Shown here one piece after another: positions 1 through 64,000 of a DNA stretch of 64,000 nt. The notes beneath the pieces were generated by a model that was given only the letters and a program-made list of their open reading frames with translations, made no database searches and was not told where the DNA came from. Made by a program: the position numbers and the translations under genes. How positions within the stretch are numbered: the stretch's first letter is position 1; each line of letters begins with the position of its first letter. This DNA is from a virus. The stretch spans positions 32,001 through 96,000 of the IMG/VR virus record IMGVR_UViG_3300038393_001027; one strand, written 5' to 3'.

Positions 1-1
1 G

Positions 2-139
2 CAGTTCCTTGACGATCTCAGCAAACTGGGCTGGAGATGACGTCTCGTAGTCGGGGTGATCGAAAGGGCTTAGTGTGCGGGTGAGCGCCGCCGTGATGCG
101 ACTTGCATCAGCGGCGGCCTTCTGCTTCTTTAGGCCCAT
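2..139 (-). CDS. Hypothetical protein, N-terminal part (runs off the left edge)
   Basis: ATG at 139 overlaps the end of the upstream ORF; frame MGLKKQKAAADASRIT... is open to the window edge. Confidence 0.55.
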   Translation of the reverse strand, partial: MGLKKQKAAADASRITAALTRTLSPFDHPDYETSSPAQFAEIVKEL

Positions 140-528
140 ACCACCACATCCCCCAGATAGGTACTGACAAACTCGTCCAGCCGGGGCGTTGCCAGATAGT
201 AGATGCGGGACTCCTGCCGGACCATGCCTGCCTTCCGCAAGGCGTCGAACCGCTTCCGCACAGGCACGTCATGGCAGGTCAGGACTGTGCAGACCTCCTC
301 CGTGGTCACGATGCGGCGGTTGTACAGCATCTCCACGATGCGCTGGGTTAGATCCATGGACGCCTGCCGCTTCGTCGGATGAAGCCGGGCCTCCAGCAGT
401 TGCAGGTCCGTAGTTGTCAGTGGGCGTGTCTCCGGGGTCGCTTGCCCAGAGGCCTTCCAACCCGCAATCTTGGCTTCATAGGTCTGCTGAACGGTCTCTT
501 TCGACTTGTAGCCACCCTTGGGTGCCAT
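130..528 (-). CDS. Putative winged-helix DNA-binding protein
   Basis: 132-aa ORF; C-terminal IVEMLY..TTEEVC..VRKRFDALRKAGMV..IYYL pattern resembles a wHTH. Confidence 0.55.
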   Translation of the reverse strand: MAPKGGYKSKETVQQTYEAKIAGWKASGQATPETRPLTTTDLQLLEARLHPTKRQASMDLTQRIVEMLYNRRIVTTEEVCTVLTCHDVPVRKRFDALRKAGMVRQESRIYYLATPRLDEFVSTYLGDVVVWA

Positions 529-531
529 GGG

Positions 532-858
532 CTACTTCACCTCTTTCTCTTCCACAGGGATAATCTTGAGGACGACACCCGTAGCTGTGATCTCCAGCCG
601 AATGTCCTTCTGGAAGACCACCACGCCCCCCTCGACAACCCGGATGGTGCGCAAAAAGGGGTCATTCGTGTAGAACACACTCTCCGGCTGGGCCTTCCAG
701 CCATTTGCCACACTCTTTAGCGATGCCTCTGCCACGACATTATCAGTGACGAAGGCAAACTTCCGCAGGGCCTGATCAATCATAGTCTGCATGAGATTCT
801 GCGCCGCCTGCAGTTCCAGTGGAATCGGTACGTCAGCCAGCACCAACTTCGCTTGCAT
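532..858 (-). CDS. Hypothetical protein
   Basis: 108-aa ORF with GAGGAGG RBS, packed into the operon. Confidence 0.7.
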   Translation of the reverse strand: MQAKLVLADVPIPLELQAAQNLMQTMIDQALRKFAFVTDNVVAEASLKSVANGWKAQPESVFYTNDPFLRTIRVVEGGVVVFQKDIRLEITATGVVLKIIPVEEKEVK

Positions 859-881
859 GATGTGTCCTCCTCTGGCCCCGG

Positions 882-3800
882 CTACTCAGCCGGGGCGTAC
901 TTGTCTAGGTAGATCAGGAACTTAGCGAGCTTGCGCAGGCCGTATCGGGTCTTTCGGACCAGTTGGTGCTTTGACAGGATGCCGATGACCTGCGTTACTT
1001 CCTGCCGCTCGAAGCCTGTCATGTCCGTGATGTCCGACGCCTTGAGAATATCGTTGCGTCGGAACAGTCGCAGAATCTCCTTACCCTGTCCACCAGCCGC
1101 TGTGAAGTCGAATTGCTGGATCTCCTTCGTGATGGTGGCGGCTTCCTCTTCGGTTAGCTCTGACTCCTCCTTCGCCATGGCACTGTAGCTGTCCAGTCGG
1201 CAGTTCTTGGCGTCGTAAATCAACTCCAAGAACTCGACAACGTAGCGCACATGGTCGGCGGTCACAATGACCTGTTCATGGGTCTTGTCGGTGGAGTGAA
1301 CCAGCGCCGCCGCCGCCACCGCCATGCGGGCCAGCTTGATGCGAAGGTCGGCAGGCTCGCAGAGAGGGATGTTCTGGGCGTGCCCGTACTTGTCGGCCAG
1401 CCGTCCAGCTTCCGCCAGAATCAGATCGACAGCGGGTTCCGTGATGTTCACGTGGTCGGCCCGGCGGCTCCATGCCCACAAGACCGAGTTCTTAATCGTC
1501 TCCGAAGAGATGAGCGAAGTGCGGTTCTCCGGCGGCGGAATCTTGCGGTTCAGGACCTCCTGCGGGACGTCGCCTGATGCCATGAAGACGGCCAAATCCA
1601 GTCGGCGGATGTCGGCCGGGGCGTCGAAGACTGTCTTCAAAGCCTCGACCCCGTACGTAAATTCCCGTAGGGGACGCTTATCACGGGGGTTGGTCATGAG
1701 GAAGAGCCGGGTCCGAGCGTTCGTCTCAGCGTTGATCACCCGGTCCACCTTCAGGACGCCCGTAGAGCGGGATTCCGTCATGCGGCCCAAGTCTTCTGCG
1801 CTCATTTCCGCCAACTCGTCGATCTTGAGTAACTTCCGGTCATTCAGCGGGTACTTACCCCAGTTGATGAACCAACGTTCACCAATCTGCTCCAGACGGT
1901 AAACAAGACCCGTCCGGCTGGCCGACTCACCTGAGACCCCTTCGCCCAGCCCGATAAACTCCATCATGTTGTCGGCAAGCTGGGACTTGGCCTGCCCCGA
2001 GTCACCCACAAGGATGCTCTCCAGCCAACCTCGCTTCACCCGCAAACCTTGGAAGTCGAAACTGAGCACACTGTGGTAAGTCAGAAGCAGAGCCAGCAGG
2101 GCGGCGTCTCGTTCCCAGACGAAGGTGACGTTCTCAGTCAGATCGTCCAAGATGACGTCGATGCGATCGTCCAGCGTCTCGCCCTTCTGGACTTGGAAGA
2201 TGCTCAACGCCTGTTGGATCTCCGGCGTCAGCTTGAACTGGGCTACGTTGTCCTGCAGTGGCTCATGCAGGTCTGCCAACACCGTACCCATCATGTTCTT
2301 GGGGTGCGGGAAGACATACCCGGTTAGCTGGTAGTACTGATTGGCTTCCACCGTCTGACCCACCGTGTAGACCTTACGGGCTACATAGGGTTTCTGGTTT
2401 TCGTCCAATTCCTGCCACTTTGGCGCCTCTTCCGTGCCTGTATTGACGGCCCGGACCCGCTCGGCCATGGGGACCACCAGTAGTTCTTCGACGTTCTGCC
2501 GGGAGACGATCTCCACGTCAACGGTCTTGCAATTGGGCGCCCCGGACCAGTTCCGGATGATGCTGTTCGCCATCTGCTGGTTGACGTTGGTCACCTCGAT
2601 CAGCAGGGGATGCTCAGCCGTGAATGTCCGATCCAGAATGCCGCCCGCCTCACCAACTGGGCACATGTCCCGCTTAGGGCAGGTCTCGTGACCCGTCTCG
2701 TAAGCGCAAAAGTACCGAACCTCTTTTGGGACGATGAAGGGTGTATCCAGCTTGCCTGACACGAGGACCTTCGTCGTGATCTGCTTGCGCGTCAGTTCGG
2801 CGTTGGCCGCATCAGCCAGATGCACCGGAATGGCCCCATCCTCATTCGTGGCATGCTCCGGATGGCAGGGGCACGTCTTGCCTGCGCAGGCCACCTTTTC
2901 AACCTTGCGGCCCTCGCGCTCGCCGTTGAGTGCCCACATGAAGCGGCACCCGAAGTGGTACTGGTCGGACTCGTAGACCGTAGAAACGCAGGTTCGAGTT
3001 GATGCCTTACGGGTGGTTGGGTCCGAACTAGTCAGGGTACCCGGAATCCGCATCACCCAGTCTAGCAAAACCGCTTCGGCCGTCTCCTGCGAATAGCCCA
3101 TGTCCTTTAGGAAGCTTGCCAAAGCCATGGTTGCCTTGTTACGGTCGCTTCCCTTCTTGATGCTGTTCTCCAGAATGTCAGCCACGCAAACAGGCCACGA
3201 CTCGATGATCTCCGTCGGATCAGCGGCCAGAACAGTCTCGTCACCCTCTGACCGGAAGTGATCCGCGATTGAAGTCGTGAGCGCCACCTTCGTCGATCGT
3301 TGCCGGGCCACCTCTTCGTAATCCTGCACTTCATGCAGGTACCATGTCCGGGCACCCTCAACCACCTGCAAGCTGTCCGATGGGTACAGCGGCGTCCGGG
3401 GCTGACTGGCGATGCCGATGTGGTGCGTGATCGGATGCCCTACTTCGTCCGGCGATAGCTCCACCTTAAAGAGCTTGCTCTTCTGATGGATGCTGTTGAC
3501 CAACCGAAGCATACGGCGCTTGGAGTAAATTGATCCGATGTCCAGCGCCTCAAGCCCCAGCAGTTCCCGCAGTTGCAGGGCGATGTGCTTGAAGACCATG
3601 TACAGATCAGAACGCGGTTCAACCCCCAGCGCCCGTGCACTGACCATCACGTGATAGCCCTTGCGCCCAGAGAACCAGAAGCGCACGTCTTCTGCCTTCA
3701 GACCCATCGTCCGGATGAAGAACTCCCGAAGCTTGATAGCATCTGACTGGCTCACCGTGAGGTTGCCATACCAGCGCAGATCCTTCAGAACGGGTACCGC

Positions 3801-4289
3801 CTGTGTGGATGCCACCAGCGCCTTCAGCTTGGGGTTACTCTCGATCTGATCAGAGTCCCTTTTATCAAAAGTATCGCCCGCCAGCGCCCGGATGGTGAAG
3901 ATCTGCTCCGTAGACGGGTCGATGTCCATGTTTTTCCACTGATCCAAGGCGATAGCCAGCGCCTTGGGCAGGTGTGGCATGATCTGATCCAGCGTGATCC
4001 GGCCAGCCTGCAGAAGCTTGAAAATACCTTGGTCACAGTCAAGGTCGAAGTAGAGCGGCATGAACATGACTTCATCTTCCATAGGCGCTGGGATCCGCCA
4101 CAAATTCACCGTGGCGAAAACGTTGAAGTTGGCCTTCTGCGCTTGGAAGTCGTGTACATCTGTGACCTTGACGCGATTCCACTGTGTCCGGTTTCCAGTA
4201 GCCGGGTCTTCGGCGTAGGTGTCTACGTAGATGAACTCACTGAGGTCGTAACCCCCGGCCTGTTGGGAGGCCTTGCGTTTGCGTCCCAT
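882..4289 (-). CDS. AEP primase (PriS-like plus PriL-like Cys domain) fused to an MCM-like AAA+ helicase
   Basis: AEP motifs YFDLD, SGRKGYH, RMLRL; Cys-rich PriL-like segment; Zn-binding Cys cluster; Walker A GDSGQAKS, Walker B LKIDE, TNP sensor, RRLD arginine finger; C-terminal wHTH. Confidence 0.85.
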   Translation of the reverse strand: MGRKRKASQQAGGYDLSEFIYVDTYAEDPATGNRTQWNRVKVTDVHDFQAQKANFNVFATVNLWRIPAPMEDEVMFMPLYFDLDCDQGIFKLLQAGRITLDQIMPHLPKALAIALDQWKNMDIDPSTEQIFTIRALAGDTFDKRDSDQIESNPKLKALVASTQAVPVLKDLRWYGNLTVSQSDAIKLREFFIRTMGLKAEDVRFWFSGRKGYHVMVSARALGVEPRSDLYMVFKHIALQLRELLGLEALDIGSIYSKRRMLRLVNSIHQKSKLFKVELSPDEVGHPITHHIGIASQPRTPLYPSDSLQVVEGARTWYLHEVQDYEEVARQRSTKVALTTSIADHFRSEGDETVLAADPTEIIESWPVCVADILENSIKKGSDRNKATMALASFLKDMGYSQETAEAVLLDWVMRIPGTLTSSDPTTRKASTRTCVSTVYESDQYHFGCRFMWALNGEREGRKVEKVACAGKTCPCHPEHATNEDGAIPVHLADAANAELTRKQITTKVLVSGKLDTPFIVPKEVRYFCAYETGHETCPKRDMCPVGEAGGILDRTFTAEHPLLIEVTNVNQQMANSIIRNWSGAPNCKTVDVEIVSRQNVEELLVVPMAERVRAVNTGTEEAPKWQELDENQKPYVARKVYTVGQTVEANQYYQLTGYVFPHPKNMMGTVLADLHEPLQDNVAQFKLTPEIQQALSIFQVQKGETLDDRIDVILDDLTENVTFVWERDAALLALLLTYHSVLSFDFQGLRVKRGWLESILVGDSGQAKSQLADNMMEFIGLGEGVSGESASRTGLVYRLEQIGERWFINWGKYPLNDRKLLKIDELAEMSAEDLGRMTESRSTGVLKVDRVINAETNARTRLFLMTNPRDKRPLREFTYGVEALKTVFDAPADIRRLDLAVFMASGDVPQEVLNRKIPPPENRTSLISSETIKNSVLWAWSRRADHVNITEPAVDLILAEAGRLADKYGHAQNIPLCEPADLRIKLARMAVAAAALVHSTDKTHEQVIVTADHVRYVVEFLELIYDAKNCRLDSYSAMAKEESELTEEEAATITKEIQQFDFTAAGGQGKEILRLFRRNDILKASDITDMTGFERQEVTQVIGILSKHQLVRKTRYGLRKLAKFLIYLDKYAPAE

Positions 4290-4327
4290 GGGCGCCCTCC
4301 CGTGTTCTGCACGTTGTTAGGGAATGG

Positions 4328-4362
4328 AAAGAGCCGCCGCCCGCTATTGGGCGGCGGCTCTT
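4328..4362 (-). terminator. Hairpin/possible intrinsic terminator between SSB-like and primase-helicase genes
   Basis: 14-bp stem AAGAGCCGCCGCCC/GGGCGGCGGCTCTT; short U tract on minus strand. Confidence 0.55.
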
Positions 4363-4374
4363 CGCCTTGTGGAA

Positions 4375-5244
4375 CTAGCCAACCTGAACGTCACCGTCAG
4401 CGTTCGCCATCTCGGAGACGAGGCCGATGGCTTGGAAGACGAACTGGGACCACGTAATGGGCTTACCCTCGATGGTCTTGGTCACCCGGCGCACCGTGAC
4501 ACGGGTCACAACGTCAGCCAGCGACAGCGGCTGGTTTGGGGTGCCCTTGAACTCGCCGCGCTCCGGGTGGACGTACCAGCCGTTGTTGTTGCCGTTCGGG
4601 CCGAAGCTGACCGCCTTGCGGGGGTCACGGGCCGACCGGAGGTAGGCCATGTCGTCCTTGCTGGCAACCTCGCCCTTGGCAAGGGCCTTGGCGTAGTCGA
4701 TGAAGGCGATGCCCGAGGTGGTAGAGCAGGCCAGCACGTGCTCACGCATCGTGCTCTCCATCTCATCCCACTCTTGGAAGGTCAGGTCGTACTTCATCTT
4801 GCACTTCTTGAACTTGGGGCAGGTGGCGCAGATCAGGCCGTCAACCGACGTCTTGTGGTTGTCGATCGACATGCACATGCCGCCCTCTTCGATCTGCTCG
4901 CCCTGATCGTTCTTGGCGGGCCACCACTGATGGTACTTCATGCCCTTGAGGATGTCCGTGCCGGGGATGATCAGTTCAGTCACCCGCAGGCCATCCAGCG
5001 CCTTGTAGACCAACTCGGTGCCGTCAGCCACGACACGGGAGCGGGAATCGCCGCCCTCGTCGTCCAGCCCAAGGTTCGGGTTAAGCTCACCCAGCTTCAT
5101 CGGGCCGCCCGTGTACTCACCCACGGCGCCCCCCTGCGGGGTGGTGCTCACGTTGTTCTGGGGCTGGGTCTGCTCAGCCGGGGTGTTGTTGATGATCTCC
5201 GGGTCCTGCTCAACGGTCGTCGGGCTCTTGCGTGACTTCAACAT
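4375..5244 (-). CDS. Putative Zn-binding single-stranded DNA-binding/recombination protein
   Basis: Start at 5244 behind GAGGAGG; C..D..G..CATCP..C motif, acidic C-terminus, directly upstream of the primase-helicase. Confidence 0.5.
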   Translation of the reverse strand: MLKSRKSPTTVEQDPEIINNTPAEQTQPQNNVSTTPQGGAVGEYTGGPMKLGELNPNLGLDDEGGDSRSRVVADGTELVYKALDGLRVTELIIPGTDILKGMKYHQWWPAKNDQGEQIEEGGMCMSIDNHKTSVDGLICATCPKFKKCKMKYDLTFQEWDEMESTMREHVLACSTTSGIAFIDYAKALAKGEVASKDDMAYLRSARDPRKAVSFGPNGNNNGWYVHPERGEFKGTPNQPLSLADVVTRVTVRRVTKTIEGKPITWSQFVFQAIGLVSEMANADGDVQVG

Positions 5245-5374
5245 GGTTGGGTCCTCCTCGTTACGTCGTCGCATCGTTACATCGTTACATCGCTACGTGA
5301 GGCCGGGGCCGGGGCCGGGGCCGGGCGGCCCACTTGGTTAGCCCGGTCAAGCCTAGGCTACCAGTTGATGGCCT

Positions 5375-5647
5375 TTACTGATTCTGGACCGGGGCCGGGA
5401 ACTCCTGCTGGCTGGTGGAAGATTTTTCAGCGGCTTTTTCCACACAAAGCCGAAGCTTATCAGGGTCAAAGCGCCGGATCTCATACGTACCAGAGGAGTT
5501 TATATTGAAGTATGGACGGGGAAGGCCGTACCCTTCCCACTCGGCCAGTCGCTTGTAGAAGGTGCTTCTGGACTTCACGCCCAGAAACGCCATAGCCTGT
5601 GCCATCGTCCACATCGTATTGGGGTGGGGGATATGATCTACGTGCAT
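5375..5647 (-). CDS. Xis/AlpA-like helix-turn-helix protein
   Basis: WTMAQAMAFLGVKSRSTFYKR..LPRP..RRFD pattern; GAGG RBS; TATAAT upstream. Confidence 0.7.
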   Translation of the reverse strand: MHVDHIPHPNTMWTMAQAMAFLGVKSRSTFYKRLAEWEGYGLPRPYFNINSSGTYEIRRFDPDKLRLCVEKAAEKSSTSQQEFPAPVQNQ

Positions 5648-5736
5648 GCTGTGACGCCTCCTTTCTGGGCCTATTATAACCCGTAGGCGCCACTTTATGC
5701 ACGTCTTTGGACAATTTTTCGGGTAGGGACGGCGCC

Positions 5737-5982
5737 CTAGCGTTTCGCCGGGCGCCGGGGGTCGTTCTCCGGCCAGATGATGGCCGCCGGGAACTTATCC
5801 TTCAGCAAGAACAGGACACCTAGGAAGCCCTTCTTGCAGGGGGCGCAAGCTCGAACCTCCGTTGTAGGCGGGGTCATGCCGGGCCGGGCTGGTTTGTTCA
5901 GCCCCTCGATCGTCTCCAGCTTCTCGTCCGGGGACAGTTCCCGGTTGCAGGCCGGGCAGTAGCGGGGTGCGTTGGGTGGCAT
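5737..5982 (-). CDS. Small Zn-finger protein
   Basis: CPAC..CAPC pairs; GGAGGTG RBS. Confidence 0.65.
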   Translation of the reverse strand: MPPNAPRYCPACNRELSPDEKLETIEGLNKPARPGMTPPTTEVRACAPCKKGFLGVLFLLKDKFPAAIIWPENDPRRPAKR

Positions 5983-6010
5983 GGAGCCGGGTCACCTCCT
6001 TGGGCCTTTG

Positions 6011-6038
6011 GTACACCAGCCAAATCAGGGCTGTGACA
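6011..6038 (-). promoter_or_regulatory. Repeated promoter-like motif, copy 1 (TGTCACA-N15-GTGTAC)
   Basis: Variant of the motif found 8 times in intergenic positions. Confidence 0.6.
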
Positions 6039-6043
6039 GCAAC

Positions 6044-6685
6044 TTAGTTGTTGCCCCAGTCACCGGGATCATACCCCATCGGGTACGGGTCATCTGGATC
6101 ATGACGCCAGCGGCGCCCGCCGCCGCCATATCCCCGTCGGGGCCGGGGCTTACGGATGATCCGGCCGTCTTCGGTCACGTCGTCGCAGGCGAAGGTGCAC
6201 TTGGGGTAGTTCGAGCATCCATAGAAGGTGCCGCTCTCGTCTTTGCGACTCCGCTTAACCAATACGCCGCCCAGCCGCCCGCGCTGTTTGCATTCAGGAC
6301 ACGTCACCGGGGCCGCCGTTGTCATTAGCCGCCCGGTAGAGTCACGGGTGAAGTTGAACTCGCCCGGCGGAATGGCTTCAACCCGCGCCTGCCCCTTGCG
6401 CCGGGCTTCTTCACGGTATTGCTCTGCCATACGGCGCCGCTCAGCGGCCAGCCGGGCTTCTTCGGCTTCGTTCTTCTGGCGCTTGGCTTCCATGGCGTCC
6501 ATTTCAGCTTCCCAGACCGCATGCCCAGCTTCTCGGACCATCTCCTCAGCCCAGTCCAACATCTTCTGGGCTGAGACGGTTCCTTCACCACCGCAGACAA
6601 GGCAAGCACGGGTGTGGCTTGCACCGAAGCGGCCGAAGCGTTCACCGCCACAGCCGTAGCAGGTGAAGCTCTTTGGTGCTGTCAT
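6044..6685 (-). CDS. Protein with DnaJ-like Zn finger, coiled coil and topoisomerase I-type C4 Zn ribbon
   Basis: CYGCGG..CLVCGGEG; CPEC..FYGCSNYPKCTF. Confidence 0.65.
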   Translation of the reverse strand: MTAPKSFTCYGCGGERFGRFGASHTRACLVCGGEGTVSAQKMLDWAEEMVREAGHAVWEAEMDAMEAKRQKNEAEEARLAAERRRMAEQYREEARRKGQARVEAIPPGEFNFTRDSTGRLMTTAAPVTCPECKQRGRLGGVLVKRSRKDESGTFYGCSNYPKCTFACDDVTEDGRIIRKPRPRRGYGGGGRRWRHDPDDPYPMGYDPGDWGNN

Positions 6686-7068
6686 CGTGCGGCACCTGCC
6701 CGGTTGATCGGCCAGCGGATGTCAATTTCCACATCCAGATGCGCCGCCCAAGCCATGATCTGGTTGCGAAGCTCTTCCCACGAATGCCCAACGCCCACGC
6801 CCGGCCGGATCAGCAGGGCTGTGCGTTCGTCCCCAAAGGGAACAAAGATCCAGCCGCACCGACTAAACGGTCCCCAGTCGAAGGCCAGAAATAGGGCCTC
6901 GTGCATGTACTGCACGTCCTTGTTGGCCATCACCAGCAGGATGCCCCTGTCGGCGTAGAAGGCCTCTTCAAAGTCCGGGGCGCCCGGCAGGGGCCGGATG
7001 GCCCCCTCCGTTAGCTCCCGAACGGTCTCAGCGTCAAGAGTCTTGGGTTGATCCCAAGGTTCAGCCAT
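6682..7068 (-). CDS. Hypothetical protein
   Basis: 128-aa ORF overlapping both neighbours. Confidence 0.65.
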   Translation of the reverse strand: MAEPWDQPKTLDAETVRELTEGAIRPLPGAPDFEEAFYADRGILLVMANKDVQYMHEALFLAFDWGPFSRCGWIFVPFGDERTALLIRPGVGVGHSWEELRNQIMAWAAHLDVEIDIRWPINRAGAAR

Positions 7069-7234
7069 TTGGTTCTACCACCTTTACGTCCAGTCGCTTG
7101 GTGATGATGTCCCCGTTGGCGAAGTTTGCATTCTGCAAGGCTTCCGCTGGGGTGTCATACTCTTCAACCGTGTAGCCATCATGGTGATTCAAAAATTTGA
7201 TCAGCAGGTAGGGTTTCGGCTTGGTGTTAGCCAT
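7061..7234 (-). CDS. Hypothetical protein
   Basis: MANTKPKP start behind GGAGGAGG. Confidence 0.6.
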   Translation of the reverse strand: MANTKPKPYLLIKFLNHHDGYTVEEYDTPAEALQNANFANGDIITKRLDVKVVEPNG

Positions 7235-9410
7235 CAGTTTTCGCCTCCTCCCAGAAGCGGTTTGGCGGTAGCCCAGCATCCTTGCGGATCTTGTTGTAGC
7301 CACTCGGACCCAACCAGATGCACACTCGGAAGGTCATCTTCGCCTGCCACGGGTCCTCGATGGCCCAGTCCATCGGATCGAGCCGTTGGAGGATGGGATT
7401 CCCCCGGTAGGCGACGTTCCCAGCCGTCCAGTGCTGGAGAACATCCGGCAAATCGGAAACTTCACAACCACAGAGAAGCGCCAACGCCGCCGCCGTAGTG
7501 GGCTTGAAATAAGCCTGAAAAGGGGCTTCTTTCCCTGTCCCCGTGACGAAACAAGCTCGCTTCTTTGTGGTGCTCGCTATGCTATGATCCCACTTCAGCG
7601 TACACAATCCAACGTCACCGCTGTCCCCGCTAAGCCATGCCTTAGACACATGGGCGCCCGTCACGTAACGTGTTTCGTGCTTACCGCTTTCACGCCACGT
7701 CCCCGGAACCCAGACCGTCTGGTACAGACCACAGATGTTCTGTGATTCAATCACATGACCGAAGCCGCCGTCATGCTTCAGATCGGGTGCTAGGAATTCA
7801 CCGCAGGCCACCGCCCGCAGAAGCGCTGGGGCGTTCGCCTTGATGCGTTCTTCATACCACTCGGCGATCTCGGCCCGACGTTCTACAAACTCGGCCCACG
7901 CCGCCTGCTGGATGCGCTTCGCAAGATTGTAGCGGGCCACCCAGTAGCGGTCAGCTTCGATGTCTTCAACCGTGCCAAACTTCTTGGCGTCCAGCGACTC
8001 GAATCCCACATGCACGATGTTCCTTTCGGCGTCAGTGATGAAGTGCGAGCGCTTGGCTTTCACCAGAGCCACCGCCTTTTCCACCGACGCCGGAAGCGAC
8101 AAGATACCTTGCTCATCAGGACCAACCTTGTTTAGGTCGTCTGCCGTTACCCGGTCCTTGTAGCGGTCCACCAACCAGAACGTCTCACCCGATGCGGCAC
8201 GGCGCCACTTACCGCGCTTCAACGCCAGATCGTGGTCAGTGATCTCCTCAACCGTGATGGGCGGAAGCTCCAGCGGCTTGTAGCGGCTCAGGTCCATGAG
8301 CGCCTTCCCGGCACCTAACGCCTCCGGTACGCGCACCATCTCGCCTGTATACGAAAGGCGTTTCGTCCGATAGCCCTCCACCCAGAACTTGTGCTTGAGC
8401 AGGCCAAAGACCATGATGAGCCAAACGATCTGCTCCGGTTGAAGGTCTGCCACCCTCACAAGCGGCTCGGGCCGCTCCTGATAACGCACCAGCCCAGTCC
8501 GATGCGTCTTGTCGTGAGTCATATCGCCGCTTTCGTTGACCTTAATGCCCAACACCTGATAGGGGAACCAGTACTGTGACGCCCGCTCGTCGAAGCGCCG
8601 TCCTTTCGACCGGGACCGCGACATACTGTTCTGCAGAGGGTGCGCGTTCTCCGTCTTGTCGGTCACCAGTGAGATGGTAGCGCCATTCTTGACGCCGAAG
8701 GCGAAATAGCTCTCCTCTGCATCAGGCTCCCACAGGATCGCCAACACCACGCCTGACGGGGCGCTCGGGTGTGTGAGTGACCGGATCATGGAGTTTACGT
8801 TCCAGTACCGGGCCACTTCCCGATAGAAGATCGGTTCGGCCCCGTCCGAATCACCCTGCATGAACTGATGCGTTGAGAGGCGCTTCGCACCATTCAAAGC
8901 ATCCCGGCGCAGGAAGGCCATGGCGTGCTTATCATCCAGCAGGTCAAAGACATCTTCCCGGTCGATTCCCCAGTCCTCCAACGTGCGGAACATGCCCGCC
9001 CGAAAGTCGTCCCGGTGCGCATTCAGATCCGGGGACCGCAGTAGGCCGAAGAGTTCCTTTGCAAGTGCTACGTCCTCTTCCACTTCCTGCAACTGTGCCT
9101 TCAGATGCGGGCTAACAAACTCCGGCCCCAACAGGCAGATGACAGGCAATGTCCACTCCGACAGGTACTCTTCCAGATAGTAGTCCAACAGAAGCATGGT
9201 GAGCAGGCCGCTGGGATCCAAGTCAGCCGCATCCTTCAAATCTTCGTGGGCGTCGTGCAGATGTCCCCAGCGCATACTAAAGCTGGTAACTCCCCGCTCG
9301 TCTTCCACACCCTGCTTCTTGAAGGTCAGCTTCTGCCAAAGCTCCAGTGCCTTTTCGACCTGACCTGTGAGGCCCCCCGGCTGGGGGGCCTCCTTCCTCT
9401 TCGCGCCCAT
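7227..9410 (-). CDS. Large hypothetical protein (727 aa)
   Basis: Long ORF; no motif recognised. Confidence 0.8.
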   Translation of the reverse strand: MGAKRKEAPQPGGLTGQVEKALELWQKLTFKKQGVEDERGVTSFSMRWGHLHDAHEDLKDAADLDPSGLLTMLLLDYYLEEYLSEWTLPVICLLGPEFVSPHLKAQLQEVEEDVALAKELFGLLRSPDLNAHRDDFRAGMFRTLEDWGIDREDVFDLLDDKHAMAFLRRDALNGAKRLSTHQFMQGDSDGAEPIFYREVARYWNVNSMIRSLTHPSAPSGVVLAILWEPDAEESYFAFGVKNGATISLVTDKTENAHPLQNSMSRSRSKGRRFDERASQYWFPYQVLGIKVNESGDMTHDKTHRTGLVRYQERPEPLVRVADLQPEQIVWLIMVFGLLKHKFWVEGYRTKRLSYTGEMVRVPEALGAGKALMDLSRYKPLELPPITVEEITDHDLALKRGKWRRAASGETFWLVDRYKDRVTADDLNKVGPDEQGILSLPASVEKAVALVKAKRSHFITDAERNIVHVGFESLDAKKFGTVEDIEADRYWVARYNLAKRIQQAAWAEFVERRAEIAEWYEERIKANAPALLRAVACGEFLAPDLKHDGGFGHVIESQNICGLYQTVWVPGTWRESGKHETRYVTGAHVSKAWLSGDSGDVGLCTLKWDHSIASTTKKRACFVTGTGKEAPFQAYFKPTTAAALALLCGCEVSDLPDVLQHWTAGNVAYRGNPILQRLDPMDWAIEDPWQAKMTFRVCIWLGPSGYNKIRKDAGLPPNRFWEEAKTDG

Positions 9411-9411
9411 G

Positions 9412-10041
9412 CTACCGCCCGCCCTTGTAGTAGTCAGCCGGGTTCAGGCCGATCTTTCCGATGTACTCCAGCAAGATCCGGAAGTTCTGCTCCAGCCGGG
9501 CGTTGTGCTTACGCACGTAGTCCTTCGCCTCCACCTGCGACAGAACACCGTGCTCCTTGATCTGGGCCAGCGTCAGCTTGATCGTGTGGGTGGGGAAGAT
9601 GCAGAAGCGCCGCGTGCCATCCGGCTCTACCGTGTCGTCCGGGCTAAGATCAACCTCGAACTGATCATCCAGCGACTGGTGCATGCGGCCCACGCCTTCG
9701 GAGCAGTAGACGAGGATGCCGCTCGGCCCCTCGATGACGGCGAGGTTGTCGTTCGCCACGCCGTGCGGGACCAGCGGCTGTTCGCCCTGCTCGACGCGGG
9801 CCTTGTTGCTGGGCATATCCAACACTGCCTGCCGGATGTTGTAGACGTTCAGCGGGGTGACGGCGGGCGCCGGGGGGTTCGGGCTGATCTCATCCATGAT
9901 GGGGTTCATAGGGTCATGGAGCGGCGGCCGGACCTCGCCGGGCAGGGGCTCATTCAGGACCTTCTCGATCTGCGGGGCCGTACGGTCAAGCTCAGCCTGA
10001 AACAAGCGGATGCCCTCAGCGATCTCGTCAGGGGTAGCCAT
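9412..10041 (-). CDS. Hypothetical protein
   Basis: MATPDE start behind AAGGAGG, downstream of motif copy 2. Confidence 0.75.
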   Translation of the reverse strand: MATPDEIAEGIRLFQAELDRTAPQIEKVLNEPLPGEVRPPLHDPMNPIMDEISPNPPAPAVTPLNVYNIRQAVLDMPSNKARVEQGEQPLVPHGVANDNLAVIEGPSGILVYCSEGVGRMHQSLDDQFEVDLSPDDTVEPDGTRRFCIFPTHTIKLTLAQIKEHGVLSQVEAKDYVRKHNARLEQNFRILLEYIGKIGLNPADYYKGGR

Positions 10042-10088
10042 GTGGGTGTCCTCCTTGGGGATGTGTTGGGTTGGGGGCGCCCAAGGCA

Positions 10089-10131
10089 CCCCCTCATTAC
10101 TTCCGTACACCGGGCTACTGGGGCTGTGACA
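10089..10131 (-). promoter_or_regulatory. Repeated promoter-like motif, copy 2
   Basis: TGTCACAGCCCCAGTAGCCCGGTGTACGGAAGTAATGAGGGGG. Confidence 0.75.
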
Positions 10132-10303
10132 GCTTCGTTTCTAGCACCGTTGCCCGGCGCCCTTCCAGCATGTCGGTTGGCACCCAGACCTGACAGAAAG
10201 GACAAACCAACGCCTCACCGTCCACCGGGTCCGGCTTCCAGTCCTGTTCTGCGGTCCACTCACTACAGAAGGGGCAGTGGATGGCCTGCACTTCCTGCGG
10301 CAT
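10115..10303 (-). CDS. Small double Zn-ribbon protein
   Basis: Two CPFC motifs; GGAGGTG RBS; stop lies inside motif copy 2. Confidence 0.6.
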   Translation of the reverse strand: MPQEVQAIHCPFCSEWTAEQDWKPDPVDGEALVCPFCQVWVPTDMLEGRRATVLETKLSQPQ

Positions 10304-10315
10304 GTTGCACCTCCG

Positions 10316-12433
10316 CTAAAGCTGAATGTTGGGGTTCAAAGCCTGCGCCTTGCTGATCGTCACCGTCGTGGCCGGGTTGAAGCTCGCCAGAGGCGCTGTG
10401 CTGGCCGCCCGCCGGGGCTGAACCAGCGACTTCAACTCTTCCAGCGTGATCAGCTTGGCGAAGGCCTCTTCCGACAGTTCACCGTCCTCGACCAGCGCTT
10501 GGAAGATGGTGCGCTTGGAGTCCAGAAGCTTCATCTTGGCCTCTTCGAAGCCATCCCGGCAGAGGAGGTTGATGACCGTCACCGGGTTCTTCTGCCCAGA
10601 CCGATGGACACGGCCGTAGATCTGGTTCATCTTCTGGGGGTTAAAGTGCTGGTCAAGACAGATCACATAGTCGCCTTCCGACGTGCCGCTCTTGTCGAAA
10701 AGCTCCACGCCATAGTTGGCGGCCGTCGTGATGATGGCGATGCGGGTCTTGGGGTCCGTTTGGAACTTCTCAACCCGCTCGCTGATCTCAATGGACTTCA
10801 GCCCACCCTTGATGTAGACAAAGCCTACATGCGGGTAACGAAGCTGGATCTCCCGAAGTACGATGTCGGTCATCTCCACGTACTGGCTGAAGATCGTCAC
10901 CTTGTGCGTCACAAGGCCGATGTCCCCGATGATCTTCCACATCTCATCCAGCTTGGCACTCTCAGCCGGGATCGACATGTCCCGGATGATCGTCGTGACA
11001 GGCTCACCTGCTCGGTTGACTTTCACGCGCTCCTGACCGGGGTTCTCCGGGTCCGGCTCCATGACATAGACCACTTCGCCCAGCACCCGTTGCATGATCT
11101 CTGTCGTGTTGCAGACCTGCTGAAGCCGGGTGATCTGGGCCATGACAGCGAGGTACTGGGTCGTCTCGCCGTCTTCGTCGTCCCATGACTGCAGGATGCC
11201 CTCAACGATCTGGTCGTAGAGCTTCTCCTGCGCCGGGGTGTAGTCAACCCACTGCTCTAAGATGGTCAGTTCAGGCAGGTTGAGCGCGTCCTTCTTGGTT
11301 TTGCGCATGGATAGCGGCTCCAGCCGGGCTTTCAGTTCCGGCAGGGTCTCCGGGTTCGGCTGGCCTGTGCTGTGCCCGCCATAGTCGGTCAGGATGTAAC
11401 GGTCCTTGTACTGCGCCCACGTGCCCAGATAGCCCGGCCGGATGAAGTCCACGAGGTTGAATAGCTCCTCGATGTTGTTCTCCAGTGGGTTGGCCGTCAG
11501 CAGAGCCTTCCAGCCCGCCCCGCCGCAGATCTCGAAGAGCCGCTTGGACGCCACGCCCGTGTTCTTGACCCGGTGCGCCTCGTCAAGGATGACGCCCCAC
11601 GTCTGGTCGATGCCCAGCGCCCGCAGGAACTCGTGGTCGTTCATGAACAGTTCGTAGTTCACGACAATCACGTCTACATCCTGCTCGTACTGGACCTTAC
11701 GAAGCTCCTTTCCGGACACCCGCCGGATGTTGGGAACCATGCGGCCCGTCTTGCCTCGGAGGTACTTCTTCTTACCGTCCACCAAGGTATAGACGCGCTT
11801 GCCTTGCTCATCGCGGATCCAGTCCTCTTCCTCGATCATGCCGTAGTCCACATCGTCCGGTAGGTCACCGTCGATGATCTGGACCGACAGGTCCGTCCAC
11901 TGGCCGACTTCCTTGCGCCACGTGGAATACTTCAGCGGCGCCGGACAGATCACCAACAGGCGCTTCAGCCGTTTGCCTGCGATGAGCCGCAGACCAGCGG
12001 CGAGGGCGCCCAGTGACTTGCCTAGACCAACGTCCCATGCAAGGATGCCGCCGTCGCCAACCTTGACGTCCGTCAGGAACTGCACGCCAACCTTCTGGTA
12101 GTCACGGAGCGCCCAGCCGTTCGGCGACTTCAGTCCGTTAATGGTGATGGCGGATGCCTCTTGATTCTTGATCTGAATGCGCCGGGTGGCCTCAGCCAGT
12201 TGCTCCTTTAGCTGGGCCTCAACCTGTGGCGGGAGCATGGCCTGCGGGAGGAGGCGCTTGGCCTCCTCCAGATTCATCAGCGGAACCTCGTAGGCGCCCC
12301 GAACGCCGCCGGGGAGCATGAGTTCCTTCTCGAAGACGGCGCCGGGGATCTGGCGCAGGATGTGTCGGACGCTGAAGCCGTTCTTGATGCAGAACTTGGT
12401 GGGGTCCTTGGGGTGAGCGCAGAAGATGATCAC
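10316..12433 (-). CDS. SNF2-family (SF2) helicase/ATPase
   Basis: LRDYQ Q-motif, DVGLGKS, DEAH, TANPLEN, FSQY, QIYGRVHRSGQ; GTG start at 12433 behind GGGAGGT. Confidence 0.9.
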   Translation of the reverse strand: MIIFCAHPKDPTKFCIKNGFSVRHILRQIPGAVFEKELMLPGGVRGAYEVPLMNLEEAKRLLPQAMLPPQVEAQLKEQLAEATRRIQIKNQEASAITINGLKSPNGWALRDYQKVGVQFLTDVKVGDGGILAWDVGLGKSLGALAAGLRLIAGKRLKRLLVICPAPLKYSTWRKEVGQWTDLSVQIIDGDLPDDVDYGMIEEEDWIRDEQGKRVYTLVDGKKKYLRGKTGRMVPNIRRVSGKELRKVQYEQDVDVIVVNYELFMNDHEFLRALGIDQTWGVILDEAHRVKNTGVASKRLFEICGGAGWKALLTANPLENNIEELFNLVDFIRPGYLGTWAQYKDRYILTDYGGHSTGQPNPETLPELKARLEPLSMRKTKKDALNLPELTILEQWVDYTPAQEKLYDQIVEGILQSWDDEDGETTQYLAVMAQITRLQQVCNTTEIMQRVLGEVVYVMEPDPENPGQERVKVNRAGEPVTTIIRDMSIPAESAKLDEMWKIIGDIGLVTHKVTIFSQYVEMTDIVLREIQLRYPHVGFVYIKGGLKSIEISERVEKFQTDPKTRIAIITTAANYGVELFDKSGTSEGDYVICLDQHFNPQKMNQIYGRVHRSGQKNPVTVINLLCRDGFEEAKMKLLDSKRTIFQALVEDGELSEEAFAKLITLEELKSLVQPRRAASTAPLASFNPATTVTISKAQALNPNIQL

Positions 12434-12732
12434 TTCTGAACACCTCCCACCTGAAGCTCCATGCACTCAGTAACAGGATGCGGGCCGTCAGCCGGATAGG
12501 TCTTGAAATAAACCTGATCCCACCCAGCCGTCCTGAACGCTTTAATCAGTTGCTCCCGTACCCAGTTCGTGACCCCACCCCGTAGCGGAACTGACACGTT
12601 GACCTTCCCCTGCGTGGCATAGGAAAGGATCGTGGTGTTAGCGTGCGTAATCATGGCGCCCAGCACCTCGTTCTCCTTGGCGCGAAGCGCTTCCTGCACC
12701 TGAGTACTCAGCGGTCCTAACGGCGTCGGCAT
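12430..12732 (-). CDS. Hypothetical protein
   Basis: MPTPLG start behind AAGGAGG. Confidence 0.7.
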   Translation of the reverse strand: MPTPLGPLSTQVQEALRAKENEVLGAMITHANTTILSYATQGKVNVSVPLRGGVTNWVREQLIKAFRTAGWDQVYFKTYPADGPHPVTECMELQVGGVQK

Positions 12733-12768
12733 GATGATGCCCTCCTTTGTGCTGGGGGTGGAGGACCA

Positions 12769-12811
12769 CCCCCGCATTACTTACGTACACCGGGCTACCG
12801 GGGCTGTGACA
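12769..12811 (-). promoter_or_regulatory. Repeated promoter-like motif, copy 3
   Basis: TGTCACAGCCCCGGTAGCCCGGTGTACGTAAGTAATGCGGGGG. Confidence 0.75.
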
Positions 12812-12812
12812 G

Positions 12813-13103
12813 CTAACCCTGCGGCGTCCGGTACAGCCGGAAGTCCCCCTGCCAGTCCTCACCCGGCTTGGGCGTCTTGCCTTGGAACTTCAGGTCCCCC
12901 CAGCCAACGGCGATGTACCGCTCGCGCAGGATCTTCTCAACCGCCCCGTTGGGGTCCAGATCCTTCTCCGTGATGGTGACGAAGATAATCTCACCGATGC
13001 CCTTCGCCATCGCCACCCGGTCGATCTCTGCGTCAATGATCTTCTCCAGCTTGGCCGCCTTCTCCAGAATGGCCGTCTTACCGTGGTTCGGTCCCAGTGC
13101 CAT
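12813..13103 (-). CDS. Hypothetical protein
   Basis: MALGPNH start behind AAGGAGG. Confidence 0.7.
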   Translation of the reverse strand: MALGPNHGKTAILEKAAKLEKIIDAEIDRVAMAKGIGEIIFVTITEKDLDPNGAVEKILRERYIAVGWGDLKFQGKTPKPGEDWQGDFRLYRTPQG

Positions 13104-13116
13104 GACTAGACCCTCC

Positions 13117-13419
13117 TTAAAAGTCGCTGATCCGTCCACCGTATCGCCGGACGCTCGCCCGGACACCCTCTGCTACGATCTGGTTGTAGGTCTCTTGGTC
13201 TGACCGCCGGATGTCGTCTTGGTCAGCCTGATAAGAAGCCCCCTCGTCAGGCATAAACTCCGGATCCTCCGGGTACGGCTGGTTCAGCGGAACGTTGATG
13301 CCTGCACCGCACCCACTGCACTTTGTTGCCTCAAGCTGATCTAGCGAGTGGACCACATGCCCGTTCGTATGACCGCACAGCGGGCACTGAAGCGTTACCT
13401 TGATCGTCGGTAGATTCAT
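13117..13419 (-). CDS. Zn-ribbon protein
   Basis: CPLC..CSGC with acidic tail. Confidence 0.7.
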   Translation of the reverse strand: MNLPTIKVTLQCPLCGHTNGHVVHSLDQLEATKCSGCGAGINVPLNQPYPEDPEFMPDEGASYQADQDDIRRSDQETYNQIVAEGVRASVRRYGGRISDF

Positions 13420-13426
13420 CAGTCAG

Positions 13427-13513
13427 TCACCCCCAAATCTGAATGGCCCCGATCAGCAGAGCCAGCAGAATCATCGTCAGAATCGCCGCCGGAATCGCGT
13501 ACACCCACCGCAT
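13427..13513 (-). CDS. 28-aa single-pass membrane peptide
   Basis: GAGGTG RBS; MRWVYAIPAAILTMILLALLIGAIQIWG; below the ORF-track cutoff. Confidence 0.6.
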   Translation of the reverse strand: MRWVYAIPAAILTMILLALLIGAIQIWG

Positions 13514-13585
13514 CCGGATCACCTCGGACCTAGCATACCCGATTCTAGACGATAATGCACAATCCGAACGCTGGGAAAGGTCGGG

Positions 13586-14029
13586 TTAGGTCCCGGCCAA
13601 ATCCTGCTGATGTTGTGTCTGGACCCCGGCTCGCTCCAAGAAGGCCAGCGGTTTGTCGTCACGGTACAACTCCGCGTAGACCACCCGGCTGATGCCCTCA
13701 GTCACCATGCGCTTGGCGCAGTTCATGCAAGGCGATAGCGTCAGGTAGACCGTGGCACCCCGCAGATCCAGTCCACGGGCGACGGCCTTTAAGATAGCGT
13801 TCTCCTCCGCATGTCGGGTCCGGTGACACCCCTCACCCTCACCGGGGATCTGCAGGCAACCCACCTCTGTGCAGTGGGGGTGCCCGGCCGGGGCGCCGTT
13901 GAAACCGATCGTCAGTACGTCCTTCCCCTTCACGATGACAGCGCCAACCTGCTTTCGGGGACAGGTCCCCATGGTAGCGGTCAGAGCGGCCATCTGCAGG
14001 AAGAACTCGTCATAGCTGGGGCGCCCCAT
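13586..14029 (-). CDS. dCMP deaminase (ComEB/cytidine deaminase family)
   Basis: VGAVIV, GFNG, HAEENA, SPCMNC Zn-binding motifs. Confidence 0.92.
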   Translation of the reverse strand: MGRPSYDEFFLQMAALTATMGTCPRKQVGAVIVKGKDVLTIGFNGAPAGHPHCTEVGCLQIPGEGEGCHRTRHAEENAILKAVARGLDLRGATVYLTLSPCMNCAKRMVTEGISRVVYAELYRDDKPLAFLERAGVQTQHQQDLAGT

Positions 14030-14319
14030 CAGTAGAGCACCCCGCCGCTGTACTGGTCATCGGTCAGGTCGAAGGTGGGTGGCACGGCGCCCTGTTCCAC
14101 GTAGAGCACGTGATGGCGCTCGTAGAGCCGGGGGTTCACCCGCTTCACGAGGATGAAGTCAGACCCGCTGTGCTTCTCCTCCGCTATCTGGGCCTCAGCG
14201 TCCGTGTAGGGCTGGCACTGCTCGACAACACCCGTCAGCAGGTAACCATGAGGGGTCTCACGCTCCAGCACCCCGAAGATGGGCGGTCGATCGTCGATGA
14301 AAAACAGCTTCACGTCCAT
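14029..14319 (-). CDS. Hypothetical protein
   Basis: Translationally coupled ORF with RBS. Confidence 0.65.
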   Translation of the reverse strand: MDVKLFFIDDRPPIFGVLERETPHGYLLTGVVEQCQPYTDAEAQIAEEKHSGSDFILVKRVNPRLYERHHVLYVEQGAVPPTFDLTDDQYSGGVLY

Positions 14320-14558
14320 TAGTAGATCACCTCAGCCTTCCAAGCGTCGTCCGTTAGGTTCTTGTCGATCAGGGGTAGATGGAACGGGGCCAGTAACAGC
14401 CATTCCGTGGTACCAGCGATGCCCGGCACGGCCTCCTCAGCCGCCCGCCGGAGCTTCGTGTTCAGTTCCGCTGAAACCGCCGCCACCTTGGTCCCGACAG
14501 GCCATGGCCCCGCCTTGAAATAGGCGTCCACAGCCTGCCCCAGCAGATTCTGGGTCAT
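14319..14558 (-). CDS. Hypothetical protein
   Basis: Coupled ORF, GGAGGGG RBS. Confidence 0.65.
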   Translation of the reverse strand: MTQNLLGQAVDAYFKAGPWPVGTKVAAVSAELNTKLRRAAEEAVPGIAGTTEWLLLAPFHLPLIDKNLTDDAWKAEVIY

Positions 14559-14560
14559 GG

Positions 14561-14986
14561 TTACCCCTCCTGCACCTTGTAGACCTTTGCTGACACAACA
14601 TGGCCGTCCGGCTCAAACGTGGTCCGGATGCCTTGGCCTTCCTCGATTTCGGGACCACTGGCGCTCGTCGGCTCAGGAATCCCCTGTGCCTGCCGAAGCT
14701 CACGTGTCGCCAAAATCAACTGCTTGATCTGGTAGCGAGTGGCGTCCGTTTCGAAGTGTGGATGTGCCTCATTCTCGATCACCAGACCGAACTCGTTGGG
14801 GGCCAAACACACCCATGCGATGGGCAGATCACCGCCTCGGAAAAAGACGGCCGCATGGACCGGGATGGACCCCATCGCCTTCGGGATCCGCTTCATGCAC
14901 AGGTTGCCCTGCGCCACCTCCTCAGCCCCGTTGATGATCTGCAAGAGCATTCGGGACCGCTTGCGCCGCACAATGACATTCGTCAT
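14561..14986 (-). CDS. Hypothetical protein
   Basis: 141-aa ORF with RBS. Confidence 0.7.
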   Translation of the reverse strand: MTNVIVRRKRSRMLLQIINGAEEVAQGNLCMKRIPKAMGSIPVHAAVFFRGGDLPIAWVCLAPNEFGLVIENEAHPHFETDATRYQIKQLILATRELRQAQGIPEPTSASGPEIEEGQGIRTTFEPDGHVVSAKVYKVQEG

Positions 14987-14992
14987 GATCGG

Positions 14993-15304
14993 TCAAACCC
15001 CTTTCTTGTTCAGCCACGGTAACCGAAACTGACTCAGGTCCGTCACGGGCAGACCCTGCGCCAGCCGCTGGCGCCGGATGTGGTTGTTCAGATCGTCCCG
15101 CCGGGTGTTCTCCACGAGGATGGCCCGGTCCACATCAGCCGGGATGGTTGCCCCTTGAAAGTCGCCCTCAGCCACATTCAGCCCGTCGATCAGGGATTGA
15201 AGCGGATCCGCTTCAACCTGTACAGGTTGGGCTGGGGCCAGAAACGCCATGATCCGGGCCTCAACCGCCGCATAGTTCCCCGTCAGCCACTCCAGCGTCT
15301 TCAT
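14993..15304 (-). CDS. Hypothetical protein
   Basis: MKTLEWL start overlapping upstream stop (ATGA). Confidence 0.6.
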   Translation of the reverse strand: MKTLEWLTGNYAAVEARIMAFLAPAQPVQVEADPLQSLIDGLNVAEGDFQGATIPADVDRAILVENTRRDDLNNHIRRQRLAQGLPVTDLSQFRLPWLNKKGV

Positions 15305-15570
15305 CGCCCCGCCGCTCCTTCCGCATCGTCCTCGATGGTACCCAGCATCCAGCCCATCAACTCGCACAACCGGAAGAGCCGCTTCAGCGCCCGGATGTTG
15401 CGCCTCGCCACGGGCAAAACCCGCTCGAAGTTCCGCCGCTTCAGTTCCAATTCCGGAGACAAGGGCTGGGGCAACGCATTCAGGTCCCGGATGCCCAAGA
15501 GCAGAGAGTTCTCCCGACTCTCTGCTCTCCTCAGCGCCCACTCCAAGGCCTCCAGCAAGTCTTCGTTCAC
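15301..15570 (-). CDS. Hypothetical helical protein
   Basis: 89-aa ORF coupled to neighbours. Confidence 0.6.
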   Translation of the reverse strand: MNEDLLEALEWALRRAESRENSLLLGIRDLNALPQPLSPELELKRRNFERVLPVARRNIRALKRLFRLCELMGWMLGTIEDDAEGAAGR

Positions 15571-15572
15571 GA

Positions 15573-16589
15573 TTACATCCCGACTCCCGTCCAGTAGTAG
15601 ATCGGATTTGCGTCAGCCGGGACTTCGTGGGGCCGCTCTGACCAGCTTGCATAGACCGGAACAAGCCGCTTGAACCACTCGATGTTGATGCCTGCCGCCT
15701 CATCCACGTTGTAGGTGTCGATGTACTGGAAGATCTGGCTACCCTCGTAACCACCGTAGAAGGTACCATAGATGCTCTGCCTGCGCTGGAAGAGTTGATC
15801 CATTCGCACAGCTTCGCCCTTCATGAGCCGCAGGCCAAACTCCTTTGCCTCCGGATCAATCTCCTTGTGCTGGTCAACATACGTCTGGATCCACGCTGAA
15901 TTGACCAGCGTCGCATGATGCCACGGGTTACCCATGCGGGCGAAGAGCAACTCAGCCCGCTGGTAGTTCAGTACATTCAGCCCCGTCCGTGACTGGACAA
16001 TCGTACGCCACACCTTAGGGCCAAAGTCGTAAATCCGAGGGTTCATGGCGTAGCCTGCAATCGCCTTCTCGCCTTTCTGCCCGAAGATGGTCACCCGCTT
16101 CGGCTCCTGATGCTTGAGCAGGGCCTCGCCAAACGGCCGCAGGAGTTCCCGCCGGGCCGCCGCTTCCCCCTCTACGCCGATGGCGCTCCAGCTAAACCCG
16201 AAGGAAATCTCCCGACGCCACGCCTCGGGCGTCATCCACTGGGCAAAAGATCGCTCGTCGATCAGCCGCATGAACGCCCGGCCCAGATCAGTCGGCACGG
16301 GCGCCGGGCAGTTGCGCTTGTCACGGTCGTAGTGACACTCGTGCTCACCTACGTACTCGATCAGCCCCAGCCGCTTCAACTGCTTGATCTGCTTCAGGTC
16401 AAGGCTGAGTTCGTCTTCAAAGTAGTGCTTGCAGACACCACTGCCCCAGCCGTCCAACAGCCGATAGAACATGCCATACAAGGCATCCTTGGTGGTCGGC
16501 GTCAGCTTGATCATGTAGTCAGCTTCCGTCACCGGGTTCTGATACAGTAAGGGCGCCGGGGCCTTATGCGACCAGATCTGCATGGACAT
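15573..16589 (-). CDS. Hypothetical protein with possible N-terminal wHTH
   Basis: 338-aa ORF behind hairpin and AAGGAG; LKRLGLIEY..PTDLG pattern. Confidence 0.75.
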   Translation of the reverse strand: MSMQIWSHKAPAPLLYQNPVTEADYMIKLTPTTKDALYGMFYRLLDGWGSGVCKHYFEDELSLDLKQIKQLKRLGLIEYVGEHECHYDRDKRNCPAPVPTDLGRAFMRLIDERSFAQWMTPEAWRREISFGFSWSAIGVEGEAAARRELLRPFGEALLKHQEPKRVTIFGQKGEKAIAGYAMNPRIYDFGPKVWRTIVQSRTGLNVLNYQRAELLFARMGNPWHHATLVNSAWIQTYVDQHKEIDPEAKEFGLRLMKGEAVRMDQLFQRRQSIYGTFYGGYEGSQIFQYIDTYNVDEAAGINIEWFKRLVPVYASWSERPHEVPADANPIYYWTGVGM

Positions 16590-16632
16590 GAGGAATCGCG
16601 CTCCTTTTGATTGGGGCGGGCGCCCCGTGGTG

Positions 16633-16920
16633 TTAGGCCTCGATCAACGGGACCTTAATGATACTGACGGTTGTCACCCAATAAAACGACACGTCAACAC
16701 CCTTGAAGCCATGGCGCCGAAGCACTGTTTGCACAGGATTCCGGCCACCCGCCAGCCGCTTCTGCAAGATACGCTCACTGTAGTCGCAGTTGTACAGGTC
16801 CTTCTGTAGCGCATCCGCCTTTGCCTCAGCCTGTGGTCCGGCGAAGACACCCACGATGTCTAGCCGCTCGTGGGGATCATCGCCTGCCATGACCACGTAA
16901 GCCAACGTGAACTTTGCCAT
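16633..16920 (-). CDS. Hypothetical protein
   Basis: MAKFTL start behind hairpin and AAGGAG. Confidence 0.65.
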   Translation of the reverse strand: MAKFTLAYVVMAGDDPHERLDIVGVFAGPQAEAKADALQKDLYNCDYSERILQKRLAGGRNPVQTVLRRHGFKGVDVSFYWVTTVSIIKVPLIEA

Positions 16921-16971
16921 GATCTTCACTCCTTGGGGGCCGGGTGGTCCGGCCCCCCCTCGCCGCTTGGT

Positions 16972-17658
16972 TTAGAAGCTGAAGTCGTAGTACTCACTCC
17001 GGGCGCCCAGCCCGATGGAGTAGTTGCGATCCTTGATCGTACCCTTGATCCAGTAGATCCGCCCGTTACGCTCGACCCGCCGGGCGTCGTAGGTCTGGCC
17101 CTCCGGGTCCCGCTCGAAGCGGTAATCCTGCGATTCGCTCATGCCGTTCGTGTCAATGCGCTCGGCTCGGTCCTGCTGGACCTCGACGCCCTTGACCCGG
17201 CCGTCCTTGGTGAACAGGACCTTGCTGACCGTGGCCGCATGGCGGTCGCTGAACATGATGACCGTCGCCGGGGCGCCCACCACCGGGCCGATGACGTCGT
17301 AGATCATGGAGAGGATGCCGCCCTCACCGTGCGGGTAGTCCGTCCGGTTGTCATAGGGGACCACGTTCCCTGCCGGGTCTACGATCTGGTAGTGCCGCTC
17401 GATGCGCTCCTCCGGGGCCTTGCCGGGCGGGCGCACCGTGAAGGTATGCGTGTCGGTCAGGTAGAGCTTGTAGCCAGCCGCATGGAGCTTTGCCATGGTC
17501 TCGGCCAGCACCTCCGGCACCATCTCGGTGGAGTCGGTCGGATGCGGGCCGTTCGGTAGCTCAGTCCACGTGGAGCGGTCACGACGGTTCGGTAGGTTGG
17601 CGATGACGGTCTGCAGGCGGGAGCTAGTCTGCTGGGTGCTCATACGTTCGGTGGTCAT
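16972..17658 (-). CDS. Hypothetical phage protein
   Basis: MTTERM start behind AAGGGGG, downstream of motif copy 4. Confidence 0.75.
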   Translation of the reverse strand: MTTERMSTQQTSSRLQTVIANLPNRRDRSTWTELPNGPHPTDSTEMVPEVLAETMAKLHAAGYKLYLTDTHTFTVRPPGKAPEERIERHYQIVDPAGNVVPYDNRTDYPHGEGGILSMIYDVIGPVVGAPATVIMFSDRHAATVSKVLFTKDGRVKGVEVQQDRAERIDTNGMSESQDYRFERDPEGQTYDARRVERNGRIYWIKGTIKDRNYSIGLGARSEYYDFSF

Positions 17659-17698
17659 GTGGTTATCCCCCTTGTTGTTGATGGGGGGCGGGGTTGCG

Positions 17699-17742
17699 CC
17701 CCCCTCATTACTCTCGTACACCGGGCCTCTGGCGCTGTGACA
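17699..17742 (-). promoter_or_regulatory. Repeated promoter-like motif, copy 4
   Basis: TGTCACAGCGCCAGAGGCCCGGTGTACGAGAGTAATGAGGGGGG. Confidence 0.75.
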
Positions 17743-17807
17743 GTCCTAGTGTAGCCGGGTCCTTGGACAAATATGCACAATCAGAAGCCCACAAAGCCGG
17801 GGCAGGA

Positions 17808-18206
17808 CTAGAATGGATGCTCCGGCAGGGCGCCCTCAAGACCCAGCGTCTCGATGACCCGCTCAACAGAACCTACCCGGTCACCCTCTTCCAGACCCTC
17901 GAAGATGGCGTCACGCACTGCCTCAGCCTTGGACTTGGCCGCTAGGCAGGCGTCGTCGCTCTTTTTGCCAACACCGACGAAGAAGCACAGGACTTCGGTT
18001 TCCGGTCCGAAGTTGTCGCTGTACCCACCGCTGACCGTAGAGACAGCCAACACTTGGTACCCCACGATGATCTTGCCGTCCGGAGCATTCTTCAGCCCCA
18101 CAGACCGCGCCTGTGCATCCGTCAACCCGTGCCACAGGGGCAGGACCTCGATCTTGAAGCACTGATCCGTATTAACCGGGGTCCCGTCTAGCGCTCTAAT
18201 CCACAT
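17808..18206 (-). CDS. Hypothetical protein
   Basis: MWIRALDG start overlapping upstream gene end. Confidence 0.6.
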   Translation of the reverse strand: MWIRALDGTPVNTDQCFKIEVLPLWHGLTDAQARSVGLKNAPDGKIIVGYQVLAVSTVSGGYSDNFGPETEVLCFFVGVGKKSDDACLAAKSKAEAVRDAIFEGLEEGDRVGSVERVIETLGLEGALPEHPF

Positions 18207-18552
18207 CTTCCACAGCCTCCTCGTGGGTGACGCCAGCCGCCCGCTGGATCTGTTCAATGAAGTCCTGCCGGAACCGCCCGTCCTCGTCATAGTTGGCCGG
18301 GTCGGCGCCGGGTACGTGCCAGCCGAACATGGACCCTGCACTCATCGCCTCAGCCTGCCCCTTGGTGATGCCCATCTCCGCGTTCAACTCGTCGGCCGGG
18401 AGCTTGCGCATGTGCTCATCCTTGAGCGGGTAGAAGCCCATCTCACCCCGGCGGATGCCGATCGTCTCCCCGGTCGTCCGGTTGGTACCGTAACAGGCCG
18501 CCGGAAGTCCTCCGAACGTCGGATGCACCTTGTACAGATCCTGCTCAGACAT
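18196..18552 (-). CDS. Hypothetical mobile-element protein
   Basis: AAGGAG RBS; GIT..QAEAM.AGSMFGW.VPGADP motif recalled from Bacillota mobile elements. Confidence 0.7.
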   Translation of the reverse strand: MSEQDLYKVHPTFGGLPAACYGTNRTTGETIGIRRGEMGFYPLKDEHMRKLPADELNAEMGITKGQAEAMSAGSMFGWHVPGADPANYDEDGRFRQDFIEQIQRAAGVTHEEAVEDVD

Positions 18553-18593
18553 GTGTACTCGCTCTCCTTTCAGATGTGGGCCGGGGCCGGGGG

Positions 18594-19217
18594 TTACCCG
18601 GCCTGCTTCTTGTTCTTGGTACCTTCAGCCTTGCCTGCCGACTTGCCACGGGCGCCGCTGGCGCCCTTCTTGGCGTCATGTGACACCTTAGGCGTCTTCG
18701 ACGTCTTGGGCGCCGCCTTGGTCTTGCTGGGGGCCTTGGGCGGGGTCTCAGGGGCGGCGCGTTCAGCAAGCTCCGCAAGCTGGCGCCGATCCGCCCGTGC
18801 CGCCCGGCCCGCCGCTCGTTTGGCCTGCGTATCGGCCTGCACCTTATCCCACCCGGTCAACTCCCGTTTGGCCGGGGTCTGCGCCTCAAACACGATGGGG
18901 GTCTCAGCCTTGGCCTTAGCTGGCTTGGCCGGGCGCTCAGGCTTGGTGGGCGCCTTGTACTCGACACCCTTGAGCTTCCCAAGGATGCCCTCGAACAGAT
19001 CAGCCTCCAGAAGCTGGGGCTTCTCAAAGCCCGGCTTCCCGTCAGCACCGATGGAGCGCTGGGCAATCTTCACGAAGTGCTTCGTGATGCCGTGCGCAAC
19101 CATCGTCGATTCAACGACTCGAACCTCCGTCTGGGTCTCCGTGTTCTGCCGGATGAAGCTCGCCAGCGTACGGCCCTCGATGAATTCGTAGTCCGTCTTC
19201 TGCTTATCGTCTGCCAT
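18594..19217 (-). CDS. Putative DNA-binding protein with K/A/P-rich basic tail
   Basis: Start downstream of motif copy 5; highly basic low-complexity C-terminus. Confidence 0.65.
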   Translation of the reverse strand: MADDKQKTDYEFIEGRTLASFIRQNTETQTEVRVVESTMVAHGITKHFVKIAQRSIGADGKPGFEKPQLLEADLFEGILGKLKGVEYKAPTKPERPAKPAKAKAETPIVFEAQTPAKRELTGWDKVQADTQAKRAAGRAARADRRQLAELAERAAPETPPKAPSKTKAAPKTSKTPKVSHDAKKGASGARGKSAGKAEGTKNKKQAG

Positions 19218-19261
19218 GTGTGATGCAACCCCTTCGGTTTGATTGGGGGCGATAGTCGCCG

Positions 19262-19304
19262 CCCCCTCATTATTTCCGTACACCGGGCCTCTAGGCCTGT
19301 GACA
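19262..19304 (-). promoter_or_regulatory. Repeated promoter-like motif, copy 5
   Basis: TGTCACAGGCCTAGAGGCCCGGTGTACGGAAATAATGAGGGGG. Confidence 0.75.
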
Positions 19305-19506
19305 CAGCCTTTATCAGCAGGCTTGCGGCATAGCCGTGCCAGCGCTCGTCATCAAGTTGGGTCTCCGTGAAGACCACCATCGTACGGCCACGCCGGACAA
19401 TCCGGCGCACCTTGCCCGGCCGGGATGTTCCGGCCGGGCGCCGCAAGGCTACCATGTCACCGATGACCACCCGGCCATCCCAGATCGTGGCGCTTTTGCA
19501 GTCCAT
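19291..19506 (-). CDS. Small hypothetical protein (SH3/KOW-like)
   Basis: IGDMV..GKVRRI pattern; stop lies inside motif copy 5. Confidence 0.5.
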   Translation of the reverse strand: MDCKSATIWDGRVVIGDMVALRRPAGTSRPGKVRRIVRRGRTMVVFTETQLDDERWHGYAASLLIKAVSQA

Positions 19507-19507
19507 G

Positions 19508-19987
19508 CTAGGCGCCCTGCTTCCAGTAACGGTTCTCGATGGGGCCGTGGTTCATGACCGTATCACAGTCGTACATGGCCCAGCGTCCGGTTGACACCGA
19601 CTCAAAGCTGAATGGAGCCACAATCTCAATCTTCTCGATGACCTTACCGCTGACATCCATGTCTACGATCAGATCACCTACCGATAAGCTGTTCATGTTG
19701 TAGCAATCATACCCTGCCTGCCGAGCCTCCTCATCCAGATGCTCCAACACACCAACCGGATCCTCTTCAACCCGGTTGAACTCACGGAAGATGTGCTGAT
19801 CACGCTGAAGCGGAGTTAGCTCACCTTCCCAGACCATGCGGTAGAGGGGCGCTGTCTTCTCGGTGAAGCATCCCTTCCGTGCGTCAAAGTAGGCCTTCAG
19901 CGTCTCCGAGTCAATTGGCTGACCTGCCCCATCGAAAACCTTATTCATGTCGATCTGGTAGATGCGAACCATCATGCTGATGACCAC
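19508..19987 (-). CDS. YodL-like domain protein
   Basis: IYQI..YRMVWEG..IFREFN..SLSVGDLIV..FSF matches the YodL pattern. Confidence 0.65.
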   Translation of the reverse strand: MVISMMVRIYQIDMNKVFDGAGQPIDSETLKAYFDARKGCFTEKTAPLYRMVWEGELTPLQRDQHIFREFNRVEEDPVGVLEHLDEEARQAGYDCYNMNSLSVGDLIVDMDVSGKVIEKIEIVAPFSFESVSTGRWAMYDCDTVMNHGPIENRYWKQGA

Positions 19988-20032
19988 CTTTCGTTTGATG
20001 GGGGCGGGGTGGCCGCCCCCGTTGTGCCTTAG

Positions 20033-20710
20033 CTACGCTGAGACAACTACCACGGCGTGCTCCAGCGTCGGGATCTCCTGCCGACGGTTCCGGTCGTAGC
20101 CTTGCGATGCCCACAGCAGGTAGAACCGATCGTAGATCTTCTCGACCATGGCCGTTTGCACCCCAGCCTTGTAGACGTACCACTGGTTCTCGTTCTCCTG
20201 CAGGATCTCGATGGCCTCCGGGTCGGTCACCTTGAAGGGGACGTGATCGAACAGGGAAACACGCTTCAACTTACCGCCTACGCAGATGTAGGCCTCATGA
20301 TCCGACTTCAGCGTTCCATTCGGGAAGTAGCACTTCGTCCACGCGATGGCGTGTGCCACCTGCTGAGGCTTACCCGTCAGTCCATGGAGGTGGGTACCCA
20401 TATCCCGAACCACCCAGACGAAACCGTTTGTCAGATAGTCAGGGTGCTTCGCCAGCGCCTCTAAGTCATGCAAGAAGTCCTCGTGGTAGGCGTTGATCTT
20501 CTTCGATGCGATCTCGGCCATCTGCTGGACCACCGGGTTGGCGCCCAGCTTGCGCCACAGACGCTGGATGCTCTTCAGCCGGGCCTCGTACGTGCGAAGC
20601 TCTTCCATACGGAACTCGGTAGAGCCGTGCTCCTCGATGCAGGCCTTCATGCTCTGAATGCCGTCTTTGCACTTGGTCTCGATCACGGTCACAATGGCAG
20701 GCTTCGTCAT
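20033..20710 (-). CDS. Hypothetical protein
   Basis: MTKPA start behind AAGGGGG, downstream of motif copy 6. Confidence 0.75.
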   Translation of the reverse strand: MTKPAIVTVIETKCKDGIQSMKACIEEHGSTEFRMEELRTYEARLKSIQRLWRKLGANPVVQQMAEIASKKINAYHEDFLHDLEALAKHPDYLTNGFVWVVRDMGTHLHGLTGKPQQVAHAIAWTKCYFPNGTLKSDHEAYICVGGKLKRVSLFDHVPFKVTDPEAIEILQENENQWYVYKAGVQTAMVEKIYDRFYLLWASQGYDRNRRQEIPTLEHAVVVVSA

Positions 20711-20748
20711 GGTGGGGTCCCCCTTGGTTTTGTTGGGGGCGCAGGGCG

Positions 20749-20791
20749 CCCCCTCATTTCTCTCGTACACCGGGCTACTGAAGCTGTGACA
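20749..20791 (-). promoter_or_regulatory. Repeated promoter-like motif, copy 6
   Basis: TGTCACAGCTTCAGTAGCCCGGTGTACGAGAGAAATGAGGGGG. Confidence 0.75.
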
Positions 20792-21104
20792 CCTTGGTAT
20801 AGATGGCGTTCAGCCGCCGCAGGTACTCATCCGCCCGGCCACGGAGCCAGTCGATGCGGCCAGCCTCGTCCTCGGAGAAGACCGGGCCGTAGCTGTTAAG
20901 ACCGTCGATGAAGTTCAGTACGCCAATCGCCCGCGCCAGCCAGCGGCTGGCATTCTTGTAGTACTCCGCTAGACGGCGCCCAGCCGCCGGGTTGGAGAAT
21001 GCGTACTCAGCAACGTTTTCAGCCGCCTTTAAAATCTCTAAGGTCTTGTCGATGTCCTGCGTCAGCGCCGCGATGCCTGCCTGCTGGGCCTTGATGTCAA
21101 GCAT
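20775..21104 (-). CDS. Hypothetical protein
   Basis: MLDIKA start behind AAGGAG; stop lies inside motif copy 6. Confidence 0.65.
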   Translation of the reverse strand: MLDIKAQQAGIAALTQDIDKTLEILKAAENVAEYAFSNPAAGRRLAEYYKNASRWLARAIGVLNFIDGLNSYGPVFSEDEAGRIDWLRGRADEYLRRLNAIYTKVSQLQ

Positions 21105-21177
21105 GCCGATCCGCTCCTTCGCTATCATTATGGACGATCTTGGACAACTACACACATGGGAAAGGCAGGGAGCGCTT

Positions 21178-21375
21178 CTAACCGAAGCGCTCCGTCGTCT
21201 TGAAACGGGCCTCAGCTTCAAGATAGGCCTCGTCAGGGTCTCTGGGATGGGCCAGAACCGTTAGCTCCGTGCCATCCTTGAACCAGAAGGTCATGCTGTC
21301 GTCCCAAAGCTCAACGCGGTCGATCAACTTACCTTCGAAGACCTCAGTTAGGCGCTTGGATGCCTGCTCCTTCAT
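21178..21375 (-). CDS. Hypothetical protein
   Basis: Coupled to the upstream gene by ATGA overlap. Confidence 0.6.
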   Translation of the reverse strand: MKEQASKRLTEVFEGKLIDRVELWDDSMTFWFKDGTELTVLAHPRDPDEAYLEAEARFKTTERFG

Positions 21376-21773
21376 TCCAAACCCCACCTTTTCCGCAGTT
21401 CAGTGTGCAGGGCCTTGTAGATGGTCCGGGTCTTCAACCACTCCACCGGGTCAGCGTTCATTAACGCCTCCATCTCACGTTCGAAAGCGTCCTGCGCTCC
21501 ATCACCGTGGGGCCGCGTACCAAAGACGTAGTAACGCAGGATGAACGCATCTAGGTAGCGCTTTGCGTTCCGCTCCAACATACACACGGTGTTGTGCAAG
21601 TGGTTGGTATCCATCTGCGACGGAACCAGCTTGCGTCCGTCACGGGTTACCCAGATCGTGGAGTCCAACCACGTCAGGTCATCGTCAGACACCACCTGCT
21701 TAGGCGCCACCCGCTTGGATGGCGCCTTCGGCGCAGGCTTCAGCCAGCCGAACAGCTTCTGCCACAGGTTCAT
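21372..21773 (-). CDS. Hypothetical phage protein
   Basis: WVTRDGR..SQMDT.HL.N motif; 133 aa. Confidence 0.7.
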   Translation of the reverse strand: MNLWQKLFGWLKPAPKAPSKRVAPKQVVSDDDLTWLDSTIWVTRDGRKLVPSQMDTNHLHNTVCMLERNAKRYLDAFILRYYVFGTRPHGDGAQDAFEREMEALMNADPVEWLKTRTIYKALHTELRKRWGLE

Positions 21774-21775
21774 TC

Positions 21776-22033
21776 CTACTTACCCCCCACGTAGATGCTG
21801 TAGACCTCGACCGGGGCCATGGCCCGCTCGTTCCCCTCCGGGTAAACGTTCAGGTGGTAGCCTGTGCCTGCCCCGCTCAGGGCATCCATCGAAGTAGAGA
21901 CCCCGCACGGCTCGTTTGTAGGATCCCCGGTGCCGTGGTAGTGTCGGACGCCGTACTCAGCACAGATGTCTTGTACGATCTCCCAAGCCTTGGACCACGT
22001 GGCCGCCTTGTGCACCTTGCGTTCCTTCAGCAT
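21776..22033 (-). CDS. Hypothetical protein
   Basis: MLKERK start downstream of motif copy 7. Confidence 0.65.
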   Translation of the reverse strand: MLKERKVHKAATWSKAWEIVQDICAEYGVRHYHGTGDPTNEPCGVSTSMDALSGAGTGYHLNVYPEGNERAMAPVEVYSIYVGGK

Positions 22034-22069
22034 GATCACTCCACCCTTCGTTTGATTGGGGGCCGGGCG

Positions 22070-22112
22070 CCCCCTCATTATTCTCGTACACCTGCCCACA
22101 AAGGCTGTGACA
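22070..22112 (-). promoter_or_regulatory. Repeated promoter-like motif, copy 7
   Basis: TGTCACAGCCTTTGTGGGCAGGTGTACGAGAATAATGAGGGGG. Confidence 0.7.
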
Positions 22113-22500
22113 GGTTATTATTTTAGAAAATTCTGGCACACTTCCCCATATATCTATATATAGATATAGATATAGATAGATATAGATAGATATTTAAATA
22201 AATCATCATTCATATCATTATCATCATCTAGATCAATCTCAAGCCTTTTGGTTTCCGGCCGGGGCCGCTGGGGCAACTACCCTTTTTGTGGGTCGCAACT
22301 CGTTATCCTTTGAAAGGCTATCAACTCGGTGACTCTGAAAGTAACACACTTCACCGCCGCTGAGCCGCGAAAAAATAAAAAGAAAAACACCCGGCGATTT
22401 TTATTTTTACTTTTGGGGGAGGGGGGGCCTCTTTTGAAAATGTAATGCGTGAAAGGCTACCAGTTGATAGCCTTTCACGCATTTGACGTTGCCGTCGGGT
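22113..22500. other. AT-rich non-coding locus with palindromes and TAGATA repeats; candidate replication origin or terminus
   Basis: 20-bp palindrome 22149-22168, TAGATA-like repeats to ~22195, 16-bp perfect inverted repeat 22444-22483, inverted copy at 22311-22326. Confidence 0.45.
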
Positions 22501-22501
22501 T

Positions 22502-23098
22502 TCAGGTGGTCTCGATCTCGTCAATGATGATCAGTTCAGCGTCAAGTCCAGTACCCAAATACTCGGGGTGCCCGTTTGTCGTCCGGTAGTATAGGTAGCT
22601 GGTTGGCTGTGTCTGCGCTTTGGGCTTCCGGTTCCGGGATCGGAACTTGGGGCGTCTGCATCGCTCGCCAAGGCGCTGTATGAGGGATTTAGCGCCCCCG
22701 ATCCCTGCGGGCCGCTCACCCTTCGTCCGGATCAGTGCGTAGTCGCCCCAGCTTCCCAGCCGCAGGAACCGCTCGGACTGGATGAACAGGTTCGCTTCAC
22801 GGCGGCTGGGCGCCCATGCGATGCTCTGCCCGATCACTCGGTCGAAGATGCGCCAGCCGGGTCTGGTTACGTCCTTCAAGAGCTTGCGGTACTGTTCATT
22901 CATCCGGGACACCTCCCGCGGGTTCCGGAAATACCGGGTCGGGATGCCTGACGCCTCACACAACTGCATCAGCAGACGCTTCTCGTATTCTGCCATGTTC
23001 ACTTCGAACGTACCACGCAACGGCATGATCTGTACACCGTTGCGGCCGATCGTCTTGCCCTGTGCATGGGCCTTCAGCGCTTCTTCAAAGCTTGCCAT
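22502..23098 (-). CDS. Hypothetical protein
   Basis: 198-aa ORF behind AAGGAGG. Confidence 0.7.
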   Translation of the reverse strand: MASFEEALKAHAQGKTIGRNGVQIMPLRGTFEVNMAEYEKRLLMQLCEASGIPTRYFRNPREVSRMNEQYRKLLKDVTRPGWRIFDRVIGQSIAWAPSRREANLFIQSERFLRLGSWGDYALIRTKGERPAGIGGAKSLIQRLGERCRRPKFRSRNRKPKAQTQPTSYLYYRTTNGHPEYLGTGLDAELIIIDEIETT

Positions 23099-23662
23099 CT
23101 AACGGGCCTCCTTTAGGTAGTACGTGTCGCCCCGCTCCAGTGCCGCTTTGACCGCCGCTTCTAGTAAGTCGGTTGTTCCAGCCTCACCACTCGCCCGGTC
23201 AAGGTATTTGAGCGCGGCGGCTTCGTCTAGGCGCACAAGTGGTTGAACTTTGCGGTAGCTGTTCAGCATCAGGATCTCGCCTGAAGGCTCATAGGTGAAG
23301 TAGACCTTGTTGGGGTCCAGCTTCATCAGGCTCACGTAGCTCCGAAAGACGTGACGGCCAACGTTGCTTAGGATGGTGTAGAACCACGGCCGGGCGCCCG
23401 GCGGGGCCGTCTGGGGCGGAATTCGGCGCCCCAGACGAAGGTGCCCCGTCAGTGGCCGCTCCGGGGGAAACCACTCATAGCCGTCTTCGTCAGGCATGAA
23501 AACCTGAACCATGGTAATGTCGTGGTTGGTGTGGAACTTCGCCTGCGCGTGCGCATACAGCCAATCGAAGTTCTCAGCAGTGTTAGGCGTTGGGACCGGG
23601 AGGCGCGTTTCCCATGGACGCCCCCGGTCGCCAAACCACTTGAAAGTTGCCTGATGGCTCAC
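23099..23662 (-). CDS. Hypothetical protein
   Basis: GTG start overlapping upstream stop (GTGA), GGAGG RBS. Confidence 0.65.
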   Translation of the reverse strand: MSHQATFKWFGDRGRPWETRLPVPTPNTAENFDWLYAHAQAKFHTNHDITMVQVFMPDEDGYEWFPPERPLTGHLRLGRRIPPQTAPPGARPWFYTILSNVGRHVFRSYVSLMKLDPNKVYFTYEPSGEILMLNSYRKVQPLVRLDEAAALKYLDRASGEAGTTDLLEAAVKAALERGDTYYLKEAR

Positions 23663-24813
23663 TTCCGGCGTTCCTCCTTGCCCTTGGCCCACTGCTCCAT
23701 CTGCTCCAGCGTTTTGAAGAAGGTGGCCTCTTGCTTGTCACTGGCAAACTCGCCGTACTGCACGAGGCGCCCCATGATGTCGTCCAGCATGGCGAACTTC
23801 TCAGCTTGGCTGGGCATCCACTGGCCCAAGCTGGGATTGAAACCCTTCTTCTCGCTCCACTTGATGTGTGCGATGGCCTCCACCCGGCTGATCACGCCCT
23901 GCCACTTGTTCACGTTGGAGGCCTCATCCTGTGGCTGGGACCGCTTCATCTGCTTCTCGACGGCGGCGATCATGCCCTCGGTGGGGATCCAACCTGTGAC
24001 GTCGCTCAGGTAACGGCCGAACTTCTGGCGCATGGACGCCCAGAACTCGTTGCCCGGATCCTCAGCGGCCTTTTGCTGGATGAACTCCATGTGGGTACCG
24101 AACTTAGCCTTGCGCTCCGCAAGCTGGGCGGCCTCGGCCGCCTTACGCTCGGCCTGCAGGCGTTGGATCTCTGCGTCGGCGGTCTCTTTGGCTTCCGCCA
24201 GCTTGCCGATGGGGTTATCCAGCATGTGCCTACGGGCAAACTCGATGATGCCGCCCATCTTCTTCTCGCCATGCTCACCAGACTCGATGGCCCGCCGGGC
24301 CTCGAAGAGCGGGTGTGGCAGGAAGGCGTTCTCACCGTTCAGGGCCTTGAAGGCCTTGATGTAGTCCAGTACGTCCTTAAACCGCTCAACATAGGTGACC
24401 TTACGCTCAGCGGCACGAGCCTCCTTCTGCTTCTTCTGGAACTCCTTTTGAAGCTCGGCTGTCTTCAGTTCCGCCAGCCGGGCCTGCGACGGGTTCACGA
24501 TGGCGTAGTTACCCAGACAGTCGCACCCAAGCACACGCTCCCGGAAGATGTCGCCGGGTCCCGTCTGCCAGCACACCTGCTTGTAAATGATCGGGTGCCC
24601 GCAAAGCTGGCAGGAGACCGGGATCGGGATGCCGTTGGGTAACCGTGACTCTTCCGTGTGGCCGTACTTGATGTATTTGGCCGGGTCGTCACCGTCAGGG
24701 ATCCCCCAAGCCTGTAGCTGTTCGATGATGCGTCGTTCGTAGTTCCGGGCCTGTGCGCTGTTGCCGAAGGTACCCTCGATCTTCTGCGCCGCCGCCGTTG
24801 CCTTCTTAGGCAT
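23659..24813 (-). CDS. Hypothetical protein with Zn-binding motif and coiled coil
   Basis: CQLCGHPI..LGCDC; GGGAGG RBS. Confidence 0.8.
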   Translation of the reverse strand: MPKKATAAAQKIEGTFGNSAQARNYERRIIEQLQAWGIPDGDDPAKYIKYGHTEESRLPNGIPIPVSCQLCGHPIIYKQVCWQTGPGDIFRERVLGCDCLGNYAIVNPSQARLAELKTAELQKEFQKKQKEARAAERKVTYVERFKDVLDYIKAFKALNGENAFLPHPLFEARRAIESGEHGEKKMGGIIEFARRHMLDNPIGKLAEAKETADAEIQRLQAERKAAEAAQLAERKAKFGTHMEFIQQKAAEDPGNEFWASMRQKFGRYLSDVTGWIPTEGMIAAVEKQMKRSQPQDEASNVNKWQGVISRVEAIAHIKWSEKKGFNPSLGQWMPSQAEKFAMLDDIMGRLVQYGEFASDKQEATFFKTLEQMEQWAKGKEERRK

Positions 24814-24888
24814 GTGAAACCCTCCCTATTGCTGTTGGGGCCGGGTGGGTCCGGCCCCTACCTCTATTCTAAACGAAACTGGACAATC

Positions 24889-25344
24889 TTACTCAATCGG
24901 CGCGTAGAAGGCAACAGGCTCCCCTGTCACGTTGTCATGGCGGCTGATGACTGTGAAGCCCTTCGTGTCCAGATCCTTTTGGCGGGACTGTCGGACGACT
25001 TCCATGTACTCAGCGCCCCGGTCCCGGTAGCGGTCCCGCTTGTAGTAGCGGTTCATGAACTCTTCCAGCGTCTTGACGTCGGTCACCCTGTACTTGCGGG
25101 CGCTCTCATAAGCGCCCCAGTACTCCTCCACCTTGCCGTTTCGCCGGAAGGTCATGAAGGTATAGTCACCCCGCGTGACCTTCAGGACATGCGCGGCGGC
25201 GTTCGAGGCATCCGGGTTGTCGATGAGGAACTGCCGAGCGGCGGCGACGGCCTCCTCTTCGGTCTCGAAGAAGTGATCCTTGTTTAGGGGCTTGGTCGCA
25301 TCAAAGCTGTCAATCACAGTCTGCAGGCCGTAGGGCTTCGTCAT
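24889..25344 (-). CDS. Hypothetical protein
   Basis: 151-aa ORF behind AAGGAGG. Confidence 0.75.
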   Translation of the reverse strand: MTKPYGLQTVIDSFDATKPLNKDHFFETEEEAVAAARQFLIDNPDASNAAAHVLKVTRGDYTFMTFRRNGKVEEYWGAYESARKYRVTDVKTLEEFMNRYYKRDRYRDRGAEYMEVVRQSRQKDLDTKGFTVISRHDNVTGEPVAFYAPIE

Positions 25345-25380
25345 GGTGATAGCCTCCTTGGGTGTGGTTGGGGATCGGGT

Positions 25381-25923
25381 CTAGTCAGTGAAGATCGATC
25401 GGAACTTGACGACCCAGCAGAGGCGCTGGTGCCGATCTGCAAAGTAGTGGCCGTCCAGATAGGTTTGGCCGATGCCGTCAAAACCGCTGGAACCCAACTG
25501 CGGAAACCGCTTCATGGCCTCCGGCCACACCGTCTTGGCCCACTCCTCAATCTGAGCCTTCGTGACCACCTGCGGGTCTACCATCACGGCATAGAGCGTC
25601 TCACTGTCGGCATAGGGACGGGGCTGGCCTGCGGCGATGCAGACCACGTAGTTGCCCGATAGCAGTTGTGGCTTACGGTCAAACTGGCCGTAGCCTTCGA
25701 GTCGGGGCGTATAGCTGGAATCAGGCGCCGGGGCCGAGGCGCCATTAGCTACGTAGCCGTTCATAGCAAAGTTCCGGGCCGTGTCCATCGCCGCCTTGAA
25801 GTCCAGTCGCATGAAACCCTGCATGGGAAGCCCGTTCTCACAGACGTCGTGCTTGTCACGCTGATCAGGATTCCGTCGTACGCTAAACCGATGCGCCGTG
25901 TAAGGATAAGTCACTTCAGTCAC
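25381..25923 (-). CDS. Hypothetical protein
   Basis: 180-aa ORF overlapping upstream gene end. Confidence 0.7.
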   Translation of the reverse strand: MTEVTYPYTAHRFSVRRNPDQRDKHDVCENGLPMQGFMRLDFKAAMDTARNFAMNGYVANGASAPAPDSSYTPRLEGYGQFDRKPQLLSGNYVVCIAAGQPRPYADSETLYAVMVDPQVVTKAQIEEWAKTVWPEAMKRFPQLGSSGFDGIGQTYLDGHYFADRHQRLCWVVKFRSIFTD

Positions 25924-26125
25924 CCTCCTTGCTGTTGGTCGGCGGCTTCAGCGGCTGGAAGTTGGTGTCGATGCCCAACCGGGTGCACTCCTTCTCAATG
26001 GCCGCATGGGCAAGGTTCAACTTCTCCTGCAGGTCGGCGGCCTCCACCGGATCAGTGGTTCGGCGCGGGGCATCTTTCAGATTCCGAGCCTCGATGTTCA
26101 GGAAGCAAAGTCGGTTTGTGTCCAT
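25916..26125 (-). CDS. Hypothetical protein
   Basis: MDTNRL start behind GAGGAGG, downstream of motif copy 8. Confidence 0.65.
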   Translation of the reverse strand: MDTNRLCFLNIEARNLKDAPRRTTDPVEAADLQEKLNLAHAAIEKECTRLGIDTNFQPLKPPTNSKEGD

Positions 26126-26135
26126 AGTGGTATCC

Positions 26136-26177
26136 CTCCTCATTATTGTCGTACACCGGGCTACATGGGCTGTGACA
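26136..26177 (-). promoter_or_regulatory. Repeated promoter-like motif, copy 8
   Basis: TGTCACAGCCCATGTAGCCCGGTGTACGACAATAATGAGGAG. Confidence 0.75.
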
Positions 26178-26296
26178 ACAGCTTTTCTGGACTAGTTTAC
26201 CCGACTTTGGACAAATTAAACCCCGGCGCCCGGCCGGGGTTCAGCGGTTGCCCGGCGCCCAGCCGGGGTGCATATGGGTGAAGCGACCGGGGTATC

Positions 26297-26725
26297 CTAG
26301 TTCTGCGGAGGTACCGCCGCCGATGGTGCCGTCTTGGGTTTGTTCCAGTGCACTGCCGCTTCAAGGGCCGTCTCGATGGCGGTGCGCATCGCCTTCAACT
26401 CGTTGTCGTCAACATCAATATCAACCTTCAGTAGATCTTCCACCATCTCAACGGCCCGATCGAGCCGTTCCTCAGGTGCCAACTGACCTGACTTCCACAA
26501 CTGTTCGACCGCCGCGTAGGCCGTGTGTGCGTGCTGGATGATCAACTCTGCGATGTTCCTGTGCTGGGGGTCCTTGTCCAGCTTGGCCGCTAGTCGATCG
26601 GCCGCCCCAATAACAGCCTGCGCAACCTGAAGAACCGGATCAAGGCTCTTACCACGCTTCAACAGCGCGGAAAACACTTCCACGACGACAACGATGATAA
26701 ACACAACCACAAAGTCTTGCCACAC
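26297..26725 (-). CDS. Holin, LL-H-like family
   Basis: One N-terminal TM helix; AYAAVEQ..AIETALEAAV pattern; next to endolysin. Confidence 0.7.
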   Translation of the reverse strand: MWQDFVVVFIIVVVVEVFSALLKRGKSLDPVLQVAQAVIGAADRLAAKLDKDPQHRNIAELIIQHAHTAYAAVEQLWKSGQLAPEERLDRAVEMVEDLLKVDIDVDDNELKAMRTAIETALEAAVHWNKPKTAPSAAVPPQN

Positions 26726-26854
26726 AGTAAGACCTCCCTAATCAATCTTGGACAAAACGAGTTTCCACGTTCAATCTAAAAGCTCCTGCTTCTGAAAGAA
26801 AGTTGACTTTGAGAATCCCAACATAAGCCGCCTACTACAGGCGTTTACATAGCA

Positions 26855-26887
26855 GAAGGGTGTTGCGTTTTAAGCGCAACACCCTTC
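26855..26887 (-). terminator. Hairpin after endolysin
   Basis: 13-bp stem GAAGGGTGTTGCG/CGCAACACCCTTC. Confidence 0.6.
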
Positions 26888-26894
26888 AAAACAC

Positions 26895-27611
26895 CTATCG
26901 GGACTTGATCACCCGCTGAAGCATTAAGGCAAACTCCCACCACTGCACAGGCTGGTAAGGATGCCGGACCGTCTGCAGGAAAGACTGTTCCTTTCCATCG
27001 ATGGTCACCTTGATCTGCGTTAGGTCCTGCACAGCCTTGTACTGCCAGTCGTCAGCCTTCCCGTAAGCTGTGGACCACTCCACAAGCTTAGCACTAACGG
27101 CGCCCCGGAAGTCAGGGAAGCTCTTACCGTACCGGGCGAAGAAGGCGATCGGATCCTGATGATCGGTCTCACTCGGGTAAAGCTTGGAGATGTCAGCATG
27201 GCTCTTGAGCTTCTCCGTGGCCCAGCCCATCCGCCAGCAGATGTCAGCGGCCAGCCAAACTGCCCGGTTCCATGCCTCAGTGAACTGCCGAACCTGCTCA
27301 GCCCAAGCGAGCTTCGTGTCAGGCTCACAGATCTCCATGGAAAGGGCCTTCTTGTTGGCTGTTGGACCCTGTGCTGGGGCCAGCATGCCTTCAGGTACCA
27401 CGCAGGAGATGGAATCCCAGTCAAGGTAGTAGTTGGCCCAGCCGTGCTGGCGGGCGCTGTTCAGCCACTTGTAGTGAGCCTCATCACCTACGCCGGGGTT
27501 GGCCGTGCTGTGGATGACCAGATACTCAGGCTGAATCGGAATTCGCTCCTGAATGGCATCGTCCAGCAGACGCTGAAAGACCGGGTACTCGGGCCGCAAC
27601 GGGTACGTCAT
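26895..27611 (-). CDS. Endolysin, N-acetylmuramoyl-L-alanine amidase (Amidase_2 type)
   Basis: VIHSTAN, SMEICE, SH..HQDP Zn-amidase motifs. Confidence 0.9.
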   Translation of the reverse strand: MTYPLRPEYPVFQRLLDDAIQERIPIQPEYLVIHSTANPGVGDEAHYKWLNSARQHGWANYYLDWDSISCVVPEGMLAPAQGPTANKKALSMEICEPDTKLAWAEQVRQFTEAWNRAVWLAADICWRMGWATEKLKSHADISKLYPSETDHQDPIAFFARYGKSFPDFRGAVSAKLVEWSTAYGKADDWQYKAVQDLTQIKVTIDGKEQSFLQTVRHPYQPVQWWEFALMLQRVIKSR

Positions 27612-28165
27612 GGCTGACTCTCCTCCTTGTTCCGGGGCTTCAGCTTTTCAAGGGCCATGTCCTTTAGACGCTGAATGCGCCAAACTAAGAGCACCTCCAG
27701 CGCCTTGTGACCGTACCACTTCATGTTGATCCACGTCTCAGCGATGCTGGCGGCCTCGAAGACGTTGTAGCCAATCACCAGCGCATCCCGGACCATGTGT
27801 CCTTGCCCGAGGGACATATCGATCTGATGCACAAGCCAGATCCAGCCCCACATGGCGGCCTTCTTCGACAGGCCTTTGATGCCGATGTCGCTCCGGAACG
27901 TTGGATAGTGCTTACCCCGCCCCATCAGAGCGGCCAACACCCCAAACAGGAAGCCAACACTCTGCAACCGAATAAGAATTCCCATCTGGTTCGTTACCCC
28001 CCCTAGGTGGCGGTCCACTAATGAGAGGGCAAGCATTCCAGCACCGACGAACAGACCCCCAACGGTCTGCAACTTCGCTATAACGCCGGAAAATAGCTGG
28101 ATCTGCTCATCGGCGAACTCTGCAAGACCTGTCAGCAGTTGCATGATTGAAACTCCCCCTGCCAT
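27608..28165 (-). CDS. Holin (phage holin 4/toxin-secretion type)
   Basis: Several TM segments; S..G.KGL.KK..ID..RD..EAASIAE pattern. Confidence 0.75.
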   Translation of the reverse strand: MAGGVSIMQLLTGLAEFADEQIQLFSGVIAKLQTVGGLFVGAGMLALSLVDRHLGGVTNQMGILIRLQSVGFLFGVLAALMGRGKHYPTFRSDIGIKGLSKKAAMWGWIWLVHQIDMSLGQGHMVRDALVIGYNVFEAASIAETWINMKWYGHKALEVLLVWRIQRLKDMALEKLKPRNKEESQP

Positions 28166-28286
28166 GTGTCATGTGAATATTGGGGGTCAGGAGGAGGAAT
28201 TTTAGGTCACTAAGGACAATTTGGCCGTTTTCTCCGGAAAACCTTCTTGGGCGCTCAAAATCCTTGGCGGAGCACTATTTGAAGGG

Positions 28287-28327
28287 AAAAATAAGAGCAG
28301 ATGGAATTAAACTCCATCTGCTCTTAT
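28287..28327 (-). terminator. Intrinsic terminator at end of tail operon
   Basis: 15-bp stem ATAAGAGCAGATGGA/TCCATCTGCTCTTAT followed by U tract. Confidence 0.75.
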
Positions 28328-28330
28328 GTG

Positions 28331-29212
28331 TTAGGCAACGAGCTTGCGACCTACGTAAGCGACTGTGGCCGCGCTGGGCAGGTTCAAGCGAATGTAGTTG
28401 GTGTTATCGATGCGGTATGGTCCATAAGCGGACATAAACATGGAATTAGCACCCTGCACACCGTTCGCCATCGTATATACAGACAGAGACGAGGGCGAGT
28501 CGGTATAAATCCCATCAATAATCCAGTCCTCACCAACGGGCGGGCGGATGTCGAAGTTGCCTGCACCAAGCGCTTGTGAGGCAAATACCCGTGAGCTAAG
28601 GAAGTCAGCTTCGTCAAACTCAAGTACGTACGCCGTCAAGGTTACTGTTGAACCTGAGTTATTTCGGATTGACAGCGGCTTATCGCGCCAACTCCACATA
28701 TCCATGCGGCCGTTGGCACTCGCACTCGAACCAAGCATGGCACCAAGATGTAAACCACCGCCGGAGTTCAGCCACGTAGTGCCGCCATTCAGTGAGATGT
28801 CTGCGACAAAATTCACTTGCGATGCGCCACTGTTATTAGCCAAATACAAAAAGCGCCACAGTTTATTTACAGGCGGCTGAAGTAGCAATCTACCGCCATT
28901 AACCACACTGGCCGAAGGACGTTGAGGGATATACGGTGCGGTTGATGTTGTAAACTTATGGCCTGACAAGTAGATCGCGGAAGTACCTGCAGGGGTGATG
29001 ATCAAAGGTACGGCACTGGTGAAGGCGGGTGCCAAGGTCGCTCGGGAACCTGCTGTAAGTTGTCCAAAACCTACAATACTTGCGATGCCTGTTGTACCCA
29101 GCGACACGTTGTTATTGTTAGATATGGCAGAGTTCAAGATCCAAACTTCATTAGCAGGGATCGTGGGTGTTACAGCAACAGACCCGTTAAACATATATTG
29201 CCATGTAGCCAT
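28331..29212 (-). CDS. Putative receptor-binding/fibre-tip protein (low GC)
   Basis: MATWQY start behind GGAGGTG; beta-rich; follows tail fibre. Confidence 0.6.
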   Translation of the reverse strand: MATWQYMFNGSVAVTPTIPANEVWILNSAISNNNNVSLGTTGIASIVGFGQLTAGSRATLAPAFTSAVPLIITPAGTSAIYLSGHKFTTSTAPYIPQRPSASVVNGGRLLLQPPVNKLWRFLYLANNSGASQVNFVADISLNGGTTWLNSGGGLHLGAMLGSSASANGRMDMWSWRDKPLSIRNNSGSTVTLTAYVLEFDEADFLSSRVFASQALGAGNFDIRPPVGEDWIIDGIYTDSPSSLSVYTMANGVQGANSMFMSAYGPYRIDNTNYIRLNLPSAATVAYVGRKLVA

Positions 29213-29213
29213 A

Positions 29214-31676
29214 CTATGCACCTCCAATCTGCAGAGCGATGATCTTAGCTCGTGCATCAACCTGTGACTGGGTTAGGCCGGGCGATGACCAGTTTACCCC
29301 GTCTGAAGACGTTAGAATGGCACCTGTCGCCAGATCAAAGGTCACACGAGCGCCCACAACCACTCCAGCGGCTGTGATTTCAATGAAGCGCACAAGTGAC
29401 CCGCTGATCTCCAGTCGAAAGGACTTTGCCCCTGCTGTGGTGTCGATCACATCAAGCTGAGGTGCCGCCGCTGTGACAACATGGCCTGTAGCGGCGATCT
29501 CGCCAGTTGCATCACGCTGAACGATGGTGTTTGCCGTACCTGTCGTGCTGGGAGACTGCCCTCCAAGCTTAGCAGAGTCACCCACCCGGCCGTTGGGGTC
29601 TGTGACGGCTACGGAGTTGGCTGTTGTGCCGCCTGCAGAGGTTGCAGTGCGGTAGGTACCACCGGAGTCCTTCAGGGCGTTGGCCCGCCCAACGGCTCCG
29701 TTGGGGTCTGTGACGGCTACGGAGTTCGCTGTTGTGCCGCCTGCCGTCGTAGGTAGGAAGCCCCCCAGCGTCTTAGCGTCCTGCACGAGCTTACCAGCGC
29801 CGTCCAGTGTCGCCACACCACTGTTGGAGCCTTTATCTGTAGTCGGGATGTAGCTAAGCGGCGGGATTTGCGCCACTGGGATGAGCGATGAGCCATCCAG
29901 CGTTGCCACACCACTGGCGGCGCCCTTCTGGCTGGTCAGGATGTAGCTCGACAGGTCGCTCGTGCGTGCGATTCCTGCCGGAATCTGCGCATCTGGGATC
30001 TTCGTCGTGGCGTCCAGCGTCGCCACACCGCTGGCCGCGCCTTTGGCCGTGTTGGGTACATAGCTGGACAGATCGCTGACGCGGGCGATGGTGGTTGGGA
30101 TCTGCGCTACAGGAATGAGCGTTGATGCATCCAGCGTCGCTACACCGTTGGCGGCGCCCTTCTGCGCGGATGGGATGTAGCTGAGCGGTGGAATCTGCGC
30201 CACTGGGATGAGGGTGCTGGCATCCAGCGTCGCTACACCGTTGGCGGCACCCTTCTGAGTGGTTGGGACGTAGCTAGATAGGGCGGTCGTACGGGCAATT
30301 CCAGCCGGGATCTGCGCGTCCGGAATTAGCCCAGTCCCATCCAGTGTAGCCACACCATTTATGGCGCCGCGCTGGCTCGTTGGGACGTAGGCCAGCGTCG
30401 GAATCTGGGCAACTGGGATGAGGGCGCCCGCATCCAGCGTTGCTACACCGTTGGCGGCACCCTTCTGAGTGGTTGGGACGTAGCTGGACAACCCAGTCGT
30501 GCGCACGATGTTGGCGGGAATCTGGGTGTCAGGGATCAGTCCAGATCCGTCCAGAGAGGCAACACCGTTGACAGCGCCCCGCTGTGCCGTTGTCAGGTAG
30601 CTTCCCAGCGCCGTGGTAAGCTCCGAGTCGGTCACATAGGCGGCAGGAATCTGGCTGGTCGGGATCAAACCAGACCCATCCAGCGACGCAACACCGTTGA
30701 CTGCACCGCGCTGGCTGGTCGGGATGTAGCTGAGGGCCGGAATCTGCGCCACTGGGATCTTCGTCGTCGCATCCAGCGTCGCCACGCCGTTAGCGACGCC
30801 CTTATCACTGGTCGGGACGTAGTTCATGGCGGGCAACTGGGCCGAAGGCACCTTACCCGTGCCGTCCAGCGTCGCCACGCCGTTAGCGGCGCCCTTGGCG
30901 GTCGCTAACACGAACCGGGCGTCCAATTCGGGCATCGTGCCATCCTGCTTGACCGAAAGGAGGGTTGTCCCAGCAAAGTTCTGCACGTCGATGATCTTGT
31001 CAGTCGTCAACAAATCCCCGATCGGTCTCACAACGAGACCGGGCGCCCGGTGCGCTACATAGGGCCGGGCCTTGGCGATGTTGACGTCCGGGATGGTCGT
31101 GGCGTTGGCGGGAACCGTAATCACAGCCAGCTTCTGATAGCCAGCAGGCAGAGAAGGTTCAGCAGGAACAGCGGCCGCCACACCGTGCACAACCGTGATG
31201 CTAAAGTGGTTTTGCTTCCGGGTCGCAACGCTCTGGGTGTAGGACGTGCTTGTGCCCGTGTTCCAGAACGTCCGGCTCGCCACATCAGTATCCTGTGTGG
31301 CGAACTTGATACCAACCACGGTCTTGCGCGGGTTGGTAGCGTTGGCGGCCTGACCAGTACCCCAGATGCCAGCGCCTTGGTTCTCAGTGCCGGACAGGAT
31401 GTTGAGGGTCTGGTCGGCCGTCACTTCGATCAAACCCAGATTCACACCGTCGATGGCGGCGCCCGCCTTCAGGGCCACGGTGGCGGCACCGGACCCCAGC
31501 ACGTTCAAACCCCAGAGGGGCTGGAAGACGTTCGTCGTCCCATTCTGCACAGCACCGCCGAGGGCGATGAGGCCAACAGTCGTGTTGGAAAGGGCGAGCG
31601 TTTCACCTGCGGTCAGGTCACCTACAGTGATCTGCTCCAGATCAGAGAAGGCGATCACCTTTTGATTCCCGGCCAT
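29214..31676 (-). CDS. Tail fibre protein
   Basis: Follows baseplate genes; 11 GVA[T/S]LD repeats. Confidence 0.8.
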   Translation of the reverse strand: MAGNQKVIAFSDLEQITVGDLTAGETLALSNTTVGLIALGGAVQNGTTNVFQPLWGLNVLGSGAATVALKAGAAIDGVNLGLIEVTADQTLNILSGTENQGAGIWGTGQAANATNPRKTVVGIKFATQDTDVASRTFWNTGTSTSYTQSVATRKQNHFSITVVHGVAAAVPAEPSLPAGYQKLAVITVPANATTIPDVNIAKARPYVAHRAPGLVVRPIGDLLTTDKIIDVQNFAGTTLLSVKQDGTMPELDARFVLATAKGAANGVATLDGTGKVPSAQLPAMNYVPTSDKGVANGVATLDATTKIPVAQIPALSYIPTSQRGAVNGVASLDGSGLIPTSQIPAAYVTDSELTTALGSYLTTAQRGAVNGVASLDGSGLIPDTQIPANIVRTTGLSSYVPTTQKGAANGVATLDAGALIPVAQIPTLAYVPTSQRGAINGVATLDGTGLIPDAQIPAGIARTTALSSYVPTTQKGAANGVATLDASTLIPVAQIPPLSYIPSAQKGAANGVATLDASTLIPVAQIPTTIARVSDLSSYVPNTAKGAASGVATLDATTKIPDAQIPAGIARTSDLSSYILTSQKGAASGVATLDGSSLIPVAQIPPLSYIPTTDKGSNSGVATLDGAGKLVQDAKTLGGFLPTTAGGTTANSVAVTDPNGAVGRANALKDSGGTYRTATSAGGTTANSVAVTDPNGRVGDSAKLGGQSPSTTGTANTIVQRDATGEIAATGHVVTAAAPQLDVIDTTAGAKSFRLEISGSLVRFIEITAAGVVVGARVTFDLATGAILTSSDGVNWSSPGLTQSQVDARAKIIALQIGGA
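29790..30900 (-). repeat. Intragenic repeats encoding [K/R]GxxxGVA[T/S]LD units
   Basis: 11 units counted in the translation; DNA similarity visible. Confidence 0.85.
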
Positions 31677-31689
31677 TCATATTCACCCC

Positions 31690-32292
31690 TTACTGCTTCT
31701 GGTAGACGACGCGGGTACCCGCGAGCTTCGTCTCTTCGGTGATCTCCCGCACAAGGCTGTCGATCGTACCAAGAGCGCTGATGACCGGGGCGATGAAGCC
31801 TTGATTGGCCTGCCCTAAGTAGGTCTTGCCTACGAAGAGGCCGTTTGAGTTGGCGGAATCACCTTGGTAAGAAAGCTTGATCAGGAAAGAGTTCTGGAAG
31901 TCGTTGTACGCGCCTACCGTATAATCCTTGTCAACGGCGGTTCCGACTCCGTACTCCGTCACCGTTGCGTTGTTGGCAACTCCCTGTAGGGCCTTTACGA
32001 TGGCCCCGGCCGTTGTCCGGGGGAGCATGACCGTTCGGGCGATGCGTCGTGCATAGCTGGCGTCAGTCTCAGTCGTACCCAGCCGTTTCACATTCAAGAG
32101 GTAACCCCAGAAGGTTAGGTAAATGCCCCGGCTGGTTAGCACATTTACCTGCTGGACGGCGGCGATGAAGTCTTCATCGAAGTCCCCCAGCACCCGTGCG
32201 CAAGCCGCGAGAAGAGCATACAGGACGCCCCCTACTGCAGGCTTATAAACACGTGGCAGAAGTGCCTGCAGGCGCTCGAAAAATGTAGGCAC
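31690..32292 (-). CDS. Baseplate wedge/tail protein
   Basis: Follows baseplate J; G.YL..WG..R..ETD..Y.RRI pattern, K.AG near C-terminus. Confidence 0.75.
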   Translation of the reverse strand: MPTFFERLQALLPRVYKPAVGGVLYALLAACARVLGDFDEDFIAAVQQVNVLTSRGIYLTFWGYLLNVKRLGTTETDASYARRIARTVMLPRTTAGAIVKALQGVANNATVTEYGVGTAVDKDYTVGAYNDFQNSFLIKLSYQGDSANSNGLFVGKTYLGQANQGFIAPVISALGTIDSLVREITEETKLAGTRVVYQKQ

Positions 32293-32307
32293 GGCGTCTT
32301 CACCACC

Positions 32308-33759
32308 TTAGTTCGTGACCAGAACAGTCACGATGCCGGGACGAACAATCTCGCCGCTTGAGGTAAGAATGTCCGTGATTGGCGTCGTCAAGGTCACATT
32401 TTGAACAGCACCACGGCTAACACGGATGATCTCCGCTTTCAGCATCTCGGTGTACAGGTTCTCACCCAGCATGAAGGCGTTCAGGTAGTCAGTGACGCCT
32501 GCTTCGAGGGCATCAGCAGTCTGACCTTTGTCGTAGCCCTCCGCAACCACCACGTTGGCGGTCACGTTAATAGCCCGAATGCTGGGCGCCCGCACGTTGA
32601 CACTGATGCCGTGGCCCCGGTAGTCAGTCAGAGCGGTTTGTACCGCGCTCTTGAGGGTGGCGTCAGCCGTGGCGTTCACGTCTTGGATGTAAAGATCCAC
32701 CCAGCCCGGCACAGGCGGGGCGAACAGGTGGTAGGCCTTGGGGACGATCGTGAAAGTGGTCGTCAGACGGTACCGCGCCCAGAAGCAAAAGACGTTGTTG
32801 ACCTTGTTGGCCGCCCAGTCGCCGGGCACCGTGATGATCAGAGCGCCCGAAGTGGTGAACTTGGTCGTGTTGTCCGTGACCGTCAAAGCGGCCCAAGTGG
32901 TGCCGTTGTAGTACTCCCACACACCAGCCCCGCCTGTGCTGGCCTGCTGAATCTGAAACCAGATCATGTTGAACTTGCTCAGTGCGCCAACGTAGAGTGC
33001 CTCACCGACACTTGTAGCGGCGATGTCCACGCCCGTTCCAAATGGCAGGTTGCACTCCCCAGAGACGTCCTGATAGGACCCTGCGCCGCTGATGAGGACC
33101 GTCAGGGCTGGGTTTTCGACCACTTCAGCCGCCACGACACCGGGTACCTGCATGGCCGCCAGCTTCAGGGCGGCTGGGGTGCCTCGGCTGAATCCGGCCA
33201 CATAGTCCTGAAAGCGCTTTTGTCGTTGCTCGCGGGTCTCAGTGTCCTTACCGTTGATGACCGCCGCTGTGTTGGTCACCGCCTCAATTCCAGCAGGCTT
33301 CATCTTTAGCACACTGATGGCGCCCGCCTGTACGTTGTACTTTCCACCCACAGCGACGGCCGTTGCCGTGGCTGTGATGCTGGTCGTACCAATCGCAAGG
33401 GTGACCGTGCTGTCAGTTTCGAACAGTACATCGTCGCTGGTTCCGATCAGGGTCCCGGCGGCGATGACGTAGTTCTGGGTGGCGTTGGTGCTCCGGCTGA
33501 ACGTGACCGAAGTCGTCGCCTTGCGGCCCGGATCGGCTGGGAAGTTGAAGGCGTTGTAGATGGCGTCCTCGATGGCATCCTTAATGGCCTTGTGGACTTT
33601 GTGGTAGAGGGTCGCCACAACGCCGCTTACTGCCCGCAGGATGCTCCGAGTACTGGATCCTTCGGTGAAGTCGTTGATCTTGTCGGTGTTGCCGGAAACC
33701 GTGTCTACCATGGTTTGCAGTAGCTCAGCTTCCGTCTGCGGCTTAAAATCCATCATCAT
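32308..33759 (-). CDS. Baseplate J-like protein
   Basis: DFTEGS, G.D.ET..R, RGT..A..VPGV motifs. Confidence 0.88.
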   Translation of the reverse strand: MMMDFKPQTEAELLQTMVDTVSGNTDKINDFTEGSSTRSILRAVSGVVATLYHKVHKAIKDAIEDAIYNAFNFPADPGRKATTSVTFSRSTNATQNYVIAAGTLIGTSDDVLFETDSTVTLAIGTTSITATATAVAVGGKYNVQAGAISVLKMKPAGIEAVTNTAAVINGKDTETREQRQKRFQDYVAGFSRGTPAALKLAAMQVPGVVAAEVVENPALTVLISGAGSYQDVSGECNLPFGTGVDIAATSVGEALYVGALSKFNMIWFQIQQASTGGAGVWEYYNGTTWAALTVTDNTTKFTTSGALIITVPGDWAANKVNNVFCFWARYRLTTTFTIVPKAYHLFAPPVPGWVDLYIQDVNATADATLKSAVQTALTDYRGHGISVNVRAPSIRAINVTANVVVAEGYDKGQTADALEAGVTDYLNAFMLGENLYTEMLKAEIIRVSRGAVQNVTLTTPITDILTSSGEIVRPGIVTVLVTN

Positions 33760-33768
33760 GTCACCTCC

Positions 33769-35313
33769 TTAAATAGAGAAGCGGAGTGCGTCGGGTTCAT
33801 CCCGCCCTACCAAGGTGACAAGAGCCTCAACTTCGAGCACTGTTCCTGTCTGGGTAAGGGCTGTGACCTGCGCTGAGGCAACACGTGGGTCGGCCTGCAG
33901 GGTGTTGATGATCTCCAGTTCGATCAGCTTCGTGATGAATGGGAGATTCTTTCCTACATAGCTGTCCAAATTTGAGCCATAGGTAGGGTGCTGTGGGATC
34001 TCGCCCTTTGCCGTCGCCAGCCGATTCTGAAGCGCCTGCGCGATGTTGGCAAGACCAGCACAAGTGGCGATGTCAGCGTTGGCAAGCAGATTCGCCCCCA
34101 ACTCGCCGTCATCCTGCAAGAACAGGTCACGGCCCCCCAACAGAATGAGATAATCGTCCTCGTTCTGCATGATGGTCACGGCGTCATCAATCGGAATGAC
34201 GATCGTCTCACCAACGAGCTTAACCGCCCAGATGCGGCCGTTCGTGAGGTCATCGGGGTTTGTCACCATGTCGATGATGGTAGCTGTGAAGGCATTGATG
34301 ACCACATCGACCTTGATAAAGTCGGTATAGATCGTGCTGGCGATGGTGCCGTTGCTGGGGTACGTGGCATGGGCGAGGAGGTGAACGAAGCCGTTAGCGT
34401 CGATGTAGTCCGTGATGGGCAACGGGGCGAACGAGAGCGACGACGCCGCCGATGTCGAGTTGGACCAGTTGCGAGTCCACGCGCTCACAGACGCCTTCCA
34501 AGCACCCAACGTCGCTCCGTTCGTACTCACCCCGCCGTTGCTACCAACGCCGTAGCCCACCCACGTTACGGTAATCGACTTCAGCGCCGCCTTCAACTCC
34601 GTCGCCGTCCACGACTTGGGGATCAGGCCCCGGTTCTTCAGGTCGTTGAGGAGGTCGAAGGAGTAAATATAGCTGGAAAAGGACCCACTGGATGTGGTTC
34701 CAGCGTTACCGTCGTTACTACCGTCTTGCACGCTTAGAGCGTTATAGCCAGATTGCGGCTCTTCTGTGCCTGCGCCCGGTGCAGGTGGGGATGCTGTCCA
34801 GTAGGCACGCCTTGCCACATGTGGCACATCGGACGTCTGCCCCGCAGTCTTCCCTGCGAACGTCATCGACGGTGCCACCGTCTCCGGGTAGGTCTTCACA
34901 AGTGGGATGGGCAGAACCGTGATCATGTCAGCGGCCACGTTGCCAAAGGTACCTGCGTCAAGGCAGGTCACTCCAGCGTTGACACTGCTCGCACCACTCG
35001 TCAACGTAACGGTTGTGTCCGTCGTGTAACGGCGCTGGATGCCGAAGGGATCAACGGGCGTTGCGACAATCGTCCCTGCCGGGATGTCAAAAGAGCCGGG
35101 CACGCCAGTCTTGCGAGTGAAGGTCACAGTGCCGCTGGCCGGAATCTCCCGCTGGAAATTGACGTCTTCAGGCACGAAATAGGGCGCCTCAAGCTGGTTC
35201 GCATCGACGATGCGCGGCCAGAGCGCGGCGTCCCGGTACATCGCAAGGGCGATGCGCTGTGGGGTATCCCCCTGCTGAACACGGTACTCCTTGAAAGAGG
35301 CCATCGGGGACAC
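33769..35313 (-). CDS. LysM-domain baseplate protein with C-terminal gp25/W-like domain
   Basis: YRVQQGDT..IA..W..I..AN LysM; C-terminal RL.T.KGE..HP.YGS..DPRV. Confidence 0.8.
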   Translation of the reverse strand: MSPMASFKEYRVQQGDTPQRIALAMYRDAALWPRIVDANQLEAPYFVPEDVNFQREIPASGTVTFTRKTGVPGSFDIPAGTIVATPVDPFGIQRRYTTDTTVTLTSGASSVNAGVTCLDAGTFGNVAADMITVLPIPLVKTYPETVAPSMTFAGKTAGQTSDVPHVARRAYWTASPPAPGAGTEEPQSGYNALSVQDGSNDGNAGTTSSGSFSSYIYSFDLLNDLKNRGLIPKSWTATELKAALKSITVTWVGYGVGSNGGVSTNGATLGAWKASVSAWTRNWSNSTSAASSLSFAPLPITDYIDANGFVHLLAHATYPSNGTIASTIYTDFIKVDVVINAFTATIIDMVTNPDDLTNGRIWAVKLVGETIVIPIDDAVTIMQNEDDYLILLGGRDLFLQDDGELGANLLANADIATCAGLANIAQALQNRLATAKGEIPQHPTYGSNLDSYVGKNLPFITKLIELEIINTLQADPRVASAQVTALTQTGTVLEVEALVTLVGRDEPDALRFSI

Positions 35314-35319
35314 CCCCAG

Positions 35320-36342
35320 CTACATGATGGTGCGGAACAGATTCACATAGGGCTGGAGAATACCAGTAGCCTGCACAGCGTCCTGCAAGAAGCTGATGAA
35401 GCTGATAGGCTTTACCTGAAGATTCTCCAGTGCTGTTAGAAGGCTTCGACAGGCTGAAATTAAATCCTGCGCGGCAGTCAGCCGCAAGTTGATCGTGGCG
35501 TTCGCCCCATCCAGATAAGGCTTCAGGGCGCCCAGCAACTGGTCCTGCAGGACCAGTACGGACTGCATCTGGCTGTTCAGGGCGTTTGTACCGGGGTAGT
35601 TCGTCTCGTTGAAGAGTTCGGGCTGGGTCACGTTGTCCACATGGGCGGCTACGGTGGTACTGGTAGAGCGCCACGTCGCCCGCCATGCCGTTAGGGTTGC
35701 AAACCGGGCGCCCAGTTCAGACCGCAGTAGCTGATTGGCCGTCAGCAGGTCATCGTAGGCACGCTTCACCTGCATCCCGGCGTTCTGCTGGGTAGACGTG
35801 ATGGGATCTCGCTGAGCCAACGTCGCCGCATGGTTTTGCGCCTCAGCCGTGCTGACGGGCGCATCCAGCTTACGCAGACCTAGAAGGCGGATGGTGTACC
35901 GATAGAGGAGAGGTTTGGACACGTTCCGCTGAAGATCGAACTGAGTTGGGAAGACCTCCCAAAACTCAGCATCTTCCCACTGGTAGAGGAACATCTGCCA
36001 GTGATCGTCGCCCAGCGGCCCGTCACTGAAGAACTTCCGGAAGACTTCCCGGCGCAGGGTATGGAAGCGCTCGTAGCCGTCCACCTGACCGCCGCCGGGT
36101 AAAGTCTTCACGTTGAAGCCAGTCGTACCGCTGAAGCTGATCTCAGGCAACCCCAGCCCAAACTTATTGACGTAGGCCGATGTAAGCGTCTGCGTGACGG
36201 GCGCCCGTGGCTTCTCGGACTGTGTGAGGTCTTCAGGATTCAAGATGAAGGTGTAGAAGCTCACAAAAGCCCCGTTCTTGCGCAGTTCGATGGAGATATG
36301 GCGGATGGCACGCGCGGCTTCGGACTGGGCGCTTTGCGGCAT
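35320..36342 (-). CDS. Tail/baseplate protein
   Basis: F.LNPE..QT..FG.G..I..SGTTGF..R..PLLYRY pattern; position. Confidence 0.7.
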   Translation of the reverse strand: MPQSAQSEAARAIRHISIELRKNGAFVSFYTFILNPEDLTQSEKPRAPVTQTLTSAYVNKFGLGLPEISFSGTTGFNVKTLPGGGQVDGYERFHTLRREVFRKFFSDGPLGDDHWQMFLYQWEDAEFWEVFPTQFDLQRNVSKPLLYRYTIRLLGLRKLDAPVSTAEAQNHAATLAQRDPITSTQQNAGMQVKRAYDDLLTANQLLRSELGARFATLTAWRATWRSTSTTVAAHVDNVTQPELFNETNYPGTNALNSQMQSVLVLQDQLLGALKPYLDGANATINLRLTAAQDLISACRSLLTALENLQVKPISFISFLQDAVQATGILQPYVNLFRTIM

Positions 36343-36355
36343 CTGGGGTCACCTC

Positions 36356-36775
36356 CTAGCTGTACAAAATGGATCCGCCGGGACCGGGGATCAGCCGGAT
36401 GTTCCCGGCGGCGTCCATGATGATCTGGGCACCGCTGGTGGGATGCTTAACCGTCAGGGTGTTGCTCTCCCACTGCGTGAAGTCAGCCAGCCCCAGCGCC
36501 GGACCCCAGCCCATGACGGGTCCCAAGACAACTGGACTGTCCTTCACCCCGTCGATGAAGCCTACGACGACGTGTTGGCCTTCCTTATAGGGACATGCCG
36601 TCCCGGCCCCCATGACCAGCGCCGGGTTTGGTACTGACCCGTCAGCGGTTTTGACTTCAATCCGCTTGGTCAGGGCGAAGTCGCTCGTAGAGGTGACCCG
36701 ACACAGCTTCAGGTCCCGCGCCATGGGTGACTGAAGCGGTCGGGGATATCCAAGCCCACTTTGTGGTGTGAACAC
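36356..36775 (-). CDS. Baseplate spike-like protein (OB-fold)
   Basis: P..G..VVVGFIDG..PVVLG; H.SG..I..D..GNI. Confidence 0.65.
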   Translation of the reverse strand: MFTPQSGLGYPRPLQSPMARDLKLCRVTSTSDFALTKRIEVKTADGSVPNPALVMGAGTACPYKEGQHVVVGFIDGVKDSPVVLGPVMGWGPALGLADFTQWESNTLTVKHPTSGAQIIMDAAGNIRLIPGPGGSILYS

Positions 36776-36779
36776 AGTA

Positions 36780-38138
36780 TCAATGCCCCCTCGTCAGGGT
36801 CAAACTGGTCGTGAACTCTCCAAGCACGGGGAAGCTGTGCGACACACCTTCAAGGTAGTAGGCTCGCTTGCGCCACGGCAGGTCCACCCGCTGGCCGATA
36901 CGGTATTTACCGTTGCCCCGGACTCGGAGCGTGCCTGACTCATGCTTCTCGTTTTCACCGTACCACGCCTGCAGACGGGTCTGTAGGGTCTGGGCGTACT
37001 GGATGGCCTTGGTGACGGTCTCATCGGTCGTCTCCAGCGCCCGGATTGGTACTTCCATCACCTTGACGCCATAGCGCCTTCGGTACTCCTCAGGTGCCTT
37101 CAGGGGCGGCACGAGGTTCTTCCAGTCCTCATCCATGGGGATTTTGAGGGTGGGATTCACTGAGAAGACCGATGACACCTCATGATCGTTCTTACCAAGG
37201 GCGTACTCCATGACTTCAGCACGATCGATGGTGTGTCCTGAGCGCTTCAGGGCCTCCCATGCGGCTGTGTCAAAGGGCGTCGGGCGCAAGAACACCCCAA
37301 CGTTTGCGTCGCTGAAGACGAAGGTCGGCCCGCTGGTGTGCTCAACGGGACCAGAGACGGCTACAACGGAGTCAAAAGCGATGGTCTCCCGCACGTCAAC
37401 GAAAAGCTCGTTGAATGGGCGGTTTACGATGCCCTCCATGAAGTTCCAGACCGGGCCTTCGAAGCTGAACAGGCCGGGTGTGAAGGGGATCAGTTCCTTT
37501 GTAGAAGCCAGCGAGTACCGCATGAGCCTCTCCAGACCCACCTTAGCCGTCGTCGTGCCGCTGTAGGCTGTGAACTCCAGCTTCATCAAGGTCTTGCAGA
37601 GCAGATCCCGGATGGCCCACTCGATCAGGTACGCTGGGGACCCGCTGGGACCCTTCTGTCGGATCAGTTCCTGCTCGTTCTGCAGGATGGACTCAGGGTC
37701 GGTTGGGAACCACTTCTGCACGGCCTCCAGCAGAATTTTGCCGAAGTCACGTCCCTGAATCTGGATGACCCGCCCAGCGCCAACGCTCATCGTGTCCTGT
37801 ACGTTGTCGATAAGGCCAATCATGACCACCCGGTCTTTCCCGTCCGTACTGGTCGGGTTGGCCGGATCGAACATCTGCATGCGGATGACCACCAGATCCA
37901 TGGGGTTCAGGCGATCGTACCATGTCAGCCCATCCGGCCCAGTGCGTCCGTTCAGCGCTACGTTGAAGGTCCCAGCCGGGGCGGCCAGCGTCTTGCTAAC
38001 GCTGGCCTGCAGGATGTCCTCCCGAAGTAGGGCTTCCCAGCTGTCTACCTCAAGCCGTGTTGCCCTGTAGTGGGCTGTCGGTGTGTGAAACTCCACGATG
38101 AGACGGGGCCTGAAGACCTTAACACCCGGTAACGACAT
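36780..38138 (-). CDS. Baseplate hub protein
   Basis: After tape measure; PMD.V.I, I.GRDFGK, G..RIGQR..YYLEGVSH..T.L..RG. Confidence 0.75.
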   Translation of the reverse strand: MSLPGVKVFRPRLIVEFHTPTAHYRATRLEVDSWEALLREDILQASVSKTLAAPAGTFNVALNGRTGPDGLTWYDRLNPMDLVVIRMQMFDPANPTSTDGKDRVVMIGLIDNVQDTMSVGAGRVIQIQGRDFGKILLEAVQKWFPTDPESILQNEQELIRQKGPSGSPAYLIEWAIRDLLCKTLMKLEFTAYSGTTTAKVGLERLMRYSLASTKELIPFTPGLFSFEGPVWNFMEGIVNRPFNELFVDVRETIAFDSVVAVSGPVEHTSGPTFVFSDANVGVFLRPTPFDTAAWEALKRSGHTIDRAEVMEYALGKNDHEVSSVFSVNPTLKIPMDEDWKNLVPPLKAPEEYRRRYGVKVMEVPIRALETTDETVTKAIQYAQTLQTRLQAWYGENEKHESGTLRVRGNGKYRIGQRVDLPWRKRAYYLEGVSHSFPVLGEFTTSLTLTRGH

Positions 38139-38151
38139 CGATGCTCACCCC

Positions 38152-41100
38152 TTACCACTGGGACGCTTGGGCACCAGACCGGGGTCCGGTAAAGGTCTCC
38201 TCGTACTTGGCCTGCTCCATGGTCCGGCGTACTTCTTCACGGAGCCTGCGCTCCAACAGGGCTTCGGCGCGGGGGTCCATCTCCTTGCCGTCCACCTTCA
38301 CGTTGATGGTTGCCGTTCCGCTGATGGTCACAGCCCGCTCACCCGCTCGGTAAGCCTGCTGGGCCTTGTACATAGCGTCAGCCAACTGCTCTTCATCGAT
38401 GGTCAGCTTGCGCATTTCGGGGACCGCTGGACCAATAACCCCAGTGGCGTTGAAGACCTCCTGATCACGGGCAAGACGGTCCCTATCCCATGTCCAGCCC
38501 TTTGGCATGTCGCTGGCATCCACCTTGTAGGCGTCACCGGGGTTGAAGAACAGCTTGCTGGGGTCGCCGCCCATGGTCTCCAAGATGTCCCGCACGCCCT
38601 TGGACCAGTTGGGGTCCTGCGCATAACGCTTGTTGACGAAGGCGAGGAAGTCTCCGTACTGGGCCTGTTGCTCCTTGGTCATCTGGTTCCACTTGGTCTG
38701 CTCGTCCTTGATCAGGTTGACGGCCAGCAGGAGGTCTTCTGCCCAGACCGGGTTGGCCCCGTGACCGCCATCGCTGGCCGCCGTCACGCTCAGGTACTTC
38801 CCTTGGCTGTGATACTGGGCCAGTCGGGTGGGCGAAAGGGTGTTGAAGGATCCAGTGCCTTCGTGCTGAAGGATGGCAAGCAGAAGCTTGGGGTCGATGC
38901 CGCTTGACAGGGCCATGTTGTTCAGATCGTCCAGCTTCTTGGCCGTAAAGCCGAACAGGTCCGAGTTGGCAAGCGTCATCCGGTTGGCGATGAAGCCTGT
39001 ACCGCCGTTGGAAAAGAGCTTGCTGTTCCGCAGTTGCTCCTGATTCACGTAGAACTGGTTCTGCTGAAGGCCTGCTGTGAAGGCGCCCGGCGGCAGGAAG
39101 GCCTCCAGATGCCCGGCGATGATGTCGTCCAGCCCGTTCTGGCGCAGGTAGCTCAGCGGGTCGTCTGTCCCAAAGAGGGTGTTTGACCCCTTCATGATGT
39201 TGTAGCGGGCCTGCGACATCATGGCCTCTTGGAAGTTCTTGAGCGCTTGCTCCTGCGGCGCCGACTCAATCCCCTTGATGTCGCCTGTAAACAGCCCCTG
39301 CATCATTTGCAGTTGCTCGAAGAGCTTCATGTCTGGGGACCCGTCTGCACCGCCGAAGCCCCGTAGCATCCCCACGTCATCCTTCAGGTTGAACCAACCC
39401 TTGGCGCCCTTGCGGATGCGGGTCATTTCGGCCGCTTCGTCCATCTTGTTGGCCGCATAGAGACCAACACCTGCGATGGCGAGCGGCGCGGCTACAGCCG
39501 CCGCCGTACCCAGACCCGCTACTGAAGCGCCACCGCCTGTCAGTGCACCCCAAATCCCGGTGCCAGCCGCCCGGCCGCCTGCCCAAACGGCCTGCCCGCC
39601 AGCGATGCCCAGCATGTTGGTAAGCCAATTCCCGCCGCCACCACCACCTACCCCGCCGCCGGGGGCGCCCGGCATACCCGGCGCACCGGGGGCGCCCGGC
39701 ATACCACCGCCACCGCCGCCCATGGGCATGTTCCAGAGCGCCGCACCAGCGGCCATACCGCCGATGGCAAGCGTCGGATGGGCGATTCCCCAGTCAACCA
39801 CGTCCTGCAGGACCTTCTGCAGGTCACTCAGGCTTGGAATGAGCTTGTCGCCCACCAAGGTCTGCAGTTCGTCCGTCCGGGCATCCAGCAGGTAAAGCTG
39901 GCCGCCCTGACTCTGGGTCCAGTTATCCACCTTGGAGTCGATCCGGCCGCCGTCCATGTCAAGGGCGCCCCGGATAGCGTCCAGACTATTGAAGTCCACT
40001 CCCATCAGGGCCTTCCCCTGCTTGACGCTCAGGCCGGGGAAGAAGCCACGCAGGGCGAGAAGCATCTGCTCCTCATCACCGCCGTAGTTCCCCCGGATGT
40101 ACTTCATGGCATCCCGCAGGTTCTCCGGCGAAGCGCCGTCCTCCAGTCGGTTCACAGCCCCGAAGTAGGATTGGCCTTTGCCCCAGCCAAATGCGGTCAG
40201 AAGACCGTGCTCAACTGCTGGATTTGACGGGGAAGCGATCGACTGGTCCAGCATCGACAGGAACTGGGCGCCACGGGCGCCCCGGAAGCCCTCCAACCCG
40301 GTCTGGTTGAAGAGGGTCTGCACTGCCATCAGCCCGGTGCTGTCCAGTAAACCGGGGTTGCGCCCGGCCCACTTCTCCAGAATCTGCGCCGTGGCCTCCA
40401 TGGCTTCGACAGCGCGGCCCTGCATTTTCGAGCGGTCAAGGTAGCTGGCCGTGACTTCCGCGTACTTCTGCAGGTTCTGGGGGCCGTAACCGAAGGCGCC
40501 CTGCTGGTAGGAACGGCCGAAGAACTGGGACGTCTCGCCGCCTTCCAGACCGAAAGCGCGGGTAAAGCGCTCGGTTGCTTTCAGGCTGTCAGCTTCGGTA
40601 TAGCCCATCAGGGCCTGCATGGTGCTCGCCATGCCCATGGACTCCAGACCCTTGAAGCCCAACGGGTATCCGGACTTATAGAGGCTTTCCCGCAGGGCGT
40701 CAAAGTTCTCAGGGGAGCGCATGTTCTCCCGAATGCCCAAGTCGGCGGCCATCTTGTGCAGATTGGCTGACGTGTTCAAACCAGTCTGCAGGTGCTGGTA
40801 GGCGCTGTAGGCACCCAGCAGACCCAGCGCCTGCCCGCCGTAGCGCTTCATCCAGTCCGGCATCCAGCTTGTGAGGGCACCGCCCAGCGTCTGCCGGGGG
40901 CCGGGGCGCCCGGCGGCGCCCTTCGACTGGGCTTCTTCACCTTCCTTGAAGCCACCGATCCGGTCTTGCTGATGGCCCAGCATCGCCTTCAAGCGGTCGA
41001 TTTCCTTCTTGTAGGCGGCGGCCAGATCGTCGTTGTTGTTCATGCGCTGAGCCAGCGCATCAATCTGGCTTTCCTTCTTCTGAATCATGATTTCCTGCCC

Positions 41101-41403
41101 GCCAACTTTATGGAGCTTCTGGATGTCGTCGGTCAGGTGGTCAATCTGGTTCTGGAACTTGTTGGCCCGGCCTGTGGCGGCATCGAAGAGTCGGGTGAGT
41201 TTTCCGATCTCCTGATTCAGACCGTCGATGTGGTGCTTGGCCTCGCGCATGTCCTTGGGGTCGATGATGCCACCGCCCCGGATGCCCTTCACGGACAACG
41301 AGTTTAGGCGACGTAGACCTCCTTCTACGTCGCCTACCATGCGCTTAAAGTCGCCCGTCTCAGTCTGGGCGTGAACCCGGATGCCTAGCTCCTTGATGCT
41401 CAT
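38152..41403 (-). CDS. Tape measure protein with lysozyme-like C-terminal domain
   Basis: 1083 aa after chaperones; GIDPKLLLAILQHEG..YAQDPNW. Confidence 0.8.
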   Translation of the reverse strand: MSIKELGIRVHAQTETGDFKRMVGDVEGGLRRLNSLSVKGIRGGGIIDPKDMREAKHHIDGLNQEIGKLTRLFDAATGRANKFQNQIDHLTDDIQKLHKVGGQEIMIQKKESQIDALAQRMNNNDDLAAAYKKEIDRLKAMLGHQQDRIGGFKEGEEAQSKGAAGRPGPRQTLGGALTSWMPDWMKRYGGQALGLLGAYSAYQHLQTGLNTSANLHKMAADLGIRENMRSPENFDALRESLYKSGYPLGFKGLESMGMASTMQALMGYTEADSLKATERFTRAFGLEGGETSQFFGRSYQQGAFGYGPQNLQKYAEVTASYLDRSKMQGRAVEAMEATAQILEKWAGRNPGLLDSTGLMAVQTLFNQTGLEGFRGARGAQFLSMLDQSIASPSNPAVEHGLLTAFGWGKGQSYFGAVNRLEDGASPENLRDAMKYIRGNYGGDEEQMLLALRGFFPGLSVKQGKALMGVDFNSLDAIRGALDMDGGRIDSKVDNWTQSQGGQLYLLDARTDELQTLVGDKLIPSLSDLQKVLQDVVDWGIAHPTLAIGGMAAGAALWNMPMGGGGGGMPGAPGAPGMPGAPGGGVGGGGGGNWLTNMLGIAGGQAVWAGGRAAGTGIWGALTGGGASVAGLGTAAAVAAPLAIAGVGLYAANKMDEAAEMTRIRKGAKGWFNLKDDVGMLRGFGGADGSPDMKLFEQLQMMQGLFTGDIKGIESAPQEQALKNFQEAMMSQARYNIMKGSNTLFGTDDPLSYLRQNGLDDIIAGHLEAFLPPGAFTAGLQQNQFYVNQEQLRNSKLFSNGGTGFIANRMTLANSDLFGFTAKKLDDLNNMALSSGIDPKLLLAILQHEGTGSFNTLSPTRLAQYHSQGKYLSVTAASDGGHGANPVWAEDLLLAVNLIKDEQTKWNQMTKEQQAQYGDFLAFVNKRYAQDPNWSKGVRDILETMGGDPSKLFFNPGDAYKVDASDMPKGWTWDRDRLARDQEVFNATGVIGPAVPEMRKLTIDEEQLADAMYKAQQAYRAGERAVTISGTATINVKVDGKEMDPRAEALLERRLREEVRRTMEQAKYEETFTGPRSGAQASQW

Positions 41404-41792
41404 GGCTCGTCATCCCCCTCGATTTCCACGTCTTCCCAGTTTTCCTGAGATGGGGGTGATGCGGGCGCCTCCGTGTGCTCCATCCCCTCCAAAATAGCCC
41501 GCCGGATGGCCGCCGCCTTCTCCTTGGCGGCCTCATACTCAGCTATTGTGGGTTGTGCAGACTCCGGCGAAACCTCGCTCGCCTCGTTATCCAGTTCCTG
41601 TTCAGCTTCTGCGTAGTTGGGGTCTCGGTAGGCCTCTTCCTTCTTCACCAGATGGGGGTTGGCAAGCTTGAAGTTCTCCCACTCCAACTCGATCTGAAGG
41701 TCGGTGGTATTCAGGTAGCGCTCATCGGTCGGTGCCAGCTTGTATTGCTGGCGGTACCAATAGCGCAGACGTTCACTGGGAAGTTCCGCCAC
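41400..41792 (-). CDS. Tail assembly chaperone, downstream part (probably reached by frameshift)
   Basis: W..Y.L.PTD.RY pattern; overlaps upstream ORF in +1 frame; no good RBS. Confidence 0.65.
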   Translation of the reverse strand: MAELPSERLRYWYRQQYKLAPTDERYLNTTDLQIELEWENFKLANPHLVKKEEAYRDPNYAEAEQELDNEASEVSPESAQPTIAEYEAAKEKAAAIRRAILEGMEHTEAPASPPSQENWEDVEIEGDDEP

Positions 41793-42198
41793 CTTCGGGA
41801 GCAGGCTTCGCGCCTGCGCGGCGAAAGGTGTTCTTGGTCACAACGAAGATCCGCCACAGGTGGACGATGGCGTCCGGATCCTCGCACTCCAGCGGCTTAA
41901 GCGCCCACTTCGGGGCGTCCTCCCGGACCATCAGCATGTCGATCGTGACAACAGCTTCGGCCAGATCGGTGATGAACGGCGGGATCAAGGCTGGATCAAC
42001 CTGACCCACAGCGAAGTTCTGTTGCAGGTGCTTTGCCGTCCGAACGCCAATCAGGATCATGTCCTGCGTTTTCGGTACCCGGAACTGGAACGAGCCCTTG
42101 TACTCCTGACCGCTCATGCTCTCATAGTTGAAGTTGAATGCGATGGTGTTCTGGTCGCCAGCCGCTACCTTGGCCTGCATCTCACGGGCCTCATCCAT
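41773..42198 (-). CDS. Tail assembly chaperone
   Basis: Between tube and tape measure; AAGGAGG RBS; NTFR near the end. Confidence 0.75.
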   Translation of the reverse strand: MDEAREMQAKVAAGDQNTIAFNFNYESMSGQEYKGSFQFRVPKTQDMILIGVRTAKHLQQNFAVGQVDPALIPPFITDLAEAVVTIDMLMVREDAPKWALKPLECEDPDAIVHLWRIFVVTKNTFRRAGAKPAPEGGGTSQ

Positions 42199-42222
42199 GG
42201 TTGTAGCCTCCTTCTAAGTGGG

Positions 42223-42254
42223 AAAAAGGGGCCGGGGCGTCAATCCCCGGCCCC
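42223..42254 (-). terminator. Intrinsic terminator after tail tube
   Basis: GGGGCCGGGG/CCCCGGCCCC stem plus U5. Confidence 0.75.
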
Positions 42255-42261
42255 ACAGTTC

Positions 42262-42675
42262 TTACTTCGCCCGCAGGTAGACCCACGTGGCGTTCTCGCC
42301 AGAGATGGCGTTCGCCCGGAAGGACTCGGAGTAGTCCTGAAGGCTACACCCCTCGTAGGTCCGGACGATCTCGTTCGTGATGTTGTCCACCACGACGATG
42401 TTGATGATGTTCAGCTTCAGGATCTCCTCGCCCAGTGCGGCCAGCCCCAGCTTGTCCAAGCTCTTCTTCCGGACATGGAACTTGTCTACGCTGAAGCTAC
42501 CTTCATAGCGCAGGGCGACATGCTCCTGCGGCATGATGGAGCCGATCTCATAGACACCTTCCTGCCCGAATGAACGGCGCCCGTCGCCCGACTGCATGCG
42601 GCCGACATCCTGACCTGCAATCAGGATCTTAATGGTATGACCAGCGTGTACGGTCTGATTCGCGGCCGTAGCCAT
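42262..42675 (-). CDS. Tail tube protein
   Basis: ANQTVH..VGR.QS..GVYEIGSIMPQEHV.LRYEG, Twort-like tube signature. Confidence 0.9.
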   Translation of the reverse strand: MATAANQTVHAGHTIKILIAGQDVGRMQSGDGRRSFGQEGVYEIGSIMPQEHVALRYEGSFSVDKFHVRKKSLDKLGLAALGEEILKLNIINIVVVDNITNEIVRTYEGCSLQDYSESFRANAISGENATWVYLRAK

Positions 42676-42695
42676 GGCTTTCTACCCCCCTTCAC

Positions 42696-43820
42696 TTAGA
42701 TCCGGAACTTGGCCCGGATCAGGATGTTGTTGATCGGGTCCACGACGTTGCCGAAGAACTCGACATTCACCGTGGTACCAACCTGCTGGACGGTGGGCGG
42801 CTCATAGGCCGGGGAAATAAGGGTCGAACCAGCCATCTCATCCACCAACCAGCGCCGTTGGGTCTTGGCGTTCTCCAGAATCGCCACCACGTCGGCGAAG
42901 ATGGCGGCGTCCTTACCACCCCGCGTACCGACGTACTTGGTCTCCAGCATGGTCCGGATCTCAACCGTCAGCGCGTCGATGACGGTCTCGGTGGACAGTT
43001 CAGTCTTGGCCGTGGTCAGCGACTGGATCAACCGGAAGCCGCCTGCCGGAGCAGGCTCGAAGCAGATGATCCCCGCCTGCAGAAGCGCGTCGATGTTGGT
43101 TGAAGTAAGCTCGTTCTCCAGCCCGGCGGCGTTGATCAGGTCGAAGGTCAGCGGCTCAGCCGGGTCAGACCCTGCCCACATACCCGCAACCATGGCCGCC
43201 GCAAGGTAGCCGGGCAGGGTAACAAGGGCGCCATCAAAGTAGCGCTTAATGCCGCCGTGTACGAAGCACATCCGGGCGTCAAGCAAGCCCGTGGCCCCGG
43301 TAACGCTCGTGGCAACCGTGTCGCCCACCTTCGAACCGACGAAGCCCCGGCGCTCCCGGCGCTCTTTGGTGCCCGAAGCCGTGGTCACATGGGTCTTCAC
43401 CAGCGCATGAATGGCCGAGTCACCGCTGGTAACGATGACGCCATCCACGTTCTTGGTGTTGAGCTTGTCCAGCGCCGTGGTCCAGTCAGTGGTCTGGATG
43501 CCGCCGCTGACACCCGTACCCACGACTTCACACAGCAGGATCAGGTCGGCCGAAGGGCCTTCCTGCGACGGCCGGGCGCTCCACGCCAATTGCATGGCCC
43601 GCAGGGTGTCACCCGTCTTTAGGTCCTCGACGGCCTGCGACGGGTTGTTATAGTAGGCCAGCACGCCTGTGCCCTTGTTGGTCGCCGTAACATCCAACGG
43701 ACCAACAACAGCCAGCACGCGGGCCGTACCCGGACTCAGAACCGTCTGCTGGTCGGCGGACACCTGCGAATAGGCGCCCGGCTTGTAGATCGTCGCTCCA
43801 TTAAAGCTAATGCCCGGCAT
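42696..43820 (-). CDS. Tail sheath protein (short)
   Basis: PGAY near start, PLTF..L..AG..G.R motifs; immediately upstream of tube. Confidence 0.85.
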   Translation of the reverse strand: MPGISFNGATIYKPGAYSQVSADQQTVLSPGTARVLAVVGPLDVTATNKGTGVLAYYNNPSQAVEDLKTGDTLRAMQLAWSARPSQEGPSADLILLCEVVGTGVSGGIQTTDWTTALDKLNTKNVDGVIVTSGDSAIHALVKTHVTTASGTKERRERRGFVGSKVGDTVATSVTGATGLLDARMCFVHGGIKRYFDGALVTLPGYLAAAMVAGMWAGSDPAEPLTFDLINAAGLENELTSTNIDALLQAGIICFEPAPAGGFRLIQSLTTAKTELSTETVIDALTVEIRTMLETKYVGTRGGKDAAIFADVVAILENAKTQRRWLVDEMAGSTLISPAYEPPTVQQVGTTVNVEFFGNVVDPINNILIRAKFRI

Positions 43821-43934
43821 GGTCGTTTCCCTCCTCAACTCAATTGGTTTGCCAGTTAGGGGTATGGGAGGGGGTAAATCCCTCTCCCATTTCGGTATAT
43901 CGTAAGGTTTTCCCTTCTGACGGTTCCGTGTTTT

Positions 43935-44510
43935 TTACGGATTTGGACTGCCAGTGACGCCGAAGGCCTCGATCGTACTGTCAGTACTGACCGTTTTGAC
44001 CGTCAGGGGGTTCCAGAAATTGATTACGAGGGTGTACCAGTAGAGCGGCATCGGGAAGCCGTTCCCTTGAGCCTGCTCGTCGCGCCCACTGCCCAGCCGG
44101 ATGTTGGTGTAGCCCAGTTCGGCGAGGTAGTTCAGGGACGCATACAGGATCCCCTCAACAAGTGGGGCCAGTTTGTCACGCTCGTCGGCGTTGGTGTGCC
44201 AGACCCGGATCTCCAGCGCCTCATCAAAGAAGGTTGATCGGGTGATCAGCCACTTCTGGTACGTGGGACTCGCCGGATCATCGTCATACTGGGCGTCTTC
44301 CGACTGGCCGATGGCCTCTCCCTGCAGGTTCTTGCTGGCGATGTTGACCGCCACACAGGGGATGTTGCCTTCGAGAGTCGGGTCCGAGCCGATGATTTTG
44401 AGCATGTTCAAACCGTAGTAGTGGTCTAAACCAAGCTTCAACAGAGCGATGATCGCAGACTTCGACGCATGACTCTGAATCTGGATCTGGGCAAAGTCCG
44501 GCGTTGACAT
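43935..44510 (-). CDS. Putative tail terminator/completion protein
   Basis: Position before sheath; PCVAV..N..ERD.L pattern. Confidence 0.55.
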   Translation of the reverse strand: MSTPDFAQIQIQSHASKSAIIALLKLGLDHYYGLNMLKIIGSDPTLEGNIPCVAVNIASKNLQGEAIGQSEDAQYDDDPASPTYQKWLITRSTFFDEALEIRVWHTNADERDKLAPLVEGILYASLNYLAELGYTNIRLGSGRDEQAQGNGFPMPLYWYTLVINFWNPLTVKTVSTDSTIEAFGVTGSPNP

Positions 44511-44522
44511 GGCAGTACCCCC

Positions 44523-45356
44523 TTACACGCCCAAGGCATCCATAATGTCCATTTGGAAGCCCACCCGGATCAGGTTGATGACCTTCTCACTGGTGTTCTC
44601 CTTCACAGCTTCCGTGACAGGACGGGGCGGTACACCGGGGAACTGCCACGAGTTGGGATCGGACTTGACCGACATGCGCCGGAAAGTCAGGTACTCGGTT
44701 TGATGGCCGCCGTTCATCTTGACCATGCCCGAGAACTGCCCAGTCTTCCACGTGTAGGCGAACTGGCGGGCGTTCTCGCCCGGTCCCTTGGTCAGTTTGG
44801 TACGCTGGCCGTCCATAGACTTACCCAGCCTGCCACCCCACTGGTAGCTGAACTGGCCGTCCTTCCGGCGGCCTACGATGCTGGATTCGGCCAGACCTTT
44901 GGCCTGTTCGTAGACGTGATCAGGCATACTCGACATCGTGGCGGCGCCGGGCGTTCCGTGGCGGAATGGGATTGTGATGTAGTCCTTCCCACTCGACCGC
45001 AGGGCGTCCTTCATATCAAACGGCCGAATGCCGTTCTCCACGAGTCGCCCGTGCCATGAGGTAGAAATGACTTCACCCATCAGCGGGTCGCCCAGTGCTG
45101 GGTATGCCAACCCACTCTGAACCGATCGGACGTACTCACCAGACACACTGTGCACCTGAAAGGTGCCACCTGACCAGATTACCTGCACCCCCTGCAGGTA
45201 GCTGGCCCATGTTGCCTGTACGAACTCCGTCGCCGTGCGCACAGCCTGCGCCACGTTGGAGTTGCTTCGGGATTGACCCATGGCGTCAAGGTTGCGCATG
45301 ATCTGCCGCATCGACGCCTGCGCATCCCGCACGTCAACGTCAAGGTTCAGAATCAA
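44523..45356 (-). CDS. Putative neck/tail completion protein
   Basis: E.G..FDMK..YI.IPFRH..Y.TFRR.S..S..SW..PG pattern. Confidence 0.6.
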   Translation of the reverse strand: MILNLDVDVRDAQASMRQIMRNLDAMGQSRSNSNVAQAVRTATEFVQATWASYLQGVQVIWSGGTFQVHSVSGEYVRSVQSGLAYPALGDPLMGEVISTSWHGRLVENGIRPFDMKDALRSSGKDYITIPFRHGTPGAATMSSMPDHVYEQAKGLAESSIVGRRKDGQFSYQWGGRLGKSMDGQRTKLTKGPGENARQFAYTWKTGQFSGMVKMNGGHQTEYLTFRRMSVKSDPNSWQFPGVPPRPVTEAVKENTSEKVINLIRVGFQMDIMDALGV

Positions 45357-45367
45357 GCGCTCACCTC

Positions 45368-46105
45368 CTACAGGTCATCCCGATAGCGCAGGATCAGCTT
45401 CCGGGGCATGTGCTGACCCTCGATGCCGTCCCGACTCTGTGGCAGTTGGTTGTAGACGATGTAAACGGGGTTGTGCCAGTAGGTGACGGAGTACTGGGCG
45501 CCCGGAACCGGGCCGCGCCCTGCCACCCAGTCAATCTTATTCCCTACCACCGTGAAGTCGGTTTCTACCGTGTAGTAGGTCACTTCACCAGTGCTGGGGT
45601 TGGCCGTCAGCACGAAGTCAACAGCCGGGGTCCCATCATCGTTCGTAGCGATACCTTCGTAGCGTAGGGTATCGGCGGGGCGCTTCTGCTGAGCTTCCCC
45701 ACGAACCAAGGTCTCATGGGACCGGAACATGGCATCAACCAGTGTAAACTTGTCCCATTCACCCGCCGGAAAGAGCGGGTTGTCTTCGAAGAAGAACGAT
45801 TGAGCGGTCGGCTGGCGGCGAACTTCAGCGGCGATGGTTGCCACCAAGTCTCCCATCTTCCAGTCGCCCATTCCGTTAAACTCCTTCGTCAGAACCAAAC
45901 CCGTCACCAGAATCCCGTCAGCTTCAAAGACGGGTGGCAGGTATGTGTACCCGGTCCCGTCACAGGCCTTGCAGGTCATGGTAGGTTGGCCGGACTCCAG
46001 ATTCCAGCAGGTGCACCGATTGGCGCGTTCCCACTTCACCTTGGAAGCATGGTTGGAGATGGCGCTGGCGAAGCGCCGGGACTCCATCGTTGGGGTGTGC
46101 CGCAT
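45368..46105 (-). CDS. Putative head closure protein
   Basis: WERA.RCTC..CKACDGTGY; position. Confidence 0.6.
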   Translation of the reverse strand: MRHTPTMESRRFASAISNHASKVKWERANRCTCWNLESGQPTMTCKACDGTGYTYLPPVFEADGILVTGLVLTKEFNGMGDWKMGDLVATIAAEVRRQPTAQSFFFEDNPLFPAGEWDKFTLVDAMFRSHETLVRGEAQQKRPADTLRYEGIATNDDGTPAVDFVLTANPSTGEVTYYTVETDFTVVGNKIDWVAGRGPVPGAQYSVTYWHNPVYIVYNQLPQSRDGIEGQHMPRKLILRYRDDL

Positions 46106-46116
46106 AGCTGTGCCCC

Positions 46117-47004
46117 CTACAGGACAGTAAACCGCAGACCACGCAGGCGGTCCCGGTTCTCTTTGACCCACTCCGTGATCTCGGTCGCATAGATGGCCCG
46201 GCGGGCGCCGAAGGCCGCAAAGGACGGGCTGGACGTCTGCGACAGGCTCTCGGACAGACCGTCAAGGCTGACGCTGTAGCTCGACACACCCGGCAGGAAG
46301 GCATCGCCGGAGACGTCAAGCGCCATGATGGCCGCAAACCTTGCACACATGTCGGCGATGTCGGCGTTCTCCATCAGCGTCAGGTCCATACCCGCATCGT
46401 AGTCCACCCAGAAGGCGCCCGGCATGACATTCGCCCAACTCATGTGCGCCAGCGGGTACCCATTCACAGGGTAGGTGATCCCTGCGTTGGTCCCGTAGGG
46501 GACGATGCGCAGAAGACCGCTCTTCTTCGTCAGGTGAAGCCACTCAGCCGGGTACTCCATGAGCTTCTGGCCGTTGGGCACGCGCAGTTCCACCCTGTGC
46601 ACCTTCCGCACGTGCCCCTGCCGAAGCTTTAAGGTCATGTGACCCTGCCCGAAGTCCTCTGGATGCCAGTCGTATGGCTCTTCCTCGATCTCGAAGTCAC
46701 CTTCAACAACCGTTCCGTCAGCCTTCATCACGGTCTGCGTCAGTCCTTGAGCCTCACCGTTGCACCGGATCCGCTTCACGTCCATCTTGATCATCAGGTC
46801 ACGTTCAAACTTCGACACGGCCCGGTTAATGTACCGGGCCAGTGTGTTTAGTTCCATCGTGGTGCCGAACTCGGTGGACAGAAGTGGCAGACCGAACAAG
46901 TAGTCCTTCTTCAGAAGGTCCGGCGTCAGCCATTCCGGGGTGGGAATGGTTTGACCCGCCGCCCGGTTGCCATCGGTAATGAGGTAGGCCACGGGTCCCA
47001 CCAT
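46117..47004 (-). CDS. Putative head-tail adaptor
   Basis: YLFG..Y.AG..G..S.S.SLDGLS.S pattern; downstream of capsid. Confidence 0.65.
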   Translation of the reverse strand: MVGPVAYLITDGNRAAGQTIPTPEWLTPDLLKKDYLFGLPLLSTEFGTTMELNTLARYINRAVSKFERDLMIKMDVKRIRCNGEAQGLTQTVMKADGTVVEGDFEIEEEPYDWHPEDFGQGHMTLKLRQGHVRKVHRVELRVPNGQKLMEYPAEWLHLTKKSGLLRIVPYGTNAGITYPVNGYPLAHMSWANVMPGAFWVDYDAGMDLTLMENADIADMCARFAAIMALDVSGDAFLPGVSSYSVSLDGLSESLSQTSSPSFAAFGARRAIYATEITEWVKENRDRLRGLRFTVL

Positions 47005-47010
47005 CCTTCC

Positions 47011-47487
47011 TTAGATGCCCTTCACCTTGTCGATCTCGGCCTGAATCTTGGCGATGCCCCAGTTACCCTTGGCCGGGATGCCCAGCGTATGAGCCTCCTC
47101 GATCAAGGCCTTCTTCAGGTCAACATCGTTCTCAGCCGGGGTCGGCGGAAGCGGAGCACCATCGCCATCCGTCTTCTCCGTAACAGGGTCTTCCTGCGCT
47201 GGGGCCGGGGTGGTATCTTCAGCGTTCTTCTCAGGCGCCGGGGTCTCCTGCGCCGGGGCCGGGGTCTCCTGCGCCGGGGCGGGCGGCGGTGCCACCTTCA
47301 CGGGGGTTTGGGGCGGCGCCGGGGTGTTGTCGTCATCCGGCAGGACCGTGTAACCAACGGCCTTCGCTTGGTTCAGGACGTTCTCGTCATCGTTCACGGT
47401 CCCGGTACCCTGCAGGAACTCGACCGCCGTTCCGGCGATATAGACGATGCCACTGAAGGTCTTGTTCTCAAGCTCAATCTTCGGCAT
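47011..47487 (-). CDS. Hypothetical head-associated protein with PAPAQE repeats
   Basis: GAGGAGG RBS; three PAPAQE repeats; short helical C-terminal domain. Confidence 0.65.
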   Translation of the reverse strand: MPKIELENKTFSGIVYIAGTAVEFLQGTGTVNDDENVLNQAKAVGYTVLPDDDNTPAPPQTPVKVAPPPAPAQETPAPAQETPAPEKNAEDTTPAPAQEDPVTEKTDGDGAPLPPTPAENDVDLKKALIEEAHTLGIPAKGNWGIAKIQAEIDKVKGI

Positions 47488-47510
47488 GTAGGTGTCCTCC
47501 TCTCATTATC

Positions 47511-47546
47511 AAAAGAGGGGCAGGGCCTATGACCCCGCCCCTCTTT
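47511..47546 (-). terminator. Intrinsic terminator after major capsid gene
   Basis: AAAGAGGGGC..GCCCCTCTTT stem with U tract. Confidence 0.7.
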
Positions 47547-47562
47547 GGCGCCGCTTCCGTTA

Positions 47563-49008
47563 TTAGGCGTTCAGGGCGTCGTGCATGGCGCCCGGATCGA
47601 AGCCCGGCACCCAGCCGATGTTCTTGATGACGACAAACCGCTTGGCGTTGTACACCACGGGCATGCCGAACATCAGAATCATGAAGCGCTCGGCCGCAGA
47701 GATGCGGGCCAGCGGGAGCTTCATGAGCGGGGCAAGCTGGAAGAACCGAGCGGCCTGCTCCGGATCGAAGTCACCGATCAGGCACCGCGACGTACCGGGG
47801 ATGTCGAAGTTCCGATCCACGATGACGGTCGTCGCACCCGCAGTGGCCTTGATGTCGAAGGCGTGCATGGCCTTGGTCGAACCGCCGATCAGCGAGCGGT
47901 AGACCTTGTAGTACCGGACACCCGCCGGGTTGGTGACGGTGATGGTGACCGCCTGACCAGACGCAACAGCGACGGTACCCGTGACCGGGGTAGACCAGCC
48001 CTTGGCGTTGACAGCCACGATGCTGTAGGTGTGCGTACCAGCATCGCCAGCCGCGAACTTCGAGGTAGCGTCAGCACCCGCCGTGATGGCTCCAGAAAGG
48101 GTCGGCGCAGACGGCGCCTCAGCGCTGGAAGCGCTGGTCGGGGCAACCTCGCCCTTCTGGATGAAGAGGTTGTTCTCGAAGGGGATGGTGCCATGGGCCG
48201 ATTCGTACTCCTTGATCGGAGCACCAAGCTTCCCGTTGACAGCGCCCCACGTCGCCCGGCGGAAGTTGGTGGCCGGGTCGGCGCCGTCGCCCATGACGAG
48301 GGTCGCCAGAGCGGCCTTGTCGTAGTTGTTGAAGTAGGCGACTTCCGGGGCGCCATAGCCCTTGGTGGCGATCAGGTAGGCGGCCGCCTCGAAGACGCCT
48401 TCGTTGACGAACTTACCCCGCATGTCGATGACGTGATTCGGCTCGTCACGCTCGATCTGCGCGAAGAGCCCGTCCCACTGAAGCGGATCAAGCTGGGAGT
48501 CGCCGTAGAACAGGGCGTGCTCGGTCTGCTTGAGAAGCCACGTGGTGCCGTCCTGCGACTGCTTGGTGACCATATCGCCCAGCACGTTGCGAACGAGGGT
48601 GGCGCCGAGGGTGATGCTCCGGGTAGTACCGAGAAACTTCACCATCGCGCTCCGGCGCTCCCAAGACGAGTCTTCCTCGTTCGGCAGGCCGCCGTCGATC
48701 ATAAACGGGCTGGACTTGCCACCGAAGGAGACCATGCGGTTGTACTCCTCAGTGGTGTTGTAGGCCGGACGCTTGCCCAGCTTCTTGAAGAGCTTCACGT
48801 GCCGCTCAGTGGCGAGGGAGATCTTCATGGTAGCTTCCAGCGACTGGGGGCGCAGGACGCTCATGTCGCCGCCGTACTGGCCGTAGGCCTCACCAGCCTG
48901 CCCGGTACCAAGCGCCTTGTTCAGTTCAGCCACGTTTTCGGCAGTATCGACACCCCAACCAGACAGGTTCAGGTGCCCAAACTGCTCAATCCCAAGGACA
49001 TCAGCCAT
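47563..49008 (-). CDS. Major capsid protein
   Basis: LR.QSLE..E.ALFYGDS..DGL..VID.RG..QLAP.MK.PLA..KN, Twort/SPO1-like. Confidence 0.9.
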   Translation of the reverse strand: MADVLGIEQFGHLNLSGWGVDTAENVAELNKALGTGQAGEAYGQYGGDMSVLRPQSLEATMKISLATERHVKLFKKLGKRPAYNTTEEYNRMVSFGGKSSPFMIDGGLPNEEDSSWERRSAMVKFLGTTRSITLGATLVRNVLGDMVTKQSQDGTTWLLKQTEHALFYGDSQLDPLQWDGLFAQIERDEPNHVIDMRGKFVNEGVFEAAAYLIATKGYGAPEVAYFNNYDKAALATLVMGDGADPATNFRRATWGAVNGKLGAPIKEYESAHGTIPFENNLFIQKGEVAPTSASSAEAPSAPTLSGAITAGADATSKFAAGDAGTHTYSIVAVNAKGWSTPVTGTVAVASGQAVTITVTNPAGVRYYKVYRSLIGGSTKAMHAFDIKATAGATTVIVDRNFDIPGTSRCLIGDFDPEQAARFFQLAPLMKLPLARISAAERFMILMFGMPVVYNAKRFVVIKNIGWVPGFDPGAMHDALNA

Positions 49009-49050
49009 GCTCGTTCATCTCCTTCCTATTGTCAGCGAGAGTTGGTGGTG

Positions 49051-49740
49051 TTAGAGGGAGATGCCGATGGCAGACGCCACCTGCGGGCTCAACGCGCCCG
49101 TAACCTCGTAGCGGGTTACCTCGGCAGAGTCGATCTTGCCCGCAACAGCCGCCTCGACCAGCTTGTCCGAAATCTGGGCAGGCGTCAGGCCGGAACCGGA
49201 CTGGGCGTCCTGTTGGCCGCCGATGGACTTGCGCAGAGTCTGGATTTCGCGGGTATTAACCACCGCCCGGCGCCCGGTCGGGGCCTCCGTCAGGCTCTTC
49301 AGCAGGTCGTGGACCTCAGTCATCTGGGCCTTCAGGGTCGTGTTCTCCTCCACGAGACCCTTAACCACCTGACCCACAACACCAAGGCTCTTGGCGAGAC
49401 TGATGTTGAAGCTCTTCTGGGTGTCCAGCGACTTGCTCAAAGTGGCGCTGAAGCCGTCCACCGTGTCACCAAGCTGAGTCACAAGGGCTTCAAGGAAGTC
49501 GCTGACCTCAAGAGCGGCTGGGACGTCTGCATGGGACTTGATCAGGTCGTCGGCGAAGGACTTCTCGGACTCATCGTCCTCGTCAGCCTCCTCACCAGCG
49601 CCCTCGTCCTCATCCGGCTCCCACTCCTCATCACCAGCGCCCGACTTATCGCCAGACTCCTGCGACTCGGACTGGTCACCTTCTGCAGACTTCAGAAGCT
49701 CATCAAGGCTGACATCAAGGCTCTTAGCCAGATCCTCCAT
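49051..49740 (-). CDS. Scaffold protein from an internal in-frame start
   Basis: GGAGGTG 8 nt before ATG at 49740 (MEDLAKS). Confidence 0.6.
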   Translation of the reverse strand: MEDLAKSLDVSLDELLKSAEGDQSESQESGDKSGAGDEEWEPDEDEGAGEEADEDDESEKSFADDLIKSHADVPAALEVSDFLEALVTQLGDTVDGFSATLSKSLDTQKSFNISLAKSLGVVGQVVKGLVEENTTLKAQMTEVHDLLKSLTEAPTGRRAVVNTREIQTLRKSIGGQQDAQSGSGLTPAQISDKLVEAAVAGKIDSAEVTRYEVTGALSPQVASAIGISL

Positions 49741-50631
49741 ACCTAGTTCACCTCCTGCCAGCCTTTCAGCTAGGCTTTTTAGCAAAACCGCCCGGTCGTA
49801 ACCGTAGCGGGCCGCTTCCTCTGCTACATCGGGGCTGTCAGCCAGCAAGTACAGATCGGTGGCGATCCGCTCTGGCGTGAAAGTCTCGATAGCCTTCTTC
49901 AGCCCCATGGCCCGGTGCATTCCACCCAGCCAGCGGCCAACTACCAGACGTACCCGCCGGGCAAAGTCGTTGTAGGCGGCGTTGGGGTCGCCGTCGCCTT
50001 CCAAGCTTTCCGGCATGATGGCCGCCATCCCCGCGGTGTCCAGCGAGAACTCCAGCGGGTCCTCCGTCCAGTCAAACGACTTGGCGATACGCGCCCAAGC
50101 CCCTGAATCCACCGGGTTCATGGTCAGCGCCACGTTCCGGATGATCGACTTGGTGACCCGGCCGGGGTCGTTGGGATCCCGCTTCACGGCGCCACCTTCG
50201 ATGGAGAAGCCCATCCGGCGGCTTGCGCCGGACTTTTCGAGCGTTTCCATCTGCTCGACAATCTTCTTGGTGTACTTGTGCTTGCCGTAGAGCATCCCCT
50301 TGATGAAGAAGCCCTCTGGCGTGATGCGGGCCTCCAGTGGTTCACCAACGAACTGATCAGGCTGAACGATGCCCTTTCTGTCGTGGTGCTCCCATTTGAT
50401 GTGACCCTTCTTTAGGAAGTAGCTGTAGTCAATCCCTTCAGGGACCAACTGCTCATCCTGCTCGTCCCGGCGCCCGGTGTTGGCGACGCCTTCGACGTAG
50501 ACGTTGCCCGTCACCGGATCAACGGTGGACTTGGTGATCTCAACGCCCCATACGAGGCGGTCTTCCGGGCGAATTTCGGTCGTTTCCGTCGGACTCACCC
50601 CCTGAGAAAAACATGAAACGGCCTCGCCCAT
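49051..50631 (-). CDS. Prohead protease fused in frame to scaffold protein (start uncertain)
   Basis: EG.A..D.Q.E..P.GID.SYF..G.I.WEH..GFSIEG..NVA.T.NP protease motifs; acidic/coiled-coil C-terminal half. Confidence 0.8.
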   Translation of the reverse strand: MGEAVSCFSQGVSPTETTEIRPEDRLVWGVEITKSTVDPVTGNVYVEGVANTGRRDEQDEQLVPEGIDYSYFLKKGHIKWEHHDRKGIVQPDQFVGEPLEARITPEGFFIKGMLYGKHKYTKKIVEQMETLEKSGASRRMGFSIEGGAVKRDPNDPGRVTKSIIRNVALTMNPVDSGAWARIAKSFDWTEDPLEFSLDTAGMAAIMPESLEGDGDPNAAYNDFARRVRLVVGRWLGGMHRAMGLKKAIETFTPERIATDLYLLADSPDVAEEAARYGYDRAVLLKSLAERLAGGELGMEDLAKSLDVSLDELLKSAEGDQSESQESGDKSGAGDEEWEPDEDEGAGEEADEDDESEKSFADDLIKSHADVPAALEVSDFLEALVTQLGDTVDGFSATLSKSLDTQKSFNISLAKSLGVVGQVVKGLVEENTTLKAQMTEVHDLLKSLTEAPTGRRAVVNTREIQTLRKSIGGQQDAQSGSGLTPAQISDKLVEAAVAGKIDSAEVTRYEVTGALSPQVASAIGISL

Positions 50632-50810
50632 ACCCCTGCCGACGCCCCCAGTTACGGGAGTGAGTGGATGAGGTATGAGCGGGCCGTCCATGAAGGACAC
50701 GATTGTGCCGCTGGAACCAAGATACCACAGGTGGCTAATTGTTGACAATACATCAGGAAGGAAAACCCTCAAAGATGCCCGAATTTGTGCATCAGAAGGG
50801 GGTTTCCGGC

Positions 50811-51359
50811 ATGTACGACGTCATTCTGACCGATCCACCTTGGAAGTATAACGCTGGCTATAAGACCAAAAAGGCTGGTGCCGCCACTGCGCACTACCCT
50901 ACGATGCGACTAGAAGAGCTAAAAAAGCTCCCTGTTGCCAGTCTAGCGGCCTCCAACTGCGCTCTGTTCATGTGGGCTACGAATCCCAAGCTGGGTGAGG
51001 CTGTTGCACTCATGGAAGCTTGGGGCTTCACATATACCACAGTCGCCTTTGTCTGGGTCAAGACCTACAAGGACGGGCGCCCCATCTGCGGGCTAGGACA
51101 CTACACCCGGAGCGCTACAGAGCTTTGCCTGTTGGGCATCCGGGGCAAAATGCCCCGTGACGACAACAAGGTTGGGCAGGTCATCTACGATCTGGTCCGG
51201 GGCCACAGCCGCAAGCCCGACGCACAGTATGAGCGAATCATGGCTCTCTATCAAGGGCGCCGCTACTTGGAGATGTTCGCCCGGCGCCCATGGGAAGGCT
51301 GGGATAGTTGGGGGAACCAGATCGAAAGTGCCCTTGATGCAGTTCAGGTGCTCGGTTAA
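50811..51359 (+). CDS. MT-A70 family DNA methyltransferase
   Basis: DPPW, FVWVK, G.YTR..E, HSRKP, LEMFARR motifs; AAGGGGG RBS. Confidence 0.9.
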   Translation: MYDVILTDPPWKYNAGYKTKKAGAATAHYPTMRLEELKKLPVASLAASNCALFMWATNPKLGEAVALMEAWGFTYTTVAFVWVKTYKDGRPICGLGHYTRSATELCLLGIRGKMPRDDNKVGQVIYDLVRGHSRKPDAQYERIMALYQGRRYLEMFARRPWEGWDSWGNQIESALDAVQVLG

Positions 51360-51391
51360 AAGAAAAACCCCGCCAGATGGCGGGGTTATTT
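51358..51391. terminator. Probable bidirectional terminator between convergent genes
   Basis: AACCCCGCCA/TGGCGGGGTT stem flanked by A- and T-rich tracts. Confidence 0.7.
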
Positions 51392-51595
51392 CGTTATCAC
51401 GTGGCGGATGGTGGGCGCCAGCCGCACCGGGATCTCGACACCCCGTTTGCACTGAGGGCACTTTCCGATGGCCTTGCCGTCTGTCCGGAAGGTGGTAAGC
51501 CGTGTGAGCAGATGGAGATTCCCTTCCTCATCGCGGGTCATGAGGCTCTTCCCGCAGTGCGGGCAGGTCTTCTCGTAGTCGCTCACACGGTCCAC
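51386..51595 (-). CDS. Small Zn-ribbon protein
   Basis: CPHC..CPQC. Confidence 0.6.
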   Translation of the reverse strand: MDRVSDYEKTCPHCGKSLMTRDEEGNLHLLTRLTTFRTDGKAIGKCPQCKRGVEIPVRLAPTIRHVITK

Positions 51596-51598
51596 CCT

Positions 51599-51850
51599 TT
51601 ACTTGGAAGTTTGGAGGTACGGGGCCGCCTCAGGCGGCGGGGTGATGTCGTGCTTCTGCATGGCCGGGGCCAGCTTCTGCCAGATGGCGGCGATCGTCTC
51701 TTCACAAGTCTGCGGGTCATGAGCCATTTCCCGCCGGAAGCCGGGGATCCCCTGCCGGAAGTACTGCACCGTAGCGGCTACTTCCTTGGGACCCTCGTTC
51801 TCGATGCCCTTATACATGGCAACGTTGAACCGGGGTTCCTTGTTCGCCAC
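51599..51850 (-). CDS. Hypothetical protein
   Basis: GAGGAGG RBS, GTG start. Confidence 0.6.
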   Translation of the reverse strand: MANKEPRFNVAMYKGIENEGPKEVAATVQYFRQGIPGFRREMAHDPQTCEETIAAIWQKLAPAMQKHDITPPPEAAPYLQTSK

Positions 51851-51856
51851 GGTGCC

Positions 51857-54800
51857 CTACCTCCTCAGCAAGATAACGTGTGCAAGGTTGCCAAAGGACT
51901 TCGCCACGGCCAGTTCCCGTTCCTTCTGGGTGAAGCCGTGCTTCTCTGCCAGCCGGGCGGCCTGCGCCTCCAACTGGTCGGCCCGGCGGTTCAGGTTCTT
52001 CTGATGGACCTTCCAAGCCTGCGTGCTGAGCATTTCCGTGTAGTTCTCGCTGACCATCTTCCGCTGTTCGGGGTCCCACACCTTGCGGGTGCGCTCCTGA
52101 TAGCGGTTCTGGGCGTTCTTCCGGACGTCAGCCGCCATCCGGGTCAGCGACTCGTGCTTGCGCCGGGCCGCTTCCACCGGGTCAGCCTTGGACGCCTTCT
52201 GGGCACCGAAGCGCTTGTGCTCGCCTGCCAGCGCCGCCTTGTAGCCCGGCCCGGCCGGAACGTCACCGACGAAGCCTTCAGCCGCTCGGGTAGCCTGCTC
52301 AACCGCTTGGATGTTGGAAACCTTGCGGTCGTGTGCGTTCAGGATGTCGTTGTGGATCGTACCCGGAAGGAAGGGTGACTCGACGGATACCGTGTTGTCA
52401 GCGCCCAGCGCCGCCCGCTTCCCCTTGGAGTCGGAGCGCCGGGTACGGGCAACCTTCTGCGCCGTCTTCTGCGGGTTCCATTCGTGGTCAAGGCTCAGGA
52501 ACAGTTGGCCTGTACCGAAGTCCTTGCCCTCCTTGGCCGCCGAAGACATGATCATAATGTTGGGGCCGTTCCGGTCGTTGAACGTAGCGGCGCCCTGATC
52601 ACGGGTCACGGCGTCATCCTCACCCGTGTAGGTGGCATGCTTCAGCTTTGGGTAGTCGCGTTGGATCTCCCGCACGACGTTCTCCAGCACCTTGGTGCCC
52701 AGCGCCACGTACTGCGACGACAGGACAATCTTCGGCGGGACTTCTGGCTGACCAGCCGCCCGGCGGTTAGCATTTAGCTCTTCAAGGGCGCCCAAGTGCT
52801 TGCGGATGCGCTCACCCATCCATTTTGCCATGGGGCTGTTCTTGTGGAGCGGTACGAACTTCTTGCCATCCATCACACCGTGGAAGCCCGTCTTGGGGTC
52901 CGTATGCAGGGCCGCCACAGCCGCCGCCTCAGCGCCTGCGTCAAGCTCGTCGCCCGCATTCTTGAGCGCCCGTGCGTACTCCGTGTGTCGATGCAGGGCC
53001 TCCCAAGCGTCTGGGGCGTTCATGAACTGCTGAAGCTTGTTCACACCAGACAGGTAGCCCGTAGCAGATGACCCAGCGGCGTTGTCATAGCCCGTTGCCG
53101 CGTCGCCGCGAAGCTTGGAAAGCTCGTTGGCGCCCATCAGGTCCTTCTCAAGCTTGAAGTACCGCTCGTAGAAGTTCTTGTGGAAGTCGTCTAGCTGGTT
53201 CAGATCCGGGGTGTACATGTTGTAGTCGGCGCCCGACTTCAACTGCTCCACCTTGGTATTGAAGTGGGGGTGAACCGGGACCTTGGCGCCGTGGAAAGCG
53301 TTCGGCTCACCCACAACACCCTCTGGCCGGGCGATGTCAGGGAACTCAACGCCCACATCCTCACCCTTGCGGAATTGGACGTACTTCGCCAGCGTCTTGC
53401 CCAGTTCCTCCATCTTGTCCGGGTGGACCCGGATGACCTTGCCGCCCTTGCGCTCGAAGAAGTTGTTTAGGAACTCCTCCTTCGAACCAAGCCCGTGCTG
53501 GCCCATCGTACCCATGTTGACGAGGTTCCAAAGCTCCGTCGGGTCGTTCTCCATCGGCGTGCCCGACAGACCCCAGACGTTCTGGACGCCCTTGGCGCCC
53601 GCCACATCCTGCAGGGCCGTACCGCGCGAGCCGTCAGGCTTCTTCAGGTTGTGAACCTCATCCAGTACCATCGTGTCGAAGTCGCCCCCGGTGAACAGGT
53701 GGGCGTTCTTGGCGAAGAAGTCCTGCGACACAACGATGACGTCATGGTCCACTGTGCTCATGTCCAGTGGAGACTTGTCACTGTGCGCCAGATAGGGCGC
53801 CCGCAGGTCCTCTTCTGGTGTCACCGTACCAAACATGCCGCCCCGGCCGCCGCTAGGACCGCCAACCACGGCGATCTTGACGTTGGTGTGTCGCTTGAAC
53901 TCCTTCAGCCAGTCCGATCGGATGCCTGACGGCGCCACGATAACGGACTTCTTCTGGGGCAGACCCGCCGCCTCAGCTTCAGCCATCTTGTCCACGATGC
54001 CCAAGACGCCTAGCTGGGTCTTGCCCGTGCCCATGCCGTGTCCAGCGACGCCACGCTTGCGGGTGCGCAGAAAGTGCACGCCCTGAAGCTGTGTGTCGTA
54101 AAACTGCTGGGTGGTCCACTTCTTGGAGTCTTCTTTGAGCAGGCGCTTGAGCGCTTCCGCCTTCTTCCCGCCCGCCTTGACGATCTCAGCAGGCTGGTAC
54201 TTGGCCGCACGCTCTTCCTTGGTCAGGAAGCCTTCCGGCCGCGACTGCTCTTCAAGGTACTTGTTGGTAACCTCGTTGGCCTTGTCGGTCAGGGTGAAGC
54301 CGCCAAAGACCTCACGGAACTTGTCGAACTGGGCCAGCGACATCTTGGCCTGCCCGTTCTTGTCCACGGGGAGCTTCAGGTCCTCCGTGAACGTCTGCCG
54401 GAAGGCCTCCGGCACATGGGCAACCAGATGATCCTTGCCCCAGTCCAGAAGCGGCAGTGAGCCAGTCAGGGTGTCACGCTTGCGCACGTGGCTAAGCTGG
54501 GCGTTGTCGGTGCTGACCTTGAAGGTTTGGTCACCAACTCGGACGCGCATAACGCCCGTCTTCTCGCCATCATGCACATATTCATGCTCGATGACGCCTT
54601 CCTGCCACTTCGACTGGCCCTTCATCCGGAAGCGGATCCCGTTGCCCTCTTCGTGGGCAACCTTCTTCATGGCCGTGGTCTTGGTCTTTCCCTCAACCAG
54701 CTTGCCATTCTTGAACAGGGCCTTTTGCTTCTGCGCCGGGTCAGTTAGATCCGCTGAATCGGCGTAGAGCATCCCATCCCATGGGCCGCCGACAACGGTT

Positions 54801-57800
54801 GGGGTCCCCAGACCGTTGAACTGAAGCTGTAGATGGTGGTGGGCGCCCTTACCAGCCTCCCACTGCGAGTTGCTGATCGTCACCCATGCTTTGCGGCCGA
54901 TCGACTGGGTGATGGCAAAGTCCAGATCAAACTGAGACTGGATCCCGTTTGGCATGGAAGACGTGTTGAGCAACTGGCGCATCACCGGGTCCGTTAGCTG
55001 ACCGTCAGCGCCTACATGGTAGGTAGCAATCCGGCCGTCCGGCATGCGCTTCTTGAAGGTGATCGACCCGTCATCGGCCACTTTGGGTACCAGATCTTCG
55101 GCCCGGCTCAGTTCCCGCTTGGCGGCCTTGCGCTGGACGTCGGCGGCGGCGTTATCCGTCTTCGACAGGACGCCGCTCCATTCATCCTCCGTCAAAACGG
55201 CCAGCTTGTGCGTGTCCTTGTCGGCGTAGTCGGCCCCGTACGCCCACTTCTCCATCAGTTCGGGGAGCATCAAGCCCTTCTTCCCGCCTGTGGTCCCGTG
55301 GACCTTATCGTAGGCCTCCTGCCCGCCCTTGGCGTCGTAGAGCATACCCAGCAGAGCGCCATAGCTCGACTCGTGCTTCGATACACCCTTGCCGCCTGCG
55401 TCATCGATGGACCAGACGTCACCCAACTGGGACGTCAAACCCTCGCCGCCCTTGGCGCCCTTGTCAGCCGCCTTACCCAGCTTGATCTCAAAGGCAACGC
55501 GCTTTCCGTTTGGCCCGGTTGCCATGTAGTAGCCGGGCGGCAGATAGCGGCGGCCTTCTTTGATCTGCTTGAAGTCGTCAGTAGAGCGGAACTGGTCCCG
55601 ATGCTCCATGAAGCGTCGCCGCAGTTCTTCCACATCGTCCGTTACGTGGGCGGTCTTGGCGTCACGTGCTGACGCCGCATCCTGCTGGGCAAGCTCTTCC
55701 CCAACATCGTCGGTCTTCTCGTGGAAGTCATGCTCGGCCCGGACCTCGCCCTCATCATCTAGCTCCTGATGCTTGCCGGACTCCGGGTTGTACCCGGAGT
55801 CTGCATCACCAGAGTCATAGAGGATGGAAGGATTGTCCCCGCCCTGAATCAGGATGTGGTGACCGCCCCATGTGATCCACGCAGAACCGGGGTTGTCCTG
55901 CAGGAGTTGCTCCGACCAAGTAAGGGCGCCTGACTTCTGGCTGAGCCGCCCCTGCTGGTCTTTCACATGGGACTCAAATCGTTGGCGGCCTGCACCACGG
56001 ACCCACTCACGCACCTTCTGGTTGCGCCGGGTCCGATCCACCGCCGACAGATGGCCGTTCGTGCCCATCGACTTCTGCAGGAAGTCAGCCGTGCTGATGG
56101 CCTTCTCCAGCAGGGAATCCGCCGGGAGGATCGGCTCGCCCAGCGTCAGGATGACGCCTTCAGCACCGTGCGCCCGTACAGTCGTCATGATGTACTCAGT
56201 TGGACCCAGCCTGTCGGCGATGGCATCCAGCGACTTGACCACGATCTGCCGGGTGGGCGCCCAGTCACAGACCGACATGTCCAGCCCGTAAGCGGCCAGC
56301 GCGTCTTCCAGATCGGACTCAAAGAGCGACTTCAGCAGGGTGTTTCCCAGCCCAAAGCCCTTCATAACCAGTTCCTTGATGTGGCTAACCGCATCAGGGT
56401 TCTTGGTCACGTAGTCCTTCAGCTTCTTCAGACCCCGGCTGTACCGCTGGCGGGCGTTGTCGTGACTGATGCCCAGCGCCTGCGCAACGGCCGGGAAGTC
56501 GATCAGTTCGGCGCTACGCATGCCAGAACCAAGTCCGTGGCGTGCCTGAATGACGGCCAGTTCGTTCTTGTCCAGCCCGGCATCGTTCAGGATGGCGTTC
56601 AGACCAGCCTTCTGCGCCTTCCGGACCTCGCCCGCCATGGCCTGCCGTTCCGTGTCGTTCTCACCCGCAACCTGCTCGTGCTTGGCGATGGCCTTGTCGG
56701 GGTGATCAGCGTCGGTCACGTTCCGGTCAAGGCTGGTCGTCTTGTTCAGGTGGTACAGTGACTCCATGGCCGCTACCTTGTCGCCCGTGGCGGTCAGGTA
56801 CTCACCGCGCTTGCCCGGCTTGAGGAGCTTGACGTCAGCCCACTCAGGCTTGTTGGCGTCCAGCCAATCCCCGATGTTCGCCCGGTTGGCCGTCTTGCCT
56901 TCCTTCTCCAGCGCTGACTTGGCCTGATGGTACATGGCAAGGGGCGCCCGAAGCTCACGGGGGAGCTTGATCTGGTCGAACATGCCGTTGCCGTAGCGGC
57001 TCATCCGCTGTTGGGCTCGGGCGATGGCGTAGTTGGAGGGGTCCCGCAGGGCCTGCAGGCGCTCCAAGTTGCCGTTTTCCTTGTTCTGGTTCCACTCACG
57101 GACGCCTTCCAGCAAACCTGTGCGGAACTCCTGCGCCAAATCGGAGAAGTAGCCTGTGTCGATGCCGCTGATCTTCTCATAGGTCTGCACGTGGTCCAGA
57201 CCCTTGGACTGCATGAACTTCTTCGCCATGTGGCGGGTCATGCCTTCCATACGGTTCACGAAGTCTTCTTCGGTCACATGTGCCAGCCTCTCGAACTGGA
57301 TGGGACCGCCTTCATACTCCCGAACCAGCCGGGGAACTTGGCGCCCGGAAGCGGTCTTTGCCATCTCGATCTTGGGGAGCCTGAAGTCACCCGAGTGCGT
57401 GCGGCCTGCGTTCTGCGCGTCGCCGAACATCTCCGCTACCTTGTCCTGCAGGGTGCCGAAGTCCTCACCTGTGGCCTCCTTCAGGTTGGCAACCTGCTGG
57501 GCGGCCTCCTGCTGGATGGTGTCGGGGGTGTTGGTGCCTTGCTTGTACTTGGCGCCCGTGCCGATGACCTTACCCTCAGCCTTCGTCCGGGTCAGCTTGT
57601 TCTCACCCGTCTTCTGGTCGCGGGTCCACGACGCGACCTCGATCGCCGGAGACTCCTCGATGCGCTTCTTCTCAGCGGCCTTGCGCTGGCGGGCGGCCGT
57701 CTTTTGGGCCTTCTCCTTTGCCGCCGCCGTGCCCTTCTTGTGCGTCTGAAGCCGCTTGGCCGTCTCCTTGCCCGGCTTCAGCGCTTCAGCGGTCACCTTG

Positions 57801-58147
57801 GCCGCCTTCTTTACGCCCTTGTCAGCGTTGACCGTCTTGGCGGCGTGCGCCTGCTTGATCTCCGTGCGCTTCGCCATGTCAGCCGGAAGCGTCTCCGGGG
57901 CGATGGTGCCGTTGGCCCGGATGTAGATGTGGTGTCCCCGCATGGTGCGCCACTCACCGCCGGGGTACTTCTGCTCTAAGTTGCTCCGATGTTGCGCTTC
58001 GATCTTAGTGGCCGGGGCTGATGCCTTCTTGACTGGGGCCGCCGCCTTCTTCGCCGGGGTCTTGGTCTTTGACGCAGATTTGGCGGGGGCCTTAGCCCCC
58101 GCCTTCTTCGCCGTGACCGCCTTCATCAGGTTGTCAGCGAAACCCAT
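51857..58147 (-). CDS. 2096-aa multidomain protein: basic N-terminus, sigma70-family sigma factor (regions 2-4), SNF2-type ATPase
   Basis: Sigma motifs DLAQE..GLLE, YA..R..RY, IKLP, SLD, region-4 HTH; SNF2 motifs GMGTGKT, DEVH, SGTPMEN, WNP..Q..R.RR. Confidence 0.85.
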   Translation of the reverse strand: MGFADNLMKAVTAKKAGAKAPAKSASKTKTPAKKAAAPVKKASAPATKIEAQHRSNLEQKYPGGEWRTMRGHHIYIRANGTIAPETLPADMAKRTEIKQAHAAKTVNADKGVKKAAKVTAEALKPGKETAKRLQTHKKGTAAAKEKAQKTAARQRKAAEKKRIEESPAIEVASWTRDQKTGENKLTRTKAEGKVIGTGAKYKQGTNTPDTIQQEAAQQVANLKEATGEDFGTLQDKVAEMFGDAQNAGRTHSGDFRLPKIEMAKTASGRQVPRLVREYEGGPIQFERLAHVTEEDFVNRMEGMTRHMAKKFMQSKGLDHVQTYEKISGIDTGYFSDLAQEFRTGLLEGVREWNQNKENGNLERLQALRDPSNYAIARAQQRMSRYGNGMFDQIKLPRELRAPLAMYHQAKSALEKEGKTANRANIGDWLDANKPEWADVKLLKPGKRGEYLTATGDKVAAMESLYHLNKTTSLDRNVTDADHPDKAIAKHEQVAGENDTERQAMAGEVRKAQKAGLNAILNDAGLDKNELAVIQARHGLGSGMRSAELIDFPAVAQALGISHDNARQRYSRGLKKLKDYVTKNPDAVSHIKELVMKGFGLGNTLLKSLFESDLEDALAAYGLDMSVCDWAPTRQIVVKSLDAIADRLGPTEYIMTTVRAHGAEGVILTLGEPILPADSLLEKAISTADFLQKSMGTNGHLSAVDRTRRNQKVREWVRGAGRQRFESHVKDQQGRLSQKSGALTWSEQLLQDNPGSAWITWGGHHILIQGGDNPSILYDSGDADSGYNPESGKHQELDDEGEVRAEHDFHEKTDDVGEELAQQDAASARDAKTAHVTDDVEELRRRFMEHRDQFRSTDDFKQIKEGRRYLPPGYYMATGPNGKRVAFEIKLGKAADKGAKGGEGLTSQLGDVWSIDDAGGKGVSKHESSYGALLGMLYDAKGGQEAYDKVHGTTGGKKGLMLPELMEKWAYGADYADKDTHKLAVLTEDEWSGVLSKTDNAAADVQRKAAKRELSRAEDLVPKVADDGSITFKKRMPDGRIATYHVGADGQLTDPVMRQLLNTSSMPNGIQSQFDLDFAITQSIGRKAWVTISNSQWEAGKGAHHHLQLQFNGLGTPTVVGGPWDGMLYADSADLTDPAQKQKALFKNGKLVEGKTKTTAMKKVAHEEGNGIRFRMKGQSKWQEGVIEHEYVHDGEKTGVMRVRVGDQTFKVSTDNAQLSHVRKRDTLTGSLPLLDWGKDHLVAHVPEAFRQTFTEDLKLPVDKNGQAKMSLAQFDKFREVFGGFTLTDKANEVTNKYLEEQSRPEGFLTKEERAAKYQPAEIVKAGGKKAEALKRLLKEDSKKWTTQQFYDTQLQGVHFLRTRKRGVAGHGMGTGKTQLGVLGIVDKMAEAEAAGLPQKKSVIVAPSGIRSDWLKEFKRHTNVKIAVVGGPSGGRGGMFGTVTPEEDLRAPYLAHSDKSPLDMSTVDHDVIVVSQDFFAKNAHLFTGGDFDTMVLDEVHNLKKPDGSRGTALQDVAGAKGVQNVWGLSGTPMENDPTELWNLVNMGTMGQHGLGSKEEFLNNFFERKGGKVIRVHPDKMEELGKTLAKYVQFRKGEDVGVEFPDIARPEGVVGEPNAFHGAKVPVHPHFNTKVEQLKSGADYNMYTPDLNQLDDFHKNFYERYFKLEKDLMGANELSKLRGDAATGYDNAAGSSATGYLSGVNKLQQFMNAPDAWEALHRHTEYARALKNAGDELDAGAEAAAVAALHTDPKTGFHGVMDGKKFVPLHKNSPMAKWMGERIRKHLGALEELNANRRAAGQPEVPPKIVLSSQYVALGTKVLENVVREIQRDYPKLKHATYTGEDDAVTRDQGAATFNDRNGPNIMIMSSAAKEGKDFGTGQLFLSLDHEWNPQKTAQKVARTRRSDSKGKRAALGADNTVSVESPFLPGTIHNDILNAHDRKVSNIQAVEQATRAAEGFVGDVPAGPGYKAALAGEHKRFGAQKASKADPVEAARRKHESLTRMAADVRKNAQNRYQERTRKVWDPEQRKMVSENYTEMLSTQAWKVHQKNLNRRADQLEAQAARLAEKHGFTQKERELAVAKSFGNLAHVILLRR

Positions 58148-58149
58148 AG

Positions 58150-59946
58150 TCAGACCCTCCTCTGCTTGCCCAATTGGGACGGATGGATGATGAAGAGGGA
58201 TTTCTGGATCCCGTTCTCACCCGTTGTCGGGTTGTAGTAGCGCTGTACACGGGCACCCGCCGCCTCATGGACCGGGCCGATGAGCAGACCGTGCGGCAGA
58301 GCCTGCTCAGCCTTGTAGATGGTCTGAGCGTTCAGGGCGCCCTGCTGGGTCTGTCCCTTGGCTTGCTTGGCGGCCTTACGTGCTTCATAGCCGCCGGATG
58401 CCCCCTGTTGGGACTTCTTCAGGGCGCCGATGTCCTTCCCAGCGGATCCCCATGGGTCGCGCTTGTAGTCAGCATCGGACGGGCGCCTGCTGGCGTCAGC
58501 CTCCAGCGCCCTCAGGAAGTTCTCCTGTGCCTGCTGATCGAAGACGAACCGGGTCCCACCCATGTGCTTGGCGCCAACCTTCTGGAAGTAGGGCGCCGTC
58601 TCCGTCATGGCGTTGATGACAACCTTCTGACCTTCTGCCTTCTCAAAGACAGCCGCCAGTAGGCGGGACCCGGCGCCCGGCTGGACGCTCTCGACCCCCC
58701 GATGACTGGGTGCCGTCTCCAGATACTCAACAACCATGCCGCTGTAGTTCTGGTCAGGATGCATCCGGCAGAAGACAAAGCCTGCCCACTCCCCACCTGA
58801 CTTCAGGCCGATGAAATGATGGGCCTGCTCATAGTGGTCCAAGCTCCCACTTGCCCGGTCGTCAACCAAATCGACCAGCGCCTTGCCGAAGTGTACTGGG
58901 TACTCCCCGGACTCTTCCCAGTCCTCCACAGCCGCGAAGATCTCGTCACCGCTGGGGTTCTCATAGAGTCCGAAGCCCTTCACCTTGTCGTAGGTTGCCA
59001 GTCGCCTACCTTGGGCGCCCTGTTGGGCACTGGAATGGCGGTTGACACCCTTACCAGTCCCGTCCTTCGGCAGGGTTTTCGGGTCGATGCCGCCTTTGCC
59101 GCCATTCACCGGGACCCGGCCCGGCCCGTCCTGTGTCCGGATGGCGCCTGCGGCGCCCTTACCTGACTGGGCGCCCGGCTTCTGCTTCAGGTCGTCATGC
59201 GTCATCATCTGACCCTCTCCGGTCGCCTGCTCTGTTTCCGGCTGGGCCGGGCCGACTTGGTTGTCAGCCGGGGCCTTCCCGTCGAACTTGGCGGCCTCCT
59301 TCTGGGGGTTGGCCGTTTTCTTAACCTGCTTCCACTCGTCTACGTTGCGGTAGGTCTCGTCGAAGATCTTGCCGTCTACCACCCACTGGTCGCCCCGCAG
59401 GCCTTCGACGAGGTAATCCCCGGCCTTGCCGTGCATGACCTCGCCGCCCCGGTTCTCCAGCGTCTTGACGGTGAAAGGCTCAGTCATCTTCTTCGCCCTG
59501 ACAACCTCACTGGGGTCCTTAAAGAACTCCTCCCAGCCGTCATCACCTACAGCAGACCCAGCCGTCTGGCCTCCGCTTCCTGCGCTCTTGTCCGGGCGAA
59601 GATCACCTGATTTCGAACCAGAAGCCATTCGACCTCCGGCCGGGGCGCCCTTGCCTTGGTCCTCATCCGGCGCTTTCTGGGCCATCGACTCTTTTTCCGC
59701 CATGCCACGGCGCCCACCCCCCGCCGACTTCAGCAGGTCCACGGTAGCCAGCGCCTTGATGACGGTCGGGGACCGCAGGTTCATGATGTGGGCCGGGATG
59801 TCAGCCCCTGCCTTCTGCAGATCCTGAATGAGCCGGGCCACAACGTGATCTAGGGCGCCCTGCTCCTCGATCGACTTCACCACAGACGGGGAACGAAGGT
59901 AGTCCACCCGCGCTTCCAGATCTGCCTTGCTCGTGCCTACGGCCAT
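58150..59946 (-). CDS. Multidomain protein with PGDYG-like and GNAT-like domains
   Basis: TLE..GKAGDYLV.G..G..W..IF.ETY; VEYLETAP..RG..GAGSRLL..YFQK.G. Confidence 0.65.
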   Translation of the reverse strand: MAVGTSKADLEARVDYLRSPSVVKSIEEQGALDHVVARLIQDLQKAGADIPAHIMNLRSPTVIKALATVDLLKSAGGGRRGMAEKESMAQKAPDEDQGKGAPAGGRMASGSKSGDLRPDKSAGSGGQTAGSAVGDDGWEEFFKDPSEVVRAKKMTEPFTVKTLENRGGEVMHGKAGDYLVEGLRGDQWVVDGKIFDETYRNVDEWKQVKKTANPQKEAAKFDGKAPADNQVGPAQPETEQATGEGQMMTHDDLKQKPGAQSGKGAAGAIRTQDGPGRVPVNGGKGGIDPKTLPKDGTGKGVNRHSSAQQGAQGRRLATYDKVKGFGLYENPSGDEIFAAVEDWEESGEYPVHFGKALVDLVDDRASGSLDHYEQAHHFIGLKSGGEWAGFVFCRMHPDQNYSGMVVEYLETAPSHRGVESVQPGAGSRLLAAVFEKAEGQKVVINAMTETAPYFQKVGAKHMGGTRFVFDQQAQENFLRALEADASRRPSDADYKRDPWGSAGKDIGALKKSQQGASGGYEARKAAKQAKGQTQQGALNAQTIYKAEQALPHGLLIGPVHEAAGARVQRYYNPTTGENGIQKSLFIIHPSQLGKQRRV

Positions 59947-59949
59947 GGG

Positions 59950-62900
59950 TTACTTCGCCCCCTTCTTGGGCTTGGCGCTGGTGGAAGATTTCTTCGTGGG
60001 TGAAGAAGTTCCCTTCTTAGTAGCCGCCGCTTCTGCCATTTCGTAGCCCGTCTTCTTCGACTTGGTAGTTTTACCCGTTGTGGCGTCTCGGATGATGGGC
60101 TTCTTACCCATTACCGAATCACCGAGAGACCCGCTTCCCTTGCCATAGAGCTTCTCCATGGCCGCCGCGCCCTCAGCCTTGATCTGTGCGTTGCGCTCGG
60201 CGTTCAGTTGGCGAGCCGTCTTGGGCTTGGCGGGAGCCTGCTCGGGCGCCGGGGCCGCCTTACCAGCCTTGACTGGGGCCGCTCCCAGATCCTGTGCCCT
60301 TACCTTGGTCCGGGCCGTCTTCGCCATCTCCGACTCAGACTTGGCCGCCGCCTTGGCGTTCTTGGCGGCCGCCCGCTCGTCAGCCGCCGCCTTGGCCTTG
60401 CTGTAGCTCTCCCGCGCCTTCGCCACGGCGCCTGCATCGGCGCCCAGCATCTCCAACACGTCAGCCACGGTCAGTTTGGAACTCACCTTGTTCGCGTCCA
60501 CAGACCCATCAGACCCGAACACGTCAGCGATGAGCTTCCCCTTGCGCTCCAGCACACTCATCTTGCGCTGGTCAATCGAGTCAGCCATCTCAAACTGCTG
60601 GTGGTGGAAGTTGCTCTCCTGCCCCTGACGGTAGCCTCGGCCCAGCCGCTGTTCCATGGCCGCCGGAGTCCACTCGTAGTCCAGATCGATGTGCATGTTG
60701 GAGTTGGCCTGCAGGTTCATGCCTTCCGTCCCGGCCTTGGTCATCAGGATGACCTTACCTTTGCCCGCGTTGAAGTCGATCTCGGCCTGATCACGGGCCT
60801 TCTTCGACGTCGATCCCTGCACATACAGGAAGTCGCTGTCACGGAAGCCATGCTCAGCCTTCAACTGCTCCTTCAGGAACTCCAGCGTCCGGGGCGACTG
60901 TCCGAAGACGATCGTGCCCTTGCCGCCCTTGTAGTTGTTCTCTTCGTTGGTACGTTCCCAGTTTGTGGCGATCTGGTCAGCCGCCTCCGTGATCTTGGGC
61001 GATGCATACCCCTTGGTCCGGATCTGCTTCAGGACGGGGTTGGCGGCCTTGATGCCCAGCCCTTCCAGCGCCTCCGGGGTGTCGATCAGCCGGGGATCGA
61101 TGGCGATCTGCTCCAGCCGCATAAGCTGGGTCAGCATGTGCATGTCCACCTTGGCGGCGCCGTCCATCCCCTGAAGCTCCTCAAGCATGGACCCGCGCAG
61201 GTTGCCGTAGAGCTTCTTCTGCGAATCGTCCATGTCCAGAACGGCCACATCATGGGTCTTGGGCGGCATGGCGATCTTCACGCGGGGATCCTGCTTCTCC
61301 AACATGAAGAAGTAGGGCGCGATGAGCTTGCGCAGGTTCTCGCGCTCGTTCCCCTTCACGCCGACGACAACCTTGGTCTCGCCGTCACCCTTCAGGTTGG
61401 GGATGGTGTCATACTGGGCAAATTTCTGCACGAAGCGCTTCTTTTCACCCAGTACACCGGGGTTCATGAACTCCATGGCCCGGTAGGTCTCGTCCAGCTT
61501 GTTCATCATGGGGGTTGCTGTCAGCCACCATGTGAACTTCGGCGACATGTGCTCGAAGGCCGCCTTCGACCGGGCGCTCTTGGGATCCTTCAGGTAGTGC
61601 GCCTCGTCGAAGATGGCGATGTCGTTCTGCAGGGCGGCCTTGATCTGGGCGCCCTCGTTGGTCATGATGGCGTAGCTCATGACCACGTAGTCAGCCTTCT
61701 TGGCCTCCTTGTACAGGCGCTTGCGCTCCTCCGGGCCGCCGTCGATCTTCACAACCTTCTTGCCGTCGAAGAACTTGTGGACCTCACGCTCCCAGCCGCC
61801 CAAACGGGACGCTGGGACCACGATGACAGTCGGACCCTTCGCCTTGCCCTCCTGCTTCAGCTTCTCAGCCGCCAGCAGACTGGTCAGGGTCTTGCCCAGA
61901 CCCGTACCGAAGCCCAGAACACCCTTCTCGATGGTGTTCAGGTAGTGCACGCCGGACCACTGGTAGCCATGAGGCTTGATGCCCTTCTTCATGGATTTGA
62001 TCTTGACCGGATCTTCCACCTGCTGGGCCAACTCGCCCGCCTTCGCCCGGTCGCCCTGTGACGTCAACTGCTTGTGCAGGGCCGGATGATCCTTCTTCAG
62101 GGCGTCCAGCGCCGACTGGTCAAAGCTGAACAGCGGGCCGAACTTATCCACCAGCCCGGCCAGTTGCTTGGCGGGGAGCATGTCACCCGGCAACGTCCAC
62201 CGGGGCTTTGGATAGCTGTCGTAGTAGGCGCCTGTCTTGGCAACGGCGTTCTTGAAGCTCCGGTGGGTCTTGTCGTTGTTGTTGTAGCCCACCATCTGGA
62301 TGCGGTAGCTTCCATTTTCGAAGCTGACCGTGGGCCGCAGGCCTCCAGCCTGCTCTTCCTCGATCTGCTTCCGCTTTTGAGCCAGCCATTCAGCCCCTGA
62401 AATACCGCCGGACGGCCCACTTGCGGCCGGGGCGCCCGGCTGGGCCGGACCACCTGCAGGCTCGCCCTTGTATGGGGGCGCCTTGGGGTCATGCCGGAAG
62501 GCGCCCTTGATGTTGTTCTTGAGCAGGTAGCCCAGTGCCTGCCCCGCATGACCGCTGTCGGTCTTGATGGGGATGTGCCAGCCGGGGCTTTCGTCATTCT
62601 CCTTCCAGACGCCGCCCATGGCCTTGATCTGGTCCTTGTGCTCGAAGGTGTTGTTCTTGGCGCCACCCGGCAGAGTCTTTGGGATCACAAGCCAGCCACG
62701 GGCGCCGAAGCCATGTTGCTTCTCAACCTGCTTCAGGATGGCCTCAACCTTGTCACCCATACCAGAGGTGTCCCGAACGGTCGCCGTGGTGCTCGATGAC
62801 GCCTCAGCCATCACCTCGCGGGCCTTCCGGGCGGCCAGCGTGTGATGCTCGTAAGTCATGCCGGGCCATGCGGTCTCGGGCACGATGCGCCCCTTGTGCA

Positions 62901-63027
62901 CGTAGACATGACGCCCGTGCATGGTCACCCAGTGTCCGCCGGGGTACTTGGATGATAGTTCCTCACTGATGCCCTTCAGCAGGATGGCGCCCGGCACATA
63001 GGTGAGACCTTTGATCAGTAGTTGCAA
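59950..63027 (-). CDS. SNF2-family ATPase with two N-terminal HARP/DUF5710-like repeats
   Basis: GTGLGKT, DEAH, TATPMMN, QRLGRGYRQGQ; KDQIKAMGGVW..W and KNAVAKTGAYYD..W. Confidence 0.88.
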   Translation of the reverse strand: MQLLIKGLTYVPGAILLKGISEELSSKYPGGHWVTMHGRHVYVHKGRIVPETAWPGMTYEHHTLAARKAREVMAEASSSTTATVRDTSGMGDKVEAILKQVEKQHGFGARGWLVIPKTLPGGAKNNTFEHKDQIKAMGGVWKENDESPGWHIPIKTDSGHAGQALGYLLKNNIKGAFRHDPKAPPYKGEPAGGPAQPGAPAASGPSGGISGAEWLAQKRKQIEEEQAGGLRPTVSFENGSYRIQMVGYNNNDKTHRSFKNAVAKTGAYYDSYPKPRWTLPGDMLPAKQLAGLVDKFGPLFSFDQSALDALKKDHPALHKQLTSQGDRAKAGELAQQVEDPVKIKSMKKGIKPHGYQWSGVHYLNTIEKGVLGFGTGLGKTLTSLLAAEKLKQEGKAKGPTVIVVPASRLGGWEREVHKFFDGKKVVKIDGGPEERKRLYKEAKKADYVVMSYAIMTNEGAQIKAALQNDIAIFDEAHYLKDPKSARSKAAFEHMSPKFTWWLTATPMMNKLDETYRAMEFMNPGVLGEKKRFVQKFAQYDTIPNLKGDGETKVVVGVKGNERENLRKLIAPYFFMLEKQDPRVKIAMPPKTHDVAVLDMDDSQKKLYGNLRGSMLEELQGMDGAAKVDMHMLTQLMRLEQIAIDPRLIDTPEALEGLGIKAANPVLKQIRTKGYASPKITEAADQIATNWERTNEENNYKGGKGTIVFGQSPRTLEFLKEQLKAEHGFRDSDFLYVQGSTSKKARDQAEIDFNAGKGKVILMTKAGTEGMNLQANSNMHIDLDYEWTPAAMEQRLGRGYRQGQESNFHHQQFEMADSIDQRKMSVLERKGKLIADVFGSDGSVDANKVSSKLTVADVLEMLGADAGAVAKARESYSKAKAAADERAAAKNAKAAAKSESEMAKTARTKVRAQDLGAAPVKAGKAAPAPEQAPAKPKTARQLNAERNAQIKAEGAAAMEKLYGKGSGSLGDSVMGKKPIIRDATTGKTTKSKKTGYEMAEAAATKKGTSSPTKKSSTSAKPKKGAK

Positions 63028-63032
63028 CGTTG

Positions 63033-63998
63033 TTACCCCCTTATGCGTTCCATACGCTTGCGCCGGGCGTAGCTTGTGTGCCCCATCGACAGGTCAGCCA
63101 GCGCCTCTTCTGGGGTCCGGGCGCCCTCGCGTACGTCCCGCGCGGCCTCCAACAACGTTCGACGGTTGCTGTTACCCAGCAAGCTGTGCACCTTAGGACC
63201 AAGCGCCCCAACGGCGTCCTGATGCAGGGCAGTCGGGCTGTTCCAGAAGTCCTTCGGGGTCCGGGCGCCCTTCAGCGTGTCCAACACGTGTTGGGCCGCC
63301 TCTTGATGCATCTGCCAGCCTTCCTTTGTCGGCAGAGGCTGGAAGTACTCGTCATCACCACTGTTTCCGACAACATGCGGCATGTCTTCAGCCTGATCAT
63401 GCAGTGCCTGCAGAACAAACTTCTTCCACGCCACCTTCTCCTTCTTAGCGGCGTCAGCCAACATGGCCCGGCCATGGGCGCCCGAAGCCTTGGCAGGCTT
63501 AACACCAGACACTGCTCCTTGAATCCGGGCAAGCAACCCCTTGGGCGACGTCGCGTCCTGTAAGAACGTCTGCAGGGATGCCAGTTCCGGATGCCCGGTC
63601 ACATGTTTAAGCGCCTTGCCCGCCGCCGCCGACACAGCCGCTACGTCCTTCATGGGTGCCCGACTGAATTCACCCAGCGCCGCATGAAGTGCTGTGGCCG
63701 TCTTCTCTGGGAGCATGTCAGCCGCGTCTGCAATGCTGGCACCCTTACGGAAGAAGGGCGATCGGGATGCCATGTGCTCCAGCGCCATGGCAAACTTGCC
63801 GTGTACAGCGGCTGGTAGGTTGGCGAAAGCCTTGTGTGCGGCCTCTTCGATCTGATGCGCATGATTGAACTGGGACTGATCCGCCTTTACCTTGGCCTCA
63901 CGGGCCTTGGCATCCTGCTGTGCCTCTGCTTCCCGTGCCTTCTGTACCTGCTCGCGGATCTTCTCAGCGACAGACTCCTTTGGTGTCTTATCAGCTTC
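63033..63998 (-). CDS. C-terminal part of a large hypothetical protein (5' end outside window)
   Basis: Frame stays open from the listed ATG at 63788 to the right edge. Confidence 0.75.
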   Translation of the reverse strand, partial: EADKTPKESVAEKIREQVQKAREAEAQQDAKAREAKVKADQSQFNHAHQIEEAAHKAFANLPAAVHGKFAMALEHMASRSPFFRKGASIADAADMLPEKTATALHAALGEFSRAPMKDVAAVSAAAGKALKHVTGHPELASLQTFLQDATSPKGLLARIQGAVSGVKPAKASGAHGRAMLADAAKKEKVAWKKFVLQALHDQAEDMPHVVGNSGDDEYFQPLPTKEGWQMHQEAAQHVLDTLKGARTPKDFWNSPTALHQDAVGALGPKVHSLLGNSNRRTLLEAARDVREGARTPEEALADLSMGHTSYARRKRMERIRG

Positions 63999-64000
63999 AG

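Follow-up and report, generated by a model that had tools for sequence, protein, structure and literature searches.

In the sigma cascades of the phages SPO1 (gp28 and gp33/34) and T4 (gp55), host core RNA polymerase (RNAP) operates with sigma factors supplied by the phage. The accessory genes of large phages are wired by repeated promoter-leader cassettes, the consensus of which tells which form of the polymerase runs the programme. Cassettes of this type include the PeSLs of T4-type phages, which combine an upstream stop codon, a promoter, a polyG/polyC stem-loop, an SD sequence and a start codon (PMC2839356, PMC4122927). Transcription machinery can furthermore be delivered with the virion, as in phage N4, whose virion RNA polymerase (vRNAP) uses hairpin promoters (PMC4496689), and by means of the vRNAPs of phiKZ and AR9 (PMC5312081). 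Among the bacterial alternative sigma factors, the ECF41 promoter has been experimentally defined as TGTCACA-n16(+/-1)-CGTC, with either CGTC or TGTT serving as the -10 element (PMC3426412).

The window (the whole stretch of DNA analysed, 64,000 nucleotides) forms part of the 111,151-bp genome of an uncultured soil phage, in which 15 gene blocks are headed by an element of approximately 90 bases, comprising an unusual two-box promoter-like signal followed by a hairpin in the RNA and then a ribosome site. A search of the window with the pattern TGTCACA-N10-20-GTGTAC recovered all eight copies listed in the original prediction, on the minus strand at positions 6011, 10105, 12785, 17716, 19278, 20765, 22086 and 26151, while 0.01 matches are expected by chance. 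TGTCACA and GTGTAC are separated by 14 nt in seven of these and by 15 nt in the copy at 6011-6038, precisely as had been described. Genome-wide, 13 exact copies and two copies with one mismatch were identified, with all 15 on the minus strand and the plus strand devoid of them, against ~0.45 expected in shuffled sequences. The 14th copy (genome position 16823) carries CGTCACAG, while the 15th (genome position 103737) is diverged, lacks the third box, has GGCGTAC as its second box and is located directly after the portal gene. No copy had been noticed in the structural region, and the motif is indeed limited to the non-structural half save for this one diverged copy. The earlier count was thus an understatement, and the element is also larger than had been described, in that it includes the hairpin.

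In its full form, the element consists of box 1 (TGTCACAG), a spacer, box 2 (GGTGTAC), box 3 (TAATGAG), an 8-bp GC hairpin, an A/C-rich linker, the SD and ATG, in that order (Table 1). TGTCACA is exact in 14/15 copies, and the geometry TGTCACA-N16-GTAC is found in 14 copies, with N17 in the remaining one. The spacer, previously regarded as variable, is semi-conserved (consensus CCCCAGTAGCC) and its length is fixed in all but copy 8. In six to seven copies it holds the TAG stop codon of the upstream gene, and the upstream genes carry a common in-frame ...LSQ(P)Q* tail, which is encoded by the element itself. A third box, AATGAGGGGG, had been included in the motif consensus. It is missing at 6011-6038 and reads GAGGAGG at 26151-26177. 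As this variant doubles as the SD of copy 1, box 3 must be transcribed there, placing the start site between box 2 and GAGG. AATGAGGGGG, which forms the hairpin base, is as such more likely to represent transcribed leader than a part of the promoter.

Table 1. Cassette copies, terminators and candidate reader in the window (window coordinates)
Feature	Position	Strand	Description
Copy 1	26123..26177	-	Boxes 1-3 without hairpin; box 3 (GAGGAGG) also acts as SD; 69-aa ORFan, ATG at 26125
Intrinsic terminator	26212..26239	-	7-bp GC stem, 5-nt loop, TTTAATTT; closes late/lysis operon, ~35 nt upstream of copy 1
Copy 2	22031..22112	-	Boxes 1-3, 6-bp hairpin, SD, start of 85-aa ORFan
Terminator-like hairpin and T-run	22436..22480	-	Head of AT-rich, microsatellite-bearing intergenic element preceding copy 2
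Copy 3	20708..20791	-	Boxes 1-3, 8-bp hairpin, SD, ATG of 225-aa ORFan; TAG of upstream gene in spacer
Copy 4	19215..19304	-	Boxes 1-3, 8-bp hairpin (one G.U), SD, ATG of 207-aa ORFan; upstream stop in spacer
Copy 5	17656..17742	-	Boxes 1-3, 8-bp hairpin, SD, ATG of 228-aa ORFan
Copy 6	12730..12811	-	Box 3 AATGCGG; 8-bp hairpin, T-A at stem position 6; SD; 100-aa ORFan, then SNF2 helicase
Copy 7	10039..10131	-	Boxes 1-3, 9-bp hairpin (one U.G), SD, 209-aa protein (phrog_32110), then 727-aa ORFan
Copy 8, atypical	5980..6038	-	Boxes 1 and 2 only; spacer 1 nt longer; neither box 3 nor hairpin; SD 9 nt downstream of box 2
Candidate reader, sigma-70-family module	56288..57250	-	Residues ~330-585 of 2096-aa SNF2 protein (51857-58147)

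Each copy lies just upstream of a minus-strand gene with which it is co-oriented, and the constant orientation noted for the first eight holds for 15/15. Directly after the copies come ORFans or a sliding clamp, with nine of ten such first genes lacking a Pfam or PHROG match, while copy 8 heads a replication block (81-aa ORF, primase-MCM, PolA, ThyX and RNR), after which the next 21 kb contain no copies. Copy 1 follows the canonical intrinsic terminator of a late operon, just upstream of which the holin and amidase genes are located, and the same arrangement is found in a related phage genome, L060. The copy at genome position 16823 occupies a gap of 88 nt from which a YdjM-family gene (e-value: 5e-21) on the plus strand and the first gene on the minus strand diverge, an arrangement that demands a promoter. 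Promoters of the sigma-70 type are not enriched in the region (five found; 5.4 expected), and a k-mer search of upstream regions did not reveal a separate late-promoter motif. The proposal that the boxes represent the -35 and -10 elements of an alternative sigma factor is in agreement with the two-box geometry, the constant orientation and the placement after terminators and at a divergent junction, but not with the second word, as we know of no sigma-70-family -10 element that reads GTAC. Taken on its sequence and position, the element is probably a promoter.

Several other readings of the boxes were rejected. TGTCAC lacks the invariant GG of a sigma-54 promoter and the -12 element would be at the wrong spacing. 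A sigma-70 -10 element at A(A/G)TAAT would have a G at -11 in six copies, with box 1 23 nt away, and a leaderless start at the ATG of box 3 would be in frame in only about one third of the copies, as by chance. The possibility that the 727-aa ORFan downstream of copy 7 is a disguised RNA polymerase found no Pfam, PHROG or Atlas support (Atlas model pLDDT: 0.34). A search with PF00940 for a polymerase that would read T7-like promoters gave no match, and its controls were likewise silent.

Downstream of AATGAGGGGG, 11 copies carry a GC hairpin, and a 12th has a weak version of 4 bp. All 27 of the 27 inner pairs hold across seven distinct stems, with compensatory changes, a result obtained in 1/20,000 shuffles, while the loops (3-6 nt) vary in both length and sequence. 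Two G.U pairs, which can form only in the sense RNA, point to a structure formed in RNA and not to a hairpin extruded from DNA. In the hairpin copies, box 2 and the start codon are 50-63 nt apart, and both this fixed distance and the covarying hairpin had gone unnoticed in the original prediction. No known RNA family was found in an Rfam search of the window.

The same features bear on a further explanation, which we consider improbable, namely that initiation is not the function of the element. Boxes 1 and 2 would then constitute the site of a regulator (operator- or stoperator-like), or the unit would act on read-through RNA as a processing site, a 3'-end stabiliser or an attenuator. In six to seven copies, the element contains the end of the upstream gene but no terminator, so that polycistronic read-through must cross it and transcription through the element exists in any case, allowing it to act on the RNA. 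The hairpin lies 25-30 nt after the stop codons in these copies, the usual place of a 3' hairpin, while on the opposite strand the hairpin together with TCATTATT scores as terminator-like. Also in favour of this explanation, CTGTCACAG forms a 9-bp palindrome in 11/15 copies. No U-tract follows the hairpin on the sense strand, however, where AATCAAAC or ATCAA is found, although the phage has canonical terminators elsewhere, and two copies retain boxes 1 and 2 without any hairpin. Moreover, the genes after the terminator and divergent-junction copies have no other visible promoter, and a promoter-leader accounts better than an operator does for the strict orientation and the fixed distance to the start codon.

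TGTCACA had been likened to the -35 element of ECF41 promoters, and both the word and the spacing of 16 (+/-1) nt are identical. The likeness does not extend to the -10 element, as GTAC, within GGTGTAC, replaces CGTC. Neither an ECF41-type sigma factor with its C-terminal extension nor COE target genes were seen in the phage genome, and where ECF41 has a single autoregulated operon, 15 targets are present here. The phage motif mimics the ECF41 geometry, yet it is not an ECF41 system. The shared -35 word and spacing nevertheless speak for a host alternative sigma factor (ECF41-like or another ECF) as the reader of the promoter. This we regard as unlikely, as we do the related idea of another phage factor, for which the many ORFans of the early region would provide hiding places; in both cases the sigma-like module described below would have a different job. 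Besides the deviating -10 word, the motif is not recurrent in bacterial genomes, its two matches in 596 Gb being at the level of chance. ECF41 factors have furthermore been reported to control essentially a single target operon (PMC3426412), which makes them slender candidates for the transcription of 50 kb of phage genes.

The presence of a sigma domain in the giant ORF of the head-gene region was confirmed by both sequence and fold. The 2096-aa SNF2 protein contains a divergent sigma2-3-4 module with regions 2.2, 2.4/3.0 and 4, in which the core-binding signature of region 2.2 (DLAQEFRTGLLEGV) is followed in order by the helix-turn-helix of region 4 (ELAVIQARHGLG...ISHDNARQRYSRGLKKLK), and these are kept in four homologues. 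NCBIfam sigma models cover regions 2-4 (Bitscore: ~25; e-value: 1e-5) but score far below the curated cut-offs (TIGR02937: 24.8 bits, cut-off 42.9; Sigma70_r4: 18.8, cut-off 24.1), and Pfam Sigma70_r2 has no match anywhere in the genome. That the module falls under all curated sigma cut-offs is a point in favour of a host sigma or another phage factor as the reader. The module aligns over ~250 residues to models of the RpoD, RpoS and RpoH type, and the homologue P0003 matches regions 2 and 4 of solved RpoD structures (e-value: 1e-6). All of the best 50 Foldseek matches to its AF2 model (pLDDT: 66) are sigma factors. Structural alignment gave Z ~8.9 over 216 residues for the whole module against residues 191-423 of Thermus thermophilus sigmaA, and Z 9.5 over 92 residues (3.3 A) for sigma4, values to be read with the caution that helical folds reach middling Z-scores easily. 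The module looks like a sigma factor of groups 1-3 with region 3, which is a further difference from ECF41. The Trp dyad of region 2.3 is replaced, which fits a non-canonical -10 element. No other sigma-like protein was seen in the genome.

We therefore favour, with moderate confidence, a phage-specific promoter-plus-leader cassette which would be read by host core RNAP carrying the sigma module of the giant ORF. The 15 cassettes of the same orientation would split the non-structural half into separately boosted transcription blocks, with box 1 (TGTCACAG) as a -35-like and box 2 (GGTGTAC) as a -10-like element for a sigma-70-family holoenzyme with a non-primary sigma. The probable transcription start would be the A residues conserved in TAATGAG, 6-8 nt past box 2, and the transcript would open with the 5'-proximal 8-bp GC hairpin, most likely for 5'-end protection or insulation of the leader, after which come the A/C-rich linker, the SD and finally the start codon. 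An alternative sigma factor is the most likely reader of the motif, possibly the divergent one in the giant head-region protein. Host core RNA polymerase with this module would be the most likely combination, although we put forward the assignment of this particular module to the motif only tentatively.

The location of the sigma-bearing gene is relevant to its supply. Within the head-gene region, it is preceded by a terminator and an AT-rich element of its own but by no copy of the motif, so that supply in time for the replication genes would require either delivery in the virion or an early promoter of the host type. The module could reach the host with the virion or be synthesised from a transcription unit of its own. 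A bolder version, which we offer as speculation, is that the 15 cassettes form the regulon of a sigma module within a 'polyvalent' SNF2 head protein, injected with the DNA or freed by the head protease, and that it redirects host core RNAP to TGTCACAG-N12-GGTGTAC from the first minute after infection.

A phage-specific consensus that is unlike that of the host and heads blocks of genes is shared with the SPO1 and T4 cascades, and the capsid is distantly SPO1-like (34% identity). In contrast to the small, free-standing early proteins of those cascades, the candidate sigma is a module in a large SNF2 protein encoded among the head genes, and the consensus is a different one. If the module travels in the capsid, an injected factor would read early promoters as in N4 and phiKZ, with a hairpin near most sites. 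Unlike in those phages, no phage RNA polymerase was found, the loops are not conserved, and the G.U pairs point to RNA structure. A virion-delivered sigma factor, if true, would constitute a third strategy beside the virion RNA polymerases of N4 and phiKZ and the early-expressed sigma factors of SPO1 and T4. With a consensus unlike that of the host primary sigma and the sole sigma-like protein buried in a giant head-region SNF2 protein, a true pairing of the two would be a compact and testable case in which a phage brings along the factor that recognises its promoters. The pairing would then also supply an orthogonal sigma/promoter pair that is portable and comes in 15 natural promoter variants, along with 5' hairpins that form a natural series in which leader stability could be studied.

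Whichever factor reads it, the closest known counterpart of the element is found in T4-like phages, namely the PeSL promoter/stem-loop cassette. Both are intergenic composites of ~50-100 nt (stop, promoter, G/C stem-loop, SD and ATG) that recur among the ORFans of a large myovirus genome, concentrated in its plastic part, and both are plausible crossover points for the shuffling of cassettes. However, PeSL promoters fit the host sigma-70 consensus and have AT-rich upstream sequences, while TGTCACAG/GGTGTAC is unlike TTGACA/TATAAT. PeSL stem-loops furthermore occur in varied positions and terminate transcription, whereas the hairpin here, which has no U-tract, invariably comes after both boxes and probably belongs to the leader of the transcript. 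A further difference concerns the phages, PeSL hosts being T4-like and this phage SPO1-like by its capsid. Should the pairing of sigma module and motif prove false, the element would still be a clean example of PeSL-type architecture outside the T4 group, which would support promoter/stem-loop cassettes as a general means by which large phages shuffle their ORFans.

As a by-product of the promoter-leader function, the ~90-nt repeats can act as crossover points for PeSL-like swaps of ORFan cassettes. A stronger form of this idea, that the repeat is kept chiefly as a recombination module (a PeSL-like mobile regulatory cassette) for the insertion, deletion and exchange of ORFans, whatever its transcriptional role, we find rather doubtful. 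The PeSL precedent (PMC2839356, PMC4122927) speaks for it, as do the 15 near-identical direct repeats of 45-90 nt flanking mostly ORFans and the common tail of the upstream genes, which would be expected from crossover inside the element. In the one genome comparison available, between L060 and this genome, one indel falls exactly at the element boundary. Since recombination leaves the two-box geometry, the hairpin covariation and the SD spacing unexplained, it would be an added role rather than a replacement for the promoter-leader.

L060 is the only relative found that covers the region. No DNA match to this phage was found in the phage collection, and the full motif is absent from IMG/VR, where a relaxed two-box pattern gave 99 single matches at the level of chance, with only L060 related. 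A scan of metagenomes for the motif returned one unrelated chance match (L118), and nothing new came from searches for related loci with protein queries (SNF2 helicase, 727-aa ORFan, sigma-module alignment, and the homologues P0004 and P0002). In L060, which shares ~70% nucleotide identity with this genome, a copy of the motif is conserved at the syntenic place of copy 1, with the boxes conserved while the flanks have diverged. There, the motif, hairpin and SD directly precede the homologue of a 177-aa gene, while in this genome a 69-aa ORFan replaces the hairpin leader.

A pattern search of the window for TGTCACA-N10-20-GTGTAC returned the eight minus-strand motifs of the original prediction at exactly the coordinates reported (6011, 10105, 12785, 17716, 19278, 20765, 22086 and 26151), against 0.01 expected. 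The virus genome, of which the window covers bases 32001-96000, is complete (111,151 bp; ~60% G+C; terminal repeats of 104 bp) and harbors 13 exact copies. A position-weight scan added a fourteenth with CGTCACAG (genome 16823), and a mismatch-tolerant scan a fifteenth immediately after the portal gene (genome 103737), with GGCGTAC as box 2, no box 3, and a hairpin and RBS. Every one of the fifteen lies on the minus strand, the plus strand having none; block shuffles gave ~0.45 matches.

The two-box pattern initially described is real but incomplete, as the aligned copies reveal a larger unit (Table). A twelfth stem, at genome 16823, is a weak one of 4 bp. In hairpin copies, 50-63 nt separate box 2 from the start codon. 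Copy 1 (window 26177) is without a hairpin and its box 3, GAGGAGG, is the Shine-Dalgarno (SD) sequence of a 69-aa ORF, while the window 6038 copy consists of boxes 1 and 2 only, with a spacer one base longer, followed by an SD sequence. Only about one copy in three has the box-3 ATG in frame with the gene that follows, which rules it out as start codon.

Features of the repeated element, its surrounding genes and associated sequences (window coordinates unless marked; L009, L010 and L011 are stretches of the same genome with their own numbering)
Feature	Position	Strand	Sequence or content
Box 1			TGTCACAG, mostly preceded by C
Spacer			12 nt, consensus CCCCAGTAGCCC
Box 2			GGTGTAC, mostly followed by G
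Box 3			TAATGAG, four loosely conserved bases after box 2
Hairpin			After box 3 in 11 copies; stem 6-9 bp, mostly 8 bp; starts GGGGG, ends CCCCC
End of element			A/C-rich linker (AATCAAAC-like), SD sequence, start codon
Upstream gene ends within element	20775-20791, 19291-19304, 10115-10131; L009 ~16158, 14290, 12450		Unrelated genes, one frame; box 1 translates as ...LSQ, TAG stop from spacer; KLSQPQ, ELSQPQ, ALSQPQ, KVSQLQ, GRLSQS, KAVSQA, each then stop
Element hairpin, terminator-like	19245-19266, 20735-20753, 22058-22074	plus	Followed by TCATTATT
Indel	25916-26125; L060 5613-5852		69-aa ORFan between element and 177-aa gene, missing in L060
Structural/lysis half	genome 111 kb down to ~58.3 kb	minus, mostly	Terminase, portal, protease/scaffold, sheath, tape measure, baseplate, fibres, holin, amidase
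Motif-headed blocks	genome 58,177 down to 7,556		Many small ORFans, SNF2 helicase, 727-aa ORFan, primase-MCM, PolA, ThyX, ribonucleotide reductase, sliding clamp
727-aa ORF	7227-9410	minus	In motif-headed block
Plus-strand island	L009 16835-19881; L010 2818-3303	plus	YdjM-family membrane protein (E 5e-21), 66-aa ORF, 754-aa T4SS coupling-protein/HerA-like ATPase; motif copy at divergent edge
Giant ORF	51857-58147	minus	2096-aa SNF2 protein
Neighbour of giant ORF	58150-59946	minus	PGDYG plus GNAT acetyltransferase protein
Neighbour of giant ORF	59950-63027	minus	Second large SNF2 helicase
AT-rich non-coding elements	22116-22486; L011 4873-5350 (genome 99350-98873)		44-48% GC; ATCT/ATAG microsatellites, A/T runs
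Palindrome within hairpins (examples)	26221-26239; L011 5294-5323		GGGCGCCC

The position of the motif supports its reading as a putative promoter well. The late/lysis operon terminates ~35 nt before copy 1 at a 7-bp GC stem with TTTAATTT, and the same terminator-then-motif order is found in the relative L060. Ahead of copy 2 lie a hairpin resembling a terminator and an element rich in A+T with microsatellites. The genome 16823 copy lies in an 88-nt divergent gap, with the plus-strand YdjM-family gene (followed by the T4SS coupling-protein-like ATPase gene) on one side and the first minus-strand gene beyond the island on the other. No other promoter is visible for the genes downstream of these three copies, and sigma-70-type promoters are not enriched in the motif region (5 versus 5.4 expected), which argues for promoter function. 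In L060, which shares synteny with genome 64,034-58,838 (67-73% identity), boxes 1-3 are retained at the same position between diverged flanks. As box 3 of copy 1 is an SD sequence, the start site should fall between box 2 and GAGG, making box 2 -10-like and box 1 -35-like. Box 3 and the hairpin would then form a transcribed leader; if transcription began at the conserved A residues of TAATGAG, the hairpin would lie within a few nucleotides of the 5′ end, an arrangement known to stabilise bacterial mRNAs.

Selection acts on the structure of the hairpin. The G-C pairs at stem positions 1-5 do not vary, while position 6 varies among C-G, G-C, T-A, A-T and T.G and position 8 among C-G, G-C and G.T. 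The inner pairs are formed in 27/27 cases across the nine copies with 8-bp stems (seven distinct stem sequences), matched by 1/20,000 right-arm shuffles. Two wobble pairs are possible in sense-strand RNA only, pointing to a transcribed structure. The loops (3 to 6 nt) are not conserved, no Rfam family was matched and no U-tract follows the element hairpin on the sense strand, whereas canonical hairpin-plus-T-run terminators occur elsewhere in the genome. On the plus strand, three element hairpins score as terminator-like and might reduce antisense read-through across the cassettes.

The sigma domain predicted within the giant ORF is well supported by sequence and predicted structure as a divergent sigma2-3-4 module (residues ~330-585). 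Pfam sigma region 2 has no match anywhere in the genome, and the region 4 matches in this ORF are sub-threshold and overlap a Myb-like match. Across residues 33-281 of the excised segment, the NCBIfam models RpoD_Cterm, sigma70-ECF, RpoS and RpoH align with E 1e-5, but their scores of ~25 bits fall far short of the cut-offs. An exhaustive search yielded no more than six relatives. The alignment of the four that are giant-protein relatives (28-31% identity) conserves a region 2.2-like DL.Q...G..G and a region 4 signature. In the homologue P0003, both region 2 (sigma70 401-484) and region 4 match solved RpoD chains, with E-values as low as 1e-6. The top 50 Foldseek matches of the AlphaFold model (pLDDT 66) are all sigma factors, with VIA giving Z 9.5 for sigma4 (92 residues; 3.3 A) and Z ~8.9 for T. 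thermophilus sigmaA 191-423 (216 residues). Ala-Arg replaces the region 2.3 Trp dyad in the sequence, which would fit an unusual -10. The suggested ECF41 resemblance holds for the DNA, as the experimentally defined promoter, TGTCACA-n16(+/-1)-CGTC (PMC3426412), has the -35 word and geometry of the phage TGTCACA-N16-GTAC, but does not extend to ECF41 membership, the phage module not being ECF41-like.

We infer that this module may be the cognate reader of the motif. Its gene belongs to a separate transcription unit, which follows a terminator with a 13-bp stem and an AT-rich element and is not headed by the motif. The motif heads the replication genes, whose expression has to come before that of the late genes, so the module would need either virion delivery or early expression from a host-type promoter. 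Locus searches with the module alignment and with homologues of the giant protein turned up nothing new, and a polyvalent-protein survey does not mention sigma at all (PMC5512222). A virion-delivered sigma regulon, the more novel possibility, is less likely than not.

Among known elements, the PeSL cassette described from T4-type phages comes closest. It comprises a stop codon, sigma-70-like early promoter, polyG/polyC stem-loop, SD sequence and start codon, is repeated among ORFans and mediates cassette shuffling (PMC2839356, PMC4122927). Shared with it are the composite layout, G/C-tract stem and ORFan association, as well as an in-frame LSQ(P)Q-stop tail with TAG encoded for 6-7 upstream genes. 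In a single case, an indel coincides with the element boundary: the 69-aa ORFan takes the place of the hairpin leader, which has its usual form in L060 and there precedes the 177-aa gene homologue. The phage element differs in its non-sigma-70 consensus, its hairpin at a fixed downstream position without a U-tract, and its phage lineage. It is a new version of an already known promoter/stem-loop cassette.

Nearly all genes of this virus are on the minus strand, the plus-strand island excepted. The structural half includes three large SNF2 proteins, among them the giant ORF, and a SPO1-like major head protein (34% identity); the giant ORF and both neighbours make up a series of genes for large enzymes in the portal to protease interval. 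The first genes after a copy lack Pfam or PHROG matches in 9/10 cases. No protein of the early region that lacks any explanation is larger than the 727-aa ORF, which has no Pfam, PHROG or Atlas feature match and a poor Atlas model (pLDDT 0.34). Both AT-rich elements come after a strong terminator. One directly precedes copy 2, and the other precedes the cargo cluster with the sigma-bearing ORF. Host-type promoters or an origin may reside in them, their sigma-70 matches being weak (9/12 only). Base composition predicts roughly 7 occurrences of the palindrome GGGCGCCC in 111 kb, but there are 94, often within terminator-type hairpins; it is found in 19/131 gene-upstream regions.

Follow-up and report, generated by a model that had tools for sequence, protein, structure and literature searches.

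A divergent sigma-70-family module in a candidate head-cargo SNF2 polyprotein of a SPO1-related soil phage

What is a sigma-like module doing inside a giant protein encoded among the head genes of a phage? The question is raised by a 2096-aa ORF of an uncultured soil phage with a complete genome of 111 kb, of which a stretch of 64,000 nucleotides (hereinafter the window) was analyzed. The ORF, whose extent and length are as given in the initial annotation, joins the sigma-like module to a SNF2 ATPase in one polypeptide (Table 1). The terminase and capsid proteins of this phage show 34–36% identity to those of SPO1-group phages. As the best overall explanation, to which we assign a probability of about 0.4, we propose that the ORF belongs to a SPO1-related soil myophage and that its product is a polyvalent head-cargo protein that would be packaged, cut and ejected, with its sigma piece binding the host core polymerase and directing it to a class of phage promoters. 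In other words, the virus may carry a promoter-recognition factor of its own into the host.

Table 1. Features of the sigma-SNF2 ORF, its neighborhood and the promoter-like elements (window coordinates; ↓ marks a candidate cut)
Feature	Position	Strand	Remarks
Sigma-SNF2 polyvalent head-cargo candidate, 2096-aa ORF	51857..58147	-	same full-length architecture in homologues P0002, P0004-P0006, G002-G005
N-terminal leader ending LMK↓A, aa 1-9, candidate propeptide	58121..58147	-	all family members have a leader ending in hydrophobic-x-K-[SA]
Tag 1, YPGGEWRTMRGHHIYI, aa 60-76	57920..57970	-	G63 G64 W66 T68 R70 G71 Y75 I76 invariant in A2
Ala/Lys/Thr-rich low-complexity linker, aa 77-250	57398..57919	-	A32 K26 T20 among 174 residues
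Sigma domain 2, regions 2.1-2.4 + IKLP, aa 293-398	56954..57271	-	region 2.2 D-L-x-Q invariant
Sigma domain 3, aa 399-445	56813..56953	-	SigA profile match continues through region 3.1; fold matches
Region 3.2-like acidic linker with SLD, aa 446-515	56603..56812	-	low model pLDDT; D of SLD invariant
Sigma domain 4, regions 4.1-4.2 helix-turn-helix, aa 516-580	56408..56602	-	Pfam, fold and profile matches
Linker, five hydrophobic-x-K-[SAG] motifs (aa 594, 604, 636, 680, 690), candidate prohead-protease sites	56066..56407	-	
Tag 2, WSEQLL..PGSAWITWGGHHILI, aa 743-768	55844..55921	-	modelled: helix + three-stranded sheet
Middle region (fold unassigned by search), aa 769-1340	54128..55843	-	conserved in A4
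SNF2 ATPase, aa 1341-1910	52418..54127	-	GHGMGTGKT, DEVH, SGTP, motif VI; motifs invariant in A2
C-terminal tail	51860..52417	-	terminal AVAK↓SFG motif, aa 2079-2086
633-aa ORF, C-terminal part	63033..64000	-	tag at N-terminus, just beyond window
1025-aa SNF2 helicase	59950..63027	-	same tag as in sigma-SNF2 ORF, near N-terminus
598-aa neighbor	58150..59946	-	weak PGDYG + GNAT matches; rich in K-[SAG] motif
Bidirectional terminator-like hairpin	51366..51387	.	terminates cargo operon
Prohead protease-scaffold fusion	49051..50772	-	K-[SAG] motif 20.9 per 1000 aa vs genome mean 2.1
Major capsid protein	47563..49008	-	conserved ELNK↓ALGTG close to N-terminus
Promoter-like element copy	26151..26177	-	
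Promoter-like element copy	22086..22112	-	
Promoter-like element copy	20765..20791	-	
Promoter-like element copy	19278..19304	-	
Promoter-like element copy	17716..17742	-	
Promoter-like element copy	12785..12811	-	
Promoter-like element copy	10105..10131	-	
Promoter-like element copy	6011..6038	-	15-nt spacer; without hairpin consensus

Judged by family profile and modelled fold, aa ~293–580 is a true but divergent homologue of the sigma-70 family spanning regions 2–4. In a comparison of the family profile A3 with the PDB, sigma factors constitute all of the best 60 matches, the top one being B. subtilis SigA (E 3e-13), which is matched in two stretches, namely regions 2.2–3.1 (SigA 159–263) and region 4 (SigA 297–360). 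Five proteins, the one in the window and four homologues, all match RpoD_Cterm and/or TIGR02937 (sigma-70 superfamily) over nearly the full model, with positions 27–233 of RpoD_Cterm covered in order, such that domains 2, 3 and 4 follow in sequence. The AF2 model of the module (pLDDT 72.8) points the same way as the profile: its top 50 Foldseek matches are all sigma factors (VIA: sigma4 chimeras, Z 10.8, rmsd 2.0 Å over 92 residues; whole SigA, Z about 10 over about 240 residues). Domain 4 is also recognized by Pfam Sigma70_r4 (E 0.0015), along with Myb_DNA-bind_8. As a single sequence, the module scores under every curated sigma cut-off (TIGR02937, 26.1 vs 42.9 bits; Sigma70_r4, 18.5 vs 24.1), and the homology of this divergent member hence rests on family profile and fold rather than on such cut-offs.

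The ordered sigma motifs reported in the initial annotation are found at aa 296–311, 336–349, 373–385, 393–396 (IKLP), 471–476 (SLD) and 525–576. The core-binding motif of region 2.2 is present (D-L-I-Q-E-G..GL), with D, L and Q invariant across the family. Regions 2.4, 3.0 (IxLP), 3.2 and 4.2 are all retained across about 20% identity, as are the equivalents of the promoter-contacting Q437, R441, R588 and Q589; within the family, conservation up to invariance is seen for the R441 equivalent, IxLP, SLD and the region 4 residues. W433 and W434 of E. coli sigma-70, which serve melting in region 2.3, are replaced by A and an invariant R, respectively, so that DNA melting may differ from that by housekeeping sigmas; an equivalent of Y430 is seen in the window protein only. 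The group 1/2 sigmas (RpoD/SigA, RpoS) are marked by the melting aromatics Y425, Y430, W433 and W434 and by region 1.1/1.2; with W433/W434 replaced and region 1.1 absent from the module, an assignment to them was rejected. Thus, the original description as a "full sigma70-type" factor stands for the homology of regions 2–4 and falls short at region 1.1, at W433/W434 and in the sub-threshold scores. The sigma region evolves fast, being 47–55% identical where the capsid proteins are 65–78% identical. No other sigma-like sequence was found in the complete genome, and the RNA polymerase families PF00940 and PF00623 were silent in it, PF00940 being the weak half of this result as it was also silent in the control genomes.

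The placement among head genes is borne out by the neighbors on both sides, the ORF being flanked by a MuF-like gene on one side and by the prohead protease and capsid genes on the other. The order portal, MuF-like, tagged large proteins, sigma-SNF2 ORF, protease-scaffold and capsid is seen in the genome under study (G000), L007–L009 and G002–G005. The latter four, all complete, hold the gene at the same position, and in all five complete genomes it lies in the structural block downstream of the terminase and portal. In the relatives, the upstream neighbor contains Pfam LPD1 (E 1e-23) and ParB_N. The WxTxxGxH tag of the initial annotation proved to be a 16-residue element with two copies in the ORF (aa 61–76 and 744–767); when the entire genome was translated in six frames, four occurrences were obtained, all inside the cargo gene cluster, and in the relatives the tag also heads other cargo ORFs. 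The cluster of putative protease sites is likewise real as a pattern, with five of the nine hydrophobic-x-K-[SAG]-hydrophobic motifs of the ORF falling within aa 594–693, which none of 2000 shuffles reached. Four sites of this linker are conserved in A2, with equivalent clusters in L007, L008 and L009; overall, such a cluster follows sigma4 in four polyproteins, and EL.K↓ALGTG is kept in three capsid proteins. The K-[SAG] motif of the candidate cargo, found at termini and domain joints, is that of the phage's own capsid and scaffold, and it reaches 20.9–26 per 1000 aa in scaffolds vs 2.1 genome-wide (~10-fold). Together, location, common tag and conserved K-[S/A/G] motifs support the ORF product as a candidate head-packaged, protease-cut polyvalent cargo.

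The SNF2 ATPase, annotated from aa ~1350, is confirmed by Pfam and by intact motifs: SNF2-rel_dom (PF00176) covers aa 1353–1598 with 61.9 bits against a gathering cut-off of 24.9, and GHGMGTGKT, DEVH, SGTP and motif VI (AQKxARxxRS) are conserved. For the C-terminal lobe, Helicase_C (PF00271) gives 21.4 bits at aa 1820–1905, below its cut-off of 23.5; phrog_62 spans aa 1316–1908 (E 4e-38). For the middle region, no PDB match was obtained at E<=1e-3, and its model has a pLDDT of 59. Polyvalent proteins of phages and conjugative elements, with P1 DarB as the archetype, are predicted to enter the host with the DNA (Iyer et al. 2017, PMC5512222). The sigma-SNF2 ORF agrees with them in being a giant multi-domain protein that combines unrelated activities, including a SWI2/SNF2 ATPase, beside portal and MuF genes, with LPD/ParB/SNF2-type partners (LPD1 and ParB in neighbors). 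It differs from them in that a methylase is absent here and the PGGxWxTxxGxHxYI tag matches no Pfam family. The word "sigma" occurs zero times in PMC5512222, a sigma module being unmentioned among the polyvalent proteins there.

Under the proposed mechanism, the sigma-SNF2 protein would be loaded into proheads, where the prohead protease would cut it in two, leaving one tag on the sigma piece (~590 aa) and one on the SNF2 piece (~1390 aa); both would be ejected along with the phage DNA. The sigma piece would bind host core RNA polymerase via the conserved region 2.2 and domain 4 and steer it to the GTCACA/TG-TAC promoter class heading non-structural cassettes, while the SNF2 piece would have either the incoming DNA or the polymerase as its target. 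In the model, the helix after sigma4, which bears two K↓S motifs, superposes on the beta-flap-tip helix of the sigma4 chimeras; it may keep the flap-binding face covered up to its removal by the prohead protease. That a whole clade of SPO1-related soil phages packs and injects a sigma in a protease-gated polyprotein, such that core is captured at once with neither host sigma nor new protein, strikes us as doubtful.

Of the eight TGTCACA-N14-GTGTAC copies originally listed, seven are exact in the window (0.12 expected) and one has an N15 spacer. The 15 copies genome-wide all lie on the coding strand. Their layout is GTCACA, then 17 nt of spacer with TG as its last two letters, TAC.., GAGGG as a conserved start and a 5′ hairpin. 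They head non-structural gene cassettes, early-type small genes included. A degenerate copy immediately follows the portal gene and precedes the cargo operon, near which none of the relatives has an element. All five complete genomes couple the sigma cargo gene to a homologous multi-copy promoter-hairpin element with sigma-type geometry and a genome-specific -35 box. Because the relatives retain both, a sigma-promoter link is plausible, and the five pairs of module and box offer a natural set for studying the evolution of sigma-promoter specificity. The co-variation of sigma and motif foreseen in the initial annotation is seen in one pair: G002 and G004 have both the box TAGAAT and the helix KWVxNR in common, though the capsid and terminase of G004 are closer to those of G005. 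It is weakened, in a comparison of only five genomes, by G000 and G003, whose -35 boxes are alike (GTCACA, GTCCAC) but whose recognition helices are not. The coding strand of G000 has no consensus sigma-A promoter, where chance gives 2.1, and TACGAG, the -10 of its element, suits sigma-A poorly. In the relatives, the element -10 (TATAGT, TATGGT) is sigma-A-like; the coding strands of G002 and G004 have an excess of consensus sigma-A promoters, and one each stands upstream of the protease-capsid operon in G002, G004 and G005. Hence, host sigma-A can start the infection in those phages, and the elements could serve as "middle" promoters for host sigma-A assisted by an unrecognised early activator.

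Three routes are known by which phages seize host transcription: sigma synthesis after entry, injection of whole RNA polymerases and injection of polymerase-modifying enzymes. If the packaging and ejection proposed above are true, delivery of the specificity subunit alone would be a fourth and very economical one, and transcription initiation factors would join the polyvalent cargo repertoire; further, the common tag and cut motif would form a readable "address code" making virion cargo predictable from sequence alone. Like the free phage sigmas (SPO1 gp28, gp33/34; T4 gp55; phiEco32 gp36), which include those of jumbo phages (PMC7824862), the module has sigma-70-family homology and would redirect the core to phage promoters; unlike these small, separate proteins of early or mid-infection, it forms part of a 2096-aa protein of the head module that shows cargo features. 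Virion RNA polymerases, i.e., the N4 vRNAP and the multisubunit enzymes of phiKZ, SPN3US and AR9, which the prohead protease cuts (PMC4496689, PMC7598289, PMC10052503), are capsid-carried machinery for early transcription, as the present protein is predicted to be, but no polymerase catalytic domain was detected in this phage; with only the specificity subunit delivered, transcription would still depend on the host core enzyme. In SPN3US-type phages, the prohead protease is reported to trim head proteins (PMC10052503, PMC7411985). T4 Alt and other internal proteins with a capsid targeting sequence lose an N-terminal leader to the prohead protease, and Alt re-aims the host polymerase at early phage promoters (PMC9026906, PMC5512222). 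However, Alt modifies the polymerase enzymatically, whereas a stoichiometric sigma module would displace the host sigma, and the T4 site is L/I-x-E as against the candidate x-K↓[SAG] here. For Salmonella phage Arash, mass spectrometry of particle preparations identified the phage sigma Gp10 as well as polymerase subunits and a helicase; Gp10 is a free protein with cargo signals and function not shown, unlike the polyprotein-embedded sigma here, and may be carry-over, given that ribonucleotide reductases and RNA ligases were present in the same preparation (PMC10585845). A sigma module inside a head-cargo protein is described in no publication that we found.

The features assembled above could also be read differently. 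The protein might be head cargo whose sigma-like module is not an initiation factor but a decoy for host shut-off, occupying the core polymerase or competing with the sigma of the host, or a tether of the cargo to phage DNA through the helix-turn-helix domains and the Lys/Ala-rich tail, while host sigma-A and an unrecognised early phage activator read the elements, as at T4 middle promoters with MotA/AsiA. The missing W433/W434, a divergence rate like that of conflict proteins and the Lys/Ala-rich linker fit this; so do the sigma-A-like -10 of the relatives, their activator-like, genome-specific upstream box and the sigma-A promoters enriched in G002 and G004, and a MotA-like activator with host sigma-A would account for the promoters equally well. 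Yet, retained regions 2.4, 3.0, 3.2 and 4.2 with their promoter-contact positions would be superfluous for a decoy, the sigma-A-poor coding strand and TACGAG of G000 do not suit it, and no MotA- or AsiA-like gene was seen among ~35 ORFs scanned against families (~25 outside the head cluster). We therefore deem it unlikely.

It is a rather unlikely prospect, too, that the module redirects host polymerase only when newly made in the cell, in the middle or late phase and maybe as uncut polyprotein, any packaging being incidental. To our knowledge, the known phage sigma factors (SPO1 gp28, gp34; T4 gp55; phiEco32 gp36) all act after synthesis in the cell, and the degenerate element ahead of the G000 cargo operon would permit self-reinforcing expression. 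Against this, the gene is in the structural block in 5/5 genomes while the elements head non-structural, early-type cassettes, the relatives lack an element near the cargo operon, and the tag, leader and protease-type motifs around the module would serve no purpose in a factor acting only in the cytoplasm. Finally, sub-threshold single-sequence scores and the split of the gene into two or three ORFs in L009/G004 could hint at an artefact of assembly or annotation, or at gene decay, with a generic helix-turn-helix resemblance to sigma; this is highly improbable, as the match spans domains 2, 3 and 4 in order, the fusion is uninterrupted in the independent assemblies P0002, P0004–P0006, G002, G003 and G005, and the window sequence is found whole in several soil metagenome runs.

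The complete 111,151-bp virus record IMGVR_UViG_3300038393_001027 (hereinafter G000), of which the window is a part, has direct terminal repeats and carries almost all its genes on the minus strand. Its sequence is present in soil and rhizosphere metagenome runs, one of which (X4) is not a possible source sample. In the 2096-aa sigma-SNF2 ORF of this genome, all the motifs quoted by the initial annotation are found at the positions it gave, and the SNF2 ATPase it placed from aa ~1350 is recovered by Pfam as an N-lobe at aa 1353-1598 (61.9 bits versus a cut-off of 24.9), with a sub-threshold Helicase_C at aa 1820-1905. A short helix-turn-helix at aa 549-577 is additionally matched by Pfam (Myb_DNA-bind_8; Sigma70_r4, E 0.014).

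The region aa 250-620 aligns with positions 4-164 of the 165 in the NCBIfam sigma-70 superfamily model TIGR02937 (E 5e-6) and with positions 27-228 of the 238 in RpoD_Cterm, in both cases under the curated cut-off. An exhaustive search of 1.8 billion representatives recovered four distant homologues with the same architecture (28-30% identity), each of which separately matches RpoD_Cterm (E 1e-7 to 3e-10), together with one bona fide free sigma factor (E 8e-4); a short homologue of the module standing on its own was not found. A single sequence run with phmmer against the PDB gave nothing useful; a profile of the trimmed family alignment (A3, six sequences from independent assemblies) retrieved only sigma factors among its best 60 matches in all PDB sequences, headed by Bacillus subtilis SigA (E 3e-13) in two stretches, namely regions 2.2-3.1 and region 4. 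For aa 250-620, the AlphaFold2 model (pLDDT 72.8) likewise points to a sigma fold: sigma factors make up all of its best 50 Foldseek matches in the PDB, over ~300 aligned columns. VIA-align gives Z 10.8 and an rmsd of 2.0 Å for domain 4, and Z ~10 over ~240 residues for whole SigA, the large global rmsd being due to the different packing of the domains in a free model and a holoenzyme. When sigma domain 2 (residues 40-175 of A3) was paired with E. coli β′ 220-350 in a complex prediction, the score was 0.30 against a mark of 0.32, which speaks neither for nor against binding.

The D-L-x-Q signature of region 2.2 is invariant in the family; in known sigmas it makes contact with the β′ clamp helices. 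The equivalent of Y430 is a tyrosine in the window protein, and those of Q437 and R441 are retained, as are IxLP at regions 2.4/3.0, SLD where region 3.2 starts, and the pattern of 4.1/4.2 with its counterparts of R588 and Q589. The W433 equivalent is alanine, that of W434 is an invariant arginine, and region 1.1 is absent. Judged by this residue mapping, the module is a divergent member of the sigma-70 superfamily and not a group 1/2 sigma. Thus, the earlier description of a full sigma70-type factor holds for the homology and fold of regions 2-4, but not for region 1.1, the replaced W433/W434 pair or the scores, which stay below curated cut-offs. It is also the only sigma-like sequence in G000: no other was found with TIGR02937 or PF04542, and when all 1169 open six-frame segments were searched by phmmer with a real sigma, this frame alone was matched (E 2e-8). 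No polymerase catalytic domain was found in G000, in a search whose PF00940 control was itself silent in all control genomes.

The middle region (aa 740-1340; model pLDDT 59) matches nothing in the PDB at E<=1e-3; it gives only weak rows of NusG/eS4/Tudor-like type, and ESM Atlas gave no usable match for it. Models of RapA, DrmD and DpdE all match the SNF2 half weakly. This half could protect or translocate incoming DNA, as proposed for DarB-type polyvalent proteins (PMC5512222), or act on polymerase in a RapA-like manner. Among GenBank phages there is no similar DNA, and protein matches are at the SNF2 level only; no prophage copy was found among 185,579 species genomes. A third SNF2 paralogue is encoded in the non-structural region of the genome. 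In the complete relative G004 the polyprotein is in pieces, with sigma-plus-middle and SNF2 as separate ORFs, and hence the fusion is not obligatory. The 213-aa ORF between these pieces weakly matches the NCBIfam model of archaeal RNA polymerase subunit A″, below threshold (E 0.008).

Gene order of the head block of G000, 5′ to 3′ along the minus strand (numbered rows), and other located features; positions are those of the window unless another sequence is named
Order	Feature	Coordinates	Strand	Remarks
1	Large terminase			
2	Portal			
3	Three small ORFs			
4	516-aa MuF-like protein, ParB-like nuclease-type C-terminus	L003:3322-4872 (genome 97322-98872)	-	phrog_4728, phrog_115
5	123-aa ORF			
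6	633-aa ORF			
7	1025-aa SNF2 helicase			
8	598-aa ORF	58150-59946	-	weak PGDYG (E 6e-6), GNAT acetyltransferase (E 1e-3)
9	Sigma-SNF2 ORF	51857-58147	-	open for 2096 codons
10	83-aa ORF, then 69-aa zinc-ribbon ORF	51386-51595 (zinc ribbon)	-	zinc-ribbon ORF is last gene of cargo operon
11	Strong bidirectional terminator	51366-51387		9-bp GC stem, T-runs on both strands
12	Protease-scaffold fusion, major capsid protein, neck/sheath/tail genes			
	Third SNF2 helicase	10316-12466	-	716 aa, phrog_62 E 1e-83
	Helices after sigma domain 4	56300-56420		aa ~584-620
	Weaker sigma-A-like site at protease operon	50719-50748		TTGTCA-18-TATCTT
	Sigma-A-like promoters upstream of protease-scaffold-capsid operon	G002:15238; G004:73906; G005:88968		
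	Polyprotein pieces in G004 (L016/L009)	65812-70626; about 71480-73462		
	Choline-binding-repeat ORF	L007:6840-7934	+	364 aa, PspA/PspC-like, E 6e-27
	Tandem 31-bp units	G000:1-60; G000:111090-111151		outside window

The placement of the gene among head genes agrees with the earlier reading: it lies between the portal/MuF-like side and the protease-scaffold/capsid side. The terminase and capsid proteins share 34-36% identity with those of SPO1-group Bacillus phages. The order portal, MuF-like protein, tagged large protein, sigma-SNF2 polyprotein, protease-scaffold and capsid recurs in the four complete IMG/VR relatives (G002-G005) and in two metagenome loci of relatives (L008, L009), with the MuF-to-sigma part also present in a shorter locus (L007). 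In L008 and L009, the upstream neighbor of the polyprotein contains Pfam LPD1 (E 1e-23 and 2e-16), the 'large polyvalent protein-associated domain 1', with a further weak ParB_N match in L008. The ParB-like piece is fused to the MuF-like protein in G000 and lies within the LPD1 protein in the relatives. The sigma-SNF2 ORF sits in the kind of gene neighborhood that was used to define polyvalent proteins (PMC5512222). The 598-aa ORF between both SNF2 cargo genes shows an enrichment of the cut motif described below; were it a packaged acetyltransferase, it would be reminiscent of phiKMV Rac, which acts on polymerase α. Between the terminator and the protease-scaffold ORF lie ~600 nt lacking a convincing gene; the TTG annotated as the start of that ORF is doubtful. 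In L007, an ORF with choline-binding repeats sits between cargo genes, a hint that the host of that phage is Gram-positive.

Two peptide signatures connect the cargo genes. The WxTxxGxH tag that had been noticed in the sigma-SNF2 ORF belongs to a longer peptide, PGGxWxTxxGxHxY[IV], of which the six-frame translation of G000 contains just four copies: near the N-termini of the 633-aa, 1025-aa SNF2 and sigma-SNF2 ORFs, and internally in the last (aa 744-767), before its SNF2 half. In relatives it stands at the head of further large ORFs that are unrelated (the LPD1/ParB proteins, a CLCA_X-domain protein) and is again internal in the polyprotein; a tblastn search of GenBank phages with the 40-aa tag gave no match. 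The cut motif, hydrophobic-x-K-[S/A/G]-hydrophobic, averages 2.1 per 1000 aa over 137 minus-strand ORFs and reaches 20.9 in the protease-scaffold protein and 24-26 in the L008/L009 scaffolds. In the form EL.K|ALGTG it is conserved in three phages, 19-31 residues into their capsid proteins, and the short N-terminal leaders of cargo ORFs end in it. The protease-site cluster proposed to follow the sigma is borne out as a pattern: five of nine copies in the sigma-SNF2 ORF fall in aa 594-693, right after sigma domain 4 (reached by none of 2000 shuffles), four of these five are conserved at 25-30% identity, and L007, L008 and L009 have similar clusters after sigma4. The motif behaves like that of a maturation protease, with the distribution to be expected from trimming by the prohead protease within the prohead, as described for T4 and SPN3US (PMC9026906, PMC10052503). 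Cleavage would yield a tag-plus-sigma product of ~590 aa and a tag-plus-SNF2 product of ~1390 aa. In the AlphaFold model, the helices after sigma domain 4 (confidence 64-79) bring its alignment with the sigma4/β-flap-tip chimeras 7kug_D and 8d5v_B to 92 of their 96 residues, and so occupy the place of the flap-tip helix; they carry two K|[SG] motifs and could mask the sigma in cis until relieved by cleavage.

Turning to the promoter-hairpin element, the initial annotation's eight TGTCACA-N14-GTGTAC promoters amount to 7 exact copies in the window, against 0.12 expected. The form GTCACA-N15-TGTAC occurs 15 times genome-wide, always on the coding strand and in 14 cases in the non-structural half. 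As read from the sequence, the element comprises a -35 hexamer GTCACA, a 17-nt spacer with TG at its end, a TACGAG-like -10 hexamer, an A/T-rich stretch, a conserved GAGGGGG opening a GC hairpin without a U-tract, and a Shine-Dalgarno site with start codon; given this layout, transcripts probably begin with a 5′ hairpin. The exact motif TGTCACA..GTAC is absent from all four complete relatives, each of which has a homologous element of the same geometry (TGTA(T/C) core, GAGGG start and hairpin) with a genome-specific upstream box. Copies, -35 boxes and sigma4 recognition helices are: G000, 15, GTCACA, SHDNARQRYS; G002, 6, TAGAAT, TSKWVDNRIT; G004, 7, TAGAAT, DGKWVANRRA; G005, 10, TAGAGA, GEKWVDKWVR; G003, 4, GTCCAC, TKDWVNKYYR. 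G002 and G004 share box and KWVxNR, although G004 is nearer to G005 in its capsid and terminase proteins, which fits the suggested co-variation of sigma and motif; the similar boxes and unlike helices of G000 and G003 count against it, and five genomes are too few for this comparison. A repeat search of the head region of L008/L009 found no promoter-like repeat family.

We posit that the sigma-SNF2 protein would be loaded into proheads, cut and ejected with the DNA, whereupon the sigma piece would bind host core polymerase and start transcription at the phage-specific element class. The sigma homology and cargo-type context are well supported; to the whole chain we assign a probability of about 0.4. 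In its favor, the structural block houses the sole sigma-like gene, while the cassettes headed by the elements are non-structural and must be read earlier. The main rival, which we consider rather improbable, is that host sigma-A reads the elements with an unrecognized early activator, in the style of T4 middle promoters, the packaged module being a decoy or DNA tether. However, the module retains promoter-contact regions that would be superfluous for a mere decoy, and G000 lacks recognizable host-type promoters: a scan allowing <=2 mismatches found no consensus sigma-A promoter on its coding strand (2.1 by chance). The same scan gave a clear coding-strand excess in G002 (7 versus 1) and G004 (12 versus 2). 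One sigma-A-like promoter, such as TTGACT-17-TATATT or TAGACA-17-TAAAAT with TG, precedes the protease-scaffold-capsid operon in each of G002, G004 and G005, whereas G000 has only a weaker site there. We regard as similarly unlikely a second rival, in which the sigma acts solely once newly synthesized.

Head cargo of the polyvalent kind and take-over of transcription from the virion are both known; the sigma domain is not reported in such a role. The 2017 survey of polyvalent proteins never mentions sigma (PMC5512222), and a jumbo-phage survey treats phage sigmas solely as free proteins (PMC7824862). Full-text search found no packaged or polyvalent sigma in the literature apart from a hint in phage Arash, the nearest published one, whose particle proteome includes the phage sigma Gp10 alongside ribonucleotide reductases and RNA ligases (PMC10585845). 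Gp10 is a free sigma, whereas the module described here is embedded in a head-operon polyprotein.

Each phage also has a short palindrome in huge excess: G000 contains 94 copies of GGGCGCCC against ~7 expected, and each tandem unit at the genome ends contains it. CTTCSGAAG is found 107, 145 and 127 times in G002, G004 and G005 (1-2 expected), while G003 has 50 copies of CTTCWGAAG (1.4 expected) and 29 of CTTCSGAAG (0.5 expected). Copies are found within coding DNA, immediately before several promoter elements and in some of the 5′ hairpins; they are perhaps sites for a DNA-binding or DNA-modifying protein. The ribosome-binding regions of G004 and G005 are unusually uniform, consisting of AAGGAGCTGGT, 4-6 nt and the start codon; each of these two genomes has 21-23 exact copies.
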